DNA from: a virus
Length of the DNA stretch: 64,000 bases
Direction: 5' to 3' (one strand)
IMG/VR virus record: IMGVR_UViG_3300020442_000008
Coordinates: 1-64,000 of that record
A model generated the notes under the pieces. The model did not search any database. It saw only the letters and a list, made by a program, of their open reading frames with translations, and was not told the origin of the DNA. The position numbers and the translations under genes were made by a program. This document shows positions 1-64,000 of the stretch, piece after piece (position 1 is the stretch's first letter; each line of letters starts with the position of its first letter).

Positions 1-3000
1 GGCAATGTCGGTATTGGTACTGCGAGTCCTGATGATAAGTTGCATGTAAATGGAGATATAGTGATCGGCCCTTCAGACAATGTGATCGGTGACAGTGTAT
101 ATTCTTACATTAGACCCAAACATGCTGGTGCAGCCATTAAAATGGGAACCAATAATAATACTTGGGATAGAAACTTACATCTTGGGCATTACGACAATAA
201 TGGTGACTTTACTGAAAAGGTATCGATTGTCAGTCAAACTGGCAATGTCGGTATTGGTACTACGGATCCTGATTTTAAATTAACTGTAGATAATGGCATT
301 GGGAACAAAGGACTAAAAGTAATTGCAGGAAATAATGGCGATGAAAACGAATCAGTTATTGAGGCATGGAACTGGAAGATTAATGGTTCTGACCCAGATT
401 TGCTTTTTAAAGTGCGGGGAGACGGCAATGTCGGTATTGGTACTGCGACGCCTATTACCCCTCTTACAATAAAATCATCTGCCGTAAGCTCTACAGACTC
501 TGCTTTTTCTATTGTCTCCGCAGCCAATTCTTCTGAGCCAATAATTAAAATTGCTGAAAAAAGTAGTGAAGGGTGTAGGCTTCATATGTATGATGGAGGG
601 GTTGAGGAAATTGCTTTTTATACAGATGGAACAGATAATTTTATTAATGCAGGCAATCTCGGTATTGGTACTACGACCCCAGACGCAAAGCTAGAGGTTT
701 CTGGTGGATCAGCAATGATTACAAGTAATGGTCCAGTGCTTATTCTTAAAGACTTGGATGGTGGTGATGTAAATACACAGACAGGATACATAAGCTATCG
801 GGATAATGGTAACGTAGAGCGTGGTTGGGTAGGCTTTGGTAGTGAGGGAAGTAAAGACTTTGGAATTTATAATAAAATAGATGGGGGTATACTTTTTGGT
901 ACTGGAAATACTGGCGAAAAAGCACGTATTACTCCCGATGGCGCTTTCAGGCTTACGGGCGGCTTAACTCCCGCTGAGGGTGGAAGCGATTATGGCAATC
1001 AGTTTGTCCAATGGTGCGATAATAATGGTCACGCAAATATTGCCTCCTTTGATATTCAGTTTAAAACTGGTCAGAATGACAATCGAACAGACTCCATGTA
1101 TATCAGCGAGGACGGCAATGTTGGTATTGGCACTACGAATCCTCAACATAAATTACAGGTTGCTGGTAATGTCCTTGTCGGAAGCAATAGCAATATAACT
1201 CCATCTAATACTGGGCTAGGGCAAATTATGATTGACTGTGTTGGTTATAATGGCTATGTAGCGCTTGATGAAGAGGCGATGCACATTGGGCACAACTCAA
1301 CGGTTCGGGATCTGCGCTTGGGCACAAACGAAACCACTAATTTAACAATTAAACCTTATGGAAGTGTTGGCATTGGAACCACGATTCCACAGAGTAATCT
1401 TGATATTGTTGACGATTATGCAGCTTCAACCAGGATTTGGGCGAAGACAGACTCGGCCCTAGGATCAGGTCTGGTAGGAGCATGGACTCAGTGGGGAGTA
1501 AAACATCAACCAGGAGCTGACCATGTTTATGGCACCTCAGATGATAATCCAGACTATTCATTTTCTTGGGGCATTGATTCTACAGAAACAAGTGGAAGTG
1601 GAAATGATGAAATGCCTAGGTTTAAATTAGATTATACATACCAAGGCTGGAGTAAACCAGGTGATTCTGATAAAACTCTTATGAGTTTTGAACCGAATGG
1701 AAATATTGGTATTGATGCTGCGAATCCGCGCGAGAAATTAGAAATAAATGACGGAAGGCTTTTGGTCACTCAATATGAGACGCCTTCAGGTTCATCAGCT
1801 GCTCCTGTTATTGCTGCTACATTTTTTGCTAGAAGGCAGCTTAGCTCTAATGGCAGTCGTCACGGTTGTGGTATTGATATTATGACCATGGGGCACGGCG
1901 AGCACACCTCGCCCGCTATTCGTTTTTATGATAGTGCAGCTGACGGTGATTACGATGGCACTACTGTTGGAGATAACAACTGGATTATAGGTGCAGATGA
2001 TACCGATGTAAGCTCCTTTAAGCTTTCTTATGGAGGAGGACAAAATACGGTAAAACCAAACAGCATAGTAAATGCAACTTCTCGACTTAGCATTGATGGA
2101 CCAACAGGTGTCGCGACATTTTCCGGCCCGCTTTCGATAGCTGAAGCTATTAGACACACTGGGGATACGAATACATATTTTGGATTTCCTAATACTGATC
2201 AGTTTTCTGTAGTCACAAATGGATCAACCAGGTTACAAATTACAGGTACCGCAACAACTGTAAACAATCAGCTACGGGCTCAGGGAGGCATGACAATAGC
2301 GACAAATGAAGACAATGATACTCCTGAATTAACTTTAAAAAGATACTCTTCCACTAACGAAGAGGGTAACGATGATATTTGTGATATTCGCGTAGGAGAT
2401 AGCACGTTATCGTTTTATATCAATAATGATGATGATGCAGATGCTGGAAGTTATCATTTCTATAAAATGGCTGGCGGTTCTCAAACCTATGCGAAGCTTC
2501 ATGCGGGAACAGTAGACATTCAGGGGTATATTACTCATGGCGGCGATAGCAATACATACTTTGGATTCATTAACAATGACCAGTGGGCTCTAGTTACTGG
2601 TGGAACAGAAAGGATTGGAGTAACTAATAGTGCAATTAATCTTCGTCAAAACACAGGCATAACAGGTACCCTTGATGTTTCGAGTGATTTAACAGTCCAA
2701 GGAGATCTTACGGTAAACGGTGACCTTGTAACACTTAACACAACCAATTTAAGCATAGAAGATAAAGTTATTCAAGTTGCAAAGAACGCAACAACAGACA
2801 CGCAAGCAGATGAATCAGGAATTGCGTTTGGTAATTCAGCTCAATTACTTTATGATGGTGATACGGACACACTTTATGTTAAAGACTGCACAGGCCTTAA
2901 TGGTTCATCCATTAAAACTAATTCGATCACAGCGACTCAGATTGCAGCTAACGCTGTTGGATCTTCTGAGCTAGCCGACAACGCAGTAGACACTGCCGCA

Positions 3001-4368
3001 GTTGCCAACAAAGCAATCACTGCAGCCAAGATCGCAGACAACACGATCACGGCAGGTCAGATTGCAACGTATGCCGTAGGAACTTCTGAACTAGGTGCTA
3101 AAGTTGTAACTGGAGCTAAGATCGCAGACAACACGATCACGGCAGGTCAGATTGCAGCTAACGCTGTTGGATCTTCTGAACTAGCTGATAACGCAGTAGA
3201 CACTGCCGCAGTTGCCAACAAAGCAATCACTGGAGCCAAGATCGCAGACAATACGATTGGCACAGGGCAAATTGCAGCGAGTGGCGTAGGAACTTCTGAA
3301 CTAGGTGCTAAAGTTGTAACTGGAGCTAAGATCGCAGACAACACGATCACGGCAGGTCAGATTGCAGCTAACGCTGTTGGATCTTCTGAACTAGCTGATA
3401 ACGCAGTAGACACTGCCGCAGTTGCCAACAAAGCAATCACTGGAGCCAAGATCGCAGACAATACGATTGGTGCAGGGCAAATTGCAGCTAACGCTGTTGG
3501 ATCTTCTGAAATCGCAACCAACGCTGTTGGATCTTCTGAAATCGCAACCGATGCTGTTGGATCTTCTGAGATCGCAGCTAATGCCGTTGGGGCTAGCGAA
3601 CTTAATGTCTCAGGAAACGGGACTTCTGGACAAGTATTAACGTCTGATGGAGACGGAACTTTCTCGTGGACTAATAAAACAGTAGACACTGATACAAACA
3701 CTCAATTAACTTCGGCGCAGATTTCGGCGATGGGTTTCATTAAAACCGACACAAATACTCAAAGAACCGATGCTGAGATCAGAAGTGTTATCTCTGGAGA
3801 AGGCTACTTAACAACCTTACCCACGGGCACTATCACAGGTGCCTCAGTGTCAGGCGATACTCTCACCCTTAATAAACAAGGAGGCGGGTCGGTAAGTTTC
3901 ACCGCTACCAACACTTCAGGCGGAACTTCAGGCGGTTCTACAAATGCTGTAGAAAAAACTGGAGCGCAAACAATGCAGGGTCCATTAAGTATTACTGGCA
4001 CCAACTCAAGCAATCAAAGTTTAATTGCAGCAGGAGATGTGATAGCAATGAACTCTGCCTCAGACGAAAGGCTTAAAACAAATATTTTAAAAATAGATTC
4101 TGCACTTGAAAAAGTTTGCAGTTTAGAAGGTTTCACATTCGACTGGAACCAGGAAGCTAAACAATTTGGTATTGACTCACCCAACTCAGAGGTCGGACTT
4201 TCTGCCCAGGCAACAGAAAAGGTTGTACCAGAAGCAGTAAAAACCTTCGATAATTCAGACTACAAATACATTAACTACGAAAAACTAGTACCATTATTAG
4301 TAGAGGCAATTAAAGATCTTAAATCAGAAATACAAGAATTAAAAAATAATTGTGGATGTAATAAATAA
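1..4368 (+). CDS. Long tail fibre protein (5'-truncated by the window) with GNVGIGT repeats, a decapeptide repeat stalk and a C-terminal Peptidase_S74 intramolecular chaperone
   Basis: Frame is open from base 1 (GNVGIGTASPDDKLHVNG). Many GNVGIGTTxP repeats. C-terminus SDERLKTNI...FDWN...VGLSAQ..EKVVPEAV...INYEKLVPLLVEAIKDL plus coiled coil is typical of S74. Confidence 0.9.
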   Translation, partial: GNVGIGTASPDDKLHVNGDIVIGPSDNVIGDSVYSYIRPKHAGAAIKMGTNNNTWDRNLHLGHYDNNGDFTEKVSIVSQTGNVGIGTTDPDFKLTVDNGIGNKGLKVIAGNNGDENESVIEAWNWKINGSDPDLLFKVRGDGNVGIGTATPITPLTIKSSAVSSTDSAFSIVSAANSSEPIIKIAEKSSEGCRLHMYDGGVEEIAFYTDGTDNFINAGNLGIGTTTPDAKLEVSGGSAMITSNGPVLILKDLDGGDVNTQTGYISYRDNGNVERGWVGFGSEGSKDFGIYNKIDGGILFGTGNTGEKARITPDGAFRLTGGLTPAEGGSDYGNQFVQWCDNNGHANIASFDIQFKTGQNDNRTDSMYISEDGNVGIGTTNPQHKLQVAGNVLVGSNSNITPSNTGLGQIMIDCVGYNGYVALDEEAMHIGHNSTVRDLRLGTNETTNLTIKPYGSVGIGTTIPQSNLDIVDDYAASTRIWAKTDSALGSGLVGAWTQWGVKHQPGADHVYGTSDDNPDYSFSWGIDSTETSGSGNDEMPRFKLDYTYQGWSKPGDSDKTLMSFEPNGNIGIDAANPREKLEINDGRLLVTQYETPSGSSAAPVIAATFFARRQLSSNGSRHGCGIDIMTMGHGEHTSPAIRFYDSAADGDYDGTTVGDNNWIIGADDTDVSSFKLSYGGGQNTVKPNSIVNATSRLSIDGPTGVATFSGPLSIAEAIRHTGDTNTYFGFPNTDQFSVVTNGSTRLQITGTATTVNNQLRAQGGMTIATNEDNDTPELTLKRYSSTNEEGNDDICDIRVGDSTLSFYINNDDDADAGSYHFYKMAGGSQTYAKLHAGTVDIQGYITHGGDSNTYFGFINNDQWALVTGGTERIGVTNSAINLRQNTGITGTLDVSSDLTVQGDLTVNGDLVTLNTTNLSIEDKVIQVAKNATTDTQADESGIAFGNSAQLLYDGDTDTLYVKDCTGLNGSSIKTNSITATQIAANAVGSSELADNAVDTAAVANKAITAAKIADNTITAGQIATYAVGTSELGAKVVTGAKIADNTITAGQIAANAVGSSELADNAVDTAAVANKAITGAKIADNTIGTGQIAASGVGTSELGAKVVTGAKIADNTITAGQIAANAVGSSELADNAVDTAAVANKAITGAKIADNTIGAGQIAANAVGSSEIATNAVGSSEIATDAVGSSEIAANAVGASELNVSGNGTSGQVLTSDGDGTFSWTNKTVDTDTNTQLTSAQISAMGFIKTDTNTQRTDAEIRSVISGEGYLTTLPTGTITGASVSGDTLTLNKQGGGSVSFTATNTSGGTSGGSTNAVEKTGAQTMQGPLSITGTNSSNQSLIAAGDVIAMNSASDERLKTNILKIDSALEKVCSLEGFTFDWNQEAKQFGIDSPNSEVGLSAQATEKVVPEAVKTFDNSDYKYINYEKLVPLLVEAIKDLKSEIQELKNNCGCNK
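2926..3603 (+). repeat. Coding tandem repeat: 30-bp (10-aa) units nested in a 210-bp (70-aa) higher-order unit
   Basis: ATTGCAGCTAACGCTGTTGGATCTTCTGA recurs at 2941, 3151, 3361 (210-bp period) and 3481. Protein units include IAANAVGSSE / LADNAVDTAA / VANKAITGAK / IADNTITAGQ. Confidence 0.95.
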
Positions 4369-4386
4369 TTAACCATAATATAATGT

Positions 4387-4605
4387 ATGGCTGATTTTGA
4401 ATTAATTAATACTGAAGAAGAGTATAAAAAATACGAACGAAAGGTTCTCGCTCGCGGAGGAATACATGCAATAGAAGTTTGCAACAAGCCAGATCAATTC
4501 CCAAGCGTCATATGCAATACTCTAGTTAGAGACTCAAATGGAATAAGAGCAATACTCAAGCACTTAAATAAAAAACAAATTGAAGAGTTTTTTAAAAAAT
4601 TATAA
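4387..4605 (+). CDS. Hypothetical protein
   Basis: 72-aa ORF filling the gap between two convergent fibre genes. Confidence 0.6.
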   Translation: MADFELINTEEEYKKYERKVLARGGIHAIEVCNKPDQFPSVICNTLVRDSNGIRAILKHLNKKQIEEFFKKL

Positions 4606-6576
4606 TGCTGATACTATAAAACAAATAAGCTCTTCGTATCTCAACGAGTAAGCATCAAAGGGTTCAAACGTTACTTCATCAGCTATGCCAACAATTTTAC
4701 GTTTCTTTGGAGAGGTTGTTTGGCTTCCTCCACTACTAATAGATCCCAGACTAGAGTCTTTTGTTTCAGCAGAAGTTTCTTCTCCTCCTGTTTCTTCGTA
4801 AATTTTTTCCAGACTTTCATACAACAGTTCGTCTTGTACTTGACCGTTTGTTCTTTGAACCGTTCCTGTATCTTCACCATTAACAAAAACTTTATAGTGA
4901 GTATCCCTGCAAAATAAACCATATCTTGAAGCGTCGAGACCCTCATCTGAAAAAGCTTTCTCAACTTCTTGAGCGATCCATCCGATATGTATACGAGCTT
5001 CTTCGCCTTTGGATTCTACAGAACTTTTGAGTCTGTATTTTTTTACTAAATCTTTTAATTTGAATGCAACTTTCTTTTCTGCGTCGTCAAGACTAGAGAT
5101 GTCTTGTTTTACTTTCTCATCAGAAACTACGGTTACAGCGTTTTGTGTAAATACATCACGCCATTGAGAGTCTGAATTACCTAAATCCATGTTACTGCCC
5201 TGAGGAACCAGAGATCTTTTATTCTGGCTTCCATCGGTTGTTGTTCCAAGTCCTTCGCCATAAAGGTATATTCCAACAACATTACCTATGTCGGTTCCAC
5301 CGGTCATGGGTATTGGGTTGGCGTTTGGCGATGGTGTAAATTTAGTTGCGTCACAGTGAGCCATGTATCCTAAAGCTACGCGCGCAGCGTAGGCTTGGAC
5401 TTGTAATGTAGCTTGATGTGAAGTAACTAGATCACCTGGATAGTCACTGGTTACGTTGTAGGCTATTGGCCCAGGAGCAGTACCTACGTTCCTTTTGATT
5501 TCTGCTTCTGGATTAAATCCGTCGAGCTGTTGATTTAGTTGTAGCGTGGTTCCTCCTGCGCCAGTAGCATCACCTGCGGTTCCGCCAGAGCCTTCATTAT
5601 TAATAAACATTCTGTGGTAATTTCTGTCTTCGCGCATTCTGAAACACCATGAAGTTCCTTTGTCTAAATAAAAACAACCATTTCCATTTTCACGAATAAG
5701 CATGTCTGTTACGTCGGATGTATCCAGGGGTCCAAGAACAAAAGCTCCAGCGAAATTAAATTGACCCCACACTGGATGCGTTCCGCCGCCCCAGTTGTAG
5801 TGACCTCCGTTGCCATCAACTCCGTCAACTACTTTATGAGGATAAAGACTAAAAAGAGAGGAATAGTTACTAGTACTCCAATCGAGAGAGTCAATTCCAA
5901 ATTTTCCATTACTATTAACTATATTAAAGTTTCTATAGTCGCGCTCGGTATACCTCAGATCAAAGTTTGATGTCATTTGTGATCCTGTATAAGTTGTGCC
6001 CGCAATTGAATCTTGATCGAAATCCCTAAGGGCAATAATATTAACCGAACCTTTCATTTCCATTCCCGAGATAGCGTTTTTACCAAGACCTTGAAGATAC
6101 AATACGGATTGGCCGTATGGAGCCCTAAGCTCAGTTACCATATCTGCAGCTCCACCATAATCAACATTTTGATCAAGAGAGCTGCCTGCGGGTCCATAAA
6201 ATTTTAAATTACCAGCACGAAATTCTGCATAAGTTCCCCGGCTTTGAGTGCCATTGATATCTCGGTAAGATACATCGGCAAACCTTATATAGCCTTCACT
6301 TGTTAAATAAAAGTCCTGCTCAAAAGTGTTAGTGTTGCTAGTTTCATGTATAAACCTAAAACCTGGCCCAGCAGCTACGTTACCAGAATCATTTGAAAGT
6401 TTTGACATAACCATATTTCTACTAACAGATATACCTCCGTCTGATCTTTTGGTTATATTATCGTACAATAAGTCTTCTATTTTTAATTTATAATTCTGCC
6501 CAGCGTGTTCGATAACAACCTCTGAAGCAGGATCTGGATTAGATGCAGGATTAAGTTCTGATATTTTTTTGGCCAT
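4600..6576 (-). CDS. Tail fibre/spike protein with C-terminal Peptidase_S74 chaperone
   Basis: VSDEKVKQDI...KKYRLK...ARIHIGWIAQEVEKAF..GLDASRYGLFC...YSLRYEEL resembles endosialidase-type chaperones. The MAKKISELNPA N-terminus is typical of fibre anchors. Confidence 0.85.
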   Translation of the reverse strand: MAKKISELNPASNPDPASEVVIEHAGQNYKLKIEDLLYDNITKRSDGGISVSRNMVMSKLSNDSGNVAAGPGFRFIHETSNTNTFEQDFYLTSEGYIRFADVSYRDINGTQSRGTYAEFRAGNLKFYGPAGSSLDQNVDYGGAADMVTELRAPYGQSVLYLQGLGKNAISGMEMKGSVNIIALRDFDQDSIAGTTYTGSQMTSNFDLRYTERDYRNFNIVNSNGKFGIDSLDWSTSNYSSLFSLYPHKVVDGVDGNGGHYNWGGGTHPVWGQFNFAGAFVLGPLDTSDVTDMLIRENGNGCFYLDKGTSWCFRMREDRNYHRMFINNEGSGGTAGDATGAGGTTLQLNQQLDGFNPEAEIKRNVGTAPGPIAYNVTSDYPGDLVTSHQATLQVQAYAARVALGYMAHCDATKFTPSPNANPIPMTGGTDIGNVVGIYLYGEGLGTTTDGSQNKRSLVPQGSNMDLGNSDSQWRDVFTQNAVTVVSDEKVKQDISSLDDAEKKVAFKLKDLVKKYRLKSSVESKGEEARIHIGWIAQEVEKAFSDEGLDASRYGLFCRDTHYKVFVNGEDTGTVQRTNGQVQDELLYESLEKIYEETGGEETSAETKDSSLGSISSGGSQTTSPKKRKIVGIADEVTFEPFDAYSLRYEELICFIVSAL

Positions 6577-6604
6577 AATTTTTCTTTCTAGTTAAGTATA
6601 CACT

Positions 6605-9600
6605 TTAAAAAAGTAATATTGAAGTATTTTCTGGCTCAAGTTGAATCCTGTAAGAATTATTTTCGTATCTAAAATCTCCATTAGAAGAAGCGTTAAGTAT
6701 TCCAGTCTTTAAATCCCCCCATGTTTTACCAACCCAATAACCTCCGTCGTTATCAGAACTACTTCCAGTAAACCCATGGGGAGCTAGGTATAAATCGTAA
6801 GCTTGTGTGACATCGTCAGCACTAAGCACTCTATCCAACTCCCAAACAGGAGGGGGTTCATAATATCTTGCGTCACTTAACATTGCTGCTTGTAAATCCC
6901 CCCATGTTTTACCAAACCAATATCCACCGTCATTATCAGAAGGACTGCCAGTAAACCCATGATTACTGCTTCCGAAGTATAGGTCATAAGCCTGCATAAT
7001 ATCAGAGGCATCAAGCACTCTACTTGTTAGCCATGATGTTGTTGAATTTTCAAGCATAATATCGGCGCATATTATTTCCCCGCCAATAACCTCAACTTGA
7101 TCCGGGATCTGGATCGAACCATCAGCATCAGTAATGGTTTTATATGTCAACACATTTTGAACCTTATCCGCAACCAGCAATTCCGCTGAATTATCAACAG
7201 TGTCGCCAGTATCCGCTGGGGCAGATTCTCCGTCCCCTATTAAAATACTATCTCCATTTACGAGTGTAATTTCTTCTCCATTAGCATCTATCAGATACTT
7301 TTCTCCCGTTACGTCGCCGTGTTCGGTACCTCCACTATCTCCAGGTTCGCCAGTTCCACCAACAGGGTTTGTGTTAACAAAAGAACCTGGTCCACTTGAA
7401 AAATAATCTTCTCCACCCTCACTTGTAAAGTTTCCAAAAGAATTCCACCACCATGATTTTTTACTTTGAGAAAAAACCCAACCATCACCAACGCCGTTAG
7501 AGATTAAACTTCCAAACCAAAACCAGTCAGAAAAGTTTACGATATAGAACCAGTTTTGAGAGGAGTCTCCCCAAATCCAACCGTATCTTAAGGTATAAAA
7601 CCATCCGTAAGTCAGAGGGTCTTGAGCCTGCATCACAATGCAGATTCCAAAAACGGGGTGCGTAAATATTTTAGGATAAACAACCTCAACATCAGTGTTG
7701 TCTTTAGATCCAGGCGTCTCACTACCCCCGCCAGAACTAGGAGGTGGATCTCCTCCGCCGACAACAGGGCTGACAGACACAAGATGGTCAACCTCTATTT
7801 CAAATTCTTCGGAGTAAATATCTGTACCTCCCCATCTTAATTTAATTTTCTGCCCTGGAGCGGCAGAGCTCCCAGTTTCTTTTTTGTCGGAGATCAAAAC
7901 GTTTTCATCGTATGCGCCAAAATTTTCCCAAACATCCCAGGATGAACCATTAAGCCTATACAACAACAACCCTCTACTTCCAGCGCTTTTATGTTGTCCA
8001 GAAAATGATATTGTTGCAGTGCCAGAAGTTGCATCTGGCTCGGTCATAAATGCCGACAAAATCTCAATGCTCCCTGTAGAATCTTGAAAATCTTCGGGAT
8101 CAAGAGCATCATTGCCAGAAGGATCTCCATCGCCGCCAACACTGGTAACTTTATATATATTCGGAGACATAAGCCAGTACCATTTTTTGGTTGTTCCAAA
8201 ATATACCCAACCTATGGTTCCATGACCTTCTTCACCAAGCTCCCCAACATACCACCAACCATTCCATCTAACAGAATATATCCATGGGTAAGTCATGTAA
8301 TACAAACCAAAATGCGGGGACTGAAACCATCCAGCAGGCATGGTTGTTGGTCCGTCAACTTTGATATTACTAGGGGGACCCACTTTTTCTACAACCCCAT
8401 CAATTGGTTCTGCAGACTCATTAACTTCGCCAACCAATCCTCCATTAGGTCTTTCCAAACTAGGAGGGTTACCAATTAAGGTTACAACCGAACTTCCATC
8501 GCCTTCGCTACCGTCAGGATTCCATATTTTACAAACAGCAGGTAGTCCAATATTAAAAGGATCAAATTCTCCATCGCCTGGAAAACTTAGCCAAACTCCC
8601 CATTTAAAAAAGTAAACCACTCTGGAAACACCATTCCACAAAAACCACCCAAATACAGGATGAAATAACTTAAGAAGTTCGTCTCCTCCTCCAGAATCGT
8701 CCTCCCCAGAGCCGTCTCCGCCTCCGCCGTTCCCTTTATTTTTATTTAAACCTGGAGGGCATGTAATAACAACGTTCTCAATTTCCCAAAATCCACCCTC
8801 ACTAATGTCTTTTCCAATTTTAAATTCCAACTCCCCGCTCAAATCATCAAGGCCCGCAATAGGCTTTAGGGCTATTTCTCCCAGAGATAATCCATTGCCT
8901 ACCTCTGATCCGTTTTCATCAGTAACTCTGCCGCCGCCTACGATGTACCATTTTCCAGGATTAGAAAACCAAACAGGACCATAAGGCTTACCGCCAACTG
9001 TTTGAAGTAGGCCTATGTAAATCCAAGATAAATATTTATTACTCCATATCCAATTTGGATACCTTGAGCTAATCCAGAAATCACCCCAAAGATTACTATA
9101 ATACCATCCACTACTAGAAGTAACCTTTCTTACTTTTGTTCCAGTACCGGTCGTGCCAGAGGTGAAAGCTTCTCCAACCTTAGCGCAGGATCCGCCTAAA
9201 ATTTCTGTTATCACCCGTGTTTGTATTTCAGCATCTAAGTTTCCGCCGACGACTATAGTATCTCCGACAGACAAAGTGGAAGTATCTAAACCGCATATCT
9301 TAAATGCATCTTCATCTAGATCAATAACCCCCGTATCAGTATTTTCAGTGCTATTTTTCTTTTTAACTTTAAGCCCTGTGCCATCCCCACCTTCACCGCT
9401 GGGGTCTAAAGGTGGTGTTGTTATACTGGGCTGAACCCTTACTCCATCAGGAGGAACGAACCCTATAATTTTTACCTCGATGGTGTTTGGAAATTCGCCA
9501 ACAATTAAAGTGTCTCCGATTTCTAAATCACTAATATCAATACCTGTAATTAAATCTGTTTCGCCATTATTACCAAAAGAACATCCACCGCCTCCAGTTT

Positions 9601-10201
9601 TTTTCTTGATGTCGAATGGGCCAGTTCCCCCGCCAAGTGGAGGGGACGTCAAACCTGGACTAACTTCAATTGAGTTAGGAGGAAGCATCTTAGTAATAAC
9701 ACAAATTTGAGTATTAGGAGGAGTGCCAACGATGATTGTATCCCCAACCTCTAAGTCGCTTATGTCTATATCGGTAATGATATTATTATTTTCGCCGCCA
9801 ACATTACATTTACCACCTCCAACTATTTCTTTTACTCCACTAACCTCAGTTCCACCGTCTAGATTAGAGGTGTTAGGAGACCCAGTTCCAGCCTTACCAT
9901 TCCCAACTCTTTCAAAATCGTCAGAGTCAGAACCTGAACCACTACCAGTTTCATTATCAGACGCTCCACCCCCTCCCCCAGAATTAGGTTCGACGTGTTC
10001 ATTAATAATTGTGGTTAATGATCTAGGATAAACGTTAGCAAGGGATGATAACATTGCAGCTCTATTAAGGGAAAATGATCCGCCCTCTAGAGTACCACGG
10101 GTTAGATTACCTAAACTATCAAACGCCGCATCGTTGTCAGGATCAACAAAATCCCTAAACTGTTGGATCTTATTAAACAGGGCTATAAAGTTTTTAGACA
10201 T
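6605..10201 (-). CDS. Large Gly/Trp-rich repeat protein, probable virion adhesin
   Basis: 1198 aa. Three IDISDLE(V/I)GDT-type repeats, four Trp/Tyr-rich repeats and a duplicated C-terminal QAYDLY..HGFTGS.SDNDGGYW.GKTWGDL motif. Lies within the fibre cluster. Confidence 0.65.
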   Translation of the reverse strand: MSKNFIALFNKIQQFRDFVDPDNDAAFDSLGNLTRGTLEGGSFSLNRAAMLSSLANVYPRSLTTIINEHVEPNSGGGGGASDNETGSGSGSDSDDFERVGNGKAGTGSPNTSNLDGGTEVSGVKEIVGGGKCNVGGENNNIITDIDISDLEVGDTIIVGTPPNTQICVITKMLPPNSIEVSPGLTSPPLGGGTGPFDIKKKTGGGGCSFGNNGETDLITGIDISDLEIGDTLIVGEFPNTIEVKIIGFVPPDGVRVQPSITTPPLDPSGEGGDGTGLKVKKKNSTENTDTGVIDLDEDAFKICGLDTSTLSVGDTIVVGGNLDAEIQTRVITEILGGSCAKVGEAFTSGTTGTGTKVRKVTSSSGWYYSNLWGDFWISSRYPNWIWSNKYLSWIYIGLLQTVGGKPYGPVWFSNPGKWYIVGGGRVTDENGSEVGNGLSLGEIALKPIAGLDDLSGELEFKIGKDISEGGFWEIENVVITCPPGLNKNKGNGGGGDGSGEDDSGGGDELLKLFHPVFGWFLWNGVSRVVYFFKWGVWLSFPGDGEFDPFNIGLPAVCKIWNPDGSEGDGSSVVTLIGNPPSLERPNGGLVGEVNESAEPIDGVVEKVGPPSNIKVDGPTTMPAGWFQSPHFGLYYMTYPWIYSVRWNGWWYVGELGEEGHGTIGWVYFGTTKKWYWLMSPNIYKVTSVGGDGDPSGNDALDPEDFQDSTGSIEILSAFMTEPDATSGTATISFSGQHKSAGSRGLLLYRLNGSSWDVWENFGAYDENVLISDKKETGSSAAPGQKIKLRWGGTDIYSEEFEIEVDHLVSVSPVVGGGDPPPSSGGGSETPGSKDNTDVEVVYPKIFTHPVFGICIVMQAQDPLTYGWFYTLRYGWIWGDSSQNWFYIVNFSDWFWFGSLISNGVGDGWVFSQSKKSWWWNSFGNFTSEGGEDYFSSGPGSFVNTNPVGGTGEPGDSGGTEHGDVTGEKYLIDANGEEITLVNGDSILIGDGESAPADTGDTVDNSAELLVADKVQNVLTYKTITDADGSIQIPDQVEVIGGEIICADIMLENSTTSWLTSRVLDASDIMQAYDLYFGSSNHGFTGSPSDNDGGYWFGKTWGDLQAAMLSDARYYEPPPVWELDRVLSADDVTQAYDLYLAPHGFTGSSSDNDGGYWVGKTWGDLKTGILNASSNGDFRYENNSYRIQLEPENTSILLF

Positions 10202-10210
10202 GCTATTATA

Positions 10211-10262
10211 TACACGAACAAATAAATGAAAAAAAAATTTATTTTAAAATGTTTTAGGTGTA
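10211..10262. promoter_or_regulatory. Back-to-back GTGTA-N9-ATG motifs between divergent virion genes
   Basis: TACAC at 10211-10215 (minus strand, 9 nt from ATG 10201) and GTGTA at 10258-10262 (9 nt from ATG 10272). Confidence 0.65.
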
Positions 10263-10271
10263 TTATTTATT

Positions 10272-13200
10272 ATGCCAAACAAAACAATTAGAAATTTAAA
10301 CAATGCATCGCAATTAAACGGTGGAGACTTTTTGGTTATCGCTCAAACTGACGGAACAACAAAGAAAATTGCGATGTCTGATTTCACAGCGCAATCAAAA
10401 CTAGTAACAGACGTAGATGGCAGGTCGGTTTCAACAAATCGATTCAAGATTGCAGTAGGACACGATAGTCACATCAAAGGTTTAGACGGAGTAGAAAGAA
10501 GCGCAAGTAACTCTTGGAAAGATAAAGCATTCATGGTTGTTCAGCCGCAGGCAGGACAAGATGAAGAATCAGTAAGGCAAACAGACTTTTGCTATTTCTG
10601 CGCAGTACAACAACCCTCAACCTGTCTGATGCTTAATAGACCTTTTATTAGTTTAGATGAGGCGCTAGTTTGGTGTAGATATAATATTCCAGCGGGAGCA
10701 GAACTGCAGATTGAATTCTGGGGACACACAACAGCTTACCATGGTGCAGATAGCTTAGGGCAATTCAATCTCAATTTGACTCAAGAGTTAAACTTTGCAA
10801 CTTTAGTTTTCGTACCAAAAATGAGGTGGGTTGGAAAATATAATGACTCCACAGGCTTTTGGGATCCAGGTCCATATTTAGGAAGATGGATTCCTGATTT
10901 GAATTTTGGAAACTTTGGATACAATTATCTTGGTTCCAACAACAGCTCTCACCATGTTAATTATAAAACAAGGGGCGGAGATGGATCTGGAATGGTATTA
11001 AATAGTACAGGAACCGCAAGAAAACACAAAAGTCATCTTACGGGTACAACAAAAAATTCATGGAATTGGGATTATGGTCAGCAGCCAGGCTTTTCTGTTG
11101 CCACAACGATGGGGACAGCCTTTAATAATATTACAACACACGTTCCCGAAGACATATCGGTTCATCTCGGAGGAGGTTCTCCGATCAGATTTTGGTTCAG
11201 AAGAGTTCAGACTATGTATATAGTAGGAATTAATTGGTGCGATTATGCCCTCGGAAACCAAGCTAATGATCAGACATTTTTTAGAATTTCAAATTGCCTA
11301 CTCACGGTTTTAGGCGAACCAACATCAAACGTCGAAGCATCAAGGCATATCTTCGCAAACCAAAGGGGTCCAGCATTTTATAGCAAGCATCGAAGCTCTA
11401 ATATATTTGAATGCACGGAAGGAGCAAAGATTTATATCATGTCCAACCTGAGACAATATAGCGTTGGAGCAACAGAATCTTTTTGGGACAAACTTCATTC
11501 ACTTCGAGCTGACATGGTTGCAGCAGGAGCAAACATCCCTAGTAATTTAGGAGCAACCAATTACTGGGATTGGCTTCCGTATCCAAGGCAAGCGCTAACT
11601 CTTTGCAAGGTGGGAATTTCATCAACAGGAATCAATGTTCCATCTTATGTTATATTTGACCCACTTCAACATGGCTGGAGAAGATACATGGGAACCCTGT
11701 GTGCAGACAATGGTGATTTAAAATTTTCAAATGGCGATAAAATGATAGGATATTCTTTGAGTAATAATTTTGAGATCAAAGGTTCTAGCGGCACCGGACA
11801 AATATCAGGCAACGGAGAATCCAATACTATTCCTCAAGGAGCAAATTTAATTAATTACGATGCGCCAGATGATAATACTGTAGGATTTTTTACTCTTCCT
11901 GCTGTTGACTGGGGAGAGTCTCATAATTCTGATGGAAGATTACTGCCCGATGCAGGACCAAATGGTTGGCTATTAAATAATAACGAATCAACAGGGATGC
12001 ATGCGGGTAGCGGCTCGTGGCCAGTTCCAAGGTCTTATAAATCTTGGGGTTACACGGGTGCAACAGGCTGGACCAGTAGTTATAATTACTTTTACGGTAA
12101 GATTACCCCGTCAGATGGTAGTTTTCTTTGGGATAATCGATGGGGAACAAATCATGCGCCGACCACGACTTGGAATATAGCGAGCATAAATGATAATGGA
12201 TACTTTGTTTCTTCAACACCTGGAGCAATCTATGGACCAAACCAGGGAACCAACGGAGATCAGGTTTACTCGATGAGAGGTTATAGGCATTTTGCTGCGG
12301 GCCTACAGAATATATTCAGAGATGACGCTCCAAGTAATCATAATCCAGCACACCCAGATAATCTTAAATATTTAAACACAAAAGGCGGAACAAGTTTTCA
12401 CCAAATGTTCTTCACAGATTGGAATGCGAGAATCGGTAATGCAATTTTATTCTCTCCAGATGCTGCGTATAATTTTAGCACAGACAACGGAGCAATAGCT
12501 CTTAAAAAATATTTTAATTTAGCAAGTTATTATGGATGGACAGACTGGCTCTTCGGAGATTTTACAGGACTGGCTGCACAAACAAGTCACCTTGAAACTA
12601 ATACTGGCCACATGATGTCTTTTTATTTACCAAACAGAAACAAAACTGGTGGGCTTCCAAATGTCAATTTCTATGATTCAGATGGAAACTCTGTAAGTGA
12701 ACCTACAAATGTTAATAATACCGGCAGAGACTTGACCGCAGATCGTTTATCAGAGGCTTATGGAGCTATACCCTTGCCACTTGGCAAAGATGTTTATTGG
12801 ACTACTCAAACGAACGGCGCCTCACAAAGTTGGGCTAATTTTTGGTATGAACCTCAGGCCTTTTTTAGGTACAGAGGTGGCTACGGAACGCATTTAACAG
12901 AACAGTTTGTTACAGAGACCCCAATAGGTTCGTCAATTACTATTGGCGGAGGAAACAAAGAAGAGAATTCTATATGGCCAGGAGCGCAAAAACAAATGGT
13001 TACTACAGCAAAAGCCATAGGAAACAATAGATTGGTTCTTCATCCACTTACTAGTGCAGTTCAAGCTCACAGCGGTTGGTTTAGGGAGTGGGGCTGGTTC
13101 GATGAAAACAACTCAGAAAGAGACGGAGATTTACCAAATATTGCGGGAGACGTAGGATTCGGAGATCAACGCGTTCGCATGTCGCAGGTAGTCTTTAGTT

Positions 13201-13412
13201 TAGAAGCTTACCGAGAAATGCACACTCCACCATGGAGCGCAGGAGTAGATAGTTCAACAGGTTTAAGAAATTATCCATCCGAAGCAACCATGGACAACGG
13301 TTGGGCGAATAAGAATTTCTATATTAACGGAAGCCATCCTAATGCGGGTAAATATGCTTTTGGTGGGGGAGAAGGTGGAGGAATGAACTTTATGCCAGCA
13401 TGGCCTACCTAA
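10272..13412 (+). CDS. Putative tail fibre / receptor-binding protein
   Basis: 1046 aa, Gly/Asn/Trp-rich. N-terminus (KTIRNLNNASQLNGGDFLVIAQ..TKKI) parallels that of 4600..6576. Followed by a tail assembly chaperone. Confidence 0.65.
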   Translation: MPNKTIRNLNNASQLNGGDFLVIAQTDGTTKKIAMSDFTAQSKLVTDVDGRSVSTNRFKIAVGHDSHIKGLDGVERSASNSWKDKAFMVVQPQAGQDEESVRQTDFCYFCAVQQPSTCLMLNRPFISLDEALVWCRYNIPAGAELQIEFWGHTTAYHGADSLGQFNLNLTQELNFATLVFVPKMRWVGKYNDSTGFWDPGPYLGRWIPDLNFGNFGYNYLGSNNSSHHVNYKTRGGDGSGMVLNSTGTARKHKSHLTGTTKNSWNWDYGQQPGFSVATTMGTAFNNITTHVPEDISVHLGGGSPIRFWFRRVQTMYIVGINWCDYALGNQANDQTFFRISNCLLTVLGEPTSNVEASRHIFANQRGPAFYSKHRSSNIFECTEGAKIYIMSNLRQYSVGATESFWDKLHSLRADMVAAGANIPSNLGATNYWDWLPYPRQALTLCKVGISSTGINVPSYVIFDPLQHGWRRYMGTLCADNGDLKFSNGDKMIGYSLSNNFEIKGSSGTGQISGNGESNTIPQGANLINYDAPDDNTVGFFTLPAVDWGESHNSDGRLLPDAGPNGWLLNNNESTGMHAGSGSWPVPRSYKSWGYTGATGWTSSYNYFYGKITPSDGSFLWDNRWGTNHAPTTTWNIASINDNGYFVSSTPGAIYGPNQGTNGDQVYSMRGYRHFAAGLQNIFRDDAPSNHNPAHPDNLKYLNTKGGTSFHQMFFTDWNARIGNAILFSPDAAYNFSTDNGAIALKKYFNLASYYGWTDWLFGDFTGLAAQTSHLETNTGHMMSFYLPNRNKTGGLPNVNFYDSDGNSVSEPTNVNNTGRDLTADRLSEAYGAIPLPLGKDVYWTTQTNGASQSWANFWYEPQAFFRYRGGYGTHLTEQFVTETPIGSSITIGGGNKEENSIWPGAQKQMVTTAKAIGNNRLVLHPLTSAVQAHSGWFREWGWFDENNSERDGDLPNIAGDVGFGDQRVRMSQVVFSLEAYREMHTPPWSAGVDSSTGLRNYPSEATMDNGWANKNFYINGSHPNAGKYAFGGGEGGGMNFMPAWPT

Positions 13413-13436
13413 TGATTCTTACATGGAGCTAAAATT

Positions 13437-14324
13437 ATGGATAAATATACATTAACTGACGAAGAAAAAATTCAACTACTTAAAGTAGCGGGTGCGAACT
13501 ATGATACAGCCGAAGACAGCGGCTTGGTTTCAGATTATGATGTCGCCAACGAAACGGATCTTTTTAAAATGAATGAGGAGGCTTTTAATTTGAAAGACGA
13601 GCTAGATTTTCAAGAAGAAGAACCCCTTCCATCAGACCCAGAATATCAAGAATTTCACGAAAAAAGAACAGAAAACATAAAGAAAAAAGACCTCAGGGCC
13701 AGAGAAAACAATACAAGAACACAAAGAAATCTTTTATTAAAAAGAACAGATTGGCTTGTGCAAAACGACAGCCCATTAAATAAAGAGGACCTTGATTCAA
13801 TTAAAAAATGGAGACAAGAACTCAGAGATGCGCCAGATAACTCGAATTGGCCAAAAGATTTACCACATGTACCAGATATCAAAGAAGCAATGAAAGCTTT
13901 TTCGGAGGCATTTGGATTGCAGACCGTACAACAGACTGAGACTGACTCCATTAAACCTGCGACGGAAGAAGAAATGAAAGCTCTGGCACTAGAAAAAGAC
14001 GCAAGCTTGATCACACAATACGAAGAAGGCCAAGAAAAACTAAAACAAATTCGAGAGGCCAGCGCAGAAGAGCAAAAAGAAAAAGGACTTTTAGAATTAA
14101 ATAAAAACAAACAAAAACAACCCATATTTAATAATGAGGTTAAAGAAGAATCAGAAGATAAAACTTTTATTAAAAACGCAGAAGGAGTATGGGTTCATAA
14201 AAATGAATTAGACACCAATATCCCCAAAAGGGCGAGAGACGCAAACGGAAAATTTATTTCAGATGACCCAGACACTCCAGATTATAATGAAGCCTGGGAG
14301 GGTGGAAAAGCTCCAGAAAAATAA
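13437..14324 (+). CDS. Phage tail (fibre) assembly chaperone-domain protein
   Basis: RTQRNLLLKRTDW...DSPL...WRQELRDAP...WP motif. C-terminal RARDANGKFISDDPDTP.YNEAW is a common phage motif. Confidence 0.75.
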   Translation: MDKYTLTDEEKIQLLKVAGANYDTAEDSGLVSDYDVANETDLFKMNEEAFNLKDELDFQEEEPLPSDPEYQEFHEKRTENIKKKDLRARENNTRTQRNLLLKRTDWLVQNDSPLNKEDLDSIKKWRQELRDAPDNSNWPKDLPHVPDIKEAMKAFSEAFGLQTVQQTETDSIKPATEEEMKALALEKDASLITQYEEGQEKLKQIREASAEEQKEKGLLELNKNKQKQPIFNNEVKEESEDKTFIKNAEGVWVHKNELDTNIPKRARDANGKFISDDPDTPDYNEAWEGGKAPEK

Positions 14325-14326
14325 AC

Positions 14327-14355
14327 TTGACAAAACTCTGCTTATATAGTAGAGT
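14327..14355 (+). promoter_or_regulatory. sigma70-type promoter, leaderless
   Basis: TTGACA-17-TAGAGT-6-ATG(14362). Confidence 0.7.
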
Positions 14356-14361
14356 TAAAAT

Positions 14362-14901
14362 ATGTCAGATTTATTATACAGAACAAAAACTTATCTCGTC
14401 GGCCACATGCAATACCTCTCTGGGAGAAACTGGAGAGAAGAAGTGACCGAAAAATTGAAACCTCTAAATGTAACCTGTTTCGATCCATACAAAAAGCCTT
14501 TCATGAAAGACGTTGAAGAAGACGAAGCGTCTAGGCAAGAAATGGAGACTTGGATGAAGACCAAGCAATACGATAGAGTTACAGATAGAATGAAAACCGT
14601 AAGGGCTTACGACTTAAATTTGGTAGATAGATCTGATTTTATCATTGCGCATCTTGTTCCAGATGTTGCGTCTTGGGGATCTGCGGAAGAGATCGTGACT
14701 GCAGTTAGAATGAAGAAGCCGGTCTTTGTAAGTATGGAAGGTGGAAAATCTAAAACTCCACTATGGATGCTAGGAATGTTTCCTCACAAATATATTTATA
14801 ATAACCTTGACGAAATCATAGAAATGTTGTATGCTATTAATAATGGAAACAAAGAAATTGATTCAGATAGGTGGAGACTACTTCGAAAGGAATTTAGATG
14901 A
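14362..14901 (+). CDS. Nucleoside 2-deoxyribosyltransferase-like / nucleotide hydrolase
   Basis: TYLVGHM...WRE...FDPY...DLNLVDRSDFIIA...SWGSAEE...KKPV pattern of the NDT fold. Confidence 0.7.
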   Translation: MSDLLYRTKTYLVGHMQYLSGRNWREEVTEKLKPLNVTCFDPYKKPFMKDVEEDEASRQEMETWMKTKQYDRVTDRMKTVRAYDLNLVDRSDFIIAHLVPDVASWGSAEEIVTAVRMKKPVFVSMEGGKSKTPLWMLGMFPHKYIYNNLDEIIEMLYAINNGNKEIDSDRWRLLRKEFR

Positions 14902-15056
14902 TTGAAATTTTAGCAACGTCACCAGACACTTCCTATCTATGCTTCTTTCAAGGAGACTGGATAGTATTTGGTGTTCTAGGTGGAATAATTTGGGCATTCA
15001 AAGACAACTGTAACTTTGGAGGCTCACAAGCAGATGATGATGAGCATTACTATTGA
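14898..15056 (+). CDS. Small membrane protein (52 aa, not in the ORF track)
   Basis: ATGA overlap with the upstream stop. MIEILATSPDTSYLCFFQGDWIVFGVLGGIIWAFKDNC... has one hydrophobic helix. Confidence 0.5.
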   Translation: MIEILATSPDTSYLCFFQGDWIVFGVLGGIIWAFKDNCNFGGSQADDDEHYY

Positions 15057-15987
15057 TTGTCATAAAATCGAAAAACAAGAAGCACCAAAAACCCTTGAAG
15101 ACTTTATACCTTTAAGGGATCGTGCAAGAATTTTCTACAATGGAATAACAAACCCTTATGCCAGAAAATTAAATTTCGACACAATAAAAGATTTAATACC
15201 CGACCAAGAGATAGAATTAAACCCTTCCCTAGAAGACGAAGATCTTATTATCGAGACAACACTACATAAGTATGTAGACTATTGCTTGCAAAAAATAAAT
15301 TTAGAAGCAAATTATTATTATAATTCCACAGGAGTAGCAGGGGTAAAAACTTACACAGATGAACCGATTTATATGATTTCTAAAAACGTATGTCATGATG
15401 AAAATTTAAAAAAATTTGTATCCTGCCCAGAATATCTAGGAGACTGGTTTGATAAATACATGCCAAATTACAGAGATTTAGTTGTATATGGCAAGCGGCA
15501 TACTTGGTTTTTTATCGGCCCCAAAAATACAAAAAGCGAAATGCATACAGACCATGATAACATACACACAACAATCCAGCAGCTTGATGGAGTAAAAAGG
15601 TTTTTTCTTTTAAGCCCCGAGGATATGTCGTTTATCGAAAACGAATGTCCGCCTGATTTTTTTTCCACGATAGAGTTTAAATTAGAATCAGAAAATCGCT
15701 GTCAGGTTTCAGACTTTTCGGGAGAAAGGGACTTGGAAGCTTTAAAGCACCTAAACCTGCTTTATGGAGATCTCTTTAAAGGTGATTTAGTTTACCTCCC
15801 AGGAAACTGGGGGCATTATGCTAACAGTTTAGAAGCGAGCCTTAGTGTGAGTAGGGATTTCATAGACGAAAGAAACGTTGATGGATATTTCTCTTCCATT
15901 ATGTTAAGTGGAGACGTTGAAAGATTATACCAAACAATAAGTGATGAAGAATCAACAAGAATATACAATGAAGTGTTTAAAATATAA
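15034..15987 (+). CDS. JmjC / cupin-like 2OG-Fe(II) hydroxylase
   Basis: WFFIGPKNTKSEMHTD (HxD), QLDGVKRFFL, GDLVYLPGNWGH (distal His). Confidence 0.85.
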   Translation: MMMSITIDCHKIEKQEAPKTLEDFIPLRDRARIFYNGITNPYARKLNFDTIKDLIPDQEIELNPSLEDEDLIIETTLHKYVDYCLQKINLEANYYYNSTGVAGVKTYTDEPIYMISKNVCHDENLKKFVSCPEYLGDWFDKYMPNYRDLVVYGKRHTWFFIGPKNTKSEMHTDHDNIHTTIQQLDGVKRFFLLSPEDMSFIENECPPDFFSTIEFKLESENRCQVSDFSGERDLEALKHLNLLYGDLFKGDLVYLPGNWGHYANSLEASLSVSRDFIDERNVDGYFSSIMLSGDVERLYQTISDEESTRIYNEVFKI

Positions 15988-16942
15988 AGACGTTTGTTTA
16001 ATACCAAACTACACAGACTGCCATAGCAGATCAGATCTAGACCCATCGGTCAAACTTTTTGGTAAAGATTTCCTACTACCAATCATTCCTGCGAATATGA
16101 AATCTGTAATAGATATGAATACATGCGAATGGATGAGCGCGCATAACTTTTTTTATATTATGCATCGCTTTGACCGTGATTTACCTGAGGACGTTGCCAA
16201 CGCCCAAGATTGGGAGACTATTTCATTTAGTATAGGAATCAAGGCTAAAGATAAGATGGCTGTCCAAAAAATTAGCAAACGAGATCATAGAGTAGACTAC
16301 TTAACAATCGATATTGCTCATGGCCATTGCAATCGAATGAAGGCCATGATCAAGTGGATTAAGAAATACCTTCCAGATGCAAAAATTATTGCAGGAAACG
16401 TTGCAACACCGCAGGCGGTAAGAGATTTAGCTTCTTGGGGTGCGGATATTGTAAAAGTTGGAATAGGTCAGGGTTCGCCTTGTACGACTAAAGATAAAAC
16501 AGGTTTTACGATGCCAATGTTTTCTTGTGTTAAAGAGTGTTCAGGGCAGTATGTTAATTTTGAATGCGAACCTTGGCCCGAGAAAGAAATTCCTATAATT
16601 GCAGACGGAGGTATAGAATGCAATGGGGACATCGCAAAAGCTTTGGTTGCGGGGGCGAAAATGGTAATGGCAGGAGGTATGTTTGCCTCTTGTAGCGATA
16701 GCCCTGCGGCGTGTAGTACGGTCAACAACCTACAATATAAAGCTTATTTTGGTTCAGCCAGTGCAGAAAATAAGGGTCACAATAACAACATTGAAGGAAA
16801 ATTAACAAACATTCCTTGCAACAACATGACTACCAGCGAAAAACTTGCAGAGATTAAACAAGATCTACAAAGTTCAATTTCCTATGCAGGAGGTAAAGAT
16901 TTAGACTGTTTCAAGAAAGTCGGCTATGAGGTCATTAATTAA
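15968..16942 (+). CDS. guaC: GMP reductase
   Basis: PIIPANM, TIDIAHGH, IAGNVAT, VKVGIGQGSPCTT, IIADGGI, DLQSSISYAGG. Confidence 0.92.
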   Translation: MKCLKYKDVCLIPNYTDCHSRSDLDPSVKLFGKDFLLPIIPANMKSVIDMNTCEWMSAHNFFYIMHRFDRDLPEDVANAQDWETISFSIGIKAKDKMAVQKISKRDHRVDYLTIDIAHGHCNRMKAMIKWIKKYLPDAKIIAGNVATPQAVRDLASWGADIVKVGIGQGSPCTTKDKTGFTMPMFSCVKECSGQYVNFECEPWPEKEIPIIADGGIECNGDIAKALVAGAKMVMAGGMFASCSDSPAACSTVNNLQYKAYFGSASAENKGHNNNIEGKLTNIPCNNMTTSEKLAEIKQDLQSSISYAGGKDLDCFKKVGYEVIN

Positions 16943-17429
16943 TGGAATTAATTATAGAAATGCAACACTAGACGATGCAGAATTAATTAAAGGCTTGGTA
17001 CTATCAGCCTTTAAAAACAACGAGGGTTTATTTTTACCATTAGAACCGACAGAGCATAATGCTATGGTTTTTTATATGCTAGAAATAAGGCCTGCGATCA
17101 TTAACAAAGACCCTTGTCTACTAGCGTTCGACACAGATAAGGCTGTGGCGATTGCATGCTGCTCAACCGGCATCAACACGGCATACAACCTCAAAAAGAA
17201 AACGGCGCTAGGAATACTAACTACAACAATAACCTCCCACAGAAGAAAGGGTATAGCAAATGCGTTAAGAAAAATTATGATGCAAGACCTAAAAGAAAAA
17301 GGCATAACATCCGTACTCTCAGATATTTCGATAACAAATTTAGCCTCAGAAAAGGGCTGTAAAAAAATAACTGAACAGGAGAATTTATCTTTTAAAGAAA
17401 TTTCTATAAGATATGAGTGTGAAATATAA
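16926..17429 (+). CDS. GNAT family acetyltransferase
   Basis: YRNATLDDA start, acetyl-CoA motif HRRKGIANAL, NLASEK. Confidence 0.75.
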   Translation: MRSLINGINYRNATLDDAELIKGLVLSAFKNNEGLFLPLEPTEHNAMVFYMLEIRPAIINKDPCLLAFDTDKAVAIACCSTGINTAYNLKKKTALGILTTTITSHRRKGIANALRKIMMQDLKEKGITSVLSDISITNLASEKGCKKITEQENLSFKEISIRYECEI

Positions 17430-18039
17430 TTTTTTTGAGTTCATTTTAGAAGAAACAGCAAAAGACTCTCTGAATATAGAGAAAGATCGCTGCATGGAAC
17501 TCGTTAATGCTATTGCAATTAATTTCGTAGAATTTCCTAAAGAATTAGAACCTCCTAGTTCTGCCGTGATTGCCTTATCAGCGAACGCAGGAGCGTCACT
17601 ACCTAATTCTCTTGCTTGTGGGTTAAACTGTATATCTGATAGGCATTTACTACTGGAAACTATTTGTGACTTCATAGAAGAAAATTATCAAAAAGATTTA
17701 ACCTTTGAATACCTAAACAACAGAATCATTCCAGGGATCGGACATCCATCAATCAAGGGTAGCGACCCTAGGGTTGAACATCTTCTCTCAGAATTTAAAG
17801 ACGTGCAAGGAGAGCGGGTGGGCTTTTATCTAAAAGCGGAGAGCAAACTCAACCCCTTAAAAATCAATATCGGGGGAGCAATGTGCGCGCTAATGCTTGA
17901 CGCAGGACTAAACAAAGATTATATACAATTCTTCCCACTAATGGGAAGGTTATTTGGTTGGTGCAAGACCTATAAAAAAATACAAGAGAATTTTCCAAAG
18001 GTTAGGCCTTCTAATTTAATTATCAATGAAAGTAACTGA
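17413..18039 (+). CDS. Citryl-CoA lyase / citrate synthase-fold protein (divergent)
   Basis: EPPSS..IALSANAG...ACGL, IPGIGHP...DPRV, INIGGAMCALMLDAG, GRLFGW. Confidence 0.7.
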   Translation: MSVKYNFFEFILEETAKDSLNIEKDRCMELVNAIAINFVEFPKELEPPSSAVIALSANAGASLPNSLACGLNCISDRHLLLETICDFIEENYQKDLTFEYLNNRIIPGIGHPSIKGSDPRVEHLLSEFKDVQGERVGFYLKAESKLNPLKINIGGAMCALMLDAGLNKDYIQFFPLMGRLFGWCKTYKKIQENFPKVRPSNLIINESN

Positions 18040-18502
18040 CGACTATTTAGAAGAAGATTTATGCAAAGAAATTTATTGCGCATTATTAAATCAATTTAAA
18101 TTAAAAGACTACAGATCTGTATGTATATATGACAGCGACAAAGATATGAATGATTCATTTGGTTTAAAAAATATATTAAACAAAATTAGTTTTTTAAAAA
18201 ATGGGTCAAGATTAATTATAAATTCATTTCAAAAAAACTGCAGATGCCTAGGCCCAAGTCAAAGCCCTCGGTATACAAATTTTTTTTATATGTTATGCCC
18301 TAAAGCTTTAACAGGCGGAGCTTTATGTAAAATGAAAAACTACTGGGAGCCAGGGGACGTAGAATTTGACTTCGACAAAGTTGATTTTAAAAACAATAGG
18401 TTTATAGAGTTTGATACCTATGATCAAATTTTTATGGAGCAAATATATGAGTGCGAGACCCCTGTGGTTTATTTTTCAGAAGTAAAAGATGAAGATGAAT
18501 AA
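18026..18502 (+). CDS. Possible divergent 2OG-Fe(II) oxygenase-like protein
   Basis: V.DDYL.EDLC start, GGAL, VDFKNNRFIEFD resemble phage 2OG oxygenases. Metal ligands are not clear. Confidence 0.35.
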   Translation: MKVTDDYLEEDLCKEIYCALLNQFKLKDYRSVCIYDSDKDMNDSFGLKNILNKISFLKNGSRLIINSFQKNCRCLGPSQSPRYTNFFYMLCPKALTGGALCKMKNYWEPGDVEFDFDKVDFKNNRFIEFDTYDQIFMEQIYECETPVVYFSEVKDEDE

Positions 18503-19145
18503 AATACTATCCATAGATATTGATTACTGTAAGTCCACCAGAGACTTTCAAGAAGTGTTTGAAATTTTCTGCAGAAACCTATTCACAGTAGATAGTGATA
18601 AAATTTTATTTTCAGATTACCATGTAGATATTATAGATTTAATTAAAAACACGCAAGGTGCATTAGACATAGTTAACATTGATGACCACCACGATATTTT
18701 TTATGATCACTCACAGATACCTGTCTGCAGAAACGGCGTAGCAGACTCTTCTTGCTGGGTAGGTTGGCTTTGTATGCATGCAGAGGTCAAGAGCTATAGA
18801 TGGGTGAGCCAAGACTTTTCTGAGGCTTTTTCGAGCGAGCTAATAGATAGTTTTGAAAATCTGTATGAAAAAAATTCTATGTATGACATAGTAGACTCAA
18901 GGAATATTTTATTTAGCAACAAAAAAGCGGTAACAGAAAGAATGAGTAGCAGTTATATAAAATACAAACCATCAATCACCAGGGATATACATATTGATAA
19001 AGAAATTTTTGACATGGACTTCGATTATATTTTTGTTTGCAAGTCCCCAGAGTATACCCCAAAAGAAAATTATTTTATGTATAATTTATTAAAATCAGCA
19101 TATATTGAATATGCGAAAAAACCCAAGAACGAAAAAAAAATTTGA
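18489..19145 (+). CDS. UPF0489/arginase-like metal-binding protein
   Basis: ILSIDIDY, IVNIDDHHDIFY, FVCKSPEYTP motifs. Confidence 0.6.
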   Translation: MKMNKILSIDIDYCKSTRDFQEVFEIFCRNLFTVDSDKILFSDYHVDIIDLIKNTQGALDIVNIDDHHDIFYDHSQIPVCRNGVADSSCWVGWLCMHAEVKSYRWVSQDFSEAFSSELIDSFENLYEKNSMYDIVDSRNILFSNKKAVTERMSSSYIKYKPSITRDIHIDKEIFDMDFDYIFVCKSPEYTPKENYFMYNLLKSAYIEYAKKPKNEKKI

Positions 19146-19926
19146 AAACAAAATGAGCAGTAGTGGACTATATACGCGCGGGATCAAGGATTACATAGCA
19201 AGCGAAGAATTTCAACAGTTTGGGTATTTCTCGAATCAGCTTAAGATCTGCCATAGAACTCTAGACGGCATAGGAATAAATTATTCAAGAAAACAATTAG
19301 ACAGCGTCAAGGGCTATATCAAGGTATTAGAGTCTATGCCGAATTTTTCTAATGATTTCCTAGAATGGGTGGGGAGCGCAAAAGACGATTTTTTAAGATT
19401 ATGCGAAAATCGCTGTTCTACGCTTACAGACAGATCGGACGGCCTATCAGGTATTAATATATCACTAAAGTATAATATTAATAAAAAAACCTACGATAAA
19501 TCATTCTATATCAAAACAAAAACCAATAAGGTGCAAGTGCTAAATTTATCACAAGATGGATCATTGCAAAAATACAATTATAGCTATATATCTAATAAAA
19601 CTTTAATTTTTGCTTTAAAATATCTTTTTTTTATGAAATATCCATTGAATCAAGATTGCATAGAGCTATCCTTTAGAAAACATGGCTTAAACGCAACTTT
19701 GTACCCAAAATTTAAAAACCCAAAATCTAGAGATCGGATAGGCTGCGAAAATCACTTTAACAACATAAAACACAAGGATTGGGAGATAGAGGATGAAATT
19801 CTAGTGCAGATTTCAAATTTAAAACGCAAACTAACACCAATAACCAGAGGTTATACGTCTTTTGATAGATTTAGAAAGATTTACTTTGGGTTATTCTCGA
19901 AAAAACTATCATCCTTTGATATTTAA
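19105..19926 (+). CDS. Hypothetical protein
   Basis: 273-aa ORF at the end of an overlapping operon. The true start may be 19153. Confidence 0.6.
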   Translation: MNMRKNPRTKKKFENKMSSSGLYTRGIKDYIASEEFQQFGYFSNQLKICHRTLDGIGINYSRKQLDSVKGYIKVLESMPNFSNDFLEWVGSAKDDFLRLCENRCSTLTDRSDGLSGINISLKYNINKKTYDKSFYIKTKTNKVQVLNLSQDGSLQKYNYSYISNKTLIFALKYLFFMKYPLNQDCIELSFRKHGLNATLYPKFKNPKSRDRIGCENHFNNIKHKDWEIEDEILVQISNLKRKLTPITRGYTSFDRFRKIYFGLFSKKLSSFDI

Positions 19927-20234
19927 TTTATTTTGGATATAATTTTGTTAAAATTGTGATAACCAATCCTGCGGATATTTAAATCTCCAGGGACATCATG
20001 AATTTCCCTTAATCTTATGGAAAAACCTGATTCTGCATCATAATCAACAATATCTTCAACAAAGTCAAAAGCTCCGTGCTGCTTAAGCCAAGACCAATAT
20101 AGGTCCTTCGTCAATGGAGAACATTCTAACAAAACTTCTCGATCCCTAAAAACACGGGCAAAAAGTGTGATATCCCTAAAAAGAGTAATACTTGAGGGCG
20201 GCTCGCTCAACAAAGAGTCGATTAATAACAACAT
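19923..20234 (-). CDS. Hypothetical protein
   Basis: 103-aa ORF preceded by the GTGTA-N9-ATG motif. Confidence 0.65.
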   Translation of the reverse strand: MLLLIDSLLSEPPSSITLFRDITLFARVFRDREVLLECSPLTKDLYWSWLKQHGAFDFVEDIVDYDAESGFSIRLREIHDVPGDLNIRRIGYHNFNKIISKIN

Positions 20235-20298
20235 ATTTCATATTACACAAAAATAACTCTTGACTTTTGATTAAAAATAATGTACTATTAAATACATA

Positions 20299-20592
20299 AT
20301 GAGCGATACAAAGCAAAATCAAAATTCAGAGTGGCGCGACAGAGAGCTTGGAGCTCTTTGGGTGCGTCAAGGCAAGAACCAGAAATACCTTTCTGGTCAC
20401 TTGGAAGTCGAAAGCATGCCTGGTGTTTCAGAGCGTATTAAAGTCGTTGTTTTTTCAAACAAGGGCAAAGCAAAGAATGAGCAGGCTCCAGACTATGTAG
20501 TTTACCGATCAGTTGACAAAGAAGAGTCAACCGAAAATACTCAAACCCAACCTTCTGAGAATACAGAAGAACTTCCCAGCGCTTTAGTGTAA
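20299..20592 (+). CDS. DUF736-like putative ssDNA-binding protein
   Basis: ELGALW...KYLSG...VVVFSN...APDY with an acidic C-terminal tail. Own promoter TTGACT(20260)-17-TACTAT. Confidence 0.55.
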   Translation: MSDTKQNQNSEWRDRELGALWVRQGKNQKYLSGHLEVESMPGVSERIKVVVFSNKGKAKNEQAPDYVVYRSVDKEESTENTQTQPSENTEELPSALV

Positions 20593-20599
20593 TATTGTT

Positions 20600-20957
<358 letters not shown>

Positions 20958-20967
20958 AATTTAAATT

Positions 20968-21282
20968 ATGTTTAAAAAGATTAAAGATATTTTTACTAAA
21001 AATAGTAAAAAAGTAAGACGGGCTCCATTCCATAAATTACTGCATTCCCTAATCAGAGACTGTTACCCAAAAGATAAATCGGATACATTCTTACCCAAAA
21101 GGTTTAGGGATCGCTTAAAAGCAGAGATCAGTGATGGACTACAGAGTTTATATAACATAAACTCTAAAATGCCAAAGGAAAAAAAGCAGGTTGAACTTAG
21201 AAAAATTACTAACATGCTTCTAATTTTATTAAAGTATTCTCCTAAGAGTAAAAATAACAAAATTAATTTAGAGAAAGTTTAA
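20968..21282 (+). CDS. Hypothetical basic protein
   Basis: 104-aa ORF after the tmRNA. Confidence 0.55.
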   Translation: MFKKIKDIFTKNSKKVRRAPFHKLLHSLIRDCYPKDKSDTFLPKRFRDRLKAEISDGLQSLYNINSKMPKEKKQVELRKITNMLLILLKYSPKSKNNKINLEKV

Positions 21283-21332
21283 ATTATTATTTACATTTAA
21301 GATACAAAACTATATAATATTTTTTTATTAAT

Positions 21333-21602
21333 ATGAATGACGAACAAAAAAACAAAATTAAGTTAGCTATTGCTAATTCTTTTCTTCAGACCGCCACGGT
21401 ACAGCAAACCTTAGCTATTCTTCAAGAAAAAGCTCTCGAAAGAGCTCAAGAAGAACTAGACAAGATGGATGAAAAAGCCATGGAGGAAGTATTAACGAAT
21501 ATTCGTGCGCAAGAAATTGCTCAAGAATTACGTTCAGAAGATACCGAGTCGAGCGAGTCTAGTGAATCGACAGAAGAAGATCAAGAAGCGGTAGAAAACT
21601 AA
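21333..21602 (+). CDS. Hypothetical acidic coiled-coil protein
   Basis: 89-aa ORF, helical with an acidic tail. Confidence 0.65.
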   Translation: MNDEQKNKIKLAIANSFLQTATVQQTLAILQEKALERAQEELDKMDEKAMEEVLTNIRAQEIAQELRSEDTESSESSESTEEDQEAVEN

Positions 21603-21603
21603 A

Positions 21604-21801
21604 ATGATAAAATCAATCTACGCCATACTCAAAAATGGTAGAAGATTTGAAGATATCAATTACCTTGAAAAAGAATCTGCGCAAGCTAGATTAAATTCTA
21701 TAATTTCAGGAAGAAAAGCTTTCTATAACAAAACAGGTGCCAGAGAAGAAAGACTTAACTTTGAGATTGTAGAACTAGAAAAACCCAATAAAGCTTGGTA
21801 G
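21604..21801 (+). CDS. Hypothetical protein
   Basis: 65-aa ORF tightly packed in the operon. Confidence 0.55.
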   Translation: MIKSIYAILKNGRRFEDINYLEKESAQARLNSIISGRKAFYNKTGAREERLNFEIVELEKPNKAW

Positions 21802-22310
21802 TGGAAATAGAGTTAATTGAAAATTATAACTTTCCTGAGCTTGCCCAACTTCGAAAATATATCGTCTCTCCGGCAAGCAAAGACCTGGTCGCAAAAGGAA
21901 TAGATTACCATCTCAAGGGGGTTTATAAAAACCCCCGAAGAGAGGTAAATCTACTCTTTGCGGTAAAACGAAAAAAGTCTAAAACAAAATCCAAATATAC
22001 AGATCGCTGGACTTGGATAGAGTACAAGAAAAATTCTAAAGAAGATGGGTGGATTTATGGTCCGGCACATTTTATTGCCTTTGAGAGGTCTGATGATTTT
22101 ATCATCGTAAACCGAAAGGTCTTGTTAGAATTTCTAGTCTCTCCAAAATGTAGGGTTAGATGGGATGTACCTTTTGTTAGATCGCCAAAAGAAGCTAAGT
22201 ACAAAATATACGTAAACCCACGGACTGGATCTAAAATTAGCCAAATTCTATCAAAAGATATTATGAAGCTAGAAGGAGTCCAAATTTGGAACAAAAACGG
22301 AAATGGCTAG
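21795..22310 (+). CDS. Putative PD-(D/E)XK-like phage nuclease-family protein
   Basis: GIDY...AVK...WTWIEY...GWIYG.A.FIAFE pattern seen in phage endonuclease-like proteins. Confidence 0.4.
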   Translation: MVVEIELIENYNFPELAQLRKYIVSPASKDLVAKGIDYHLKGVYKNPRREVNLLFAVKRKKSKTKSKYTDRWTWIEYKKNSKEDGWIYGPAHFIAFERSDDFIIVNRKVLLEFLVSPKCRVRWDVPFVRSPKEAKYKIYVNPRTGSKISQILSKDIMKLEGVQIWNKNGNG

Positions 22311-22734
22311 CCTTAGAGATTTGGACAGAGCTTATCTTGATATTGCATCAAGATGGAGTAAGCTGTCTATGGCAAAAAGAAAAAAGGTCGGTTGCATTAT
22401 AGTTAAAAATGGCTCGATTATTTCTGATGGATATAATGGCACACCTTCTGGTTTTGATAACGATTGCGAATTTGAAGATCCCTATAATAAATCTTTGATT
22501 ACAAAGGCAGAAGTTTTGCATGCCGAGAGTAATGCAATAACTAAGTTGGCAAAATCAACCCAATCAAGCGTTGGATCAACAATGTATATTACAATCTCTC
22601 CATGTGTAGATTGTGCAAAATTAATCATACAGTCAGGAATTGAAAGAGTCGTTTATGGAGAGTTATACAGAAACAAAGACGGAATAAACTTATTAAGTAA
22701 GGCAGGAGTTAAAATTCATGAAATTGAAAATTAA
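22303..22734 (+). CDS. dCMP deaminase
   Basis: KVGCIIV, GYNGTPSG, HAESNAI, SPCVDC zinc motifs. Confidence 0.92.
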   Translation: MASLRDLDRAYLDIASRWSKLSMAKRKKVGCIIVKNGSIISDGYNGTPSGFDNDCEFEDPYNKSLITKAEVLHAESNAITKLAKSTQSSVGSTMYITISPCVDCAKLIIQSGIERVVYGELYRNKDGINLLSKAGVKIHEIEN

Positions 22735-23137
22735 AAAACTAAGAGAAGAGGCGGAATTACCCTTTTACGCCAAACAGGGTGACGCAGGAATGGACTTGAG
22801 AGCGCTAACGATAACTAGGACGGGGAAATACTTTGAATACGGAACAGGTATAGCAATGGAGATTGAAGAAGGTTATGCGGGTTTGATATTTCCTAGGTCT
22901 AGCATATCAAATACAGATCATTTTTTAAGAAATTCTGTTGGCGTAATCGATTCGGGTTACAGAGGTGAAGTCAAGGTAAGAATGAGTGTTCCAGCTTTAG
23001 GGTCAAAAGAATATGAGCTTGGAGATAAAGTGGCACAGTTGGTAATTATTAAACTTCCTTGGGTTGAGGTCGAAGAATGTCAGGAGCTTTCCGATTCAGA
23101 AAGGTCAGGTGGAGGTTTCGGCAGTACGGGCGCTTAA
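22718..23137 (+). CDS. dut: dUTPase (trimeric)
   Basis: GDAGMDL, PRSS, GVIDSGYRGE, AQLV, RSGGGFGSTG. Confidence 0.95.
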   Translation: MKLKIKKLREEAELPFYAKQGDAGMDLRALTITRTGKYFEYGTGIAMEIEEGYAGLIFPRSSISNTDHFLRNSVGVIDSGYRGEVKVRMSVPALGSKEYELGDKVAQLVIIKLPWVEVEECQELSDSERSGGGFGSTGA

Positions 23138-23143
23138 TTAAAA

Positions 23144-25207
23144 ATGAAGAAGGGGGATGAATATTCAGTTGCCAATCTAGTCATTGGCTTCGGGATGTCA
23201 GCGATCCCAATTATAAGAGAGCTAGAAATCAGCGGGGAAGACTTCAAAGTTTTATCCAAAAAAGCCAGTATCTGGCGAAAAATGGAGAAATCGGATAATT
23301 TAAACTTTGATTTAGTAAGCACTAGATTTTGCAGTTTTTTTTCTTGGGACCTATGGAAGTTTAAAGAAGATTTGTTCCCTACAGCAAAAGAGTTCTTAAA
23401 TTACCAAAAATCATATTATGAAAAATACAAAGACAGAATAACAAAAGATTGGGTTAAAAAAATATACAACTATAAAGACTATAGTATAGTTGAAACCGAA
23501 GAAGGAAATGTTTATAAGGCTAAAAATGTCATTATTTCTTCTGGTTTAAAAAGAAAAATTGCGGATTCTATAGTAAATTTTGACAGAAAAATCCAGAATA
23601 AAACTATAGTATTAAGTTCCAGCGGGGATACAGCAAACATGCTTATATCTGATTTAATTTCGGGGGACAATAAAATATATCTATTAACTAACGGCGGGCC
23701 GACATGCTTAAATAAGTGCTGGCATGATCCTAATTTCAATCAGATTTGCACTCTAGATCAATTTGAATTCCAAAATTTAGGTTTTTTCTCAAAAAAAGCT
23801 TATGAAGACTTATTAAGTGTTTCTTTCTCTTCCGCAACCTTTCCATATGGAAAAATTAAGCTTAAAGCAATTAAAAACTTAAGAACAAGAAAAGATTTGA
23901 GCCTTAAGCGAAAAATATTAACCTTAATTGACTCCATAAGTCACAACGTGTATAAATATTTTGCCAGGTTTACCTCGAAAAACTTATTTCAAGTTAAATT
24001 TGGCACAGAGAGGGAAGTAGATTGCGCTGCAGATGCGTCGATGATTTCATTCAATCAAGTATTTGTTAAATATTGGCCAATAGATGTCTACCACAAACTT
24101 TTCGCAGAAGATATAGAGGGTTCGATTAAAAATGGCTATAAATTAAATGACTTAACTTTCTTTATAAACGAAGGTTTAGTAAAAGTTTTAAATAAAAAAA
24201 TATTTAACATAGATAGAGATAAAAAAGAAATATACCACTCCAATAATATAGTAAAATATGATTACCTTATAGAAGGAAATACGGAGCGTCCAGGTTTAGA
24301 CGATATTGAAATCATTAAAGAGGATGGGGCTTGCTACAAATACGTCCCTAGAGAAAACTTTTTGGGAGTGGTTCCTAAAGATCTCAACAATATTTATATA
24401 ATAGGGGCGACTAGACCAAACACAGGAGGCTTAGCGAACATTACTGAAATGCAATCCCTACTGATTCACCACATGATCACGAACAAGACTGAGAGGTTAA
24501 GGATATTAAATAATATAGAAGAAAAAATAAAAGAATATAATAAAAAATATTTCTTTGGACAAGAAGAACTTCCACTAGATCACGTGGTAGCCTATGGTTT
24601 TTACAATGAGGAGATTGCGAGGCAGATTGGGCTAAGCATGAATTACAAATTGTCAGATTTATTAAAATCTCTGGCAGCATCTTTTTGGAAATTTAAAACC
24701 AAACCGCTCTTCTTACTTCCAAATAATTGCTTTATGTACAGGCTTAAAGGTAAATATAAGACCCATAAACCAGCAAAGCTTTTGAAAAATTTTTTATCAA
24801 ACTACAACTTCAGGAGTTTGGGTTTTCTTATATTAAACTACTATTTGTATCATTTTATTTTTTTAGCAGTTAACATAAAATGCTTAGCACTCGGAATGAT
24901 CAATCTACCACTGGCTCTTTGTTTTGGGGTGATGCAGTTTTGTTTTTCGAGGTTTATACTATTACTGATTGAGAGGGCTCTAGCATTAAAGTTTTTCGTG
25001 GCGTTCGCTTGGGCCGTTTCAACACCATTTACCCCTTTGTTATTTGACGCGGTATTTGCATGCATAGAACTGGCAAGCCTTCCAGTGTTAAGAAAATTTG
25101 GGCACAATTCTGTATTTAATGATCTTTCAGGAAAACATAACTACAGGTCTTTTTTTTATGAGGAATATTTACCGATTTTAAAAAGATTAGCATGCAAGTC
25201 TTCGTAA
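23144..25207 (+). CDS. Flavin-dependent monooxygenase/oxidoreductase-like protein with C-terminal membrane segment
   Basis: N-terminal LVIGFGMS dinucleotide loop, VIISSG, FMO-like IG.TRP.TGGLANITEMQS, hydrophobic C-terminus. Confidence 0.65.
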   Translation: MKKGDEYSVANLVIGFGMSAIPIIRELEISGEDFKVLSKKASIWRKMEKSDNLNFDLVSTRFCSFFSWDLWKFKEDLFPTAKEFLNYQKSYYEKYKDRITKDWVKKIYNYKDYSIVETEEGNVYKAKNVIISSGLKRKIADSIVNFDRKIQNKTIVLSSSGDTANMLISDLISGDNKIYLLTNGGPTCLNKCWHDPNFNQICTLDQFEFQNLGFFSKKAYEDLLSVSFSSATFPYGKIKLKAIKNLRTRKDLSLKRKILTLIDSISHNVYKYFARFTSKNLFQVKFGTEREVDCAADASMISFNQVFVKYWPIDVYHKLFAEDIEGSIKNGYKLNDLTFFINEGLVKVLNKKIFNIDRDKKEIYHSNNIVKYDYLIEGNTERPGLDDIEIIKEDGACYKYVPRENFLGVVPKDLNNIYIIGATRPNTGGLANITEMQSLLIHHMITNKTERLRILNNIEEKIKEYNKKYFFGQEELPLDHVVAYGFYNEEIARQIGLSMNYKLSDLLKSLAASFWKFKTKPLFLLPNNCFMYRLKGKYKTHKPAKLLKNFLSNYNFRSLGFLILNYYLYHFIFLAVNIKCLALGMINLPLALCFGVMQFCFSRFILLLIERALALKFFVAFAWAVSTPFTPLLFDAVFACIELASLPVLRKFGHNSVFNDLSGKHNYRSFFYEEYLPILKRLACKSS

Positions 25208-25914
25208 TATTTGTATAATTTATTTGGACAGCTCGAAATCTCAAAAGAAATATCTTGAATAAGCTTGCTTTGCTCGGGATATGATTTTGCAATCTTCTCG
25301 ACTCTTTTATTAATTAAATCAGGGTCTCCTAGACTTGTCAAACAATGAGCTATAAATTTACCAATGAGGAGTACCTCAAAAGCTTGAGAATTTTGTATCT
25401 GATACTTTTTATCTTCGGGGTCGAGCCATGTCAAAGCTCTACCTATTCCCATGGCCTGAGAAATATTAAGCGGGCTTCTAATTTTTAAATTCGATATACT
25501 AGACTGAATTAAAGAATCTGGACTCATTAAGGTTTTTGCAAAAAACTCTCCATCAGCTAGTAGGTTTTTTTCTTTAGGGGATATTTTCTTTTTTAATAAA
25601 AAGTTAATTTTCTTTCTTTTGCAAATCCCATTCCAAAGGCCGTAGCCGATATATTTTACAGAATTAGGAATCTCATCACTTAAGTATAAATCAGGATCGT
25701 ATTTATTTCTCAAAACTCCAGATATAGCAGCTTGTCTAGTAGCCTGACCCTCGTAAAAAAATATTTCTTCATAAGGATTAAAATCATTTTTTTTATTAAA
25801 AAACCCAGAGATAAAACATTTTAAACTTCTAGGGCAATTCCTAGTTTTTATTAGACAGCCAGCAAGGCTTAGAATACTCAAAACTACATTGCACAATACT
25901 CGATCGGCTTTCAT
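25156..25914 (-). CDS. DUF1702-like protein (divergent)
   Basis: FFYEG...YIGYG.W...LLADG.FF...GIGRALTW in the order typical of DUF1702. Own promoter TTGAGA-17-TATCAT. Confidence 0.5.
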   Translation of the reverse strand: MKADRVLCNVVLSILSLAGCLIKTRNCPRSLKCFISGFFNKKNDFNPYEEIFFYEGQATRQAAISGVLRNKYDPDLYLSDEIPNSVKYIGYGLWNGICKRKKINFLLKKKISPKEKNLLADGEFFAKTLMSPDSLIQSSISNLKIRSPLNISQAMGIGRALTWLDPEDKKYQIQNSQAFEVLLIGKFIAHCLTSLGDPDLINKRVEKIAKSYPEQSKLIQDISFEISSCPNKLYKYYEDLHANLFKIGKYSS

Positions 25915-25996
25915 ATGAGATGATATTAAATTAAATGGTTTTTCTCAAAAAAACCTTGACATTGAAGCGGAAATAAAGTATTATTATCTTTATAAC

Positions 25997-26191
25997 ATGA
26001 AAAAACCAAATACCAAAGTTCTTGTTAAGAGTGTACTACAAAAGTACAGTAAGTATAAATTGTCTCTCGCAGAAAAAGGCGTCATAGAAAGCATTTCTTC
26101 GGAAGTTGCAGACGAGCTTCGTAGAAGTTTCGTTATTGAACCTAAGTCTTCTTGGGCGAAGCCAAGCGAAAAGCAAAATGCAGCTACTTAA
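25997..26191 (+). CDS. Hypothetical protein
   Basis: ORF after TTGACA(25956)-17-TATTAT. Confidence 0.6.
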   Translation: MKKPNTKVLVKSVLQKYSKYKLSLAEKGVIESISSEVADELRRSFVIEPKSSWAKPSEKQNAAT

Positions 26192-26372
26192 TTATTGTTT
26201 GAATAAGTTCATGCCCTCCGTAATTATGGCGGTGCTTTTATTTATTCATTTTGGACCGATGAAGTTTGAACCCTATATTATATTAGGGCTCGCTTTATTT
26301 GCTCAACATTTTCATTACAAAGCTGGATACGCAATGGCTTATTGCGAGTCTCGTAATATTGACTTAGACTAA
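26178..26372 (+). CDS. Small membrane protein
   Basis: Two hydrophobic stretches. ATG 26178 preferred over TTG 26106. Confidence 0.55.
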   Translation: MQLLNYCLNKFMPSVIMAVLLFIHFGPMKFEPYIILGLALFAQHFHYKAGYAMAYCESRNIDLD

Positions 26373-26746
26373 TGAACCACATCTTGGCGTTATACTGTAT
26401 TCTTGCCGCTGTATGTTTGGCTTTAATTCTAAGTGTATATAAGTCCAAGAAAGAATCTTTAAAGCAAAGGGCGGCATACAAAAAACTTTTATCTCAGAAA
26501 AAAAGTTCCGAAGTGCGCACAGGGCATATCGCAGAAAAGTTTGCCCCTTTCTTAGATTGCTTTCCACATGATCCAGAATCTTCTGTTTTCTTAGGTCAGC
26601 CTATAGATTATATCGTATTTGAAGATGAAGGTGTTACTTTTTCTGAAATCAAAAGCGGAAACTCGCAATTAAGCAAAAAACAGAAGATGATTAAAGAAAA
26701 TATTCAACAAGGAAATGTCTTTTGGGAAGAGGTGAGAATAAAATGA
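26372..26746 (+). CDS. Holliday junction resolvase-like endonuclease (Endonuc_Holl type) with N-terminal TM helix
   Basis: G.IAEKFAPF...P...FLG.PIDYIVF...F.EIKSG.SQLS..Q. Confidence 0.8.
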   Translation: MNHILALYCILAAVCLALILSVYKSKKESLKQRAAYKKLLSQKKSSEVRTGHIAEKFAPFLDCFPHDPESSVFLGQPIDYIVFEDEGVTFSEIKSGNSQLSKKQKMIKENIQQGNVFWEEVRIK

Positions 26747-27295
26747 AATACTCGAACACTAAATACCGAAAGCTTCAAAAGCAGCTATCTTCCTCCGAAA
26801 GAGAGGTTTCTCTTTTAAAAAAGGCAGTCAACCGCTTAAAAAAGAAAATTGCAGACGATAAGGCACATTTTTTCAGGCGAGATAAATGATTATTTCGCGG
26901 AGAAGTTGCACGGTTTCCACGACTATTATGTAGAGACCATGCTTCTTTGTGGGGTTGACAAACCTGGGACACCTTTAGATAAAATAAAGATGACCAAAAA
27001 CCCAAGCTTCACAATGCAGTATTATAAAAAAGTAGTGGGAGGACTACTCAAATTTCAGCCAGAGATATCTGTATCTTGCATTGATGAATTTGGGGCTATT
27101 TTGGCGGAGTGTACATTCACTTATTTAAATGATAAAAAACATGTAAACAGTATTTTTTTATTACAAAACGTTTATAACTGGGATTGCACAAACCTTTCTT
27201 GCGCTCAAGTTTGGCGCATAAAAGAGCCTAGCACTTTAGGAGCTAGTGAAATTGCAGAAAATATGTGTAATATAAATAGATACTGGCATGACTAG
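26743..27295 (+). CDS. Hypothetical protein, apparently split by a +1 frameshift (26743..26889 and 26849..27295)
   Basis: Two overlapping ORFs join cleanly if the A6 run at 26838-26843 is A5. Confidence 0.45.
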
Positions 27296-27488
27296 AAAAG
27301 ATAAAAGATCACCTTGGCTTTTAGCGTGGAATGAAAGACCTTATAAATCACGCAAAGTTAAAAAGACCGAGCAAGAGATTTTAGAGGCAAAGGATCAAGG
27401 AGACTGGTTTAAAGTAGCCAAACTAAAGAACCTACTAAGGAAGGTCTGGTGGGGTTACAAAAGAGTGAAACGTATGGCTAAAAAATAA
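27288..27488 (+). CDS. Hypothetical basic protein
   Basis: 66-aa ORF, overlapping operon arrangement. Confidence 0.55.
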   Translation: MTRKDKRSPWLLAWNERPYKSRKVKKTEQEILEAKDQGDWFKVAKLKNLLRKVWWGYKRVKRMAKK

Positions 27489-27489
27489 A

Positions 27490-28179
27490 ATGACACATTC
27501 AGTAATAATGATTTCGTTTTTAGGGAATTATCCAAATTGTGCAAAAAATAGAGATAAAAAATTTAAAAGAGCAGTAGATTCTTTTATTTGCAATACCTAC
27601 CAAGACAAAGAATTAATCATTGTTAGCGATGGCTGCGAACAAACAAACTTTATTTATGAAAATTTCTATATTAAATATAAAGATATTCAGTTGATTAAAG
27701 CGCCAAAACAGAGCAAGGGCTACCCAGGAGTTTTGAGAACAGTTGGGTTATTTTTTGCCAAAGGCGAAACTATTTCTTATTTAGATACGGATGATTATCT
27801 TGCTCCGTCTTATATAGAAAAACTTGTATCAAACTTTAATTTTGATTGGGGTTTTTGTGATGTATACCTTCCAGATATTAAAAAAGAATTTTTAAACATA
27901 AAAGAAATAAAAGACAAATCCATCAATAAAGATTTGCAGAATTTTCGCTGGACAGAATTACCGTCAAAAGAGCAAATCTGTCGTATCGGAACGCCAAATA
28001 TTTTTCATCGAGCTAAAGCGAGAGAGAAATGTTTTTGGAAAAACTGGAACGGAATCGAAGGAGAGAGCGAAGACTGGGCTTTTATTAAGCAGTTATCAGG
28101 AGAATATGGAAAAGGTATTAAAGTTGATCCTTTAGGGTATTACATGTGTCATTTTAATCCAGCAGGGATAGACATTTAA
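27490..28179 (+). CDS. Glycosyltransferase family 2 (GT-A)
   Basis: SVIM, AVDSF...ELIIVSDG, R..GL..AKG..ISYLDTDD, EDW. Confidence 0.85.
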   Translation: MTHSVIMISFLGNYPNCAKNRDKKFKRAVDSFICNTYQDKELIIVSDGCEQTNFIYENFYIKYKDIQLIKAPKQSKGYPGVLRTVGLFFAKGETISYLDTDDYLAPSYIEKLVSNFNFDWGFCDVYLPDIKKEFLNIKEIKDKSINKDLQNFRWTELPSKEQICRIGTPNIFHRAKAREKCFWKNWNGIEGESEDWAFIKQLSGEYGKGIKVDPLGYYMCHFNPAGIDI

Positions 28180-28234
28180 TTTTTTCTTGACATATTTAGC
28201 TTTTTTTGATATTATCATACTTTATTAATTCAAT

Positions 28235-28906
28235 ATGAATACAAAAACAAAACTAACATTGGTTGCTGCCCTATTTTTAGGTGCAGTAAGTTTAAACGCC
28301 GCTGAAGAGAGTTCTTTCTCAGGCTCTGCAAGCACTAAGTATACTTCAGATTATGCTCGAAGAGGGGCTTTGGTTTCTACCGAAGCTGCTCAAGCTTCTA
28401 TTGGTTTTTCCACGGAGGTTTCGGAGTTTGATGTATATGGAGACTTTTTCACAAGTCAATCTACAGATGCTGGGGTTGATAGTGATGAATTCACCATTGG
28501 TGTAGGCACGGACCTGTTTGAAGACACGATCAACGCTTCGATTGGACTATATAATACAGATTTTTCTGGGGCGGATAACGCCTTGGAATACTTTGTTCAA
28601 GTCCAATTGAATACAGCCCTAACTCCAACAATCTCATTCTTTGATGATACCGACGAAAGTTTGCAAACTTTTGAAGGTTCTTTGTCTTATAATGTTGATA
28701 CTGATTTAGTAGACCTAAATCTAGGAGGCTTACTTGGTTCGACTGACACTCTTGCGTCAGACAATCAAACTTATACAGGCTTAACAGCAGTAGTATCTAA
28801 AGATATCTCTGAAGACTTTAATGTTTTTACAGATATTTCTTTTTCAGATGCAGAATCCCGTGATTACGAAACGGTTTGGGGAATCGGATTAAATCTAAAC
28901 TTCTAA
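28235..28906 (+). CDS. Outer-membrane beta-barrel (TorF/TIGR02001-like putative porin)
   Basis: Sec signal peptide, YTSDYARRG near the N-terminus, alternating beta strands, C-terminal GLNLNF. Promoter TTGACA(28187)-17-TATTAT. Confidence 0.7.
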   Translation: MNTKTKLTLVAALFLGAVSLNAAEESSFSGSASTKYTSDYARRGALVSTEAAQASIGFSTEVSEFDVYGDFFTSQSTDAGVDSDEFTIGVGTDLFEDTINASIGLYNTDFSGADNALEYFVQVQLNTALTPTISFFDDTDESLQTFEGSLSYNVDTDLVDLNLGGLLGSTDTLASDNQTYTGLTAVVSKDISEDFNVFTDISFSDAESRDYETVWGIGLNLNF

Positions 28907-28910
28907 TATT

Positions 28911-29153
28911 ATGAATAACGTAGTAGAAACAGTAAGAAACGCCGTAGGAGGCATCTTTAGCGTATTACTTTCGATTGTTGGGCTTCTTGTCCTCTCTCAA
29001 GTAGTATTCGGAGAATCCGTCGGTATGAATGTGATCTCCAACCTACAAGCCATTGTTAATGGTTTTGTTGGAGAAGGAGCAAGTTTAGCGGGGCTAATTA
29101 CCTTGTTACTTGTCGTGGCGCTGCTTCAAAAGCAGGGCAAAAACTCAGAATAA
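28911..29153 (+). CDS. Small two-helix membrane protein
   Basis: Two hydrophobic segments, co-transcribed with the porin. Confidence 0.7.
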   Translation: MNNVVETVRNAVGGIFSVLLSIVGLLVLSQVVFGESVGMNVISNLQAIVNGFVGEGASLAGLITLLLVVALLQKQGKNSE

Positions 29154-29177
29154 TAAGGGTTATTGTTTTGAGTAATT

Positions 29178-29215
29178 AAAGAGAGCGGGGGTTTATCCCT
29201 GCTCTCTTTTTTTTT
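29178..29215 (+). terminator. Rho-independent terminator
   Basis: AAAGAGAGCGGGG...CCCTGCTCTC followed by T9. Confidence 0.85.
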
Positions 29216-29230
29216 GTGTAATTACCTATT

Positions 29231-30130
29231 GTGAATTCTTTGGTTCCAGTTCACCTCCATATACCTAAAAATGCGGGGACTTATGTTCAAGATGTATTCA
29301 ACAGATACTTTATCCGCATTCTGGAGAGGGAAAAGAAAAAAGAAGCTTTTTGTGTACAAAAAATTAGCGTAGAAAGCCCGCTTTTTAATTTGACTTTAAC
29401 TGTAGAGTTTTTAACAGATTACTGGAAGAACGATGAAAATATGAAGGCGCATCCGGTTGCAGTAATGAGGGGTAAAAATAACCGAAGGGCTAAATCTTGC
29501 GGTATAGAAACATTTAAAACATATCTGAGAAACAAACAGTTAAGGCTTTTGGCTGTAGTTATTGAGCCTGTAGGAAATCAAGATGTAAGATCGGGTTTAT
29601 TTCAGGCTTATGAATTACTTGATATTTGCGGAAAAACGCCGTTGAATTTTTTAATTCTAAGGGATGCATTTTCAAGACAGCAATCGTTATATTACTACCT
29701 TACTGGAGAAGAATCCTCACATGAACCAACACACGGATCAATTAAGCAAGAAAGTTTTTTAGATTACATTAAATCTGAAAAAGTAGAAGATAGTTGGCTA
29801 ATTCGGGTTATCTCTGGAATGCCTGCAGAAGAATCCATTAGTAAAGGCTGGTTCAACTTAGCGGCAAGATTTCTTGATTTTCATAATTTTGAAATTAAAT
29901 CTATCGAGAATACAGATATATTAATAAATCAAGTTTTATTGAATTGTTTTAATAGAAAAGTTTCCGATTCGGATAGAGAACGAGCACTTAAGAACGTTTC
30001 TAGCAAATCTGCCAAAATAACAATAGATGATCTAGACGAAGAAACAAAACAAAAATTCTTAAATCGTACTCAGTGGGATAGAAAACTATGGGAGAGGTAT
30101 TGTCAAAATGCTAATATCACACAAACATAA
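29231..30130 (+). CDS. Sulfotransferase-family protein
   Basis: 5'-PSB HLHIPKNAGT, 3'-PB ILRDAFSRQQSLYYY, C-terminal D..LW. Confidence 0.75.
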   Translation: MNSLVPVHLHIPKNAGTYVQDVFNRYFIRILEREKKKEAFCVQKISVESPLFNLTLTVEFLTDYWKNDENMKAHPVAVMRGKNNRRAKSCGIETFKTYLRNKQLRLLAVVIEPVGNQDVRSGLFQAYELLDICGKTPLNFLILRDAFSRQQSLYYYLTGEESSHEPTHGSIKQESFLDYIKSEKVEDSWLIRVISGMPAEESISKGWFNLAARFLDFHNFEIKSIENTDILINQVLLNCFNRKVSDSDRERALKNVSSKSAKITIDDLDEETKQKFLNRTQWDRKLWERYCQNANITQT

Positions 30131-30758
30131 ATTTATTACAATTGATATTCCAAAAACTGGCACAAGATCGCTCCGCCAGAGCTTGATTCCGTTAAAAGTT
30201 ATCAACATTTGTGGGGAGCCAAATTTAAATGCGGAATTTTATCAACATGATAATGCAATTCGCGTCAGAAAGCAATTCAAAAAAAATAACTGGAATTGGA
30301 ATGATTATTTTAAGTTTACGATTGTGCGTAACCCATGGGCTCGTTATTTTAGTTTTTTTAAATATTTTAAAAGTTACGGTGAGAAATATTTATGTCTAGA
30401 CGAATCAATAAATTGGGGTAAGCCTGAAATTAACCAAGGGAAACATTGCGCTGAATTATTCAAGAACAGAGATGACCACGCTGTATTAAGAAAAATTATA
30501 TTAAATAACAACTCACAAGATTCATATTATTCCGATGACAAGGGAAGGGTCATAGTTAATCATGTAGCGAGTTTTGAAAATCTTGAGGATGAGTTTGTGT
30601 TTTTATGTAATCAAGTTGGTATGAGCTCGCCTGGATTGCAACACGGAAACAAAAGTTCTAGCTTACTCAAGATGACAGATATTTATGACCAAGAATTAAT
30701 TGATCTTGTTGCCAAAAAAGAAAGCCGTGTAATAGAATTAAAAGGTTATACTATATAA
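30108..30758 (+). CDS. Sulfotransferase family 2 protein
   Basis: MLISHKHKFI.IDIPKTGTRS, FTIVRNPWAR..S.F.Y, FENLEDEF. Confidence 0.88.
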   Translation: MLISHKHKFITIDIPKTGTRSLRQSLIPLKVINICGEPNLNAEFYQHDNAIRVRKQFKKNNWNWNDYFKFTIVRNPWARYFSFFKYFKSYGEKYLCLDESINWGKPEINQGKHCAELFKNRDDHAVLRKIILNNNSQDSYYSDDKGRVIVNHVASFENLEDEFVFLCNQVGMSSPGLQHGNKSSSLLKMTDIYDQELIDLVAKKESRVIELKGYTI

Positions 30759-30773
30759 AAATTATTTACTTAA

Positions 30774-31352
30774 ATGATATTGTCGCATAAATATAAATTT
30801 GTTTGCCTAAATCCGCCAAAAACTGGATCAGGATTTAGAGAAAATACGCTGAAACAATATGCTGATTTAAGCATTATTTCTGAAAAATCTTTAAACCTAA
30901 GACACTGGAATTCATCAGAAGCCTCAAATTACATCAAAAGCATAAATAAAAACCCAAATGATTATTATTGGTTTACTTTTGTTAGAAATCCGTGGGAGCG
31001 AATGATTTCTTGGGTTAATATGAAGAAAAATAAATTCTTAGATAACGGGGTCTCAGTAGATATTGATATTGAAGATTTTATTTCGCGCACATTAAAACAG
31101 AATAGTTTTAAAAATTATATATATCGTGATGGACAATTATTAGATTTTGTCGGTTCGCTTGAAAACATCACGGAAGATCTTCGTTTTATTTTAAATAAAT
31201 TAAATATTGATGCAGATATTGGCTTTAGAGAAGACAAGTATATCAAAAACTTCAAGGAAGAAATTAGAAGCCAGCTAAGCCAGAAGACGATTGATCTTAT
31301 TTTGTGTGCAGAAAAAGAAGTTATAGACATGAAGAATTACTCGTTTAAATAA
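30774..31352 (+). CDS. Sulfotransferase family 2 protein
   Basis: MILSHKYKFV...PKTGS, FTFVRNPWERMISW, DFVGSLENI. Confidence 0.85.
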   Translation: MILSHKYKFVCLNPPKTGSGFRENTLKQYADLSIISEKSLNLRHWNSSEASNYIKSINKNPNDYYWFTFVRNPWERMISWVNMKKNKFLDNGVSVDIDIEDFISRTLKQNSFKNYIYRDGQLLDFVGSLENITEDLRFILNKLNIDADIGFREDKYIKNFKEEIRSQLSQKTIDLILCAEKEVIDMKNYSFK

Positions 31353-31360
31353 TATTCGAT

Positions 31361-32071
31361 ATGAAAATATATACTTACTATCAAGATATCAATTTTTCCA
31401 GTCAACGAGAATTAATTAATTTATGGAAAATTAGTTGGTCTCGACATGGCTACGAACCTATCGTGCTTAATCTGGAAGATGCAAAAAAGCATCCGTATTT
31501 TGAAACTTTGAACTTAGAAATGCGTAGAATATTTAAAGAAATAACAAATAAAGAAATTAATGACTACGGAATGAGTTGTTGGTTTCGCTGGTTAGCGTAC
31601 GCAACTCAAAAAGAAGAAGTTTTTTATGTTTCCGATTATGATGCAATAAATATTAATTTTCCAATTACAGAGCCGAGAGATAAACTTCATTTAATGGATA
31701 ACTGGGTTCCATTTTTAGCAAGCGGAACGCCCGATCAATTTGAAAATTTATGCAAAGCATTTGTTAATGTCAGTAATGAACGCATCGACAGTTTAAAGAA
31801 ACAGGCAACACACTATCATGATCAAGAGTTTTTTAATTATAATTTCATGCCAAAGAACAATAGTACGGCAGGAGAACTGAGAAAGAAATATAATATTTTA
31901 ATGACGAGAGACAGAACAAGATTCGGGGGAGCCAACATCAACTCAAACGTTTTAGTGCATCATGTATCGCATAACATGGTCAAGGTTACGCTTCAAACAA
32001 AATCTCCTAACAAAAAATATAGTGAAAGAGAGAGAATTATAATTGTCCGTGATTTATTAAAATTGGGGTAA
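31361..32071 (+). CDS. Putative glycosyltransferase-like protein
   Basis: LWKISW...GYEP.VL, CWFRWLA, SDYD (DxD), HDQE. Confidence 0.45.
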   Translation: MKIYTYYQDINFSSQRELINLWKISWSRHGYEPIVLNLEDAKKHPYFETLNLEMRRIFKEITNKEINDYGMSCWFRWLAYATQKEEVFYVSDYDAININFPITEPRDKLHLMDNWVPFLASGTPDQFENLCKAFVNVSNERIDSLKKQATHYHDQEFFNYNFMPKNNSTAGELRKKYNILMTRDRTRFGGANINSNVLVHHVSHNMVKVTLQTKSPNKKYSERERIIIVRDLLKLG

Positions 32072-32146
32072 TAGACATGAGCGCAGTTTTTTAACAAATA
32101 AACAAAAGAAAATTGATTAATTATTAAAATCACCACATAATATAAT

Positions 32147-32374
32147 GTGGACGAAGATTTAGAATTTATCAGCCCTAGGGATTACGACGAACAAACTGAT
32201 GCATTTAGATTTGAGTTAGATAATTTAGTAGAAAGATTCTTAGAAGAATTTGATTTAAACACTATTACATTGGTTGGAGCATTAACAGAAAAAACAAAAG
32301 AGTTGCTTGAAGTAGGGAGTATTGAATTCGAAATGGACGAAGATTTTTTTGACGAAGAGGAGGATGAACTTTGA
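32147..32374 (+). CDS. Hypothetical acidic protein
   Basis: 75-aa highly acidic ORF. Confidence 0.6.
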   Translation: MDEDLEFISPRDYDEQTDAFRFELDNLVERFLEEFDLNTITLVGALTEKTKELLEVGSIEFEMDEDFFDEEEDEL

Positions 32375-32559
32375 GGCCATGGAGGGACTGTAATTCTTTA
32401 GGTAAACTTTTGATTATATGCTGCTTGATTAATATGTTTTTTTGTATCGAACTCGCTATTATAGGTCACCCCTTAGCGATTTTTAGTGTTTTTTCAGCAG
32501 CCTGTTGCGGGTTAGGAACTTATTCTCGCAAGGCAACAAAAGATGTGTAACATATATTT

Positions 32560-32793
32560 ATGAAGATTGATTTAATTGATTTAATTTTTCTTGCAATTGG
32601 AGCTTGGGTAGTATATTATATCTATTCCTTACAAAATGCAAATAACGAACTTCAATCTATTATTGACTCTCAAAATACAGTTCTTGAATCTCAAAGAATT
32701 TATATACATGAAGTCAACAAAATGCTGGGAATCAACCCCTACTTATATCAAGAGTATTCTCAACCAAAAAAGCAGAATTTCGGACCGATCTAA
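32560..32793 (+). CDS. Small membrane-anchored coiled-coil protein
   Basis: N-terminal TM helix, preceded by GTGTA-N10-ATG. Confidence 0.6.
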   Translation: MKIDLIDLIFLAIGAWVVYYIYSLQNANNELQSIIDSQNTVLESQRIYIHEVNKMLGINPYLYQEYSQPKKQNFGPI

Positions 32794-33243
32794 ATGACAC
32801 TTCAAGAATTACTAAAATCAACGAGATATAAACCTGTCTTTAATAAGGTTTACAAACATTATCTATCAGAATCATATACTGTTAGCAAAATTGAAAACAT
32901 GGACACTGGATTTTTGCGAGCTTTTGATGAACTAAGAGAGATGACCCCAGAAACCCATGAAGACAAAGATGTAAGCCATTCCACGATTTACATAAAAGAG
33001 GTTCATCAAGATCAAGAAGCCTATATTGATGTATGCTTAAGAAATGAAGATGGAGACGAATACTTCTCATTGGATTTTTTACCTTGGAAATCCTTATTGC
33101 AACTTAATATTGATTCAAATATTAAATTAAATAAAGAAGAGATGATGGCCCATATTTTATGGGAGCTTACCTTTTGGGGGTTTTCTTCTGCAAGCGTAGA
33201 TGCACAAGGAAAAAAATTAATAGATATTGCCGAGGAAGATTAA
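32794..33243 (+). CDS. DUF6557-like hypothetical protein
   Basis: SLDFLPW..LL...AHILWELTFWGF motif. Confidence 0.5.
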   Translation: MTLQELLKSTRYKPVFNKVYKHYLSESYTVSKIENMDTGFLRAFDELREMTPETHEDKDVSHSTIYIKEVHQDQEAYIDVCLRNEDGDEYFSLDFLPWKSLLQLNIDSNIKLNKEEMMAHILWELTFWGFSSASVDAQGKKLIDIAEED

Positions 33244-33855
33244 ATGCCGTACTCTCAAGCAGGACAGGATATTTTTGTTAATCATTTATTTAAAGATTCA
33301 AATAGATTTTTTTTAGATTTTGGCTGCGGGGATGGCATAAACAAACCATGCGGAAACAATACTATGTTTCTAGAGCAAATGGGTTGGAATGGAATCTCTA
33401 TTGACATAAACCCCGATTATATAAATAGATTTAATCAGACGAGAAAAACAAAAGCGTATTGTATTGACTTAACAAAAGTAGATATCGTTAAAACAATGGA
33501 AGAGATTGGTTGCCCAAAATCTATAGATTACTTTTCATTTGATATCGATGATGCAACCTTGCAAGTTTTAAATAATTTCCCTTTTGATTATTTTGAGTTT
33601 AAGTTTATCACCTTTGAGCACGATTTATATAGAGGACAGTATGCTTTAAAGGCGTTTTCCAACAAACTTTTTGAAGATCAAGGCTATAGATTACTATTTG
33701 AAAATGTTTCCTTTTCTGGAGTAAGAGATAACCAATTAGTGGCAGTAGAAGATTGGTACATTAATCCAAAGTTTTTTGATTACCCGTGTATTAAAAAAGG
33801 AGCGGACTCAAGATCTTTGATATATGAGTACGAAAAATTTAAAAATTCAATATGA
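33244..33855 (+). CDS. FkbM-like SAM methyltransferase
   Basis: YSQAGQD, FLDFGCGDG...NNT..LE..GW.GISID, IDYFSFDID, ITFEHD, EDWY. Confidence 0.8.
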   Translation: MPYSQAGQDIFVNHLFKDSNRFFLDFGCGDGINKPCGNNTMFLEQMGWNGISIDINPDYINRFNQTRKTKAYCIDLTKVDIVKTMEEIGCPKSIDYFSFDIDDATLQVLNNFPFDYFEFKFITFEHDLYRGQYALKAFSNKLFEDQGYRLLFENVSFSGVRDNQLVAVEDWYINPKFFDYPCIKKGADSRSLIYEYEKFKNSI

Positions 33856-34901
33856 AAAAAATAATTATCACAGGAGTAACAGGTCAAGATGGAAGTCATA
33901 TGGCAGACTATTTACTGAAAAATACAAACCATAAGATATATGGAGCAGTAAGAAGACTTAGCGTTAAAAATCATGAGAATATTTTACATTTAGAAAACGA
34001 ACCTAGGTTTAATTTAATTGATATGGATTTAAATGACGCGCACAGCATAAGGGATGTTGTTCTGGACATAAAGCCTGACTATTTTATTAATTTTGCAGCG
34101 CAATCTTTTGTTGCAGGAAGTTGGAAGTACCCGATTCAAACATGGGATACAGATGCAAACGCTGTTCTACATATATTAGAATCTATTCGTAGATTTTCTC
34201 CGCATTGTAGATTTTATAATGCGGGCTCCTCAGAAGAATTTGGAGATGTAGCATATTCACCTCAAGACGAAAAGCATCCCTTATTACCTCAATCTCCTTA
34301 CGGGGCAGCAAAATGCGCCGCTAGACATATTGTAAGGGTTTATAAAGAGTCTTATGGCTTATACGCCGTCCAGGGTTGGCTTTTTAACCATGAAGGAGTG
34401 AGGAGAGGGCTCGACTTCGTCACAAGGAAAATTTCGGATGCTGTAGCAAAAATTAAATTTTCGATTGTAAATAATTTAGAACTACCTTGTTTTGAATTAG
34501 GCAATCTAGAAGCTCAAAGAGACTGGAGCGATGCAGAGGATTTTATGGAGGGGGTTTGGTTAATGATGAATCAAGATCGTCCATTTAATTATGTACTCGC
34601 AAGTGGTGAGATGCATACGATTAGGGAGTTTGTGGATGAGTGCTTTAAGTGTGCAGGGATCGATGGTTCTTGGAAATTTCAAAATGGTTCAAATAAACCA
34701 GAGGATGAAGTTTTTATGAAAGATACTGGAGAAATTTTACTTAAAATCAATCCTAAATTTTATAGACCAGCAGAAGTGCATGAATTATGTGGAGACCCAA
34801 GATTGGCAGAATCTGAATTACATTGGAAGAGGAAGACCGACTTTAAAGGTCTGGTTCAAAAAATGTATGAACATGATGAGCGGAAACACTTTAATAAATG
34901 A
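33852..34901 (+). CDS. gmd: GDP-mannose 4,6-dehydratase
   Basis: ITGVTGQDGS, AAQSFV, SSEEFG, PQSPYGAAK, FNHE, LGNLEAQRDW, RPAEV. Confidence 0.95.
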   Translation: MKKIIITGVTGQDGSHMADYLLKNTNHKIYGAVRRLSVKNHENILHLENEPRFNLIDMDLNDAHSIRDVVLDIKPDYFINFAAQSFVAGSWKYPIQTWDTDANAVLHILESIRRFSPHCRFYNAGSSEEFGDVAYSPQDEKHPLLPQSPYGAAKCAARHIVRVYKESYGLYAVQGWLFNHEGVRRGLDFVTRKISDAVAKIKFSIVNNLELPCFELGNLEAQRDWSDAEDFMEGVWLMMNQDRPFNYVLASGEMHTIREFVDECFKCAGIDGSWKFQNGSNKPEDEVFMKDTGEILLKINPKFYRPAEVHELCGDPRLAESELHWKRKTDFKGLVQKMYEHDERKHFNK

Positions 34902-35832
34902 GAGAATTTTCATTGCAGGACACAAAGGTATGGTTGGTTCTGCACTCTGGAGGCGTTTAAAAGATTACGATGTTATTACGCTAGATAAATCTAAATTAGA
35001 TTTAATTAATCAACAGTCTGTTGAGGAGTTTTTTGCAGAGTATAAGCCAACTATGGTGGTGAATTGCGCAGCAAAAGTCGGAGGAATCCTAGCAAATAAT
35101 TCCTTCAAAGGTGAATTCATTTTTAATAATTTACAAATTTCAGCAAACATCATCAACCAATCGCACAAACATGGGGTAAAGAAATTAATTAACCTAGGAT
35201 CATCTTGTATATATCCCAAGCAGTGCGAAATCCCCATAGTTGAAGAGTCTCTCTTAAGTGGAAAGCTAGAACCCACAAACGAACCGTATGCAATAGCTAA
35301 AATAGCAGCATTAAAAACCTGTGAGAGTTATTTTTATCAATATGGAAGCAACTTCTACTCATTAATGCCTTGTAATCTTTATGGTTTTGGAGATAATTTT
35401 GACCTAGAGACATCTCATGTTTTACCAGCGTTAATGAGAAAGATAGACCACGCAAAGCGCAATAATATAAATTGTGTTGAGATCTGGGGTTCGGGAAAAC
35501 CCTTGAGGGAATTCTTATTTGTAGACGATTTAGCGGAGGCGATTGAATTTTGCTTAATTAATATTGATGCGGAAAATATCTATTCCCAAGGGGTGTCACA
35601 TTTAAATTGTGGCTCAGAAGAAGAGGTTTCAATTATGGAATTGGTTTATTTAATATCTGATGTTATTGGATATAAGGGAGATTTTTCTTTCGATTCCTCA
35701 AAACCAGACGGGACTTTTAGAAAAAAAATGGATAACTCTAGGATGACTGACTCTGGATTCACAGCCAGAACAAAACTAAAAGATGGACTAAAGATGACAT
35801 ACAAGTGGTTCAAAGAATTAAATTTATCTTGA
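34873..35832 (+). CDS. fcl: GDP-L-fucose synthase
   Basis: AGHKGMVGSA, AAKVGGI.AN, LGSSCIYP, LEPTNEPYAIAK, PCNLYG, SHVLPAL, WGSGKPLREFL, KPDGT. Confidence 0.95.
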   Translation: MMSGNTLINERIFIAGHKGMVGSALWRRLKDYDVITLDKSKLDLINQQSVEEFFAEYKPTMVVNCAAKVGGILANNSFKGEFIFNNLQISANIINQSHKHGVKKLINLGSSCIYPKQCEIPIVEESLLSGKLEPTNEPYAIAKIAALKTCESYFYQYGSNFYSLMPCNLYGFGDNFDLETSHVLPALMRKIDHAKRNNINCVEIWGSGKPLREFLFVDDLAEAIEFCLINIDAENIYSQGVSHLNCGSEEEVSIMELVYLISDVIGYKGDFSFDSSKPDGTFRKKMDNSRMTDSGFTARTKLKDGLKMTYKWFKELNLS

Positions 35833-35863
35833 CAAAATTGAGTTTTTAGTTCATATTAATACT

Positions 35864-36031
35864 ATGAACGAAAGACAAAAGCGTTATCTTAAAACGAAGA
35901 AAGGGCAGGAAGCTCAGAAAAAAGCTCAGAAAAAGTATGACGAAAATAATCTCGAAAAAAGACGAGAACAAAAACGTGAGTACATGAGAAGAAAAAGAGC
36001 AGAAGACCCTAATTACTGCAAATGGAAATAA
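35864..36031 (+). CDS. Small highly basic protein (55 aa, not in the ORF track)
   Basis: MNERQKRYLKTKKG...EYMRRKRAEDPNYCKWK directly after TTGACA(35829)-17-CATATT-6-ATG. Confidence 0.6.
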   Translation: MNERQKRYLKTKKGQEAQKKAQKKYDENNLEKRREQKREYMRRKRAEDPNYCKWK

Positions 36032-36033
36032 TC

Positions 36034-36516
36034 ATGAAATATATTATTATATTTATATTGTTCTCTGCTTGCGTGGGGTTTGCATTTGAAGAGTCAATGC
36101 CAACTTATGATATGTATTCTCAAGATGTCAGAGACGAATACAGTCAATATCTAAGAGAGCAAGAACATTTAGTGCTACTATCGATGTTGGATAGTTTTAC
36201 AGATAAAGGTTTTTCCTATGTTGTCATCCACGATTCCGTAGAAACAGAGTATCCAAGCTGGAGGTATTCGGAATGGCTTGGTTATTTTTATCAATCAAAT
36301 TCGATTTGGGTCTTTCACCCAAAACTGCAATGGGTTTATCCATATGCAACCCATAATGGATTTTGGCTATGGGTAGAATCTATCGGCTGGATTTGGACGA
36401 ATAAAGATTGCTACCCGTTTTTTTGCAGGGAAAATGGAGAGAAGCTATACTTATATGACACAGAAGGGAGTGCGATCTTTTACTGCTACAGTTCGCAGGA
36501 TTTAATAAAATTGTAG
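36034..36516 (+). CDS. Secreted protein with Trp-rich repeat domain
   Basis: Signal peptide MKYIIIFILFSACVGFA, then WRYSEWLGYFY..SIWVFHPKLQWVY..FWLW..IGWIWT..YPFF. Confidence 0.65.
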   Translation: MKYIIIFILFSACVGFAFEESMPTYDMYSQDVRDEYSQYLREQEHLVLLSMLDSFTDKGFSYVVIHDSVETEYPSWRYSEWLGYFYQSNSIWVFHPKLQWVYPYATHNGFWLWVESIGWIWTNKDCYPFFCRENGEKLYLYDTEGSAIFYCYSSQDLIKL

Positions 36517-36553
36517 TTTTTTAATACTAATGTGTAATATATTTGCACAGATT

Positions 36554-38824
36554 ATGAAAATATTACTACTGACCTTACTATCTTTTAGCACCTGTTTTGC
36601 AGGCGAGCTTTACTTTAATAACGGAAAAAATCTTAAAGCGGATATACTTGAAGCCAACTCGACTCATGCCTTAATAGAGAGGTGGGAAGATGGGCAACTT
36701 TTTAGAATTAAAATCAATTCATTAACAAAAGATAATCAGGCTTATATTAAAAATAATTTCCCTCCGAGCCACGAAGCTCTTCCAAAATTCAAAAAACCTC
36801 TATCAAGTGACCAATTAAACAGGCACTCGGCTTTTATAGATAGATTAATAGAAACAAAACTAAGATCATATAACCAAAGGCCAAATAAGGATATCAATGA
36901 TGAGATTTTTGTAAGAAGGGCTTACTTAAAAATAATCGGAAGAACACCTTCATTGAAAGAATTTGATAATTTTATTAACAACAGAGATTCAAATAAAAGA
37001 GCTAAATTAATTGACGAGCTATTGGGTAGTGAGGGTTATGTCAGTAATTGGTTTAACTTTTGGGCAGATATATTACGGATTAAAGACAGGCTAAATAATA
37101 GAATATCTGGAATACCTTATAAAAATTATGTTAAGCAATTCATATCAGATAACCGACCCTATGATGTTTGGGTTAGGGAAATGCTATCTTCCTCCGGACC
37201 GCTCTGGGTAGAAGGCAACGAGGGTGTTAGTTATTTTGCTAGGGATGTAAATATGCCTTTGGACAATATGGCAAATACTGTTAGAATTTTTCTAGGGACA
37301 AGCTTGGAGTGCGCTCAGTGCCACGATCACCCTTTTGATCGCTGGACTCAAAAACAGTTTTATGAAATGGCGGCTTTTACAAGCGGTTCAACCAATTTAA
37401 GATTAAAACGGGAGAGCAACTTAAATGAATTAAATAAATTAGTGAGAGAAGAAAGGAGAAAGCTGGAGCAGGCTGAAGAACCACAGAAGTCGCGTCAATT
37501 ACAAAATGCAGTAAGAGATATTGAAGACATCCTAGGTACAGGACTAACAAGTCTTGGAAATGGTAAAATTAATTTACCTAAAGATTATCAATACGATAAT
37601 GCAAAACCAAACGAATCTTTGACTGGAAAAACTATTTTCGGAAAGGAGATAGATATAAAAACATATGCTCCCGAAGCAGGCTCTAGAGAAACATACGCTA
37701 ATTGGCTTGCCTCGGACTCAAACCCTAGGTTTACTGCCGTGATTGTCAATAGGCTTTGGAAGGAAGTTTTTGGCTTGGCGCTGATTGAGCCATTGGATAA
37801 TATGTTTGATGACACATTAGCCACAGACCCTACTTTACAACTGCATTTAGAAAAGGTAATGGTTGCATTGGATTATGACTTGAAAGAATTCTTAAGAGTC
37901 TTATATAACACAAAAACTTTTCAAAGAGAAGCTGTCGCAAGGGATGTCATACCAAAAGATAATAAAGACACGCAAATGCCTGTAGATGTACAATGGATAA
38001 TAGCTGGACCAAATATCGAAAAACAATCCCAAAATGCAGTACCTTACTTTTATCAAGGGCCAATGCTCGAAAGAATGAGCGGGGAACAGATTTGGGACTC
38101 TCTTGTGAATTTAACATTCAGTAATATTGACTCTCGCAAATTAGAACAAAACACAAAAGGTTATGAAAATTTTAGAAATTTTTCAGAAATGAGCGGGGAA
38201 GATTTATTTAATCAAGTTATGGCAAAGATTAATAAAACAGAAAAACCAAATAATCCAAATAAGACAAAGTTTTCTAAACCGATTAATACAGATTGCCCCA
38301 TAAAGCCAGGGAGAGCGATTGACCCAACCCTTCTTGCCCTCAATGAGAACGGAGAAACAGTTGCTTTTTGCTGTGAATCTTGCGTGGACAAATATAAATC
38401 CCAACAAGACGCAAAAAAACAAGAATACCGAAAGAACTTCGTAAAAGATCGTAACTCTGTAAGAGCATCAGAACTACCTTCTCCTGCTCCTATTGGACAT
38501 CTAATTCGTGAGTTCGGCGGGTCGGATAGGGAGCAGATAGAAAATTCAGATAAAAGCGCTTCAGCAACGCAGGTTTTGAATTTAATTAATGGCTTTGTGG
38601 AAACGAGATTACTCAAGAATAAAAATTTTGAAATAATAAAAGCAATAGAATCCAAGAAGACATTAAAAGATAAAGTTGAAGTAGGTTATAAATATATACT
38701 AAGCAGAGAACCAACTTCTCAAGAATTAAGAATTTTTACGGAGAATTTGAAAAACCAAAAAGATGAATATAAAGAAATAATTTGGGCGTTAATTAACACC
38801 CATGAATTTATGTTCGTTAAGTAA
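36554..38824 (+). CDS. DUF1549 (PSCyt2)/DUF1553 (PSD1) protein with N-terminal SHD1-like domain and YHS-like insert
   Basis: Signal peptide, IFVRRAYLKIIGR.P, WADILR, RIFLG.SLECAQCHDHPFDRWTQ..FY..AAF, VNRLWK..FG..LIEP.D, C-terminal IIWALINTHEF. Confidence 0.92.
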   Translation: MKILLLTLLSFSTCFAGELYFNNGKNLKADILEANSTHALIERWEDGQLFRIKINSLTKDNQAYIKNNFPPSHEALPKFKKPLSSDQLNRHSAFIDRLIETKLRSYNQRPNKDINDEIFVRRAYLKIIGRTPSLKEFDNFINNRDSNKRAKLIDELLGSEGYVSNWFNFWADILRIKDRLNNRISGIPYKNYVKQFISDNRPYDVWVREMLSSSGPLWVEGNEGVSYFARDVNMPLDNMANTVRIFLGTSLECAQCHDHPFDRWTQKQFYEMAAFTSGSTNLRLKRESNLNELNKLVREERRKLEQAEEPQKSRQLQNAVRDIEDILGTGLTSLGNGKINLPKDYQYDNAKPNESLTGKTIFGKEIDIKTYAPEAGSRETYANWLASDSNPRFTAVIVNRLWKEVFGLALIEPLDNMFDDTLATDPTLQLHLEKVMVALDYDLKEFLRVLYNTKTFQREAVARDVIPKDNKDTQMPVDVQWIIAGPNIEKQSQNAVPYFYQGPMLERMSGEQIWDSLVNLTFSNIDSRKLEQNTKGYENFRNFSEMSGEDLFNQVMAKINKTEKPNNPNKTKFSKPINTDCPIKPGRAIDPTLLALNENGETVAFCCESCVDKYKSQQDAKKQEYRKNFVKDRNSVRASELPSPAPIGHLIREFGGSDREQIENSDKSASATQVLNLINGFVETRLLKNKNFEIIKAIESKKTLKDKVEVGYKYILSREPTSQELRIFTENLKNQKDEYKEIIWALINTHEFMFVK

Positions 38825-38883
38825 AGCGCAAGAAATACACAATATATCTTGACTTTTGCATAAAATTGTGTAATAATATTACT

Positions 38884-40176
38884 ATGAAACATAGTAGTAT
38901 AGATGAACTTGGCAGAAGAGAATTCATAGCTCATGCAGCAAAAGCCTGTTTGGGCGTAGGCTTAATGCCTATGGCAGGAAATTTTATACATGACAGCGTT
39001 CAAGCCTTAACTCCAGGGGCTAGAGTACCCACGGCTCGTCATGTTATATATTTAAATATGGCTGGAGCAATGTCTCACTTAGATACTTTTGGACCGAAAC
39101 CAGATGCTCCAGATATTCAAGGTCCGACAAAATCTATAGCAACAAGCGCAGATGGAGTGATTTTATCTGAAAATTTACCCAAAACTGCACAAATAATGCA
39201 TAATGCAGCGATCATAAAAACCATGAACACAAGCCAAGGTGCGCATGAGCAAGCGAGCTACCTTATGCATACATCTTATCTTAAAAGAGGAACTATTGTT
39301 CACCCAACTTTTGGTAGCTGGGTTTCGAAACTTTCGGGTTCTCTTAATAAAACAATTCCAGCTAATGTAAAAATTGGCGGAGGTGGGGGTGGTGCAGGCT
39401 TCCTAGAATCTAAATATGGAGCTTTACCTATTAATAACCCAAAGTCTGGATTAGCAAATAGCAAAATGGCATCCTATTTAGATCAAGAGCACTTTCAAGG
39501 GAGGATATCGATAACAGAAGCTTTAAATGAAAACTTTGCAACAGATTTCCCGCAAAAACAAATTAGAGCTTATTCTGATTTATATAAAGATGCAATTAAG
39601 TTAATGAATAGTGACGATCTGAATGCTTTTGATATTACAAAAGAATCAGAAATGACATCTAGTTTGTATGGTACAACAAATTTCGGCCAAGGTTGTCTTC
39701 TTGCAAGAAGGCTTGTGGAGAATGGTGTGAGGTATGTTGAGGTCACCAGAGGCGGTTGGGATACCCATGATAATAATTTTGAGAGGGTTGCGGCTAATTG
39801 CGCAGATATAGACCAAGCATTGAGCGGTTTATTAATTGACTTAGATCGCAGGGGGCTTTTGTCGGAAACTTTAGTGGTGTTAACTTCTGAATTTGGTAGA
39901 ACTCCAAACATTAACGGCAGAGACGGAAGAGATCATTGGCCTTACTGTTTTACGGCTTTCTTAGCTGGAGGCGGGGTAAAAGGAGGAATCACTTACGGAG
40001 AAACTGATAAGACGGGAAGGTCGCCAATTGACGGGAGACCCGTTAAGCCAGCGGATCTAAATGCTACTATTGCATATGCACTAGGGTTGTCATTAAATAG
40101 CTTTCAATATTCTCCATCAGGAAGGCCATTTACGATTGCACACAAAGGAGAACCATTAACAGAGATTTTATCATAA
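38884..40176 (+). CDS. DUF1501 family Tat-exported protein (alkaline phosphatase/sulfatase-like superfamily)
   Basis: Twin-Arg GRREF, VIYLNMAGAMSHLDTF.PK, FGQGCLLARRLVE.GVR, GWDTH, SEFGRTP, GRDHW, AGGG. Confidence 0.92.
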   Translation: MKHSSIDELGRREFIAHAAKACLGVGLMPMAGNFIHDSVQALTPGARVPTARHVIYLNMAGAMSHLDTFGPKPDAPDIQGPTKSIATSADGVILSENLPKTAQIMHNAAIIKTMNTSQGAHEQASYLMHTSYLKRGTIVHPTFGSWVSKLSGSLNKTIPANVKIGGGGGGAGFLESKYGALPINNPKSGLANSKMASYLDQEHFQGRISITEALNENFATDFPQKQIRAYSDLYKDAIKLMNSDDLNAFDITKESEMTSSLYGTTNFGQGCLLARRLVENGVRYVEVTRGGWDTHDNNFERVAANCADIDQALSGLLIDLDRRGLLSETLVVLTSEFGRTPNINGRDGRDHWPYCFTAFLAGGGVKGGITYGETDKTGRSPIDGRPVKPADLNATIAYALGLSLNSFQYSPSGRPFTIAHKGEPLTEILS

Positions 40177-40826
40177 TGAAAAAAAAGGTAACCAAAATTG
40201 ACCTAACAGAGGAAATACGAGCAGCTTTGCTCGCAGAGCAAGGTTTCGAAGAAGAAATTTCCGAGGAAGCTTTTGCTGAAGAAAAAAATAAAGGAAAAAA
40301 ATTAAATAAACCCTTTAGAACCCCAGGTGGGCCAAAGAAATTTTCAGTCTATGTTAAGAATGAAAAAGGTAATGTTGTAAAAGTGAACTTCGGCGATCCA
40401 AATATGGAAATTAAAAGAGACAATCCAGAAAGAAGAAAGTCTTTTAGGGCTAGGCATAATTGCGACAACCCAGGTCCGAAGACCAAAGCAAAGTATTGGT
40501 CATGCAAAATGTGGAGCAAAAAACCTGTAAGTAAAGTTTCTAGCAGTCAAGATTTCGAAGATCAAATACTTGATATGCTCGATGAATCTGATAGCAAGCA
40601 AGGGCTTTGGGATAATATCCGAAAAAAGAAAAAAAGAGAAGGTAAGAACTATAGACCCGCGAAACCTGGGGATAAAGATAGACCTTCAAAAGAAGCATAC
40701 GAAAAAGCACAGAAACCAAAGAAAAAATCTAAAGCTTTTGAAACCTGCGACTCTTGCAAAAACCCGAAATCTTGCTCAGAAGCAGGACACTGCGAGAAGT
40801 CAAAGGCGAAAAAGAAGAAATATTAA
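40176..40826 (+). CDS. Conserved basic phage protein (modular)
   Basis: LNKPFRTPGGPKKF.VYV...V.FGD...RRKSFRARH.C...YWSC..W and GLWDNIR.K motifs familiar from aquatic phages, plus a C-terminal Cys cluster. Confidence 0.65.
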   Translation: MKKKVTKIDLTEEIRAALLAEQGFEEEISEEAFAEEKNKGKKLNKPFRTPGGPKKFSVYVKNEKGNVVKVNFGDPNMEIKRDNPERRKSFRARHNCDNPGPKTKAKYWSCKMWSKKPVSKVSSSQDFEDQILDMLDESDSKQGLWDNIRKKKKREGKNYRPAKPGDKDRPSKEAYEKAQKPKKKSKAFETCDSCKNPKSCSEAGHCEKSKAKKKKY

Positions 40827-40840
40827 GTGTAACATAGTAT

Positions 40841-41068
40841 GTGTTAAGGTATTTATTAATTCTTTTGCTATTCAGTAGTTGTTCAACAAAAGAATACTTA
40901 ACGCCAGAAATTACAGCCCTCAAGGAAGAAGATAGGGATTGGGTTCAAGTTTATCGCCATGAAATGAAAGTGGCGATGGAGCATGATGATGAAGTCGCTT
41001 GGCATTTTTTCTTTTGGGAACTTTTGAAAGAAAAGTCTCGAATTTACGAAAAATCTATTGACAAATAA
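40841..41068 (+). CDS. Small lipoprotein
   Basis: LLLFSSC lipobox, preceded by GTGTA-N9-GTG. Confidence 0.6.
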   Translation: MLRYLLILLLFSSCSTKEYLTPEITALKEEDRDWVQVYRHEMKVAMEHDDEVAWHFFFWELLKEKSRIYEKSIDK

Positions 41069-41092
41069 CACTCATTGTGGTATAGTTATTTC

Positions 41093-41995
41093 ATGTTAAC
41101 AGGCGTACTTAAAACTAGAGACGGAGAATACAAATATAGCCTAGATGTTAATGAAGATGAATTAATTAATATCTATATAAAAGAGTTAATTTTGTATTGG
41201 TGTGAAAAAAACCATCCCGATGTCGTAAGTAAAATAGAATCAAACATAAAAGAGTTAATTTTAAAAGAAAATGAAAATTAAAAAAAAATTAAAAAATGCA
41301 GAGTTTGAATACGATGAAGAAACTAAAAAGTTTTTAATAATAGATAGTGAAGATGGGAGTGCTATTGAATTAAATAAAGTATATGCATTCGCATTTATGC
41401 GGTTCGTGATTCGCATGGCACAAAGAAATTGGCTTAAAACCAAAAAAAATGTTGACAAACATGAGCCAAATATAGTATCATTAATAGATAATGAAGAAAT
41501 CAATCCAAACCAGACCACCATTCAATGGACTCAAGAAGTATCTACAGAACCCTGCACATCCAATGAGTCAGTTTAAAGCATTTATGTTAAATATAAATTC
41601 ATTCAATTTGGTACACGCCTCAGAAGTAGAAGAGTTTTTTTATGAAAAAAATGATGAAGCTGTAGAGGAAGGTGAAGTCGTAGGTATAGAAATAGAGAAT
41701 GAAGACACAGTAGATATTGTTTTGTTTTCGGATATTTATTTTAGCCAACAAAATTTTTAGTAAAATGGAAAGACTTTGGGAATATAGGATCAAATATAAT
41801 CCCGGGGCTGGACACTCCGTCACAGACAGTTATCACTATTATAACGCAGAGAGTGCTTGTGTTGCTTTGAAATATCATGAATACATGATGGAAAGACATG
41901 GATTTAGAGCACAGATTCTTTCCGTAGAAAGAAAGTGCCCTTACGCAAATAAGTGGATCGATGAGACAGATTTACTGAAAGAAAATAGCGAATGA
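41093..41995 (+). other. Cluster of four short hypothetical ORFs (41093..41281, 41271..41576, ~41563..41760, 41765..41995)
   Basis: Overlapping ORFs downstream of TTGACA(41058)-17-TATAGT-6-ATG. Confidence 0.55.
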
Positions 41996-42615
41996 GTTTT
42001 GACCAAATAATAAAAAATCAATCCTTCAAGGGAGACCCAAATAAGCACAAAGGAAAAATAGATGATAATGCTTTAGGCTTTGCTTGGAGACCTAATCAAA
42101 AAAAACGCTCATTGCTAATCAAAAACTGCCAAATAAATGCTAATGGCGTTGCAGAGGGGTTAAAGCTTTCATATATGCACGATGTACTAGTGCAAGATTG
42201 CGAAATAATAGGCGGGTATGAAGATTGCGTAGATATAGTAAGAGGAGGCAACATAACTTTCGAGAATTGTATTTTTATTTCTAATGGAACAAAACATCAC
42301 TTTACCATTAAATGTCAGGTTGAAAATGTCAAAATTGTGAATTGTATTTTTCGAAATAATTTTAATAAAATATGGGATGGAGCATTCGTTGATATGGGTA
42401 ATTGGTCAGATTATGATATAAAAGACCTTCCAAAAACGAAAGGAATTGAAATAATTAATTGCACTTTTGAAAATGTGTCTTGGTGGAAAAAAATCCTAAC
42501 TAGAAGGCTTTACGCAGAGAACGCTATCGTAAAAAATACATCAGGGTTTAATCTAAAAATACCAAATATATTTATTAATTTATTCTGGAACCATCAAAGG
42601 TATTTAAATAAATGA
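41992..42615 (+). CDS. Right-handed parallel beta-helix (pectate lyase-like) protein
   Basis: Repeating I.NC.I/F units, [16 protein letters not shown]. Confidence 0.7.
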
Positions 42616-43238
42616 ACCTTAAACAAGAACTAAAGAAAGCTAGAAGCGGAGAGTCCAACTTAATAGAGTTTACGGCAGACCCCAAACTATTAGTCCCTTA
42701 CTCAAGAATTAGAGTCACGGAAGATCCATCGTACCCTGGTGCTTTTCCAAAAATTCATAGGAGTCCGTATTCAAATAATAAACTATTAATAGGCAAATAT
42801 GTTTCTATTGCAGAGGGTGTACAATTTTTGATAGGCTCAAACCATGATTGGGAGAGGGTTACGACATATTTGAGCTTTTGCATTGAAAGCGGTATGTTAG
42901 ATGAAGGGTCTATGACTTCATCTGGAAATATTATAATAGGAAATGATGTCTTAATAGGAACAAATGCGGTTATTATGGATGGAGTATCTATTGGTGATGG
43001 GGCGGTTATAGGTGCGTGTGCGGTTGTAACTAAGGATGTTGACCCTTATACTATTGTAGGGGGAGTACCCGCAAAATTTATTAAAAAAAGATTTAATGAA
43101 GAAATAATTAAAAAATTATTAAAACTGCAATGGTGGAACATTGAGGAAGAAATATTAAATGAATTTTCAGATTTATTATTCTCAAGAGATATTAACTCAT
43201 TTATAGCAAATATAGAAAACCTTTTATCGCCACCTTAG
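42612..43238 (+). CDS. CatB/Vat-like hexapeptide O-acetyltransferase
   Basis: [63 protein letters not shown]. Confidence 0.88.
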
Positions 43239-43304
43239 CTCAGATGGTAGAGCACCTCACTTGTAATGAGGATGTCGTCGGTTCGATCCCGACAGGTGGC
43301 TCCA
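43229..43304 (+). tRNA. tRNA-Thr(UGU)
   Basis: Cloverleaf, anticodon arm CCTCA-CTTGTAA-TGAGG, GTTCGA T-loop, encoded CCA. Confidence 0.95.
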
Positions 43305-43308
43305 TTTT

Positions 43309-43395
43309 GCGGATGTGGCGGAATAGGTAGACGCTACGGACTTAAAATCCGTTGCCAGTAATGGCGTGAGGGTTCAAGTCCCTCCATCCGTACCA
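43309..43395 (+). tRNA. tRNA-Leu(UAA)
   Basis: ACGGA-CTTAAAA-TCCGT, long variable arm, CCA. Confidence 0.95.
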
Positions 43396-43400
43396 AATAT

Positions 43401-43477
43401 GCGAGAGTAGCTCAGTTGGATAGAGCATCTGCCTTCTAAGCAGAATGTCGTGAGTTCGAGTCTCACCTCTCGTGCCA
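43401..43477 (+). tRNA. tRNA-Arg(UCU)
   Basis: TCTGC-CTTCTAA-GCAGA, GTTCGA, CCA. Confidence 0.95.
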
Positions 43478-43478
43478 T

Positions 43479-43661
43479 TTATTTTTTATGAATTTTCCTC
43501 AAAATATTCTGCTTTTGCTCATCGCTTAGTTTTAAAAACATTTTTTTAGCTTCTATCCAAGCCGTCCTCGCACGAATGTGAGGATTTGCTTGGAAAGTAT
43601 TATCTTCGATTAACTTAACAGTAAGATAATCTATTATTAATTCTTTATCGCATGATTCCAT
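43479..43661 (-). CDS. Hypothetical protein
   Basis: 60-aa ORF with GTGTA-N9-ATG upstream. Confidence 0.55.
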   Translation of the reverse strand: MESCDKELIIDYLTVKLIEDNTFQANPHIRARTAWIEAKKMFLKLSDEQKQNILRKIHKK

Positions 43662-43895
43662 ATCAATTTTTACACAAATAAGGGTTGACTTTGTGGAAAA
43701 AATATGAAAGTATTAAACCATTATGAAAAATACAGAATACATTACATTGACAGAGATGTGGCAGGACGAACAATATCTTGAGGTTGTTGACATTATATCG
43801 ACAGAAAATTGGGATCATTCTACTTTGGTAGAGTTTTGTGCATATTTTATTAAATATCTTGGACTAAAAGAATTTAGCGTTTTTCAGAGGCTTGT

Positions 43896-44285
43896 ATGAC
43901 CCCAACAGAACATTTCCAACTCATTTGGAAAACTTACGAGTTTACACTAACTCGTCTTGCGTTCCTAGAGGATGATTACCAATACCTTTTTGCTCAAATA
44001 AATAATAAATTAAGCGAAAATGATAAGCGAATCCCTGTGGATCTAAAACAGGCTTTTATAGAGAATGCTAGAGAGCTTAAATTAATATATGCAAAACAAC
44101 AGAAAACCATTAATGAATTAATTTCTTTTTGTGACGAGCATAGAGCTTGGAAAAATTCGGAAATCATTCCCGAAGGCTATGATATATCAAAACATTCACT
44201 AAAAGAGTTAAGTAGGGTTACAAGGCATCTTGAGGAAGTTCTAGAAGACTCTATGGAAAATGTAGAAAGTTTGCTTGACTTCTGA
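43896..44285 (+). CDS. Hypothetical helical protein
   Basis: 129-aa ORF. Confidence 0.6.
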   Translation: MTPTEHFQLIWKTYEFTLTRLAFLEDDYQYLFAQINNKLSENDKRIPVDLKQAFIENARELKLIYAKQQKTINELISFCDEHRAWKNSEIIPEGYDISKHSLKELSRVTRHLEEVLEDSMENVESLLDF

Positions 44286-44309
44286 GAAGTATTGCTCTAG
44301 TGTTAAATT

Positions 44310-44561
44310 ATGAAACGAGGAAGACCAAAAGGCTACTCTCCTTATGTGGAGATTTCTTATGAAGACCTTGCCGACTATGTTGGCAGGAAAACTCTAATTA
44401 AAGTCTGTAAGACTTGGATAGAAGACCTTGCGGAGCAAGCTCATTCATCTAATAACCTATTCTCGCTTAGTAAACAGAGCCATGCAGAAGATGTGCATGA
44501 GGAAGAAGCTAATCAGGAACAACCAAAAATAGAATATGCAATCACAAACTTCAATGAATAA
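44310..44561 (+). CDS. Hypothetical protein with N-terminal AT-hook-like KRGRPK
   Basis: Leaderless promoter TTGACT(44275)-17-TAGTGT-6-ATG. Confidence 0.6.
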   Translation: MKRGRPKGYSPYVEISYEDLADYVGRKTLIKVCKTWIEDLAEQAHSSNNLFSLSKQSHAEDVHEEEANQEQPKIEYAITNFNE

Positions 44562-45486
44562 ATATTTTCCAGACCTTATTGGTCAAAACGCAGTCAAAAG
44601 AAAGCTGTCTTTTTATATTGATGCTTTTAATAAAACAGGCGTTTGCCCGTTTTTGTTGCTTACAGGTGCTAAGGGCTTGGGCAAAACAGAATTCGCTAAA
44701 GGATTCGGAAAGAATCTTGTAAACAGAGATGGAACTAAAAGAAATTTTCTTGAGATTAATTGCTCAACGATTAGAAATAACGAGCAGTTCTTTGAGCAGA
44801 TTTTCTTACCACTTATTTCCGATAATGAGATTACAATTTTGTTTGACGAATGTCACGCACTCCCAAAAGACTTAACTATGGCTTTTTTAACTATTTTCAA
44901 TACTGAAACTAGAACTAGAAAAACATTTGAATGGAATGAGATGTCTTTTGAGTTTGATTTCAAGAAACAAACATTCATCTTTGCAACGACAGAGAGCGAT
45001 CAGATTTTTCCTCCACTAAAAGATAGGCTGACAAATGTCGATTTTGAACCATATTCAACAGAAGAGTTGGGGCAAATCCTTAGACTTTGTGCCTCTGACG
45101 CACAAATTGAAGACGATTGCTTAGAAGAGGTTTCAAAATCTGTAAGAAATAATGCTAGAAACGCAGTAATGAGAGCTAAAGAAATATCTTTGTATTGTGG
45201 TGCAAAGCGTAGGTTTATTTTTTCGCTAAAAGACTTCAAAGATTTGTGCAAGCAAGTTAGTATTTTGCCTTTAGGTTTGACATATACAGAGAAACAAATC
45301 CTAGAATCACTCAAGAGTGGATCGGCAACGCTTACTGGTCTTGCAGCAAAACTAGGTTTAAGCAAAACATCTATTCAGAAAGATCACGAATTATATTTAT
45401 TAAATAAAAACTTAATTGAAATTGATGGTAAAAGAAAGATAACCGCTAAAGGTATTGATGTCTGCAAGGAGTTAGCAACGCAATGA
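44554..45486 (+). CDS. ruvB: RuvB-like AAA+ Holliday junction branch-migration ATPase
   Basis: DLIGQ..VK..L, GAKGLGKT, LFDECH, ATT...PLKDR, Y..EEL..I, C-terminal winged helix (LA..LG...E.YL...I...G.R..T). Confidence 0.8.
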   Translation: MNKYFPDLIGQNAVKRKLSFYIDAFNKTGVCPFLLLTGAKGLGKTEFAKGFGKNLVNRDGTKRNFLEINCSTIRNNEQFFEQIFLPLISDNEITILFDECHALPKDLTMAFLTIFNTETRTRKTFEWNEMSFEFDFKKQTFIFATTESDQIFPPLKDRLTNVDFEPYSTEELGQILRLCASDAQIEDDCLEEVSKSVRNNARNAVMRAKEISLYCGAKRRFIFSLKDFKDLCKQVSILPLGLTYTEKQILESLKSGSATLTGLAAKLGLSKTSIQKDHELYLLNKNLIEIDGKRKITAKGIDVCKELATQ

Positions 45487-45532
45487 TTTTTTTACCTTGA
45501 CTAAACCCAAATAATATCATATTATATATAAT

Positions 45533-45886
45533 ATGAAAAACCAAGATCGGATAGAAGAAGCCCTAGAAGAGGGCAATAAAATTGCAGATGAATTAGATAA
45601 ATTAGAAGCCAAAAAATCAAGCTCAAAACCAAAAGCTCTATCAAGAGAATCCCTCATAGAAGAATTAAACGAAATAATAGAAGAAAATGACGGAGTAATG
45701 ATCGAGGATGAAGATATTCTATTTAGCGAATTGGGTTTAGATAGCTTTGGGGCGACAATTTTCTTTCTTGAGTTAGATGATAGGTATAATTATTGCGAAT
45801 CGGAAAGTCAAGAAGATTTTATGAAAAATACAGACTGGAAAAGGTTAAAAGTAAAGACAATTATTGATAACATTTTATGTTCTTAA
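45533..45886 (+). CDS. Acyl carrier protein
   Basis: Acidic, ELGLDSFG phosphopantetheine site, adjacent to a ketosynthase. Confidence 0.75.
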   Translation: MKNQDRIEEALEEGNKIADELDKLEAKKSSSKPKALSRESLIEELNEIIEENDGVMIEDEDILFSELGLDSFGATIFFLELDDRYNYCESESQEDFMKNTDWKRLKVKTIIDNILCS

Positions 45887-46728
45887 AAAGTTACACCCAT
45901 ACAGTTCCGACCTTGGAGCTTGATGATTATTTCGCAATCGAAGGGTTAGATCGGGATTGTAATTTTAATTTATTCTACAGAAAACAGAATAAAGATTTTT
46001 TATCATCAATCGAAGCTAATGATGGTTTAGCAGTTATATATTGTCCACCTATACCTTTTGTTGAAGTCGAGTCGAAAGGCTTGGCTATTAATAAACTTCA
46101 GCACACTCATGCACATAAATATGCTTTTGCATTAAAAAATTGCAGAGTAGATTATCTTGAAATTGAAGGTTCGGCTTGTGCTTCTTCTTTAGCGGGAATA
46201 GGAAAAGCTTATAAATTAATCCATAGTGGTGAATTTAAAGATGTCTTGGTCATTACTGACGAAAGGATAAGTAAAGGGGTTTCCGATTTATTTAAACAAA
46301 TGAAAATTAATATAAAAGCGGGAGATGGTTTCTCCGCTCTACATTTGGTAAAGTCAGAGCCGAAAGATTCATTTATTAAAATCACCGACCCTGCTACGGC
46401 TTATCACTACCATACTAATCCTTGGGCTACAACAGAGGAAGGTTACAGAAAGGTTATCGCAAGCGAAGACTATGAATATATTAAGCCTCATGGAACAGGA
46501 ACAGATGTGAATGATGATTCAGAAAAATATTTATGTGAAAACAAAAAAGTGATGTTATCACCCGAAGGAATGAGGTACAAGGATAAATATGGTCATATGC
46601 AAGGTGCAAGTGGGGCGACAGAAATTTGCCAAATGCTAGAAGAACACGCCAATCTGCCAAGGACTTTGTGCCTAGCTGCGGGTTTGGGTAACTTTTATGC
46701 AGGATTGGTTATAGAAAAAAAATCTTGA
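45877..46728 (+). CDS. Minimal beta-ketoacyl-ACP synthase (FabB/FabF-like)
   Basis: SACASS (Cys), IKPHGTGT.VND (His), YK..YGHMQGASG..E (His), AAGLG. Confidence 0.85.
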   Translation: MFLKSYTHTVPTLELDDYFAIEGLDRDCNFNLFYRKQNKDFLSSIEANDGLAVIYCPPIPFVEVESKGLAINKLQHTHAHKYAFALKNCRVDYLEIEGSACASSLAGIGKAYKLIHSGEFKDVLVITDERISKGVSDLFKQMKINIKAGDGFSALHLVKSEPKDSFIKITDPATAYHYHTNPWATTEEGYRKVIASEDYEYIKPHGTGTDVNDDSEKYLCENKKVMLSPEGMRYKDKYGHMQGASGATEICQMLEEHANLPRTLCLAAGLGNFYAGLVIEKKS

Positions 46729-46759
46729 CTTTTAATTAATAATATCATATATTCATAAT

Positions 46760-47116
46760 ATGAAATACATAATGATTACATTGTTTTTTATGGCGGGGTG
46801 CAATCATGCCCAAAAACAAATGCACAAGGTAGAGGAAAGCCCTCAAGTACCACCCAACCTACCACCCCATGTTATTGAAATAAATAGCGTCCCACATCCA
46901 TTTAATTTAAATGGATACAACCCCTATGTTGTTTGGGTTAATGGTAAGATGATAAAGCTCACATCAAATCAGAAAAAAGAATTGATTAATATAGTTAAAG
47001 CAGAAAACATTAATCCTGTGTCTGATGCAGACCTTCATTCGGGAGACGGATGGCTTCACCCTCTTTATCCTTCTCGTAAATCTTTTGAACTTGTTTTGAA
47101 TGATCTCAACAGATAA
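46760..47116 (+). CDS. Putative lipoprotein
   Basis: FFMAGC lipobox, own leaderless promoter at 46725. Confidence 0.55.
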   Translation: MKYIMITLFFMAGCNHAQKQMHKVEESPQVPPNLPPHVIEINSVPHPFNLNGYNPYVVWVNGKMIKLTSNQKKELINIVKAENINPVSDADLHSGDGWLHPLYPSRKSFELVLNDLNR

Positions 47117-47591
47117 AATTCCAACCATTGAGGGCAATCTTTTAGATTTTCCTTGCGAAATAACTCGCATAGCACATTCTTGCAATACTCATAATGTGAT
47201 GGGGGCGGGAATTGCAAAGCAAATAAAGGATCGCTACCCTAATGCTTACGAGTCTGATTGTCACGCTAGATACGAAGACCAAAATAATTTAGGAAATTGG
47301 AGTTTTGCATGGACGGACTCGACTTGTCAAAGAGGGATTTATAATTTATATACTCAATCTCAAATCGGAGGAAAAAGAGCGGTAAATTACGAAGCTTTTC
47401 ACAAGTCTTTAAGTTTTGTTGCGGAGCATTTGCATTATAATTATTTGCACGGAGAAGATGATGTTATACTCGGCTTGCCCTACGGAATTTCTTGTGGCTT
47501 GGCAGGTGGAAATTGGAATGTTATTTATGAAATGATAAATGATATTTTGGCAGATATGCCCTATCAAACTTTTATAGTGAAATATGATTAG
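47100..47591 (+). CDS. Macrodomain (ADP-ribose processing) protein
   Basis: IEGNLL, IAHSCN...MGAGIAKQI..RYP, NLYTQ, PYGISCGLAGGNW. Confidence 0.88.
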   Translation: MISTDKIPTIEGNLLDFPCEITRIAHSCNTHNVMGAGIAKQIKDRYPNAYESDCHARYEDQNNLGNWSFAWTDSTCQRGIYNLYTQSQIGGKRAVNYEAFHKSLSFVAEHLHYNYLHGEDDVILGLPYGISCGLAGGNWNVIYEMINDILADMPYQTFIVKYD

Positions 47592-48557
47592 TTTAGAGGA
47601 AAGAATAAAAGAAGAAATAAATCGGTTAAGCTCATACCATGATGAAAAGACAATTCATTTAATAAATAATGTATTAAGACCGATGCTTCAATATATAAAA
47701 GATCACGATAGACTTATGAAAGAATTACAAAGAGTTGGGAGTAAACATGGATTATGATATTTGATAACGGAATAAATAATGAATTTGAAGAAGCCCACCA
47801 AAAAGGACTACATAGAGGTTTTGATTTGGGTTGGTCTTATAAAGGTAGATATTATAGACAAATGATAAGAGATATGTTAAATAATAAAGATTACTTAAAA
47901 ACAGGAGAAGCGACTTTAAAAAGGATTTTAAAGAAAATGGAACAAGATAAAGATAATAGAGAGAATATTACAATAAATAGTTGGTAAATAATATGAAATG
48001 TCCTATATCAAATAGAGAAGATTTAATTGACGATTGCCACATAACCATCGAATTTGGATATGGAAGCGATAGAGATTGCAGAACCTATACTTTTTCACCT
48101 GTGCATGATGAGGTTGGCAAAAAGATTTTAGAATATATATCTTCGTTAGCAGAAGATGGTTTCGATGTAGAGGATTACGCTGAAGATGTTATGAATGATA
48201 TTTTTGGTGTCGATCAAGATTGGAGCGATGAAGATAAAAGGGAGCATGGATTAGAATGAAACTATCACTCACATTACACGATAAAACTTATAGCGTTGAA
48301 TCCAACGAAGCCTTTGATGGAACGAATGTCAACGAGCTAACAGAACAATTTAAAGGCTTGCTTGTTAATGCGGGATTTCACCCAAGCAATGTAGATAATA
48401 TGTTCAATACAGAATATCAATGGTTCACCGAAGAAGAAAGGCGAGATAATATGCAGGGACATCTCAAAGAGGAAGATATTATGGAAAAACTTTTGAGAGA
48501 TCGAAAAGTTCAAGAGTTTCAAGATAATTTATATAAACCAGATGAAGATTTTAAACT

Positions 48558-48848
48558 ATGAAAATATGCGAACTAGAAGTAAAAGAAAGTTTCGATGGTG
48601 AATTATATTTTCGTTTACCCGATGACCTATTAAAGAGGTTAGGGTGGGAAGTTGGTGATGAATTAAAATTCATACCACAAGACGAAGCATTTATTATTAA
48701 AAAAGTAAAATATGAAAGCGTTGAACTAGAATTTGATGAGGAAGAATTATTCAAATATATGCAGTTTGCACACGAAAAAGGAATTACATTCAACGAACTT
48801 TGCGAAGAAGCAGTCAAAGCAAAATTAGATGAGAGTGGCATTGAGTAA
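48558..48848 (+). CDS. AbrB/MazE-like DNA-binding protein
   Basis: GELYFRLP..LL..LGW.VGDEL. Confidence 0.6.
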   Translation: MKICELEVKESFDGELYFRLPDDLLKRLGWEVGDELKFIPQDEAFIIKKVKYESVELEFDEEELFKYMQFAHEKGITFNELCEEAVKAKLDESGIE

Positions 48849-49190
48849 AATATTATATCATATTGGAGATTTTATCAGTATCTTTCTTCATTTTAATTTT
48901 TTCAGTTGGTTATATCCATTATATTCTAAAATAATGATTTTAAGTTCTGAGCTTGACAAAGATGGTAAAATATGGTTTAATAAATAAATTATGCACGAAG
49001 CAATGACAGAAGAGATTAATTACCAAAAAGGTTACGATAAAGGGTGGGCAGATGCCCAAGAATATCTTGCTAAAAAATTTGAAAAAATTTTAAGTAAAAA
49101 CGCAAATAAGTCTTACGAAAATGGGTTTAGAGATGGAGCAAATCAAAAAGATAATAAGCCATGTGTTTGTGGCTTTTGGGGTGACAAAAA

Positions 49191-49484
49191 ATGATTAATT
49201 GGATTAATATTGAAGATCAAGTTCCCGAAGAAGGGAAAAGACTACTTTACTTCTTTGAAGGAACAGGTGTTTGGACAGGCTTTTATTATGGTAGGGATGA
49301 AGATTATCCCGATAGAAATAATCATACTTTTGGAAGCAATATAGGCTTTCTAACAGGTGATGTAACTCATTGGTGTTACATTGATTATCCCGAAGGTGGA
49401 GAATGGAGAGAAGAAGCAGACCGAGATTTCTTTGAGCAAGATAAGGAATTAGTAGAGCTTGCGAAACAACCTATAAAAATATGA
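49191..49484 (+). CDS. DUF551-like protein
   Basis: WINIEDQVPE...VTHW. Confidence 0.55.
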   Translation: MINWINIEDQVPEEGKRLLYFFEGTGVWTGFYYGRDEDYPDRNNHTFGSNIGFLTGDVTHWCYIDYPEGGEWREEADRDFFEQDKELVELAKQPIKI

Positions 49485-50145
49485 AAACATTACATAATAC
49501 AAAAAACTGCAATTATAGAAGATACTTGCATAAAAAATTAAAGCACGGCAAAATAAGCGGTAAGTTTTATAAATTTATTTGCAGAAACTTTCCATATCGA
49601 GTTACTACGAGAGAAGTACAAACTGCCGTCAGAATGGTACTCGATGGCAAGATGACTGAAAATAAAGCTATTGCCACTTTGCAAGGAGCAAAAGCAGAAT
49701 TAAAGTATCAACAAGAGTTGTACAAATCAAATATAGAGTGCAGAAAGAAAATTTCAAAAACAACAACTCCATATACAAAACCTTTATAAAAATATTATGC
49801 CATACATACCAAAATCACAAAAACAAAAAGCAGATGACGGAATCATAAAAGATTGCGGATACTTAAATTATTCTATTCACCAATTAATTAATAGATATAT
49901 AGAAATAAATAAAGAGAGCTATCAAACATATAATGATATTATAGGTGCTTTAGATTGTGCTAAAATGGAAATTTATAGAAGACTCGTAGCCAAATATGAA
50001 GATAAAAAAATCCTACAAAATGGGGATGTACCTCCTTACGAAAAATGAAACAAAAGCTAAAAGACATTATAGATTTATTTGGTGCGATAGGAGTAGGTTT
50101 GTTATTGATTTCTTTTCAAATATGGTATATAATTACAGGTAGAGA

Positions 50146-50517
50146 ATGAATAAAAGAAAACCAAAATTTGTAGAGAAGCGTTGGGGATCAGAAACATGGT
50201 TCGCAAATAATGAAACGCATGATTATTGCGGTAAAGTTTTATATATTAAACAAGGGAGTCATACTTCTATGCACTTTCATATACAAAAACATGAAGTTTT
50301 TTATATTTTAAATGGAGTTTTGATTGTTGATTATATAGACACAAATACTGGAAATGTACATTCTGTTACTTTAAATGAGGGAGACTGCATGGATGTAGAG
50401 ATGGGTGAACCTCATCAATTAATTGCTCATGGTGATGGTGTTACGCTTATTGAGGCAAGCACATTTCATAGAGACGAGGATAGTTTTAGGATTCACGATG
50501 AAACGCCAATCAAATAA
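50146..50517 (+). CDS. Cupin (mannose-6-phosphate isomerase-like)
   Basis: VEKRWGSE.W, SMHFH..K.E.FY, PHQL, EAST.H.DED. Confidence 0.8.
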   Translation: MNKRKPKFVEKRWGSETWFANNETHDYCGKVLYIKQGSHTSMHFHIQKHEVFYILNGVLIVDYIDTNTGNVHSVTLNEGDCMDVEMGEPHQLIAHGDGVTLIEASTFHRDEDSFRIHDETPIK

Positions 50518-51182
50518 AAAGACGAACACTAAACCGATTAATAAGTCACAAAATGGCAAAGGAGATTCTCCAAGAAATATATCTGAAGAATTTAAAAAAA
50601 ATTATGAGAAAATTAATTGGAAGAAGAAATGAACTTAATAGAATTGGAAGTTATTTTACTGCTAGGGGGCATTACCCTGTGTTTTTTATATGATTTATTT
50701 AAAAGAAGATGATAAAGTTTGCCAATGATTTTGAAGAATTTTCTTCCCAATCCGAACTCAAAAAAATCTTAAATGAAATATTAGATACTATGGGTGACTA
50801 CCCAAAAGGTAGTGTGCATGGGGGTTTAAGTCCTGTTGCAATAGAAAAAATTATTGCATATATAATGTATAGTGAAAATTGCGACTCATTAGATTTAAAT
50901 ATAACAAAAGCAGATGACGAATATCATCTTAATTTAACAATAAAAGATAAACAATAATGATACAAATAGAAGATTCAAATAACGAAAAATTTTTCATTAA
51001 TCCTTCTCAAGTAATATATGTTAAGGAGAGAATGAATAGGGATGGTACGCTATGGAAAATATTACTTTCCAATGGAGAGTCGATCATAACCAAAAACGAA
51101 CATGGAGCAAATTCTATAATTAATTCAATCACTCCAAAAAAATGATCTTGACAAAAAATAAATTACACCCTACCATTAAACC

Positions 51183-52250
51183 ATGACCAACTTAGGACTC
51201 ACTTGCATCAGCGAAGAACTCAAAGCTAAAGATAAAGCAAAATATTCTTTTCGCACAATGACTCGCAAGCGTTTCAATGATCTATCAGAAAAGGAAGGAA
51301 GAAATGAAGCTATTAAAGAATTGTCTGAACGCATTTATCACAATGTGCTTGTTACTCGTTATATTGTTCGCCATTGTATTCGGAACTCTATATGTCATTA
51401 TCGTCTCAGTTCTGCTCTCTTTCCTTTGCTTACCGATGCAACTTTGGACTTATCACTTGAACTATTACCCGATAAAGTCAAGATCGAAAATGAGCTAATA
51501 AAAATTGGCTTAATAGCTAAAAAATTTAACCTTTCAATCGGTTCGCATCCCGATCAATTCAATGTTCTTGCTTCTACTAATGAAACATCAGTAAATAGAA
51601 CTATTAACGAACTAAATTTTCAATCGAGAGTATTTGATTTAATTGGCTTGCCTCAAACGCATCAAGCACCAATGAACATTCATATCAATGGTACTCCGCC
51701 CGAAATTAAATCAGACACAACTGATCCCGACTCTATTAATAATATGCGTATCAAAGAAATGGCAGAAAGATTTTATAATAATTTGATGCGTTGTGATGAA
51801 GGTGTTTTTAATCGACTAACTATTGAGAACGAAGACAAGGGTTTTTGGAATGTAGATAATATAATTAAGTTTAGTGAATATATATTTAACAAATATAATC
51901 TTAATATTCCTGTTTGTTATGACAATCTGCATGATTTTTGCAATCCATCAGAAGAACGCAATATTATATTTCAAGCAGAGCGTTGTGCATATACATGGGT
52001 AGATCAAGATGATGGAGAATTCATTGCTCCTGTTTTTCATTGGTCAGAAGGTAAGCCCGAAAAACCAAGATCACACGCAGACTACTTTGCACTAGGAAAT
52101 TATCCACCCACTATTGCCATCGAACCAAATAGTGAAGCCAAGTGGGAATGTGAAGTTAAGCTTAAAGATATTGCCATACGAACACTTGTAAAAGGAATGA
52201 AATACAGATATTCAAGAAATATGCTTGACAACAAAGAGCAATTAGTCTAA
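51183..52250 (+). CDS. uvsE: UV-damage endonuclease (UvdE/UvsE)
   Basis: LGLTC, YRLSS.LFP, HPDQFNVLAS, NIH, RLTIENED, YDNLH, HWSE, HADY, EVK.KD. Confidence 0.9.
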   Translation: MTNLGLTCISEELKAKDKAKYSFRTMTRKRFNDLSEKEGRNEAIKELSERIYHNVLVTRYIVRHCIRNSICHYRLSSALFPLLTDATLDLSLELLPDKVKIENELIKIGLIAKKFNLSIGSHPDQFNVLASTNETSVNRTINELNFQSRVFDLIGLPQTHQAPMNIHINGTPPEIKSDTTDPDSINNMRIKEMAERFYNNLMRCDEGVFNRLTIENEDKGFWNVDNIIKFSEYIFNKYNLNIPVCYDNLHDFCNPSEERNIIFQAERCAYTWVDQDDGEFIAPVFHWSEGKPEKPRSHADYFALGNYPPTIAIEPNSEAKWECEVKLKDIAIRTLVKGMKYRYSRNMLDNKEQLV

Positions 52251-52259
52251 GGTTATATT

Positions 52260-55200
52260 ATGCACGAAAACATTACAGAAGAAAAATTTTGGTACGACTC
52301 TTACACAGGAACTTATTGGCTTGCAGATGAAGAATGGGAAGAGCCTAGAGAGTTCACAGAAGACGAATTAATATCAGAAGGAATCTACCTTAACGAATTT
52401 TGCATCAATGAGCATTTATAATATAGAAGTTCCGATTACGGAACAAGAATTGGAAGAGATGATGATGGAAGATAAATCTTTTTCTTGGGTTTTTAATACG
52501 AGCGAAGATGATTCCGTTTCAATTAATGTAAATATTTTTAAAGAAGAATATGACGGCTGAAATAATAGGTGACGATTATCCAACTTATGAAGATTTTGTC
52601 AACATGAGACAACCTAAAATATACACTCGCTTTAAACTAGAAGAATGTATTACCGCTCTTTATCAAATATCAGAAGATATTGAAGCCATGATGCACAAAG
52701 AATTTGATACAGAAGAAGGATTAACAGAAGATGGCAAAATGAATATTTTAATAGGCATGATGGAGTTGCATAAAGTTAGATGCGATGCAACTAAAGAATG
52801 TATGGAAGGTTTAATTAAACAAGGAGACTTAAAATGAATATAGTAAAAGCATTAGAATTAGTTATAGAAGAGGCTGAATTTTCTCTTGCATCAAAAAAAG
52901 AAGTATCTATTGCTAAAAATAGTGCTTTAGTTTTATGTAAAGAATTTTTAGAATTTACAAAAGCAACGGAAGAGGGTTTGTCTACTAAGAAACCCGACTT
53001 TACTCCCGATCCACCTAAACAAAAAATACATGAATCTTGAAGAAGCATTTTCAATAGTTTTAAATGAGGCAGAAATATCTGCTTTAGGAGAGCGTTCGGA
53101 TTATCATTTTGCAGTCATTAAAGCAACTGAAGTTTTGCGTTCCTTTTACGAAGATCATGGGCATCATTTTAAAAATTATGAGAAAGAAGAACACGAAAAT
53201 GTTACCAACTAAAAGATATTTGCATGATTGTTGGGAAACAGGTTTCCCTTTAAAACCTAAAAATTTAAGAACCTTTTACCCAAATAAATTCATCAGAAAA
53301 AGATATTCTTATGCTTTTTGGAAAGATATTATTAATGATTTAAATATATTGCCATATAAAAAGAGAATTGAAGTGGCGAGTAATTTATTTAAAAGATTAG
53401 ATCATCGAAATAAATTTCATAGTGAAAAGCAAGCAAGCTTTGAATTAGAATCAATGGCTTTCTGTTTACTAGAATCAGAGGGATTAATAAAAGAATGAGC
53501 GACTACTCAACAATAGAAGGTTGCATAAGACAATCTTGTGACATAAAAATAAAAACCAAATTAATAAATAAAATGGACTTAAATAAAATAATAATTAATG
53601 TTCTTGAGAAATATCAAGACTCTCAACCCAATATGGCAAGCGAATCTTTTAGAAAGATATTAGCAAAAGAGATAGAGGTAGAGGTAGACAAATACTGCCT
53701 TATGCTAATGAATTCATTAAATGGTTGACAACTGAATAAAATACTATATTATTAATTATATGAAACAAATAAATGTAAATAAATATATTATTGGAAAGAA
53801 AAAGCTAGGCAAAGGAAAGGTCGGACACAAAGGTGGAGTCGGTAGTCCAACAGGTGCTTTTGGCAATGGAAGCAAATATAACAAGCGAAAGAAATGAACC
53901 AACAAACTTTAAAAAATATAATTAGGTTTCTGCATGAGACAGAATATGATGATGAAAGAGACAGAGAACAACATATTAAAGTTGTAGAAAATATTTTAAA
54001 GAGTGAATCATGCAAGAAGAAATAAAAGATCATTGGAAACATATCAAAGATATTGAAGCGGAGCTTGAATTTCTTTATGTCAGAGAACCCGATGAAGTTG
54101 AATATATTAATCAGTTAAAAAATAAGCTTGACAATTTATACGAGATAATAGATAATTATAACCATGAAACTAACTAAATATCAAAAAGCTAGATTGCTTG
54201 AATATAATTGGGATATTATTACCAATCAAATAGATGGAGAAGAACAGAATTGCTCATGGGTCAGTATTGCACCCGAAGATGGTTCTATATATGGAGAAGT
54301 CGTGAAACATTTTAAGTTATCGGGGGATGGCGAAGATGTTAAATTATTGGTAGTAGCAACTGCTGAAGACTAATGAGCGAAATAAGAGAATTATGGGATT
54401 TGTCATGGACAGATGGATTGATTTTAACTTTGATGTTAATGGCACTATATACATATAAAGTATGGATAGATAACAAATTTAAAAAATGAATTTTATCAAA
54501 AGATTATTGCGTATATATAATTTAAAAAAGTTTTGTTCTTTTAAAATAAGTTCAGAACCAAAATTATCTGCACAACAAATAGATGAATTGATTGAAATAA
54601 ATAAAGAAGCATTAACAAATATAGGAGACGATATGGATTACGATGGGATGGGAAATCATGGTCGCTTTCCACCCGAAAGAAAATGAAGAATTTAATTATT
54701 ATATTTTTATGTTTGACAACTTTCAGTTGTTCAAATAGACTTAAACCCGAAGATACCAAGTTGTCAAGGTCATTAGAAATGCAACAAGAAATCAATGATT
54801 TACTAGAGCAAGATGCACAAAATAAAGCATTAGAGAAAGAGTATTTAGAAGAGATAAGAATTGCGGAAGAAAATAATGACCAAGAAGCATTTAAATTTTA
54901 TTTATCAGAATATGTTAAAGTAGAAAGATTAAAACTGCCCGAATGGATAAAGAAAGAACCAAATTATGTTAAGGGTGGATTAAATATAAAATATTAAAAT
55001 GAATATAGATAAAACTCCAATCAGTAAATATATATTAATAGATACAATGGCTAAACCTTCGTATGCTTACCTTGGTTACGCTTATTTAACGCAAAATGAA
55101 AAAAGCATAAAAAATCGTGCGTTTAAAATGAATCGAGCAAATAAGAAATATATATTACAAGAAGATTGGAAATGAAAATACAATTAGGAATAAGAGGTAG

Positions 55201-55933
55201 TGAGGATGCAATTAATCATATTTTAATTAAAATAGATGATCTTGTATTAATGAATAAAGATAATTTATTTCTTTCGGGCGAAGAGAGTAGAATTCAAATA
55301 GGAAAAGGCATTGAAGCTTTACTTGATTCTTTATCTAAAGATCACGAAATATGTGTTAGTGAAAAAGCATCTGACTTAATAGAGCAAGAATTAAATATGA
55401 AGAAAGGTACATTAAATAAATGGAAAAATTAATTATAGTATTTTTAGTAGGGGCAGTAATCTCTTTTGGCTTTACATTATATCTTTTATTTAAAAGTTAA
55501 TTATGAAAAGAGTAGAAGAAGTAAATAGAGAAAAAGTTTTATCTCAAATAATAGATCATTGCAAGGAACTTCTGAAAGATGGAGAATTTCTGTCTAAAAA
55601 CGATTGGCAGACAGATACGCTCTTACTTCATTCAGAGAAATTTCTCAAGCAAGAAAAAAAAGCTTGACACTATCGCTTGCCTAGTCTAGTATTATTACTA
55701 TGAACACGGCACAAGCTTTCTTAAATAGTATTAACGAGTCAATCGCTCAAGGCGAGAAGATTGCAAACTCAATTCCTCGCAAGGGTCTTAACATTTACCT
55801 AGACAAATCAACTATGGTTATGCAACAATTCCACGATCCTAGTGCTTTTGACAAGGCAAAGCAAGCAACTGCTCGTAAAGGTCAATCAAGTATTCTTAGG
55901 ATGCAAATGGATGGAAATGGCAGATTGCAATAA
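52260..55933 (+). other. Array of short early-type hypothetical ORFs, including lipoprotein 54683..54997
   Basis: Dense same-strand ORFs, several with their own TTGACA promoters (52225, 53725, 54128, 55664). Confidence 0.6.
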
Positions 55934-55973
55934 AAAGCTTGACATCATCAAAAAACTCTGACAGACTACAATC

Positions 55974-57161
55974 ATGCAAACACTAGAAAAACTTTACAAA
56001 ATAGACTCTAAGGGTCGCCTTAGAGAATGGACAATGCACATTAATCGTGATACATTTTTTGCGGTTAAAGGTTTGGTCGGCATGAAGCTGACAGAAGACA
56101 AACCTACATTTTGTACTGCTAAAAATATAGGCAGAAGTAATGAGACTACTGATGAAGAGCAGACAATCCTAGAAGCAAAAGCTAAGTGGGAAAAGAAACT
56201 CAAAGAGGGTTACGCAAAGACTCCCGAAGAGGCAGAGACGAGATCGTATTTTGATCCTATGCTTGCACAATCTTATGATGATCGCAAGTCAGAAGTCGAA
56301 GAGGCATACAAACAAGGTGTAGTTTATTGTCAACCAAAACTAGATGGTATTCGTTGCATTGTGCGTAAAGAAGGTAATGATGTTGTTGCTAGAACTCGCA
56401 ATGGTAGACTCATTGATGCAATCCCTCATATCACCAAGGAATTAAGTCCTTATTTTAAAAATAATGACAAACTCGTTCTTGATGGAGAATTATATAATCA
56501 CGATTTAAAACATGATTTTAATAAAATAGTTTCATTAGTAAGAAAGCAAAAACCTAGTAAAACTAAATCAGATACAGATAAATCTTTTCAAAAGAAATTA
56601 GATAAGTTCGATAAAGCACTAAAAGAATCTAAATCTCTTGTACAATATTGGATATATGATATACCCAAGAGTGACTCGTTTAAATGTAGAAATCTTTTTT
56701 CGGAGCGTTTCTTTGCTGAAGATATATTTGAAAGTGATTCTATTAAATTCGTTAAGACTCAAGTTGCATTTGATAATGATGATCTTGATGATATATATAA
56801 ACGATATGTCGGTAGTGGATACGAAGGTCAAATGATCCGCATTAATTCGGGTTATGAGCAAGGCAAGCGTAGTGCAAAACTATTAAAGCGTAAAGATTTT
56901 ATGGATGCAGAGTATCTTGTGACAGATATTGAAGAGGGTAATGGCAATCGTAGTGGTACTGCGAAACATCTTGTTTGTTATTGTCCTAAAATGGATACGC
57001 ATTTCAATTCAAATATTAAAGGTAATTTTGATTATCTAGCAGAAATCCTAGAGAATCGTGAATACTATATTGGTAAATATGCAACGATTAAGTTTTTTGA
57101 GCTTACTCCCGATGGTATTCCTAGATTTCCTTACGCACTTTCTTTCAGAGATTACGAGTAA
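55974..57161 (+). CDS. lig: ATP-dependent DNA ligase
   Basis: PMLA, QPKLDGIRC (KxDG), LDGELY, YEGQMIR, KRS..LLKRK, GIPRFP. Confidence 0.93.
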   Translation: MQTLEKLYKIDSKGRLREWTMHINRDTFFAVKGLVGMKLTEDKPTFCTAKNIGRSNETTDEEQTILEAKAKWEKKLKEGYAKTPEEAETRSYFDPMLAQSYDDRKSEVEEAYKQGVVYCQPKLDGIRCIVRKEGNDVVARTRNGRLIDAIPHITKELSPYFKNNDKLVLDGELYNHDLKHDFNKIVSLVRKQKPSKTKSDTDKSFQKKLDKFDKALKESKSLVQYWIYDIPKSDSFKCRNLFSERFFAEDIFESDSIKFVKTQVAFDNDDLDDIYKRYVGSGYEGQMIRINSGYEQGKRSAKLLKRKDFMDAEYLVTDIEEGNGNRSGTAKHLVCYCPKMDTHFNSNIKGNFDYLAEILENREYYIGKYATIKFFELTPDGIPRFPYALSFRDYE

Positions 57162-57176
57162 ATTCGTTCTTAACTA

Positions 57177-57205
57177 GCTTATAATGAGAGGGTTATAAGC
57201 ATTTT
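57177..57205 (+). terminator. Hairpin after the ligase (possible terminator)
   Basis: GCTTATAA-TGAGAGGG-TTATAAGC followed by ATTTT. Confidence 0.45.
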
Positions 57206-57254
57206 CACAAAAAAGCTTGACAAGCAAGCAGTTTTCCTCAATACTTATTCTATC

Positions 57255-58025
57255 ATGCAAATCACACTTACAGAAAAATCAACTCAATTTGAATTAACGA
57301 ATAGTTTCGATCAACTATTATTTCCATTTAAGCATACGCTTGAGCAAGCGAAGGCAGTTCAGAAAACGAATCAACTGAAAGAAGTTGATCGCTTTTTTAA
57401 CAACCTTACACTTCGTCTTGTTAAAGAAGGTGAAGATTATTGGGAATCATTAATTCCCAAGAACGATGCAGAAATGTTTGGTCGTTGGGTATTCGCTATT
57501 ATGAGCGTTCACACTACTTGGGAAAGTAATGTGCGTGGATACGAAATCGCAATGAGCGATTTATCATGGACAATTTCCAAAGATGCGTTGCGTGACATGA
57601 TTGTCAAAGCAAAGGTTGGTCTTTATGAGCGTAGAGAAAGAGGTTTGTGGGACTTGGCAACCAAGTTCAGAGAAAACCCCGATCAGTTCAAGAAGCAAGA
57701 TGACGAGACATGGCAAGAATGTCGCAATCGCTTGATTGGTACGATCTATGGACTTGGCAATGCAAAGACAACTTATGCTCTGTCTTTGAGTTATCCAACA
57801 GAGTCGCAACTTTGTTGCTTGGATGTTCACTTGTTACGCTTCATGGGGCATGATCTCAAGAAGGGTCACGCTAGTTCACTAGAAGCATATCAAGAAATGG
57901 AAAACGAGTGGCTTGCTCGTTGCGACAAGTATGGAGTGTCTCCAAATGTTGCTAGAGAAATTTATTGGAACAAAGTTCAAGGCAGAAGGAACTCACGCTA
58001 TTGGAGTTACTGCCTCGAAAAATAA
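57255..58025 (+). CDS. Helix-hairpin-helix DNA glycosylase-like protein
   Basis: F.IMS..T..E, IYGLGNAKT (HhH), CLDVHLLRF (catalytic Asp), Y..ME..W. Confidence 0.7.
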   Translation: MQITLTEKSTQFELTNSFDQLLFPFKHTLEQAKAVQKTNQLKEVDRFFNNLTLRLVKEGEDYWESLIPKNDAEMFGRWVFAIMSVHTTWESNVRGYEIAMSDLSWTISKDALRDMIVKAKVGLYERRERGLWDLATKFRENPDQFKKQDDETWQECRNRLIGTIYGLGNAKTTYALSLSYPTESQLCCLDVHLLRFMGHDLKKGHASSLEAYQEMENEWLARCDKYGVSPNVAREIYWNKVQGRRNSRYWSYCLEK

Positions 58026-58065
58026 TTTTCTTGACATTCAACATTAATCAGTCATACTTAACATT

Positions 58066-58644
58066 ATGAATTATTGGAATACAAAGCAAATACATTGGCA
58101 TGACTTCACTTCTGAAGATATTTTTATTAAAAGAAATAGAGTTAGTAGTCAATTTGAAGATGAAATTCAAACTGCATCATATAAAACCAAAAGTGGTTTC
58201 GTAAGTTTCCTAACAGATGGAAATGGTCGTAACCAATATGGTAGGATGGTTAAAAGAGCAGTTGGAGTTTGTGTTCGATTACATGGATTAAAGGATAATT
58301 ATCCTTGTGCAGAGATTGACTTCGTAAAATATAATATCAACAAGAAATATTCTAATGGAGCAAACAAGTGGACTTCGCCTAATGCTATTGCATATATAAC
58401 AAGCAATCATCAGCATGGACAATACAAGCGTGATCCGATTAGTGGTGATTGGGTTATGGACTATGATCCGCTTGTCGCTAGGGATGACGAAGGTTATCAA
58501 GTTCACTTTTCGGCAAATCAATCTCAATATGGTGGAGATCGTAGAGAGTGCCAAGAAATGCTAGATATATCTTGGGCAGTCGTAGACTTTCTTGTAGAGA
58601 AAGTTTTACCATCTAAAAGAAATGCCTTGACAATGGTTGCGTAA
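58066..58644 (+). CDS. Hypothetical protein
   Basis: 192-aa ORF with leaderless promoter at 58031. Confidence 0.7.
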   Translation: MNYWNTKQIHWHDFTSEDIFIKRNRVSSQFEDEIQTASYKTKSGFVSFLTDGNGRNQYGRMVKRAVGVCVRLHGLKDNYPCAEIDFVKYNINKKYSNGANKWTSPNAIAYITSNHQHGQYKRDPISGDWVMDYDPLVARDDEGYQVHFSANQSQYGGDRRECQEMLDISWAVVDFLVEKVLPSKRNALTMVA

Positions 58645-58661
58645 TCTGATTGAATACTATT

Positions 58662-58961
58662 ATGACACAAAAAGAGGAAAGACAAATTGCAGAAATTCGC
58701 CAAGCTCACTTGGATAGAATTCAAGAACTAAAAGAAATGATAGCAGAAATGCACCCCGAAGCACTCTTTGCAGATGGTTTTGATCGCTCGATCATGGGTT
58801 ACGATAAAGATGGCAGAGTAATCTACTCTGTTGACTCTATTGTCGAGACTCTTGTAGAGCGTGATGGAATGGATTGGGAAGAAGCTTCAGAACATTTCAG
58901 CTTTAACATAGAAGGTGCTTATGTTGGGGAATACACTCCAATCTATATGTACGAAAATTAG
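58662..58961 (+). CDS. Conserved phage hypothetical protein
   Basis: ADGFD..I.G...RVIYS...L..RDGM..EEA.E.F.FNI.GAYVGE.TP motif. Confidence 0.7.
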   Translation: MTQKEERQIAEIRQAHLDRIQELKEMIAEMHPEALFADGFDRSIMGYDKDGRVIYSVDSIVETLVERDGMDWEEASEHFSFNIEGAYVGEYTPIYMYEN

Positions 58962-59201
58962 TGTAAATATATTAACAAAATGAACAAGCTAAAAGAACTT
59001 ATTAATTTAAAAATAGAAGAGATAGAGAACCTTGAAATTGACACTCAAGAAAACGAAGAAAGATACATCCATGAGATTAACTGCTTAGTATATACTAAGT
59101 ATTTACTCTTCGGTGACGAAAATCTTCTCGTTGACTAAAAAAAGTGTTGACATTCAACCAAAATCTGTCAAACTCATTATATAACACTTAGAAAAACTAT
59201 T

Positions 59202-61493
59202 ATGATTATCACACAAGAAAAATCCAAACGAGTCGTATCGTCTCACGATTTCGATTCAGTAAATTGTACCATTGATGCAGAAGATATGCGTTATGTCGCT
59301 TCTCTTCTTCGCAACAACTATTCTAATCCACCTCTCGCAGTTGTGCGTGAGATTAGTGCTAACGCACTAGACGCAAACAAGGAAGCTAATGCTACTCGTA
59401 AAGTAGAGATTACTCTTCCTTCCAAGTTTCAGCCAAACTTTTGCGTTCGTGATTTTGGTAGTGGCTTGAGCAAAGAAGATGTCTTCGGTTTGTATTCAAA
59501 ATATGGTAAAAGCACTAAGCGTAATTCCAATTCGTATATCGGTGCTTTCGGTATTGGCAAGTTTGCCCCATTGTCTTATGGGAATAATTTCACTTGCGTT
59601 TCGTATCATGGTGGAACTAAATCTTCTTATAATATTTTCGTTAATGAAGATGATGATACCAAGATTGTTGAAATGCACCAAGAACCTTCCAACGAACCAA
59701 GTGGTTTGTCGGTAGAAGTTGCTATTGCAGATGAAGATGTAGACAAATTCAGAGAAATTGTCAAAGCGTTCTTTCGTTTCTTTAGCGAAGATGAAATGCC
59801 AAAATTTATTGGCATTGGTGATGACGAACAATTTTTCGACAAGTATGATGTTGTGCTTCAATCCAAAGATGATTCTTGGTTCATCATTGATGACAAACAA
59901 GACTATTGGAGAAGAAGTCATTCGCAATCTCATGCTTTCATGGGCAGAGTGCATTATCCTATCAATACGAATTCTATTGACTTCAAGAATTATGTAGAAG
60001 AGGACTATGACTATGCACCTCTAAAGAATCTATGTGATGAAGATAATGTTTACCTTCGATTCGATATTGGAGAGCTAAAACTACATCATAGTCGTGAGTC
60101 TTTAGAGTATAACAAAGCTACACAAAAAGCTATTGTAGAACATCTTAGGAAAATGTACGATGACATTCAAGAGATTGCCAAGGAAAAACTTGGTGGAGCA
60201 ACTTGCCTATGGGATGCAAAAGCAAAGTATGCACAAGTTATCAATGCTTTGCCATATCAGTTAAGAAGTATTTTTCAGAACTCTTTTAAGTGGAAAGGTA
60301 TTCCAATTTTGGGTGCAACTTTCCATAGAAGTTATCATTACAATGAAAATATTATCATTACTGAATATACTAAAAGCGAAGACAAGGATGTTACTGATGG
60401 ATATAAAGTAAAAAGTCAAAAATCAAGTAGGATAGATGTTCACAAGAACAACCGATTGGTTCTACAAGACATTAAATCCTCTCATGGCAATGCTTTACGA
60501 GCAAGAACTATATTCAATACTGACGATTCTATTGTTGCAGTTTATGTTGTTTCTTACGATAAAAGTGGTGAGACATATATGTTCAATGATGAAGATGGTT
60601 GGCAACTCAACCTTGTCTCTGATGAAAATATATCCTATACTAGCAATATCGAGAAAGCTAAACTAAAGCAAGGAACTAGATCAAGTGGCGAATCACGCTC
60701 ATCCGTTCCAACCTTTCTATACGATCCGCAAGGATATAGAAATTCCGATCAATGGAAGAATGGTGCAGAACGAGACGATCTTGAAGAAGAACTAGATGAT
60801 GATTCACAACTTGTATATATTTCCATTAGTAATTATAAACCAAGTGGAGAAAGTGCTACTGATTTTTATAGCTTAGATTCTCTCAAGCGTGACTACAAGG
60901 GCATGAAAGCTTTGCTTAAAAACTTGGATGAACCTATGATTGATCTGCATGGAATTCGTAAGGCAGATGTTTCCAAGCTTGACAAGTCAAAATGGATTGA
61001 ATGGCAAGATTATCGTATTCGCAAAGCTAAGGGTGCATTGCTTCGCAGAAAAGCTGATATATTGCGTGGAGAGCGTAGACTTGCTTATACAGAGCATCGA
61101 CATGAAATGTCTCATGTGAAAAGTATTGAAGGGTTACTAGCGAATAAGAGCCTTAAAAATATTTTAAACAATAGTCTTGACAAAAACCATGATGTCAGAG
61201 AAGCAATGAATATTCTTGCAGATTCTCAACTAGAAGATGTTGTTGTGTCCACATTGAGTCAACTCAAAAAGTTAGTACATGATAACGATAAAGATTGGTT
61301 CGACAAGAATTTCTCTTCTACATATAAATGGAAAAGCTTTGACTATCTTTGCAAAGATATTTCAGATAAGTACCCATTACTTGTGAACATAAATTCACAA
61401 GTTTACGGATGGGCAAATCTATCCGAATCAAATTTCGGAAAGAACATTGCTGATTATATTTCTATGTGTGATAAGCTAGGGGAAGAGGCATGA
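59202..61493 (+). CDS. rIIA: rIIA-like protein (N-terminal GHKL ATPase)
   Basis: YSNP..AVVREIS.NA.DA, VRDFG.GLS, Y..STKR.SN..IG.FGIGK.AP.SY. Followed by rIIB. Confidence 0.88.
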   Translation: MIITQEKSKRVVSSHDFDSVNCTIDAEDMRYVASLLRNNYSNPPLAVVREISANALDANKEANATRKVEITLPSKFQPNFCVRDFGSGLSKEDVFGLYSKYGKSTKRNSNSYIGAFGIGKFAPLSYGNNFTCVSYHGGTKSSYNIFVNEDDDTKIVEMHQEPSNEPSGLSVEVAIADEDVDKFREIVKAFFRFFSEDEMPKFIGIGDDEQFFDKYDVVLQSKDDSWFIIDDKQDYWRRSHSQSHAFMGRVHYPINTNSIDFKNYVEEDYDYAPLKNLCDEDNVYLRFDIGELKLHHSRESLEYNKATQKAIVEHLRKMYDDIQEIAKEKLGGATCLWDAKAKYAQVINALPYQLRSIFQNSFKWKGIPILGATFHRSYHYNENIIITEYTKSEDKDVTDGYKVKSQKSSRIDVHKNNRLVLQDIKSSHGNALRARTIFNTDDSIVAVYVVSYDKSGETYMFNDEDGWQLNLVSDENISYTSNIEKAKLKQGTRSSGESRSSVPTFLYDPQGYRNSDQWKNGAERDDLEEELDDDSQLVYISISNYKPSGESATDFYSLDSLKRDYKGMKALLKNLDEPMIDLHGIRKADVSKLDKSKWIEWQDYRIRKAKGALLRRKADILRGERRLAYTEHRHEMSHVKSIEGLLANKSLKNILNNSLDKNHDVREAMNILADSQLEDVVVSTLSQLKKLVHDNDKDWFDKNFSSTYKWKSFDYLCKDISDKYPLLVNINSQVYGWANLSESNFGKNIADYISMCDKLGEEA

Positions 61494-61518
61494 AAATGCC
61501 TCTCCCCGAAACTTTTTT
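61479..61518 (+). terminator. Hairpin overlapping the rIIA stop (possible terminator)
   Basis: GGGGA(A)GAGGCAT-GAAA-ATGCCTCTCCCC followed by GAAACTTTTTT. Confidence 0.55.
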
Positions 61519-61573
61519 CTTGACTTTAACTACAATTTCAAATACTATTATATACAACGAAAGATAAAAAATT

Positions 61574-62647
61574 ATGAATGAAAAATTAGCGTACAACTTG
61601 AGTGAAGATTCCATTACTATCTTTTACGATGGAAAACCATACACGATCCGCAAAGACAATGCAAACTTCTCTGCCTTGCGTTCAGCGATTTTTGAGGGAA
61701 GGTTTGATGATGTTCCCGAATTGCTTGATGTCAAAAAGGCAATCGAAGATTTTGTCGAAGGTGATGTCGAGGTTAGAGATGAGGTCTTATATTACAAAGG
61801 CAAGCATAGACTACATGGTGTTGTTGTTGACAAGCTATTGGATATGTTGCGTAGTGGCATGAAGGATTCTACTCCGATGACCAATTACATTGGTCGGCTC
61901 ATGCAGAACCCATCATCCAATTCTGTTGATGAACTTTATACCTTTCTTGGTTATCGGTCTTTGCCAATTACTCCCGAAGGGAAAGTGTTGGGCTACAAAG
62001 GTGTTCAAGCGGATTATTGGAGCAACACAGGTAATGCGGATACAATCGTATTACAAGGTGAAACCAACGAGAGGCATCAAATCTACAATGGTGTTGGTGA
62101 AACGATTGAGATTCAGCGTAGAAGTTGTGATGACAACAAAGATCATCATTGCTCTCATGGGTTGCATATCGGTTCGTATGATTATGCTAATAATTGGGCA
62201 TCATCTGATGGTAAATTGCTTCTTGTGGAGTTTGATCCCCAAGATGCAGTCTCCGTTCCAACCGATTGTGAATTTCAAAAATTAAGGGTTTGCAAGTACA
62301 AAGTGGTTGCAGACATTAGTGACTCTCGCCAAGAGCTAGATAAGGTAGTCTACGAGGCTAATAAGCCTATCTATGGTTCTGATTCAGATTTAGATGATTC
62401 TGAAATCGAAGGAGAGTGGGAAGAAGACCAAGACGATGCAGATTTCGTTTCCAAGCTTGAAGTCAAAAACTATATTGAAAATAAGTTAGAAAGAGGAGAA
62501 GAAGTTACTCTTAAACTTATATCTTCATTGAAGGTTTGTCGGGAAGAAGGTTGGAGAGTAAGGGATGTTGCAGTTCTTGTTGAAGAACTTGGTTTCGATC
62601 TCGATGAAGACCAAAACGACATCATGTCAAATTGGAAGGTTTCATAA
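61574..62647 (+). CDS. rIIB: rIIB-like protein
   Basis: NPS..SVDELY.FL...LPIT.EG..L.YK.V, R...DDN...CS.GLH, V.VP.D....KLRVCKY.V. Confidence 0.9.
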   Translation: MNEKLAYNLSEDSITIFYDGKPYTIRKDNANFSALRSAIFEGRFDDVPELLDVKKAIEDFVEGDVEVRDEVLYYKGKHRLHGVVVDKLLDMLRSGMKDSTPMTNYIGRLMQNPSSNSVDELYTFLGYRSLPITPEGKVLGYKGVQADYWSNTGNADTIVLQGETNERHQIYNGVGETIEIQRRSCDDNKDHHCSHGLHIGSYDYANNWASSDGKLLLVEFDPQDAVSVPTDCEFQKLRVCKYKVVADISDSRQELDKVVYEANKPIYGSDSDLDDSEIEGEWEEDQDDADFVSKLEVKNYIENKLERGEEVTLKLISSLKVCREEGWRVRDVAVLVEELGFDLDEDQNDIMSNWKVS

Positions 62648-63128
62648 TGGACTCAACTCTACAAAAGAACGAATTGTTTGTTTCTCTTAGCAATGCGAAT
62701 TCAGTAGAAGTTGATGCTTCATGGGCAATTCTTAAATACAAGGAAATTGGTATTTACAGAAAGGTTGCTTGTTTGAGTTCCCTATTCAACTTGGACTTTG
62801 AGAGCGTACTAGATACGCTCCCGAAGGACGATGAGGGTAGATTATTGGACTACAAGACAAGGCACTTAATCCATGACGCATTACTTCTAGTATCGTGAGC
62901 GAAGAAGCAGAAGCATATATTCACAAACTCCAATCAGAACTAACTCAAATAATTCAAAAGATTTGCAAGTCTTATGATGATGTTATGAGTCAAGAGCAAG
63001 TTAATGAATACTTGGGTTATCTGATTGAGTCGTTAGAATATTTTCATAAAAGAGGAAACTATCAACGCATGGCATACGATTTGCGAAACGCAATAAATTT
63101 TCTGCCATCAGCATTTCCAACAAATTAA
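62647..63128 (+). other. Two short hypothetical ORFs (62647..62898, 62895..63128)
   Basis: Translationally coupled to rIIB. Confidence 0.55.
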
Positions 63129-63169
63129 TTCTTGACTTTCGGGGCAAATTAAAATAGGATATATATATT

Positions 63170-63580
63170 ATGGGATTAGATCAATACGCTTATAGCAAAG
63201 ATTCAAAAGGAGAAGAGGTAGAACTCGCTTATTGGAGAAAGCACAATCGCCTACAAGGATGGATGGAAGAACTTTGGGAAGCTAAAGGCAGACCAAACTA
63301 CAAACCAACCAATAATGGGGGTCTAGGAGACTTTAATTGCGTGAATCTCTATTTAAGCTTGGAAGACCTTGACGATCTTGAAGAAGTCGTTTGTGCGAAA
63401 GCTTTACCCGAAACTTGCGGATTCTTCTTTGGTGAGGATTCTTTCTCTTGGGAAAATAAAGATGGAGAACAACATAAAGGTTATGATTATTTCTACAAGG
63501 AACTAGATATGGAATTCATAGAAAAAGCTAGAGATGAAATTAATAAAGGAAAAAAAGTATTCTATACTTGTTGGTGGTAA
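63170..63580 (+). CDS. Conserved phage protein (MGLD..Y / YWRK family)
   Basis: MGLDQYAY...ELAYWRKHN.L.GWM...LPETCGFFFG...FYTCWW. Confidence 0.75.
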   Translation: MGLDQYAYSKDSKGEEVELAYWRKHNRLQGWMEELWEAKGRPNYKPTNNGGLGDFNCVNLYLSLEDLDDLEEVVCAKALPETCGFFFGEDSFSWENKDGEQHKGYDYFYKELDMEFIEKARDEINKGKKVFYTCWW

Positions 63581-63679
63581 ATATGTATTCAATAAATATA
63601 ATAGAATTAATAAATAATATATTTATAGGATTAGGTTTGACGGCACTTTTAATATTTGTTTTATTTTTAGCATTTACTT

Positions 63680-63892
63680 ATGATGACTAAAAACAAAGAA
63701 AGAGAATTACTAGATAATATATATAATATAGAGAACGAATTAAAGATAATTGAAAAAGAATTGGATTACATAATCGACAATGCTCCCGAAGATGGGGCAG
63801 TCGCAGAACTCCTAGAGATCGAGCGAGGATACCTTTTGTCGGAACTTGAGATCACCAAGGATTCTTATATGTTACTTACCAAAGATAAATAA
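63680..63892 (+). CDS. Hypothetical protein
   Basis: 70-aa helical ORF. Confidence 0.5.
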   Translation: MMTKNKERELLDNIYNIENELKIIEKELDYIIDNAPEDGAVAELLEIERGYLLSELEITKDSYMLLTKDK

Positions 63893-64000
63893 CTAAATTC
63901 TATATACAATATATATATAAGACTAATATAACAACAAATAACACACTTATTATATTACTTGATTTATTTTAAGTTAATGAATATTATTAATTTATATATA

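Follow-up and report, generated by a model that had tools for sequence, protein, structure and literature searches.

Two adjacent phage genes, encoding a DUF1549/DUF1553 protein and a DUF1501 protein, are genuine and intact and are under strong purifying selection, and we regard them with high confidence as a real, functional auxiliary gene pair derived from a host. Our overall reading, which we would place just short of an even chance, is that the pair is an auxiliary module captured repeatedly from one Opitutales locus and encodes a heterodimeric ester hydrolase for nutrient supply. The phage copy is a small, tractable handle on the function of a much-expanded bacterial gene family.

The window is the whole stretch of DNA that was analysed, 64,000 nucleotides from a virus record 128,598 bases long that CheckV estimates to be 95% complete. 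PHROG matches in the window include tail-fibre proteins, a tail-fibre assembly chaperone, rIIA, rIIB, DNA ligase and clamp loader, and the record outside the window encodes terminase large subunit, DNA polymerase, a UvsX-like recombinase and a DnaB-like helicase. The pair and its surroundings are as follows.

36022..36516, + strand: Trp/Tyr-rich protein, predicted to be secreted (164 aa; start probably 36034, MKYIII...)
36530..38824, + strand: DUF1549 (PSCyt2)/DUF1553 (PSD1) protein (764 aa; PF07583 E 2.3e-42, PF07587 E 1.2e-25)
36531-36539: second TGTGTAATA, 5′ of the DUF1549/1553 start
37310..37324, + strand: CAQCH (CxxCH, then D-H) in PSCyt2, residues 261-265
38294..38383, + strand: TRASH-like Cys module (CPIKPGR...FCCESC) in the PSD1 region, weak Pfam matches
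38849..38877, + strand: promoter-like TTGACT-17-AATAAT with TG, matching at 10/12 positions and containing TGTGTAATA at 38867-38875
38866..40176, + strand: DUF1501 protein (436 aa from TTG; PF07394 E 2.1e-110)
38914..38919, + strand: twin-arginine codons (GRREFI), RR invariant in 44/44 aligned homologues
40176..40826, + strand: Lys-rich conserved phage protein (phrog_7595 E 5.6e-14), the right-hand phage flank

The original prediction, that an intact DUF1549/DUF1553 gene with a Sec signal and CAQCH is followed by a twin-Arg DUF1501 gene inside phage DNA, is borne out by the Pfam profile search, the signal peptide, the invariant motifs and the phage genes on the record. PSCyt2 and PSD1 scores both exceed the Pfam cut-offs; judged from relatives, the true start is probably ATG 36554 (MKILLL). 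The Sec-type signal peptide is followed by a small N-terminal SHD1-like beta domain (structural match at residues 22-78: Z 8.5, rmsd 1.7, 56 aligned) and a large, mostly helical body; the AF2 model (pLDDT 84.5, pTM 0.85) had no Foldseek PDB match at E<=0.001. Residues C261, C264, H265 and H267 are invariant in 51/51 aligned homologues. The TRASH-like module scores below Pfam cut-offs (TRASH_HVO_1752_C E 0.0016, zf-FCS E 0.0017). A 15-sequence alignment shows one copy in the six rows of the window's phage clade, two in tandem in four of five Opitutales rows, and none in locus L025 or the three outgroup rows.

DUF1501 matches its Pfam family at 370 bits against a cut-off of 27, and its true start is probably ATG 38884 (MKHSS), again judged from relatives. 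Among 44 sequences 37 columns are invariant, including R17, R18, T74, H127, W298-F305, R345, R355 and H357. The protein models as an alkaline-phosphatase-superfamily catalytic core: the AF2 model (pLDDT 85.7) gave 196 Foldseek PDB matches at E<=0.001 with sulfatases leading, and VIA-align gave Z 20.7 to ENPP6 (rmsd 3.0, 244 aligned), about 20 to NPP and PafA, and about 19 to S1 sulfatases. Sequence profiles gave a weak Pfam Phosphodiest match (E 0.0057, below cut-off), no Pfam Sulfatase match at E<=0.01 and no [CS]x[PA]xR formylglycine motif. A partial profile alignment sets E-F-G of DUF1501 against the sulfatase D-N-G position, and the active site did not map cleanly onto canonical enzymes. 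The searched literature held no substrate, metal or activity for any DUF1501 protein.

Related loci occur on other viral contigs. In IMG/VR, 49 of 53 pattern matches encode a DUF1501 relative, at 61-88% identity and on contigs up to 214 kb. This search of viral sequence for the pair found the DUF1549/1553 gene immediately 5′ of DUF1501 at 33 of the 49 loci and DUF1501 with no partner immediately upstream at the other 16; five of these partner-less records, four of them rated 100% complete, were searched whole and gave no PSCyt2 match. Three other marine studies supply contigs that span the junctions of the Trp-rich gene with DUF1549 (36336-37537), of DUF1549 with DUF1501 (37958-39301), and of DUF1501 with the Lys-rich gene (39877-40613, 40095-40693 and 39587-40208); the epimerase/Trp-rich junction (35832-36022) was not bridged among the contig pieces listed. 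The Lys-rich gene, whose ATG overlaps the DUF1501 TAA stop (TAATG), is found at 33 of 49 related loci. Some public MAG bins mix host and phage; one example is L072, a phage-like contig of 210 kb that carries a Cellvibrionales label.

Both window proteins retain every family-invariant residue, and relaxed selection is not seen. For phage-phage pairs the median dN/dS is 0.030 in DUF1501, from 90 usable pairs out of 1176, and 0.070 in DUF1549/1553, from 92 out of 528, synonymous sites being saturated in most phage pairs (1066/1176 and 424/528, respectively). Host values are 0.014 (6 usable of 190 pairs) and 0.053 (5 of 136).

The pair lies in a variable region, where neighbour genes change from phage to phage; in other phages DUF1501 adjoins tRNA or nrdB genes. 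Here the neighbours are a GT2 glycosyltransferase and two Sulfotransfer_2 proteins, and further genes of this region encode GDP-mannose 4,6-dehydratase, a beta-helix protein, a hexapeptide acyltransferase and a second NAD-dependent epimerase/dehydratase that may be GDP-fucose synthase. Neither the sulfotransferase ORF at 30774-31352, nor the beta-helix ORF, nor the acyltransferase ORF matched any of the 49 related loci, a comparison whose queries left out the sulfotransferase ORF at 30108-30758. A secreted Trp-rich protein had been predicted ahead of the pair. The ORF is there, with an N-terminus that is hydrophobic and resembles a signal, and with 8 Trp and 17 Tyr residues, but it is not part of the module: it matches none of the 49 phage loci, has only two clusters of similar length in a 5.8-billion-protein collection, and has no family in Pfam, PHROG or NCBIfam. 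These comparisons make it a neighbour outside the conserved module. Over its last 85 aa it shares 33% identity (E 1.9e-7) with the C-terminal end of a cadherin/TSP3-repeat protein, whose gene lies upstream in host locus L065.

The predicted upstream motifs and phage-like AT-rich codons were both found. TGTGTAATA occurs four times in the window against 0.69 expected, a count attained by 0 of 100 shuffles, and two of the four (36531 and 38867) stand at the pair, the latter with TTGACT at 38849. A promoter role for the TTGACT-17-AATAAT site is inferred from its sequence; between 33000 and 43000, generic sigma-70-like sites show no enrichment (28 against 34.8 expected). TTGAC(A/T)-N17-(T/A)GTGTAATAAT recurs 5′ of the DUF1501 or DUF1549/1553 genes at several other related loci of phages, L002, L007, L009, L019, L006, L010, L011 and L013 among them. 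GC3 of the pair is 0.30 and 0.28, within the 0.24-0.34 of eight other window genes, and the host orthologues have medians of 0.39-0.40. A marine metatranscriptome run, whose library may contain DNA, gives a hint of expression: short contigs in it match the window at 100% identity over 36268-36432, 39715-39918 and 40329-40953.

Phylogeny against host copies finds the nearest cellular relatives in marine Opitutales, and by sequence comparison the pair is of Verrucomicrobiota derivation. Both genes are held by 21 mutually syntenic marine Opitutia/Opitutales/Puniceicoccaceae loci (L051-L071), two of them from single-cell genomes, with identities to the window of 72-80% (DUF1501) and 46-57% (DUF1549/1553); the next best cellular copies are at 53% and 50%. 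In 20 of the 21 the gene after DUF1501 is PSCyt1, encoding a cytochrome c (in L065 it begins 18 bases past the stop); a multihaem cytochrome-TPR gene was matched upstream in 11, and an IscS-like gene and an S1 sulfatase gene are each present in 17. No other window ORF of at least 100 aa was found in the host loci, except for 28-35% matches of the Trp-rich ORF (four loci) and a sulfotransferase (one). Phage and Opitutales DUF1501 copies form one clade (SH-aLRT 98) with phage rows in at least three groups, and the AU test rejects phage monophyly (p 3.6e-60). In the DUF1549/1553 tree, which agrees, 26 phages form one clade (99), and another of 7 phages sits within an Opitutales clade (100). The trees and AU test show more than one phage-host exchange. 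Gene similarity alone makes marine Opitutales the likely phage hosts.

Multimer modelling was run on a related phage pair, that of L025, whose proteins are 72% and about 51% identical to those of the window. The co-fold (residues 95-714 with 58-436) scored 0.86, with runs at 0.85-0.87 that have at least 70% of contacts in common and a partner pLDDT of 86-87; the best of three control scores was 0.00. Among 80 solved complexes, 58 attain that mark; among 110 mismatched pairs, 2 do. Sequence search found no related solved structure, so the score is unlikely to reflect a memorised one. Among 15 longer DUF1501 homologues, four are fusions with PSCyt2, and three of the four include PSD1. DUF1501 interface residues are no more conserved than the remaining protein. 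The modelling makes it probable that the two proteins form a heterodimer, and points to a heterodimeric alkaline-phosphatase-superfamily enzyme. The roles suggested at the outset, periplasm remodelling, superinfection exclusion and redox, are conjectural.

The proposed course of events is that large marine phages captured the pair, more than once, from one chromosomal locus of probable Opitutales hosts. It would be transcribed, probably from sigma-70-like promoters, and its signal sequences suggest export of the DUF1549/1553 protein via Sec and of DUF1501 via Tat. In the host periplasm the conserved PSD1 C-terminal end is predicted to pack on the DUF1501 helical insert; fold and conserved residues suggest DUF1501 as a metal-dependent catalytic subunit. 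The complex would supplement or replace the host's orthologous enzyme during infection, hydrolysing a phospho- or sulfo-ester in organic matter, either dissolved or derived from the envelope, to yield a nutrient, most probably phosphorus, for phage replication. The hydrolase and nutrient step is proposed because of the fold alone, and we hold it tentatively, as somewhat doubtful.

The alkaline-phosphatase superfamily comprises hydrolases, transferases and mutases and is not known to include oxidoreductases, and the strong fold match of DUF1501 to it speaks against a redox role. In that role, which we think unlikely, the pair would belong to a periplasmic electron-transfer system: the DUF1549/1553 protein, binding haem c through CxxCH, would link the DUF1501 reaction to cytochromes and the respiratory chain, by analogy with a Sox-type hydrolase and its cytochromes, and the phage would boost host energy metabolism, not nutrients. 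CxxCH and the further His are invariant throughout the 51 sequences, yet the partner carrying them is not adjacent at 16 of 49 phage loci and the five whole records have no PSCyt2, and no demonstration of PSCyt2 haem binding was found in the searched literature. The PSCyt1 and multihaem cytochrome genes common at the host loci are both missing from 50 phage loci and the window. Host cytochrome neighbours and the invariant CxxCH nevertheless suggest a redox link that a plain hydrolase reading leaves unexplained; Tat export suits cofactor loading in the cytoplasm, and the accessible part of Kamneva et al. 2012 (PMC3542564) proposes electron transport for the module. The enzyme might instead strip sulfate or phosphate from host envelope glycans within a phage glycan-remodelling island, for superinfection exclusion, receptor masking or virion release, which we judge decidedly improbable. 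The glycosyltransferase, sulfotransferase, dehydratase, epimerase, beta-helix and acyltransferase genes around the pair favour this reading, but the linkage is unconserved (three of these ORFs are at 0/49 loci) and other phages have tRNA or nrdB genes there. S1 sulfatases are among the top structural matches, and PSCyt genes of PVC genomes often adjoin sulfatases and bear carbohydrate-binding modules according to the available part of PMC5615132; against this, DUF1501 lacks the formylglycine motif, and in the hosts the orthologous gene is chromosomal and conserved, has cytochrome genes and an IscS-like gene for neighbours, and does not sit in a glycan locus.

That the pair is a recent host fragment without a role for the phage would fit its variable region and changing neighbours, but we consider it very improbable: dN/dS is 0.03 and 0.07 among phage copies with mostly saturated synonymous sites, GC3 has moved to the phage value, the genes are retained across copies just 61-88% identical, and the AU test result suggests that one orthologue among 15-30 paralogues was taken up time after time. 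A mis-assembly or mis-binning artefact that fused host and phage DNA is scarcely credible: nothing was found in its favour, and against it stand phage context on 49 independent viral contigs, three junctions bridged in three other studies, a DUF1501 stop overlapping the start of a conserved phage gene, and phage-like composition. Chimeric host DNA is ruled out by the viral contigs, the bridged junctions, GC3 and dN/dS. The captured hydrolase pair remains our preferred reading.

The expanded PVC module that had been claimed is real: the accessible part of PMC3542564 places DUF1501/PSCyt/PSD1 modules in Planctomycetota, Verrucomicrobiota and Lentisphaerota, and each host genome has 15-30 DUF1501 matches. 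As far as that part describes them, these modules have the same three Pfam families and gene adjacency as the phage pair, with a twin-arginine signal on DUF1501 and a signal peptide and CxxCH on the partner; they differ in that the window copy is on a phage, is AT-rich and has no PSCyt1 domain or gene, and its partner is set apart by the SHD1-like domain and TRASH-like insert. The window DUF1501 represents one particular, fairly divergent orthologue, which scores about 355-370 Pfam bits, whereas other paralogues in the hosts reach up to 538. The Opitutales locus L051-L071 has the same gene order, SHD1-like domain and TRASH-like module, the latter in two copies in four of five aligned partners against one in the window, and adds PSCyt1, IscS-like, S1 sulfatase and in part multihaem-TPR genes, all of which the phages are without.

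NPP phosphodiesterases and PafA alkaline phosphatases (e.g. 5ege, 2gsn, 5tj3) have the core fold of DUF1501 (Z 19.7-20.7, rmsd 3.0-4.2, 244-269 residues aligned) at just 11-16% identity. Such enzymes use Thr as nucleophile; DUF1501 has the invariant Thr74, but nucleophile and metal-ligand positions gave no match, and its helical insert (about residues 165-247), the predicted partner interface, is a difference from them. S1 formylglycine sulfatases (e.g. 1p49, 6fny) are similar in fold and top the Foldseek matches (E 5e-8 to 1e-5), but their formylglycine motif is absent and their D-N-G metal-ligand position is E-F-G in the partial alignment. Among 50,697 GenBank phage records no relative of the window's proteins was found at E<=1e-5, A0A6J5M742 included; this 489-aa "DUF1501 domain-containing protein" of an uncultured Caudovirales phage has the DUF1501 fold (Foldseek E 4e-11, BFVD) at only 15% identity. 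Cyanophage pstS and phoA are phage auxiliary genes for periplasmic nutrient uptake. They belong to unrelated families and another host phylum, and the window pair is predicted to form a two-subunit enzyme; in both cases, a host-derived exported protein could raise nutrient supply during infection.

Three ORFs in one orientation make up the region of interest.

36022-36516, plus strand, Trp-rich ORF
36530-38824, plus strand, DUF1549/1553 ORF
38866-40176, plus strand, DUF1501 ORF

The three families named in the original prediction all score above their Pfam cut-offs. PSCyt2/DUF1549 (PF07583; 145.7 bits, cut-off 29.8, E 2.3e-42) and PSD1/DUF1553 (PF07587; 90.8 bits, cut-off 28.5, E 1.2e-25) fall in a single protein, which has CAQCH at residues 261-265; the gene is intact, as had been claimed. 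The DUF1501 protein matches PF07394 from end to end (residues 57-435 to profile positions 1-390 of 390; 370 bits, cut-off 27, E 2.1e-110), and its expected twin arginines, R17 and R18, lie in an N-terminal GRREFI in which both Arg are invariant in 44/44 homologues. PHROGs and NCBIfam hold no family for either protein. The window proteins retain every family-invariant residue, and the feared loss of metal-binding residues is not seen: C261, C264, H265 and H267 of the DUF1549/1553 protein are invariant in all 51 aligned homologues, and the window's DUF1501 protein has all 37 invariant columns of a 44-sequence alignment, the two arginines among them together with the polar residues T74, H127, D299, H301, D302, N303, N304, D316, R345, R355 and H357. 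Because the relatives begin MK..., translation probably starts at ATG 36554 (DUF1549/1553) and ATG 38884 (DUF1501) rather than at the first mechanical start codons. Both proteins are predicted to be exported to the periplasm.

The claim that the pair sits inside phage DNA was borne out by its surroundings. Window genes include tail-fibre proteins, a tail-fibre assembly chaperone, rIIA, rIIB, DNA ligase and clamp loader, and the remainder of the 128,598-base record (CheckV 95%) adds terminase large subunit, DNA polymerase, UvsX-like recombinase and DnaB-like helicase. T4-type tail-fibre families, rIIA/rIIB, a UvsX-like recombinase and a clamp loader occur in the record; the Pfam models Gp23, Portal_T4 and Phage_T4_gp19 are silent on it, and equally silent on their controls (T4 capsid, portal and tube). 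We therefore call the source a large tailed phage and withhold a T4-like (Straboviridae) label. Further features of the window are as follows.

20600-20957, plus strand, full-length tmRNA (ARAGORN, tag AKNINSVEPFVSEELALAA; Rfam RF00023, 145.7 bits against a gathering score of 47)
27490-35832 and 41992-43238, glycan-modification island flanking the pair
43229-43477, plus strand, cluster of three tRNAs (Thr-TGT, Leu-TAA, Arg-TCT)

The island encodes a GT2 glycosyltransferase, a GDP-mannose 4,6-dehydratase, a second NAD-dependent epimerase/dehydratase, a beta-helix protein and a hexapeptide acyltransferase, as well as Sulfotransfer_2 proteins at 30108-30758 and 30774-31352 and a methyltransferase-like ORF. 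Elsewhere in the window a JmjC/cupin-like protein adjoins an IMPDH/GMP-reductase-family protein (15016-16942). Other stretches of the same record hold a giant 3847-aa ORF (L132 2393-13936, about 83.4-94.9 kb of G000) and an 825-aa ATP-dependent protease/chaperone-like protein (L133 11715-14192, minus strand; phrog_4871, E 7e-231).

A chimeric assembly with host DNA was one objection to be met, and it is ruled against by related viral loci, bridged junctions, a gene overlap and codon composition. The proposed search of viral databases returned 49 IMG/VR loci with a DUF1501 relative (61-88% identity, contigs up to 214 kb); the DUF1549/1553 gene is directly upstream of it in 33, and 33 of the 49 carry the Lys-rich phage gene that in the window comes next after DUF1501. 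Sequencing runs of three other marine studies yielded contigs that together bridge the junctions of the Trp-rich gene with DUF1549 (36336-37537), of DUF1549 with DUF1501 (37958-39301) and of DUF1501 with the Lys-rich gene (39877-40613, 40095-40693 and 39587-40208); no bridging of the junction at 35832-36022 was seen among the contig pieces listed from other marine studies. In TAATG the stop codon of DUF1501 and the start codon of the Lys-rich gene overlap. The AT-rich, phage-like codon usage noted from the sequence also held: GC3 is 0.30 and 0.28 for the pair, within the 0.24-0.34 of other phage genes and below the host orthologue medians of 0.39-0.40. Relaxed selection, the other objection, is not seen either in pairwise Nei-Gojobori dN/dS among phage copies, with medians of 0.030 for DUF1501 (of 1176 pairs, 90 could be used and 1066 were saturated) and 0.070 for DUF1549/1553 (92 usable of 528); for Opitutales copies the values are 0.014 (6/190 pairs) and 0.053 (5/136). 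The pair lies within a phage genome, has its nearest relatives in cells, is under purifying selection and recurs on independent contigs, as auxiliary genes do; these are real, conserved, host-derived phage genes. A tblastn search of 50,697 GenBank phage records, a collection that may omit the window's own record, gave nothing at E<=1e-5 for either protein, and in BFVD there is one distantly related DUF1501 protein (15% identity), which comes from an uncultured phage.

The nearest cellular relatives are 21 marine loci (DUF1501 72-80% identical, partner 46-57%) titled Opitutia, Opitutales, Puniceicoccaceae, Seribacter or Verrucomicrobiota, on contigs taken one genome per species, two of the 21 being single-cell genomes. 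The next-best cellular copies are at 53% (Verrucomicrobiales) and 50% (Mariniblastus), with others at or below 43%. Gene order is shared among the Opitutales loci, which are cellular. As an example, host locus L065 has the order multihaem cytochrome-TPR, GYF/DUF975, DUF1549/1553, DUF1501, PSCyt1 cytochrome c, RHH-PAS, IscS-like, S1 sulfatase, glyoxalase; PSCyt1 follows DUF1501 in 20/21 host loci, and the IscS-like and sulfatase genes are each found in 17/21. No host-locus gene other than the pair was found in 50 phage loci or in the window, bar a likeness between the C-termini of the Trp-rich protein and a host cadherin/TSP3 protein. Five Opitutales genomes (2.2-3.7 Mb) have 15-30 DUF1501 matches each, and the phages carry one specific orthologue of this set.

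The proposed phylogeny against host copies placed phage and Opitutales copies in one clade (SH-aLRT 98) with several phage groups. The DUF1501 tree has 80 rows, with the too-short L043 and L075 omitted and an outgroup of only nine distant PVC and other loci; it divides the phage copies into three groups or more, namely a 30-phage clade with the window (98), a 10-phage clade within an Opitutales clade (100), and a third, DUF1501-only group of nine phages plus L040. Placing all phage copies in one clade is rejected by an AU test (lnL difference 168.2, p 3.6e-60). The DUF1549/1553 tree (52 rows; L054, L070, L018 and L066 omitted) gives the same picture: 26 phages form one clade (99), and seven form another (100), nested in an Opitutales clade beside a Puniceicoccaceae MAG. 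Because both trees and the AU test split the phage copies, the pair has passed between Opitutales and phages on two or more occasions; since the host locus shows chromosomal synteny, we infer that the direction was from Opitutales to phage. A 72% DUF1501 match on a contig titled Cellvibrionales MAG (L072; 210,818 bases) is probably a phage contig mis-binned into a bacterial MAG, because it has several window-like phage genes, including a tail-fibre protein, and a GC of 0.35; several public MAG bins appear to hold such phage contigs.

DUF1501 has no adjoining partner in 16/49 phage loci, and a PSCyt2 match was found in none of five DUF1501-only records searched whole, four of them rated 100% complete. 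The gene in these phages comes after a tRNA-like 3′ end or nrdB. A tRNA-3′-end-like sequence (...GTTCGACTC...CCACCA) lies about 30-70 nt 5′ of DUF1501 in phage loci L035-L041 and L044 and in L072, the gene start in DUF1501-only phages being about 15 nt past it, and a similar sequence lies 5′ of the L015 DUF1549/1553 gene and the L040 DUF1501 gene. Such sites are possible insertion hot spots. In DUF1501-only phage locus L023, translation by eye shows two genes 5′ of DUF1501: a 132-aa small-heat-shock-protein-like ORF (8769-9167) and a 217-aa secreted protein with a signal peptide (9209-9862), possibly an outer-membrane beta-barrel.

The secreted Trp-rich protein said to precede the pair stands as an ORF (164 aa, 8 Trp, 17 Tyr) with a signal-like N-terminus, but 0/49 related phage loci carry a match, so it is no regular companion of the pair. 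Pfam, PHROGs and NCBIfam have no family for it. Its C-terminal 85 aa resemble the end of the L065 cadherin/TSP3 protein (33%, E 1.9e-7), and the top ESM Atlas scores (0.85, 0.77, 0.76; viral and Verrucomicrobiota hypothetical proteins) are all under the 0.9 level and serve as leads only.

The phage-type upstream motifs also held up. The window has four copies of TGTGTAATA where 0.69 would be expected (20241, 27264, 36531 and 38867, the last two at the pair), and an ORF start lies shortly 3′ of every copy. TTGAC(A/T) recurs in related phages 17 nt before this element, upstream of either gene, and we read the element as probably the -10 region of a sigma-70-type phage promoter class; generic sigma-70 promoter and terminator scans gave counts no higher than in shuffles. 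Identical short contigs within the Trp-rich, DUF1501 and Lys-rich genes in one metatranscriptome run faintly hint that the region of the pair is transcribed.

A sequence search of the PDB gave no solved structure related to either protein (nothing for DUF1501; for its partner a chance-level match, E 0.053), and we turned to models. The DUF1549/1553 model (pLDDT 84.5, pTM 0.85) has an SHD1 match (Z 8.5) in its N-terminal domain and a weak phycobilisome-linker-like stretch. The body of this 764-residue model gives nothing over helical-bundle noise with Foldseek or VIA-align, and no match to a cytochrome fold; at such a length this speaks neither for a new fold nor against a cytochrome one. CxxCH, a candidate site for covalent haem, is present. 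A TRASH-like Cys module within PSD1 is single in the window's clade, doubled in 4/5 aligned hosts and absent from the clade of L025, a related phage.

The suggested co-fold was done with the natural pair of L025 (72% and about 51% identical to the window's proteins; residues 95-714 of DUF1549/1553 with 58-436 of DUF1501, an alignment for each) and not with the window's own pair, which is too long for it, and to that extent the result is the relative's. It scored 0.86 (runs 0.85-0.87) against 0.00 for the best control, a mark reached by 58/80 solved complexes and 2/110 mismatched pairs. Runs have at least 70% of contacts in common, with a partner pLDDT of 86-87. The predicted interface sets the C-terminal part of PSD1 (603-714, including the conserved W-x-L-x-N-x-x-E end) against a helical insert of DUF1501 (165-247); DUF1501 interface residues are no more conserved than the rest (window against host locus L059, 30/47 at the interface and 252/332 elsewhere). 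Among 15 longer DUF1501 homologues, four are rare natural fusions with PSCyt2, each on a single contig save P0134, which is on four.

Fusions of PSCyt2 with DUF1501 (818-1170 aa)
P0125, PSCyt2 and DUF1501, also PSD1
P0128, PSCyt2 and DUF1501, also PSD1
P0134, PSCyt2 and DUF1501, also PSD1
P0137, PSCyt2 and DUF1501

The modelling supports a heterodimer of the two proteins, and the predicted interface offers a testable pairing model for the whole family.

The DUF1501 model (pLDDT 85.7) has 196 Foldseek matches in the PDB at E<=0.001, S1 sulfatases at the top (E 5e-8 to 1e-5). VIA-align of residues 54-436 gives Z 18.3-20.7 to NPP, PafA and sulfatase chains, in the effectively tied order NPP phosphodiesterases (Z 20.7, rmsd 3.0, 244 aligned), PafA phosphatases (Z 19.9) and sulfatases (Z about 19). 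The model thus has the alpha/beta core fold of the alkaline phosphatase superfamily. Candidate metal ligands and nucleophile are the invariant T74, H127, D299, H301, D302, R355 and H357 and the near-invariant D356; a profile alignment with one sulfatase is partial only (probability 10.6%).

From this fold we infer that the pair may hydrolyse an ester for nutrient supply. A fuller version, which we put forward tentatively, is that DUF1501 and a PSD1-type partner would make up a periplasmic esterase of two subunits and of a new class, exported by Tat, and that phages of marine Opitutales would have repeatedly captured one orthologue among 15-30 host paralogues to draw phosphorus (or sulfur) from dissolved organic matter during infection. 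A redox-coupled role is unlikely, though the conserved cytochrome genes of the host locus and the invariant CxxCH speak for it; remodelling of the envelope, to which the glycan genes neighbouring the pair in the window would point, seems more doubtful still. If the esterase reading is true, the phage versions would define a minimal working unit of catalytic subunit and PSCyt2/PSD1 partner without the PSCyt1 cytochrome, the partner bound via the C-terminal end of PSD1, and marine Verrucomicrobiota would have their first assigned lineage of large-genome phages.

Phages retain only genes that pay. The same orthologue was taken more than once and is held at a dN/dS of about 0.03, which points biochemistry to one paralogue and a minimal unit of two genes. 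Few unexplained families of Planctomycetota and Verrucomicrobiota have expanded as much as DUF1501 and PSCyt/PSD1, and the phage pair gives a handle on the latter. The DUF1501 gene is also a host marker linking 130-214-kb marine phage contigs to Opitutales, for which very few phages are known. Phage P8625 is called the first lytic phage of Verrucomicrobia in the title of its report (PMC4642752).

A search of the literature, with gene lists in supplementary files outside its range, found no description of a phage DUF1501/DUF1549/DUF1553 copy. The phage copy is new as an auxiliary gene; the module itself is already known from PVC bacteria, according to passages in two papers (PMC3542564, PMC5615132), and its function has been a standing question since at least 2012 by a passage in the earlier of them (PMC3542564). 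Membership in the S1 (formylglycine) sulfatases was rejected: the C/S-x-P/A-x-R maturation motif is absent from the window's DUF1501 protein (chance matches occur in 10/44 homologues), and Pfam Sulfatase has no match in it. Although the formylglycine motif belongs to the S1 sulfatases and is missing in DUF1501, the two have their fold in common.

What the first reader, a model, noticed from the sequence alone, without database searches (positions are those of the whole stretch)
45900..64000. Regional purge of CCAG/CTGG (and apparently CCGG, GGCC) in the early-gene region
Seen (manual scan): CCAG/CTGG is common throughout 1-45.8 kb. After ~45.9 kb I find only two (48538, 50348) and none from 50.4 kb to the end. 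Pro-Glu/Pro-Asp is repeatedly encoded CCC-GA there despite the AT-rich genome, which looks like synonymous avoidance of CCA-G. I also saw no CCGG or GGCC in 51-64 kb, while GATC is common. Known: T5-like phages keep their first-injected DNA poor in restriction sites. Inference: this is the first-entering/pre-early DNA, purged of motifs recognised by a host defence (CCWGG-type RM/DISARM or an asymmetric CCAG-containing site), while the rest is protected later. It also predicts a genome end or terminal repeat close to the right of this window and an anti-restriction gene among the small ORFs.
Basis: partly seen in the sequence, partly recalled or inferred. Interest (0 to 1): 0.7.

Follow-up and report, generated by a model that had tools for sequence, protein, structure and literature searches.

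The report
Restriction-site-free early block in phage
One contiguous block of early genes in an uncultured marine phage has lost nearly every copy of several short DNA words that bacterial restriction enzymes typically cut, its relatives show the same pattern, and this probably marks the DNA that is exposed to host defences before the phage can protect itself.

Summary
After 45.9 kb the window holds only two CCAG/CTGG (48538, 50348). Synonymous-codon shuffles of 45.9-65 kb expect about 49. ACGT, GCGC, CGCG, GGCC, CCGG, CASTG and GGWCC are also absent or nearly so, while GATC, TCGA, AGCT and TGCA are normal.

The window is the first half of a 128.6-kb phage contig. The purge is an internal block, about 40.85-79.4 kb for palindromes and 50.35-65.0 kb for CCAG. 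It is not the run-up to a visible genome end.

The same regional purge recurs around rIIA homologues in IMG/VR relatives: CCAG in 53 of 64 loci, against 0 of 46 loci around the terminase gene. The motif set varies by lineage.

The likely hosts are marine Opitutales. Their own genomes are most depleted in ACGT, GCGC and GGCC, and they carry an M.HhaI-like methylase.

Best reading (0.6): host-restriction targets are selected out of the early, probably first-entering DNA, as in the T5 first-step-transfer region and the T7-like leading region. Termini, entry order and an anti-restriction gene could not be shown. I class it as a new member of a known kind.

The parts
40850..64000 (.). Window part of the palindrome-purged block. 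The block continues to about 79,400 on the contig.
   Evidence: Site-free runs on the contig: ACGT 35974..76657, GCGC 39800..67630, GGCC 40330..69515, CCWGG 42735..71062, GGWCC 40473..81798, CASTG 40788..67950. Synonymous shuffles of 40,850-67,050: ACGT 0/44, GCGC 0/22, CGCG 1/18, GGCC 0/11. With the hairpin repeats masked, 67.5-79.4 kb gives ACGT 2/30, GCGC 2/19, GGCC 1/15.
50349..64000 (.). CCAG/CTGG-free core. It runs to 65,026 on the contig.
   Evidence: 0 sites against 29.9 expected in 50.35-65 kb. This is the longest gap on the contig.
40850..50348 (.). Transition zone: palindromes are already absent, CCAG/CTGG is only thinned.
   Evidence: CCAG/CTGG 11 against 25.8 expected, while ACGT is 0/10.9 and GCGC 0/9.7. 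Sites are listed. One of them (43355) lies inside tRNA-Leu.
43229..43477 (+). tRNA-Thr, tRNA-Leu and tRNA-Arg cluster inside the block
   Evidence: ARAGORN and Rfam.
44536..45486 (+). Clamp-loader-like ATPase
   Evidence: phrog_168, E 3.5e-18.
51183..52250 (+). UvdE-type UV-damage endonuclease
   Evidence: PF03851, E 2.8e-33; phrog_8420.
55974..57161 (+). ATP-dependent DNA ligase in the CCAG-free core
   Evidence: phrog_114, E 2.5e-73; PF01068. Found near rIIA in 23 of 64 relatives. Not found in G002.
57255..58025 (+). Weak Ogg-HhH-like glycosylase. A paralogue lies at 66881-67462 on the contig.
   Evidence: PF22175, E 3.3e-5, below the curated cut-off.
58066..58644 (+). Most conserved unknown ORF of the block
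   Evidence: Found in 50 of 64 rIIA loci. AlphaFold2 pLDDT 84.8. No Foldseek hit at E<=1e-3. Best VIA-align Z 5.2.
59202..61493 (+). rIIA-like gene, used as the anchor to find relatives
   Evidence: tblastn hits to annotated rIIA of T4-like and other phages, 25-29% identity. 64 IMG/VR loci found.
61574..62647 (+). Conserved partner ORF downstream of rIIA. An rIIB-like role is inferred from position only.
   Evidence: Found in 60 of 64 loci. No Pfam hit.
53725..54184 (.). Cluster of near-consensus sigma-70-like promoters inside the core
   Evidence: TTGACA-16-TATTAT at 53725-53752 (+), TTGACA-17-GATAAT at 54128-54156 (+), TTGATA-18-TATAAT at 54155-54184 (-). These are consensus matches only.
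36530..40176 (+). Host-like gene pair (PSCyt2/PSD1 and DUF1501) just left of the block's left edge. It has normal site density.
   Evidence: Pfam. The DUF1501 gene is 72-80% identical to 22 marine Opitutia/Opitutales MAG loci. 36-40.8 kb: CCAG 23/26.9, GCGC 7/6.6.

Best explanation
The block from about 40.85 to 79.4 kb of the contig is the early-gene block of an uncultured phage of marine Opitutales (Verrucomicrobiota). Its CCAG-free core is 50.35-65.0 kb. Selection, mostly through synonymous codon choices, has removed short duplex-DNA words that host restriction-modification or similar defence systems recognise. These include ACGT, GCGC, CGCG, GGCC, CCGG, CCAG/CTGG, CASTG, GGWCC and some 6-mers.

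The rest of the genome keeps normal numbers of the same words. So only this block seems to be exposed to restriction in an unprotected state. The most likely reason is that it enters the cell first, or long before the rest, by staged or slow injection as in T5 and T7-like phages. Host RNA polymerase would transcribe it, and its products would neutralise or outlast restriction before the remaining DNA arrives.

Shown here:
- the purge itself
- its synonymous, double-stranded nature
- its conservation in place across relatives, with motif sets that differ by lineage
- its match to the host genomes' own avoided words

Inferred: that restriction is the selective agent, staged entry, fixed genome ends, and a protective early function.
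For: 1. The purge goes beyond composition and codon usage. Pro codon choice depends on the next base: CCA before G 1/32 against 62/132 otherwise.

2. Both orientations of asymmetric words are equally depleted although 61 of 65 ORFs are on one strand: CCAG 5/29.6, CTGG 8/36.8, CACTG 0/8.2, CAGTG 0/7.2. The target is therefore duplex DNA, not mRNA.

3. The purge is regional. Outside the block observed/expected is near 1 for CCAG (139/129 and 311/287) and GCGC (42/40 and 78/75).

4. It is family-wide. Words at or below 25% of expectation around rIIA: CCAG 53/64 loci, ACGT 45/62, GGCC 33/41, GCGC 30/57, CGCG 26/54, CCGG 11/16. Around the terminase gene: 0/46, 0/46, 0/45, 0/45, 0/44 and 4/41. In 7 of 7 contigs that hold both loci, the purge is near rIIA and not near the terminase gene.

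5. Motif sets differ by lineage at the same syntenic place. G001 has the same set. G002 loses CCGG (31.5-kb gap, 207 sites genome-wide), GGCC, CGCG, ACGT and GATC, but not CCAG or GCGC.

6. Host link. The phage DUF1501 gene is 72-80% identical to 22 Opitutia/Opitutales MAG loci. In 5 of 5 such MAGs (276 kb sampled) the three most depleted of 136 4-mers are ACGT (108/324), GCGC (138/318) and GGCC (491/717), while GATC, TCGA and CATG are about 1. All 5 encode a full-length M.HhaI-like C5 methylase (E 7e-109 to PDB 10mh). That methylase was found in only 20 of 301 sampled genomes of the order.

7. The block looks early. It has many small ORFs, and sigma-70-like promoter matches are densest at 64-80 kb (99 found against 52.4 in shuffles).

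8. No DNA methylase of PF00145, PF01555 or PF02086 is encoded by the phage.

9. Precedent. T5-like phages are restricted only if sites lie in the first-step-transfer region (PMC10644984, passages read). Murciaviruses are restricted only if the type I motif lies in the first-injected region (PMC12455610, abstract and Discussion read). CCAG-specific methylases exist (PMC10689673, passages read).
Against: No genome terminus, terminal repeat or entry order could be shown. All 24 public runs listed are held as assembled contigs, not raw reads, and the four laid on the stretch gave no termini.

The block is internal on the contig map. At about 38 kb it is far larger than the T5 first-step-transfer region, which is about 8% of that genome (from my own recall; the paper read here gives only ~9.7-kb terminal repeats).

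The strongest CCAG purge (50-65 kb) is in the middle of the block, not at an edge. That does not fit a simple gradient from one entering end.

Within 67.5-79.4 kb, eight GC-rich hairpin repeats carry clusters of CCGG, GGCC and GCGC. These would be targets if the region were exposed.

CCAG, CCGG and CGCG are not depleted in the candidate host genomes.

The near-universal CCAG purge across relatives as distant as 42% rIIA identity is easier to explain by something inherited by the phage than by ever-changing host restriction systems.

No anti-restriction family was found.
Confidence: 0.6

Rival explanations
1. The whole genome enters at once. The block is the set of early genes that must stay uncut long enough to express rescue functions, such as the DNA ligase, repair enzymes or unknown inhibitors. 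These functions then repair or protect the cut or cuttable remainder. The purge would mark a must-stay-intact expression module, not the first-entering DNA.
For: The CCAG-free core is central, not terminal. It contains an ATP-dependent DNA ligase, UvdE and a weak glycosylase-like gene. A preprint reports ligase-dependent tolerance of EcoRI and Cas12a cuts in PhiKMV-like phages (10.64898/2026.09.21.753257, abstract read). This reading needs no fixed ends, and the map is internal.
Against: The ligase was found near rIIA in only 23 of 64 loci, although those loci span only +/-10 kb. It was not found in G002, which has a clear purged block; G002 is estimated 79% complete. With about 600 CCAG/CTGG and hundreds of other sites outside the block, simultaneous cutting into hundreds of pieces seems hard to repair.
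Confidence: 0.2
2. The purged words are targets of the phage's own early nucleases, which degrade host DNA. The phage DNA present at that time must lack those words. The specificity is inherited by the phage, which would explain why CCAG avoidance is nearly family-wide.
For: The CCAG purge occurs in 53 of 64 loci across very divergent relatives. Candidate hosts do not avoid CCAG (observed/expected 0.86-1.03). T5 degrades host DNA during the first-step stage, and how it spares its own DNA is unknown (PMC10644984, Introduction passage).
Against: At least seven unrelated words would need several sequence-specific nucleases, and none was recognised. The searched ORFs gave only UvdE, a ligase and weak glycosylase-like matches. 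ACGT, GCGC and GGCC are exactly the words the host genomes avoid, and the hosts carry an M.HhaI-like methylase. That points to host systems. This reading also still needs staged entry to spare the rest of the genome.
Confidence: 0.1
3. A regional mutational process rather than selection, for example deamination of methylated cytosines or transcription-associated damage in a heavily transcribed early region, eroded C/G-containing methylation sites.
For: All strongly purged words contain C and G and resemble typical cytosine-methylase sites. One-step neighbours such as CCAA/TTGG are enriched (202 against 164).
Against: Complete absence is not what a bias produces: 0 of 44 ACGT, and 0 CCAG/CTGG over 14.7 kb. 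Other C/G-containing words (GATC, TCGA, AGCT, TGCA, GCAG) are normal or enriched. The motif sets switch between lineages. The context-specific switch to CCC before G is a selective signature.
Confidence: 0.04
4. An artefact of composition, amino-acid content or mosaic origin: the block was recently acquired from a phage that avoids these words genome-wide.
For: GC is slightly lower in part of the block (0.30-0.37), and codon usage differs (Gln CAA 0.90 against 0.67).
Against: Codon-preserving shuffles and Markov models still expect tens of sites. The block is syntenic and purged in relatives as distant as 42% rIIA identity, while the terminase regions of the same contigs are normal.
Confidence: 0.02

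Closest known systems
First-step-transfer (pre-early) region of T5-like phages (Tequintavirus: T5, BF23)
   Same: Restriction works only if sites lie in one sub-genomic segment, which is kept free of them. Sites elsewhere are tolerated. The segment holds many small early genes read by host polymerase. A repeat-rich stretch lies next to it (PMC10644984, passages read).
   Different: There is no sequence relationship. No long terminal repeat or terminus was seen. The block is about 38 kb of a 128.6-kb contig and internal on the map. Many 4-mers are purged at once. Two-step injection is not shown.
Leading (first-injected) region of T7-like Autographiviridae, e.g. Murciavirus and the Mme2I type I system
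   Same: The position of the restriction motif within the genome decides sensitivity, and selection is concentrated on the first-injected DNA that carries anti-defence genes (PMC12455610, abstract and Discussion read).
   Different: That case concerns one bipartite type I motif in a roughly 40-kb podovirus. Here many short words, mostly palindromic type II-like, are affected in a large phage. No T7-type RNA polymerase or Ocr was detected (neither search had a positive control).
[quoted passage not shown]
   Same: The first-entering DNA of a mobile element is both the seat of anti-defence genes and poor in restriction targets. This is stated in the PMC12455610 Discussion. The preprint 10.1101/2025.04.03.647016 was seen only in a search listing with the start of its abstract.
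   Different: Entry there is by conjugation as a single strand. This is a different kind of element.
Genome-wide restriction-site (palindrome) avoidance in phages
   Same: The same kinds of words are avoided (4-6 bp palindromes of type II systems), and the mechanism is the same (mostly synonymous changes).
   Different: Here the avoidance is confined to one block. Outside it only CCGG, and more weakly ACGT, are low.
Ligase-dependent tolerance of nucleases in PhiKMV-like phages
   Same: An early phage DNA ligase could explain why sites outside the block are tolerated (10.64898/2026.09.21.753257, abstract read). A ligase lies in the purged core.
   Different: The ligase is not found in all relatives that show the purge. 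No functional data exist here.

Membership tests
T5-type first-step-transfer region | Host restriction sites absent from the segment but present, and tolerated, elsewhere in the genome | tested here: met
   The sequence part is met. Tolerance of the outside sites is inferred from their normal density only.
T5-type first-step-transfer region | The segment lies in a long direct terminal repeat at a fixed genome end | tested here: inconclusive
   The contig has no end repeats (IMG/VR class 'linear'), and a 25-mer repeat scan found only local repeats. A collapsed repeat cannot be excluded without read depth, and only assembled contigs were available. Contig ends of relatives do pile up near rIIA: 27/64 within 5.1 kb against 8.6 expected. 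Repeats or hypervariability can explain that too.
T5-type first-step-transfer region | Segment enters first, followed by a pause until its proteins are made | not testable with these tools
   Needs an isolated phage-host pair or time-resolved data.
T5-type first-step-transfer region | Sequence relationship to Tequintavirus | tested here: not met
   tblastn of the terminase large subunit against 50,697 phage records gave 118 hits, all below 60% identity. The organisms named in the tally were Bacillus, Lactococcus, Clostridioides, Clostridium, Staphylococcus and others, with no Escherichia or Tequintavirus among those named. The pre-early genes A1, A2 and dmp were not searched.
T7-like leading region | Early genes next to the entering end, read by host RNA polymerase from sigma-70 promoters | tested here: inconclusive
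   Sigma-70-like matches are enriched at 64-82 kb (99 against 52.4), with roughly one per small ORF at 64-72 kb. These are consensus matches only, and the entering end is unknown.
T7-like leading region | Single-subunit RNA polymerase and Ocr-type DNA mimic | tested here: inconclusive
   PF00940 and PF08684 were not found in six frames, but neither search had a positive control. Several very acidic small ORFs exist, for example contig 68840-69109 with pI 4.05. They were not tested.
Genome-wide restriction-site avoidance | Depletion of the word over the whole genome | tested here: not met
   Outside the block CCAG is 139/129 and 311/287, and GCGC is 42/40 and 78/75. Only CCGG is low in all control blocks: 8/26, 11/36 and 8/26.
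Host GCGC (HhaI-type) modification system | Candidate hosts encode an M.HhaI-like methylase and avoid GCGC | tested here: met
   5 of 5 MAGs carry a 326-349-aa C5 methylase. One was compared with PDB and aligns over residues 6-318 of 330 to M.HhaI, E 7e-109. GCGC observed/expected is 0.26-0.53 in the five MAGs. GCGC specificity and a cognate nuclease are inferred, not shown; the neighbouring 487-aa ORF has no family match.

The most novel reading that the evidence does not exclude
The block is a very large first-step-transfer-like segment, 38 kb or more. It is conserved across an abundant, uncultured family of marine Opitutales phages of 100-214 kb. Its purged word list is a negative imprint of the hosts' defence repertoire. 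The near-universal loss of the asymmetric 4-mer CCAG/CTGG (53 of 64 relatives) would then reveal a widespread, uncharacterised CCAG-targeting defence in marine Verrucomicrobiota, or alternatively a phage-inherited CCAG-specific nuclease. Scans for regional purges could predict entry polarity and host defences for uncultured phages in general.
Probability: 0.3. Interest if true: 0.75.

Novelty: new member of a known kind. Interest (0 to 1): 0.6.

Why it matters
That restriction acts mainly on the DNA a phage exposes first has been shown by experiment for a few model phages (T5-like and T7-like). Here the same logic is visible in raw sequence with unusual clarity. Tens of kilobases lack any of seven common 4-mers, and the pattern is conserved in dozens of uncultured marine relatives. 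It also matches the words that the presumed hosts avoid in their own genomes.

If the reading holds, three things follow:
- It gives a purely computational way to find the early or first-entering DNA of uncultured phages, and to predict that they package fixed rather than random ends.
- It allows part of the host's restriction repertoire to be read from the phage alone.
- It points to a CCAG-directed system in marine Verrucomicrobiota, and to a set of conserved small early genes as candidates for new anti-restriction functions.

Tried and rejected
- **Terminus mapping.** All 24 runs listed by the look-up of sequencing runs are Logan contigs. Laying four of them on 60-80 kb gave no read starts or ends. 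It showed only that identical short contigs occur in two RNA libraries, which is not proof of transcription, and that many indel joints occur at 64-78 kb.
- **CRISPR spacers as a marker of the first-injected end.** A 20-kb piece of the block searched against 301 Opitutales genomes gave only 25-49-nt matches at 78-96% identity. The four best had no repeat arrays around them. I dropped this approach.
- **Known anti-restriction genes.** PHROGs on 20 ORFs of 62.6-79.5 kb gave only unknown-function families and an Hsp20. Pfam searches found none. ArdA was not found, and its control search did hit Bacteroides thetaiotaomicron. Ocr and T7-type RNA polymerase were not found, but without a positive control.
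- **The most conserved unknown ORF (58066-58644).** The model is confident but has no Foldseek PDB hit at E<=1e-3, and the best VIA-align Z is 5.2. No function can be assigned.
- **The 3847-aa ORF as an N4-like virion RNA polymerase.** There is no PHROG hit, only a sub-threshold DUF4214 match, and no PDB sequence match at E<=1. This stays undecided.
- **Contig ends of relatives as physical termini.** The ends are enriched near rIIA. However, the closest large relative breaks exactly at a conserved manA RNA element with about 2.2 kb missing, and another has ends that overlap by 161 nt. The enrichment may therefore reflect assembly breaks.
- **The second host C5 methylase.** Its specificity could not be inferred.
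- **Supplementary files.** None were consulted. Motif tables in the supplements of marine methylome papers might list CCAG or ACGT for Verrucomicrobiota, and I could not see them.

Full report
**Observation.** The window is bases 1-64,000 of a single 128,598-base virus contig. IMG/VR classes it as linear, and CheckV estimates it 95% complete. The window holds 142 CCAG and 135 CTGG. After 45,900 only CCAG 48538 and CTGG 50348 remain. The last CCGG is at 41802 and the last GGCC at 40330, while GATC stays at 10-15 per 4 kb. GC content changes little, from 0.30 to 0.37.

**Statistics.** In 45,901-64,000 CCAG/CTGG is 2, against 38.7 from a local maximal-order Markov model and 108 from the density upstream. 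I called 194 ORFs by a simple greedy rule. I then shuffled synonymous codons among the ORFs of 45,900-65,000 (300 shuffles), which keeps the proteins and the local codon usage. This gave CCAG/CTGG 49.1 +/- 5.3 (minimum 36), ACGT 33.8 (observed 0), GCGC 15.0 (0), CGCG 13.9 (1), GGCC 8.2 (0) and CCGG 5.8 (0). GATC, TCGA, AGCT and CCAT/ATGG sat at expectation.

Pro followed by a G-initial codon is CCA in 1 of 32 cases and CCC in 23 of 32 inside the block. Pro before other codons is CCA in 62 of 132, and outside the block CCA before G is 137 of 298. Both orientations of asymmetric words are equally depleted although 61 of 65 ORFs are on the + strand: CCAG 5/29.6, CTGG 8/36.8, CACTG 0/8.2, CAGTG 0/7.2. 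Selection therefore acts on duplex DNA.

**Extent.** On the whole contig the site-free runs are as follows:

| Word | Site-free run |
|---|---|
| CCAG/CTGG | 50348..65027 |
| ACGT | 35974..76657 |
| GCGC | 39800..67630 |
| GGCC | 40330..69515 |
| CCWGG | 42735..71062 |
| GGWCC | 40473..81798 |
| GCWGC | 46675..67103 |
| CASTG | 40788..67950 |

A shuffle test of 40,850-67,050 also flags ATGCAT (1/14), TCATGA (1/12) and CAATTG (1/12). Three control blocks show nothing comparable except a mild genome-wide CCGG deficit.

Between 67.5 and 79.4 kb almost all CCGG, GGCC and GCGC sit in eight GC-rich hairpin repeats. With these masked, the region is purged too: ACGT 2/30, GCGC 2/19, GGCC 1/15, CCGG 2/11. 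CCAG is only halved there, 16/30. The palindrome-free block is therefore about 40.85-79.4 kb and the CCAG-free core about 50.35-65.0 kb. The block is internal on the contig, so the predicted genome end just right of the window is not seen.

**Content.** All of 40.8-72.4 kb is on the + strand. It holds three tRNAs, a clamp-loader-like ATPase, a phosphatase, UvdE, an ATP-dependent ligase, two weak Ogg-HhH-like ORFs, rIIA-like and partner ORFs, DUF932, GP88 and many small unknown ORFs. Sigma-70-like promoter matches are densest at 64-72 kb on the + strand and 72-80 kb on the - strand, roughly one per small ORF. Structural genes (terminase at 103.8 kb) and replication genes (polymerase at 113-116 kb) lie outside the block. 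The phage encodes no DNA methylase of three common families. No Ocr, ArdA or other known anti-restriction family was recognised.

**Relatives.** No cultured relative exists in the 50,697-record phage collection; the best terminase identity is 23-27%. IMG/VR holds 64 loci with rIIA homologues at 37-85% identity and at least 585 stretches matching the terminase gene.

Around rIIA, words at or below a quarter of their Markov expectation are CCAG in 53 of 64 loci, ACGT in 45 of 62, GGCC in 33 of 41, GCGC in 30 of 57, CGCG in 26 of 54, CCGG in 11 of 16 and GATC in 5 of 64. In the 46 terminase loci of 10 kb or more (of 80 fetched), none is purged except CCGG in 4 of 41. Many loci have 15-22 kb with none of the seven words. 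In 7 of 7 contigs represented in both sets, the purge is near rIIA and not near the terminase gene.

Two whole relatives were read. G001 (125.7 kb) has the same word list over the syntenic block: CCAG-free 84.3-104.3 kb, and low from 72 kb. G002 (103.8 kb, GC 43%) is purged at the syntenic place of CCGG (31.5 kb), GGCC, CGCG, ACGT, GATC and GCWGC, but not of CCAG or GCGC. The place is conserved and the word list is lineage-specific.

**Host.** Just left of the block lie a PSCyt2/PSD1 gene and a DUF1501 gene. The DUF1501 gene is 72-80% identical to 22 loci in marine Opitutia/Opitutales MAGs. In the first three contigs of five such MAGs (276 kb) the three most depleted of all 136 strand-symmetric 4-mers are ACGT (0.33), GCGC (0.43) and GGCC (0.68). 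GATC, TCGA, CATG and CCAG are near 1 (the flanks of the 22 loci agree). All five carry a 326-349-aa C5 methylase. The one compared with PDB aligns over its full length to M.HhaI, E 7e-109. That methylase occurs in only 20 of 301 sampled genomes of the order. So three of the purged palindromes are also the words most avoided by the likely hosts. CCAG is a genuine methylase specificity elsewhere (PMC10689673, passages read).

**Interpretation.** Composition, codon usage, RNA-level selection and recent mosaic origin are excluded. The pattern fits avoidance of defence targets that is confined to the part of the genome exposed before protection exists.

The experimentally known cases are T5-like phages, which are restricted only when sites lie in the first-step-transfer region (PMC10644984, passages read), and T7-like murciaviruses (PMC12455610, abstract and Discussion read). 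The authors of the latter also note that such regional avoidance makes sense only for phages with fixed ends, not headful packaging. I therefore favour staged or slow entry of this block, at 0.6.

I could not test entry order or termini. All 24 runs listed are assembled contigs, and the four laid gave no termini. Contig ends of relatives are enriched near rIIA: 27 of 64 within 5.1 kb against 8.6 expected, and 5 of 13 against 0.7 for contigs of 170 kb or more. However, one end falls exactly at a conserved manA RNA element, another contig closes on itself with a 161-nt overlap, and the region is hypervariable. This is suggestive only.

Several points count against a simple entering-end model:
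- The CCAG core is central.
- The block is large.
- The hairpin repeats carry forbidden words.
- Candidate hosts do not avoid CCAG.
- CCAG avoidance is nearly family-wide.

The main rivals are a must-stay-intact rescue module that includes the ligase (0.2; the ligase is not universal) and avoidance of the phage's own early nucleases (0.1).

**Verdict.** The principle is known, so I rate this a new member of a known kind. It is an unusually clean, multi-word, family-wide example in an uncultured marine phage group, with testable predictions about genome ends, entry order, host methylomes and new anti-restriction genes.

Noticed in passing
window 20600-20957 (+): The phage carries a full-length tmRNA gene (Rfam RF00023, 145.7 bits; ARAGORN tag peptide AKNINSVEPFVSEELALAA).
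   Followed up: no
contig 65966-66176 (+) = L001:1966-2176: A manA RNA motif (RF01745, 84.4 bits) lies in an intergenic gap of the purged block. It is also present in the blocks of three relatives (L270, L273, L274). The contig of the closest large relative stops exactly where this element begins, and depth peaks there in two DNA runs.
   Followed up: partly
contig 67649-77379 (L001:3649-13379): Eight copies of a roughly 58-nt hairpin element lie between small early ORFs. Each has a GACTT-N32-AAGTC core with a GC-rich interior and outer arms ATCAAAGACTTA/TAAGTCTTTGAT. They hold nearly all CCGG, GGCC and GCGC of this otherwise purged stretch. Predicted RNA folds are -23 to -36 kcal/mol. They are absent from G001 and G002. 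They could be terminators, RNase III-type processing sites or operator cassettes.
   Followed up: partly
window 36530-40176 (+): A host-like gene pair, PSCyt2/PSD1 (764 aa) and DUF1501 (436 aa), typical of Planctomycetota and Verrucomicrobiota. DUF1501 is 72-80% identical to marine Opitutales MAGs and 66% identical to a copy in relative G001.
   Followed up: partly
contig 83392-94935 (+) = L002:392-11935: A giant 3847-aa ORF with no PHROG match, only a sub-threshold DUF4214 match, and no PDB sequence match. No homologue was found in G001 or G002 by tblastn.
   Followed up: partly
contig 50031-65802: GGAGG/CCTCC is absent for 15.8 kb (149 sites genome-wide). Either it is another avoided word, or the early genes use a different ribosome-binding style.
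   Followed up: no
window 41992-47116 (+): A cluster of envelope or lipid-type auxiliary genes lies inside the block: a beta-helix protein, a hexapeptide transferase, a weak acyl-carrier-like ORF, and a FabH/KAS III-like ORF, with a cupin at 50146-50517. Several are missing from G001 and G002 at this place. This newer-looking part has lost palindromes but only part of its CCAG.
   Followed up: no
relatives G306, G312, G314, G319, G322, G327 (loci L006, L017, L019, L034, L044, L061): Several relatives with a single terminase gene are 200-214 kb and estimated complete. The closest of them (rIIA 81%, terminase 78% identical) is 204,906 bp against 128,598 bp here. The 95% completeness estimate for this contig may therefore be too high. 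Its ends fall in a repeat-rich 1442-aa ORF.
   Followed up: partly
relatives' contig ends (table): Contig ends cluster near rIIA: 27 of 64 within 5.1 kb against 8.6 expected. One contig's ends overlap by 161 nt with one mismatch, and another's by 468 nt at 88% identity.
   Followed up: partly
L262:2-1462 (-) in an Opitutales MAG: A 487-aa ORF with no Pfam or NCBIfam match overlaps the stop of the M.HhaI-like methylase gene by one base. It is a candidate cognate nuclease of a GCGC system.
   Followed up: partly
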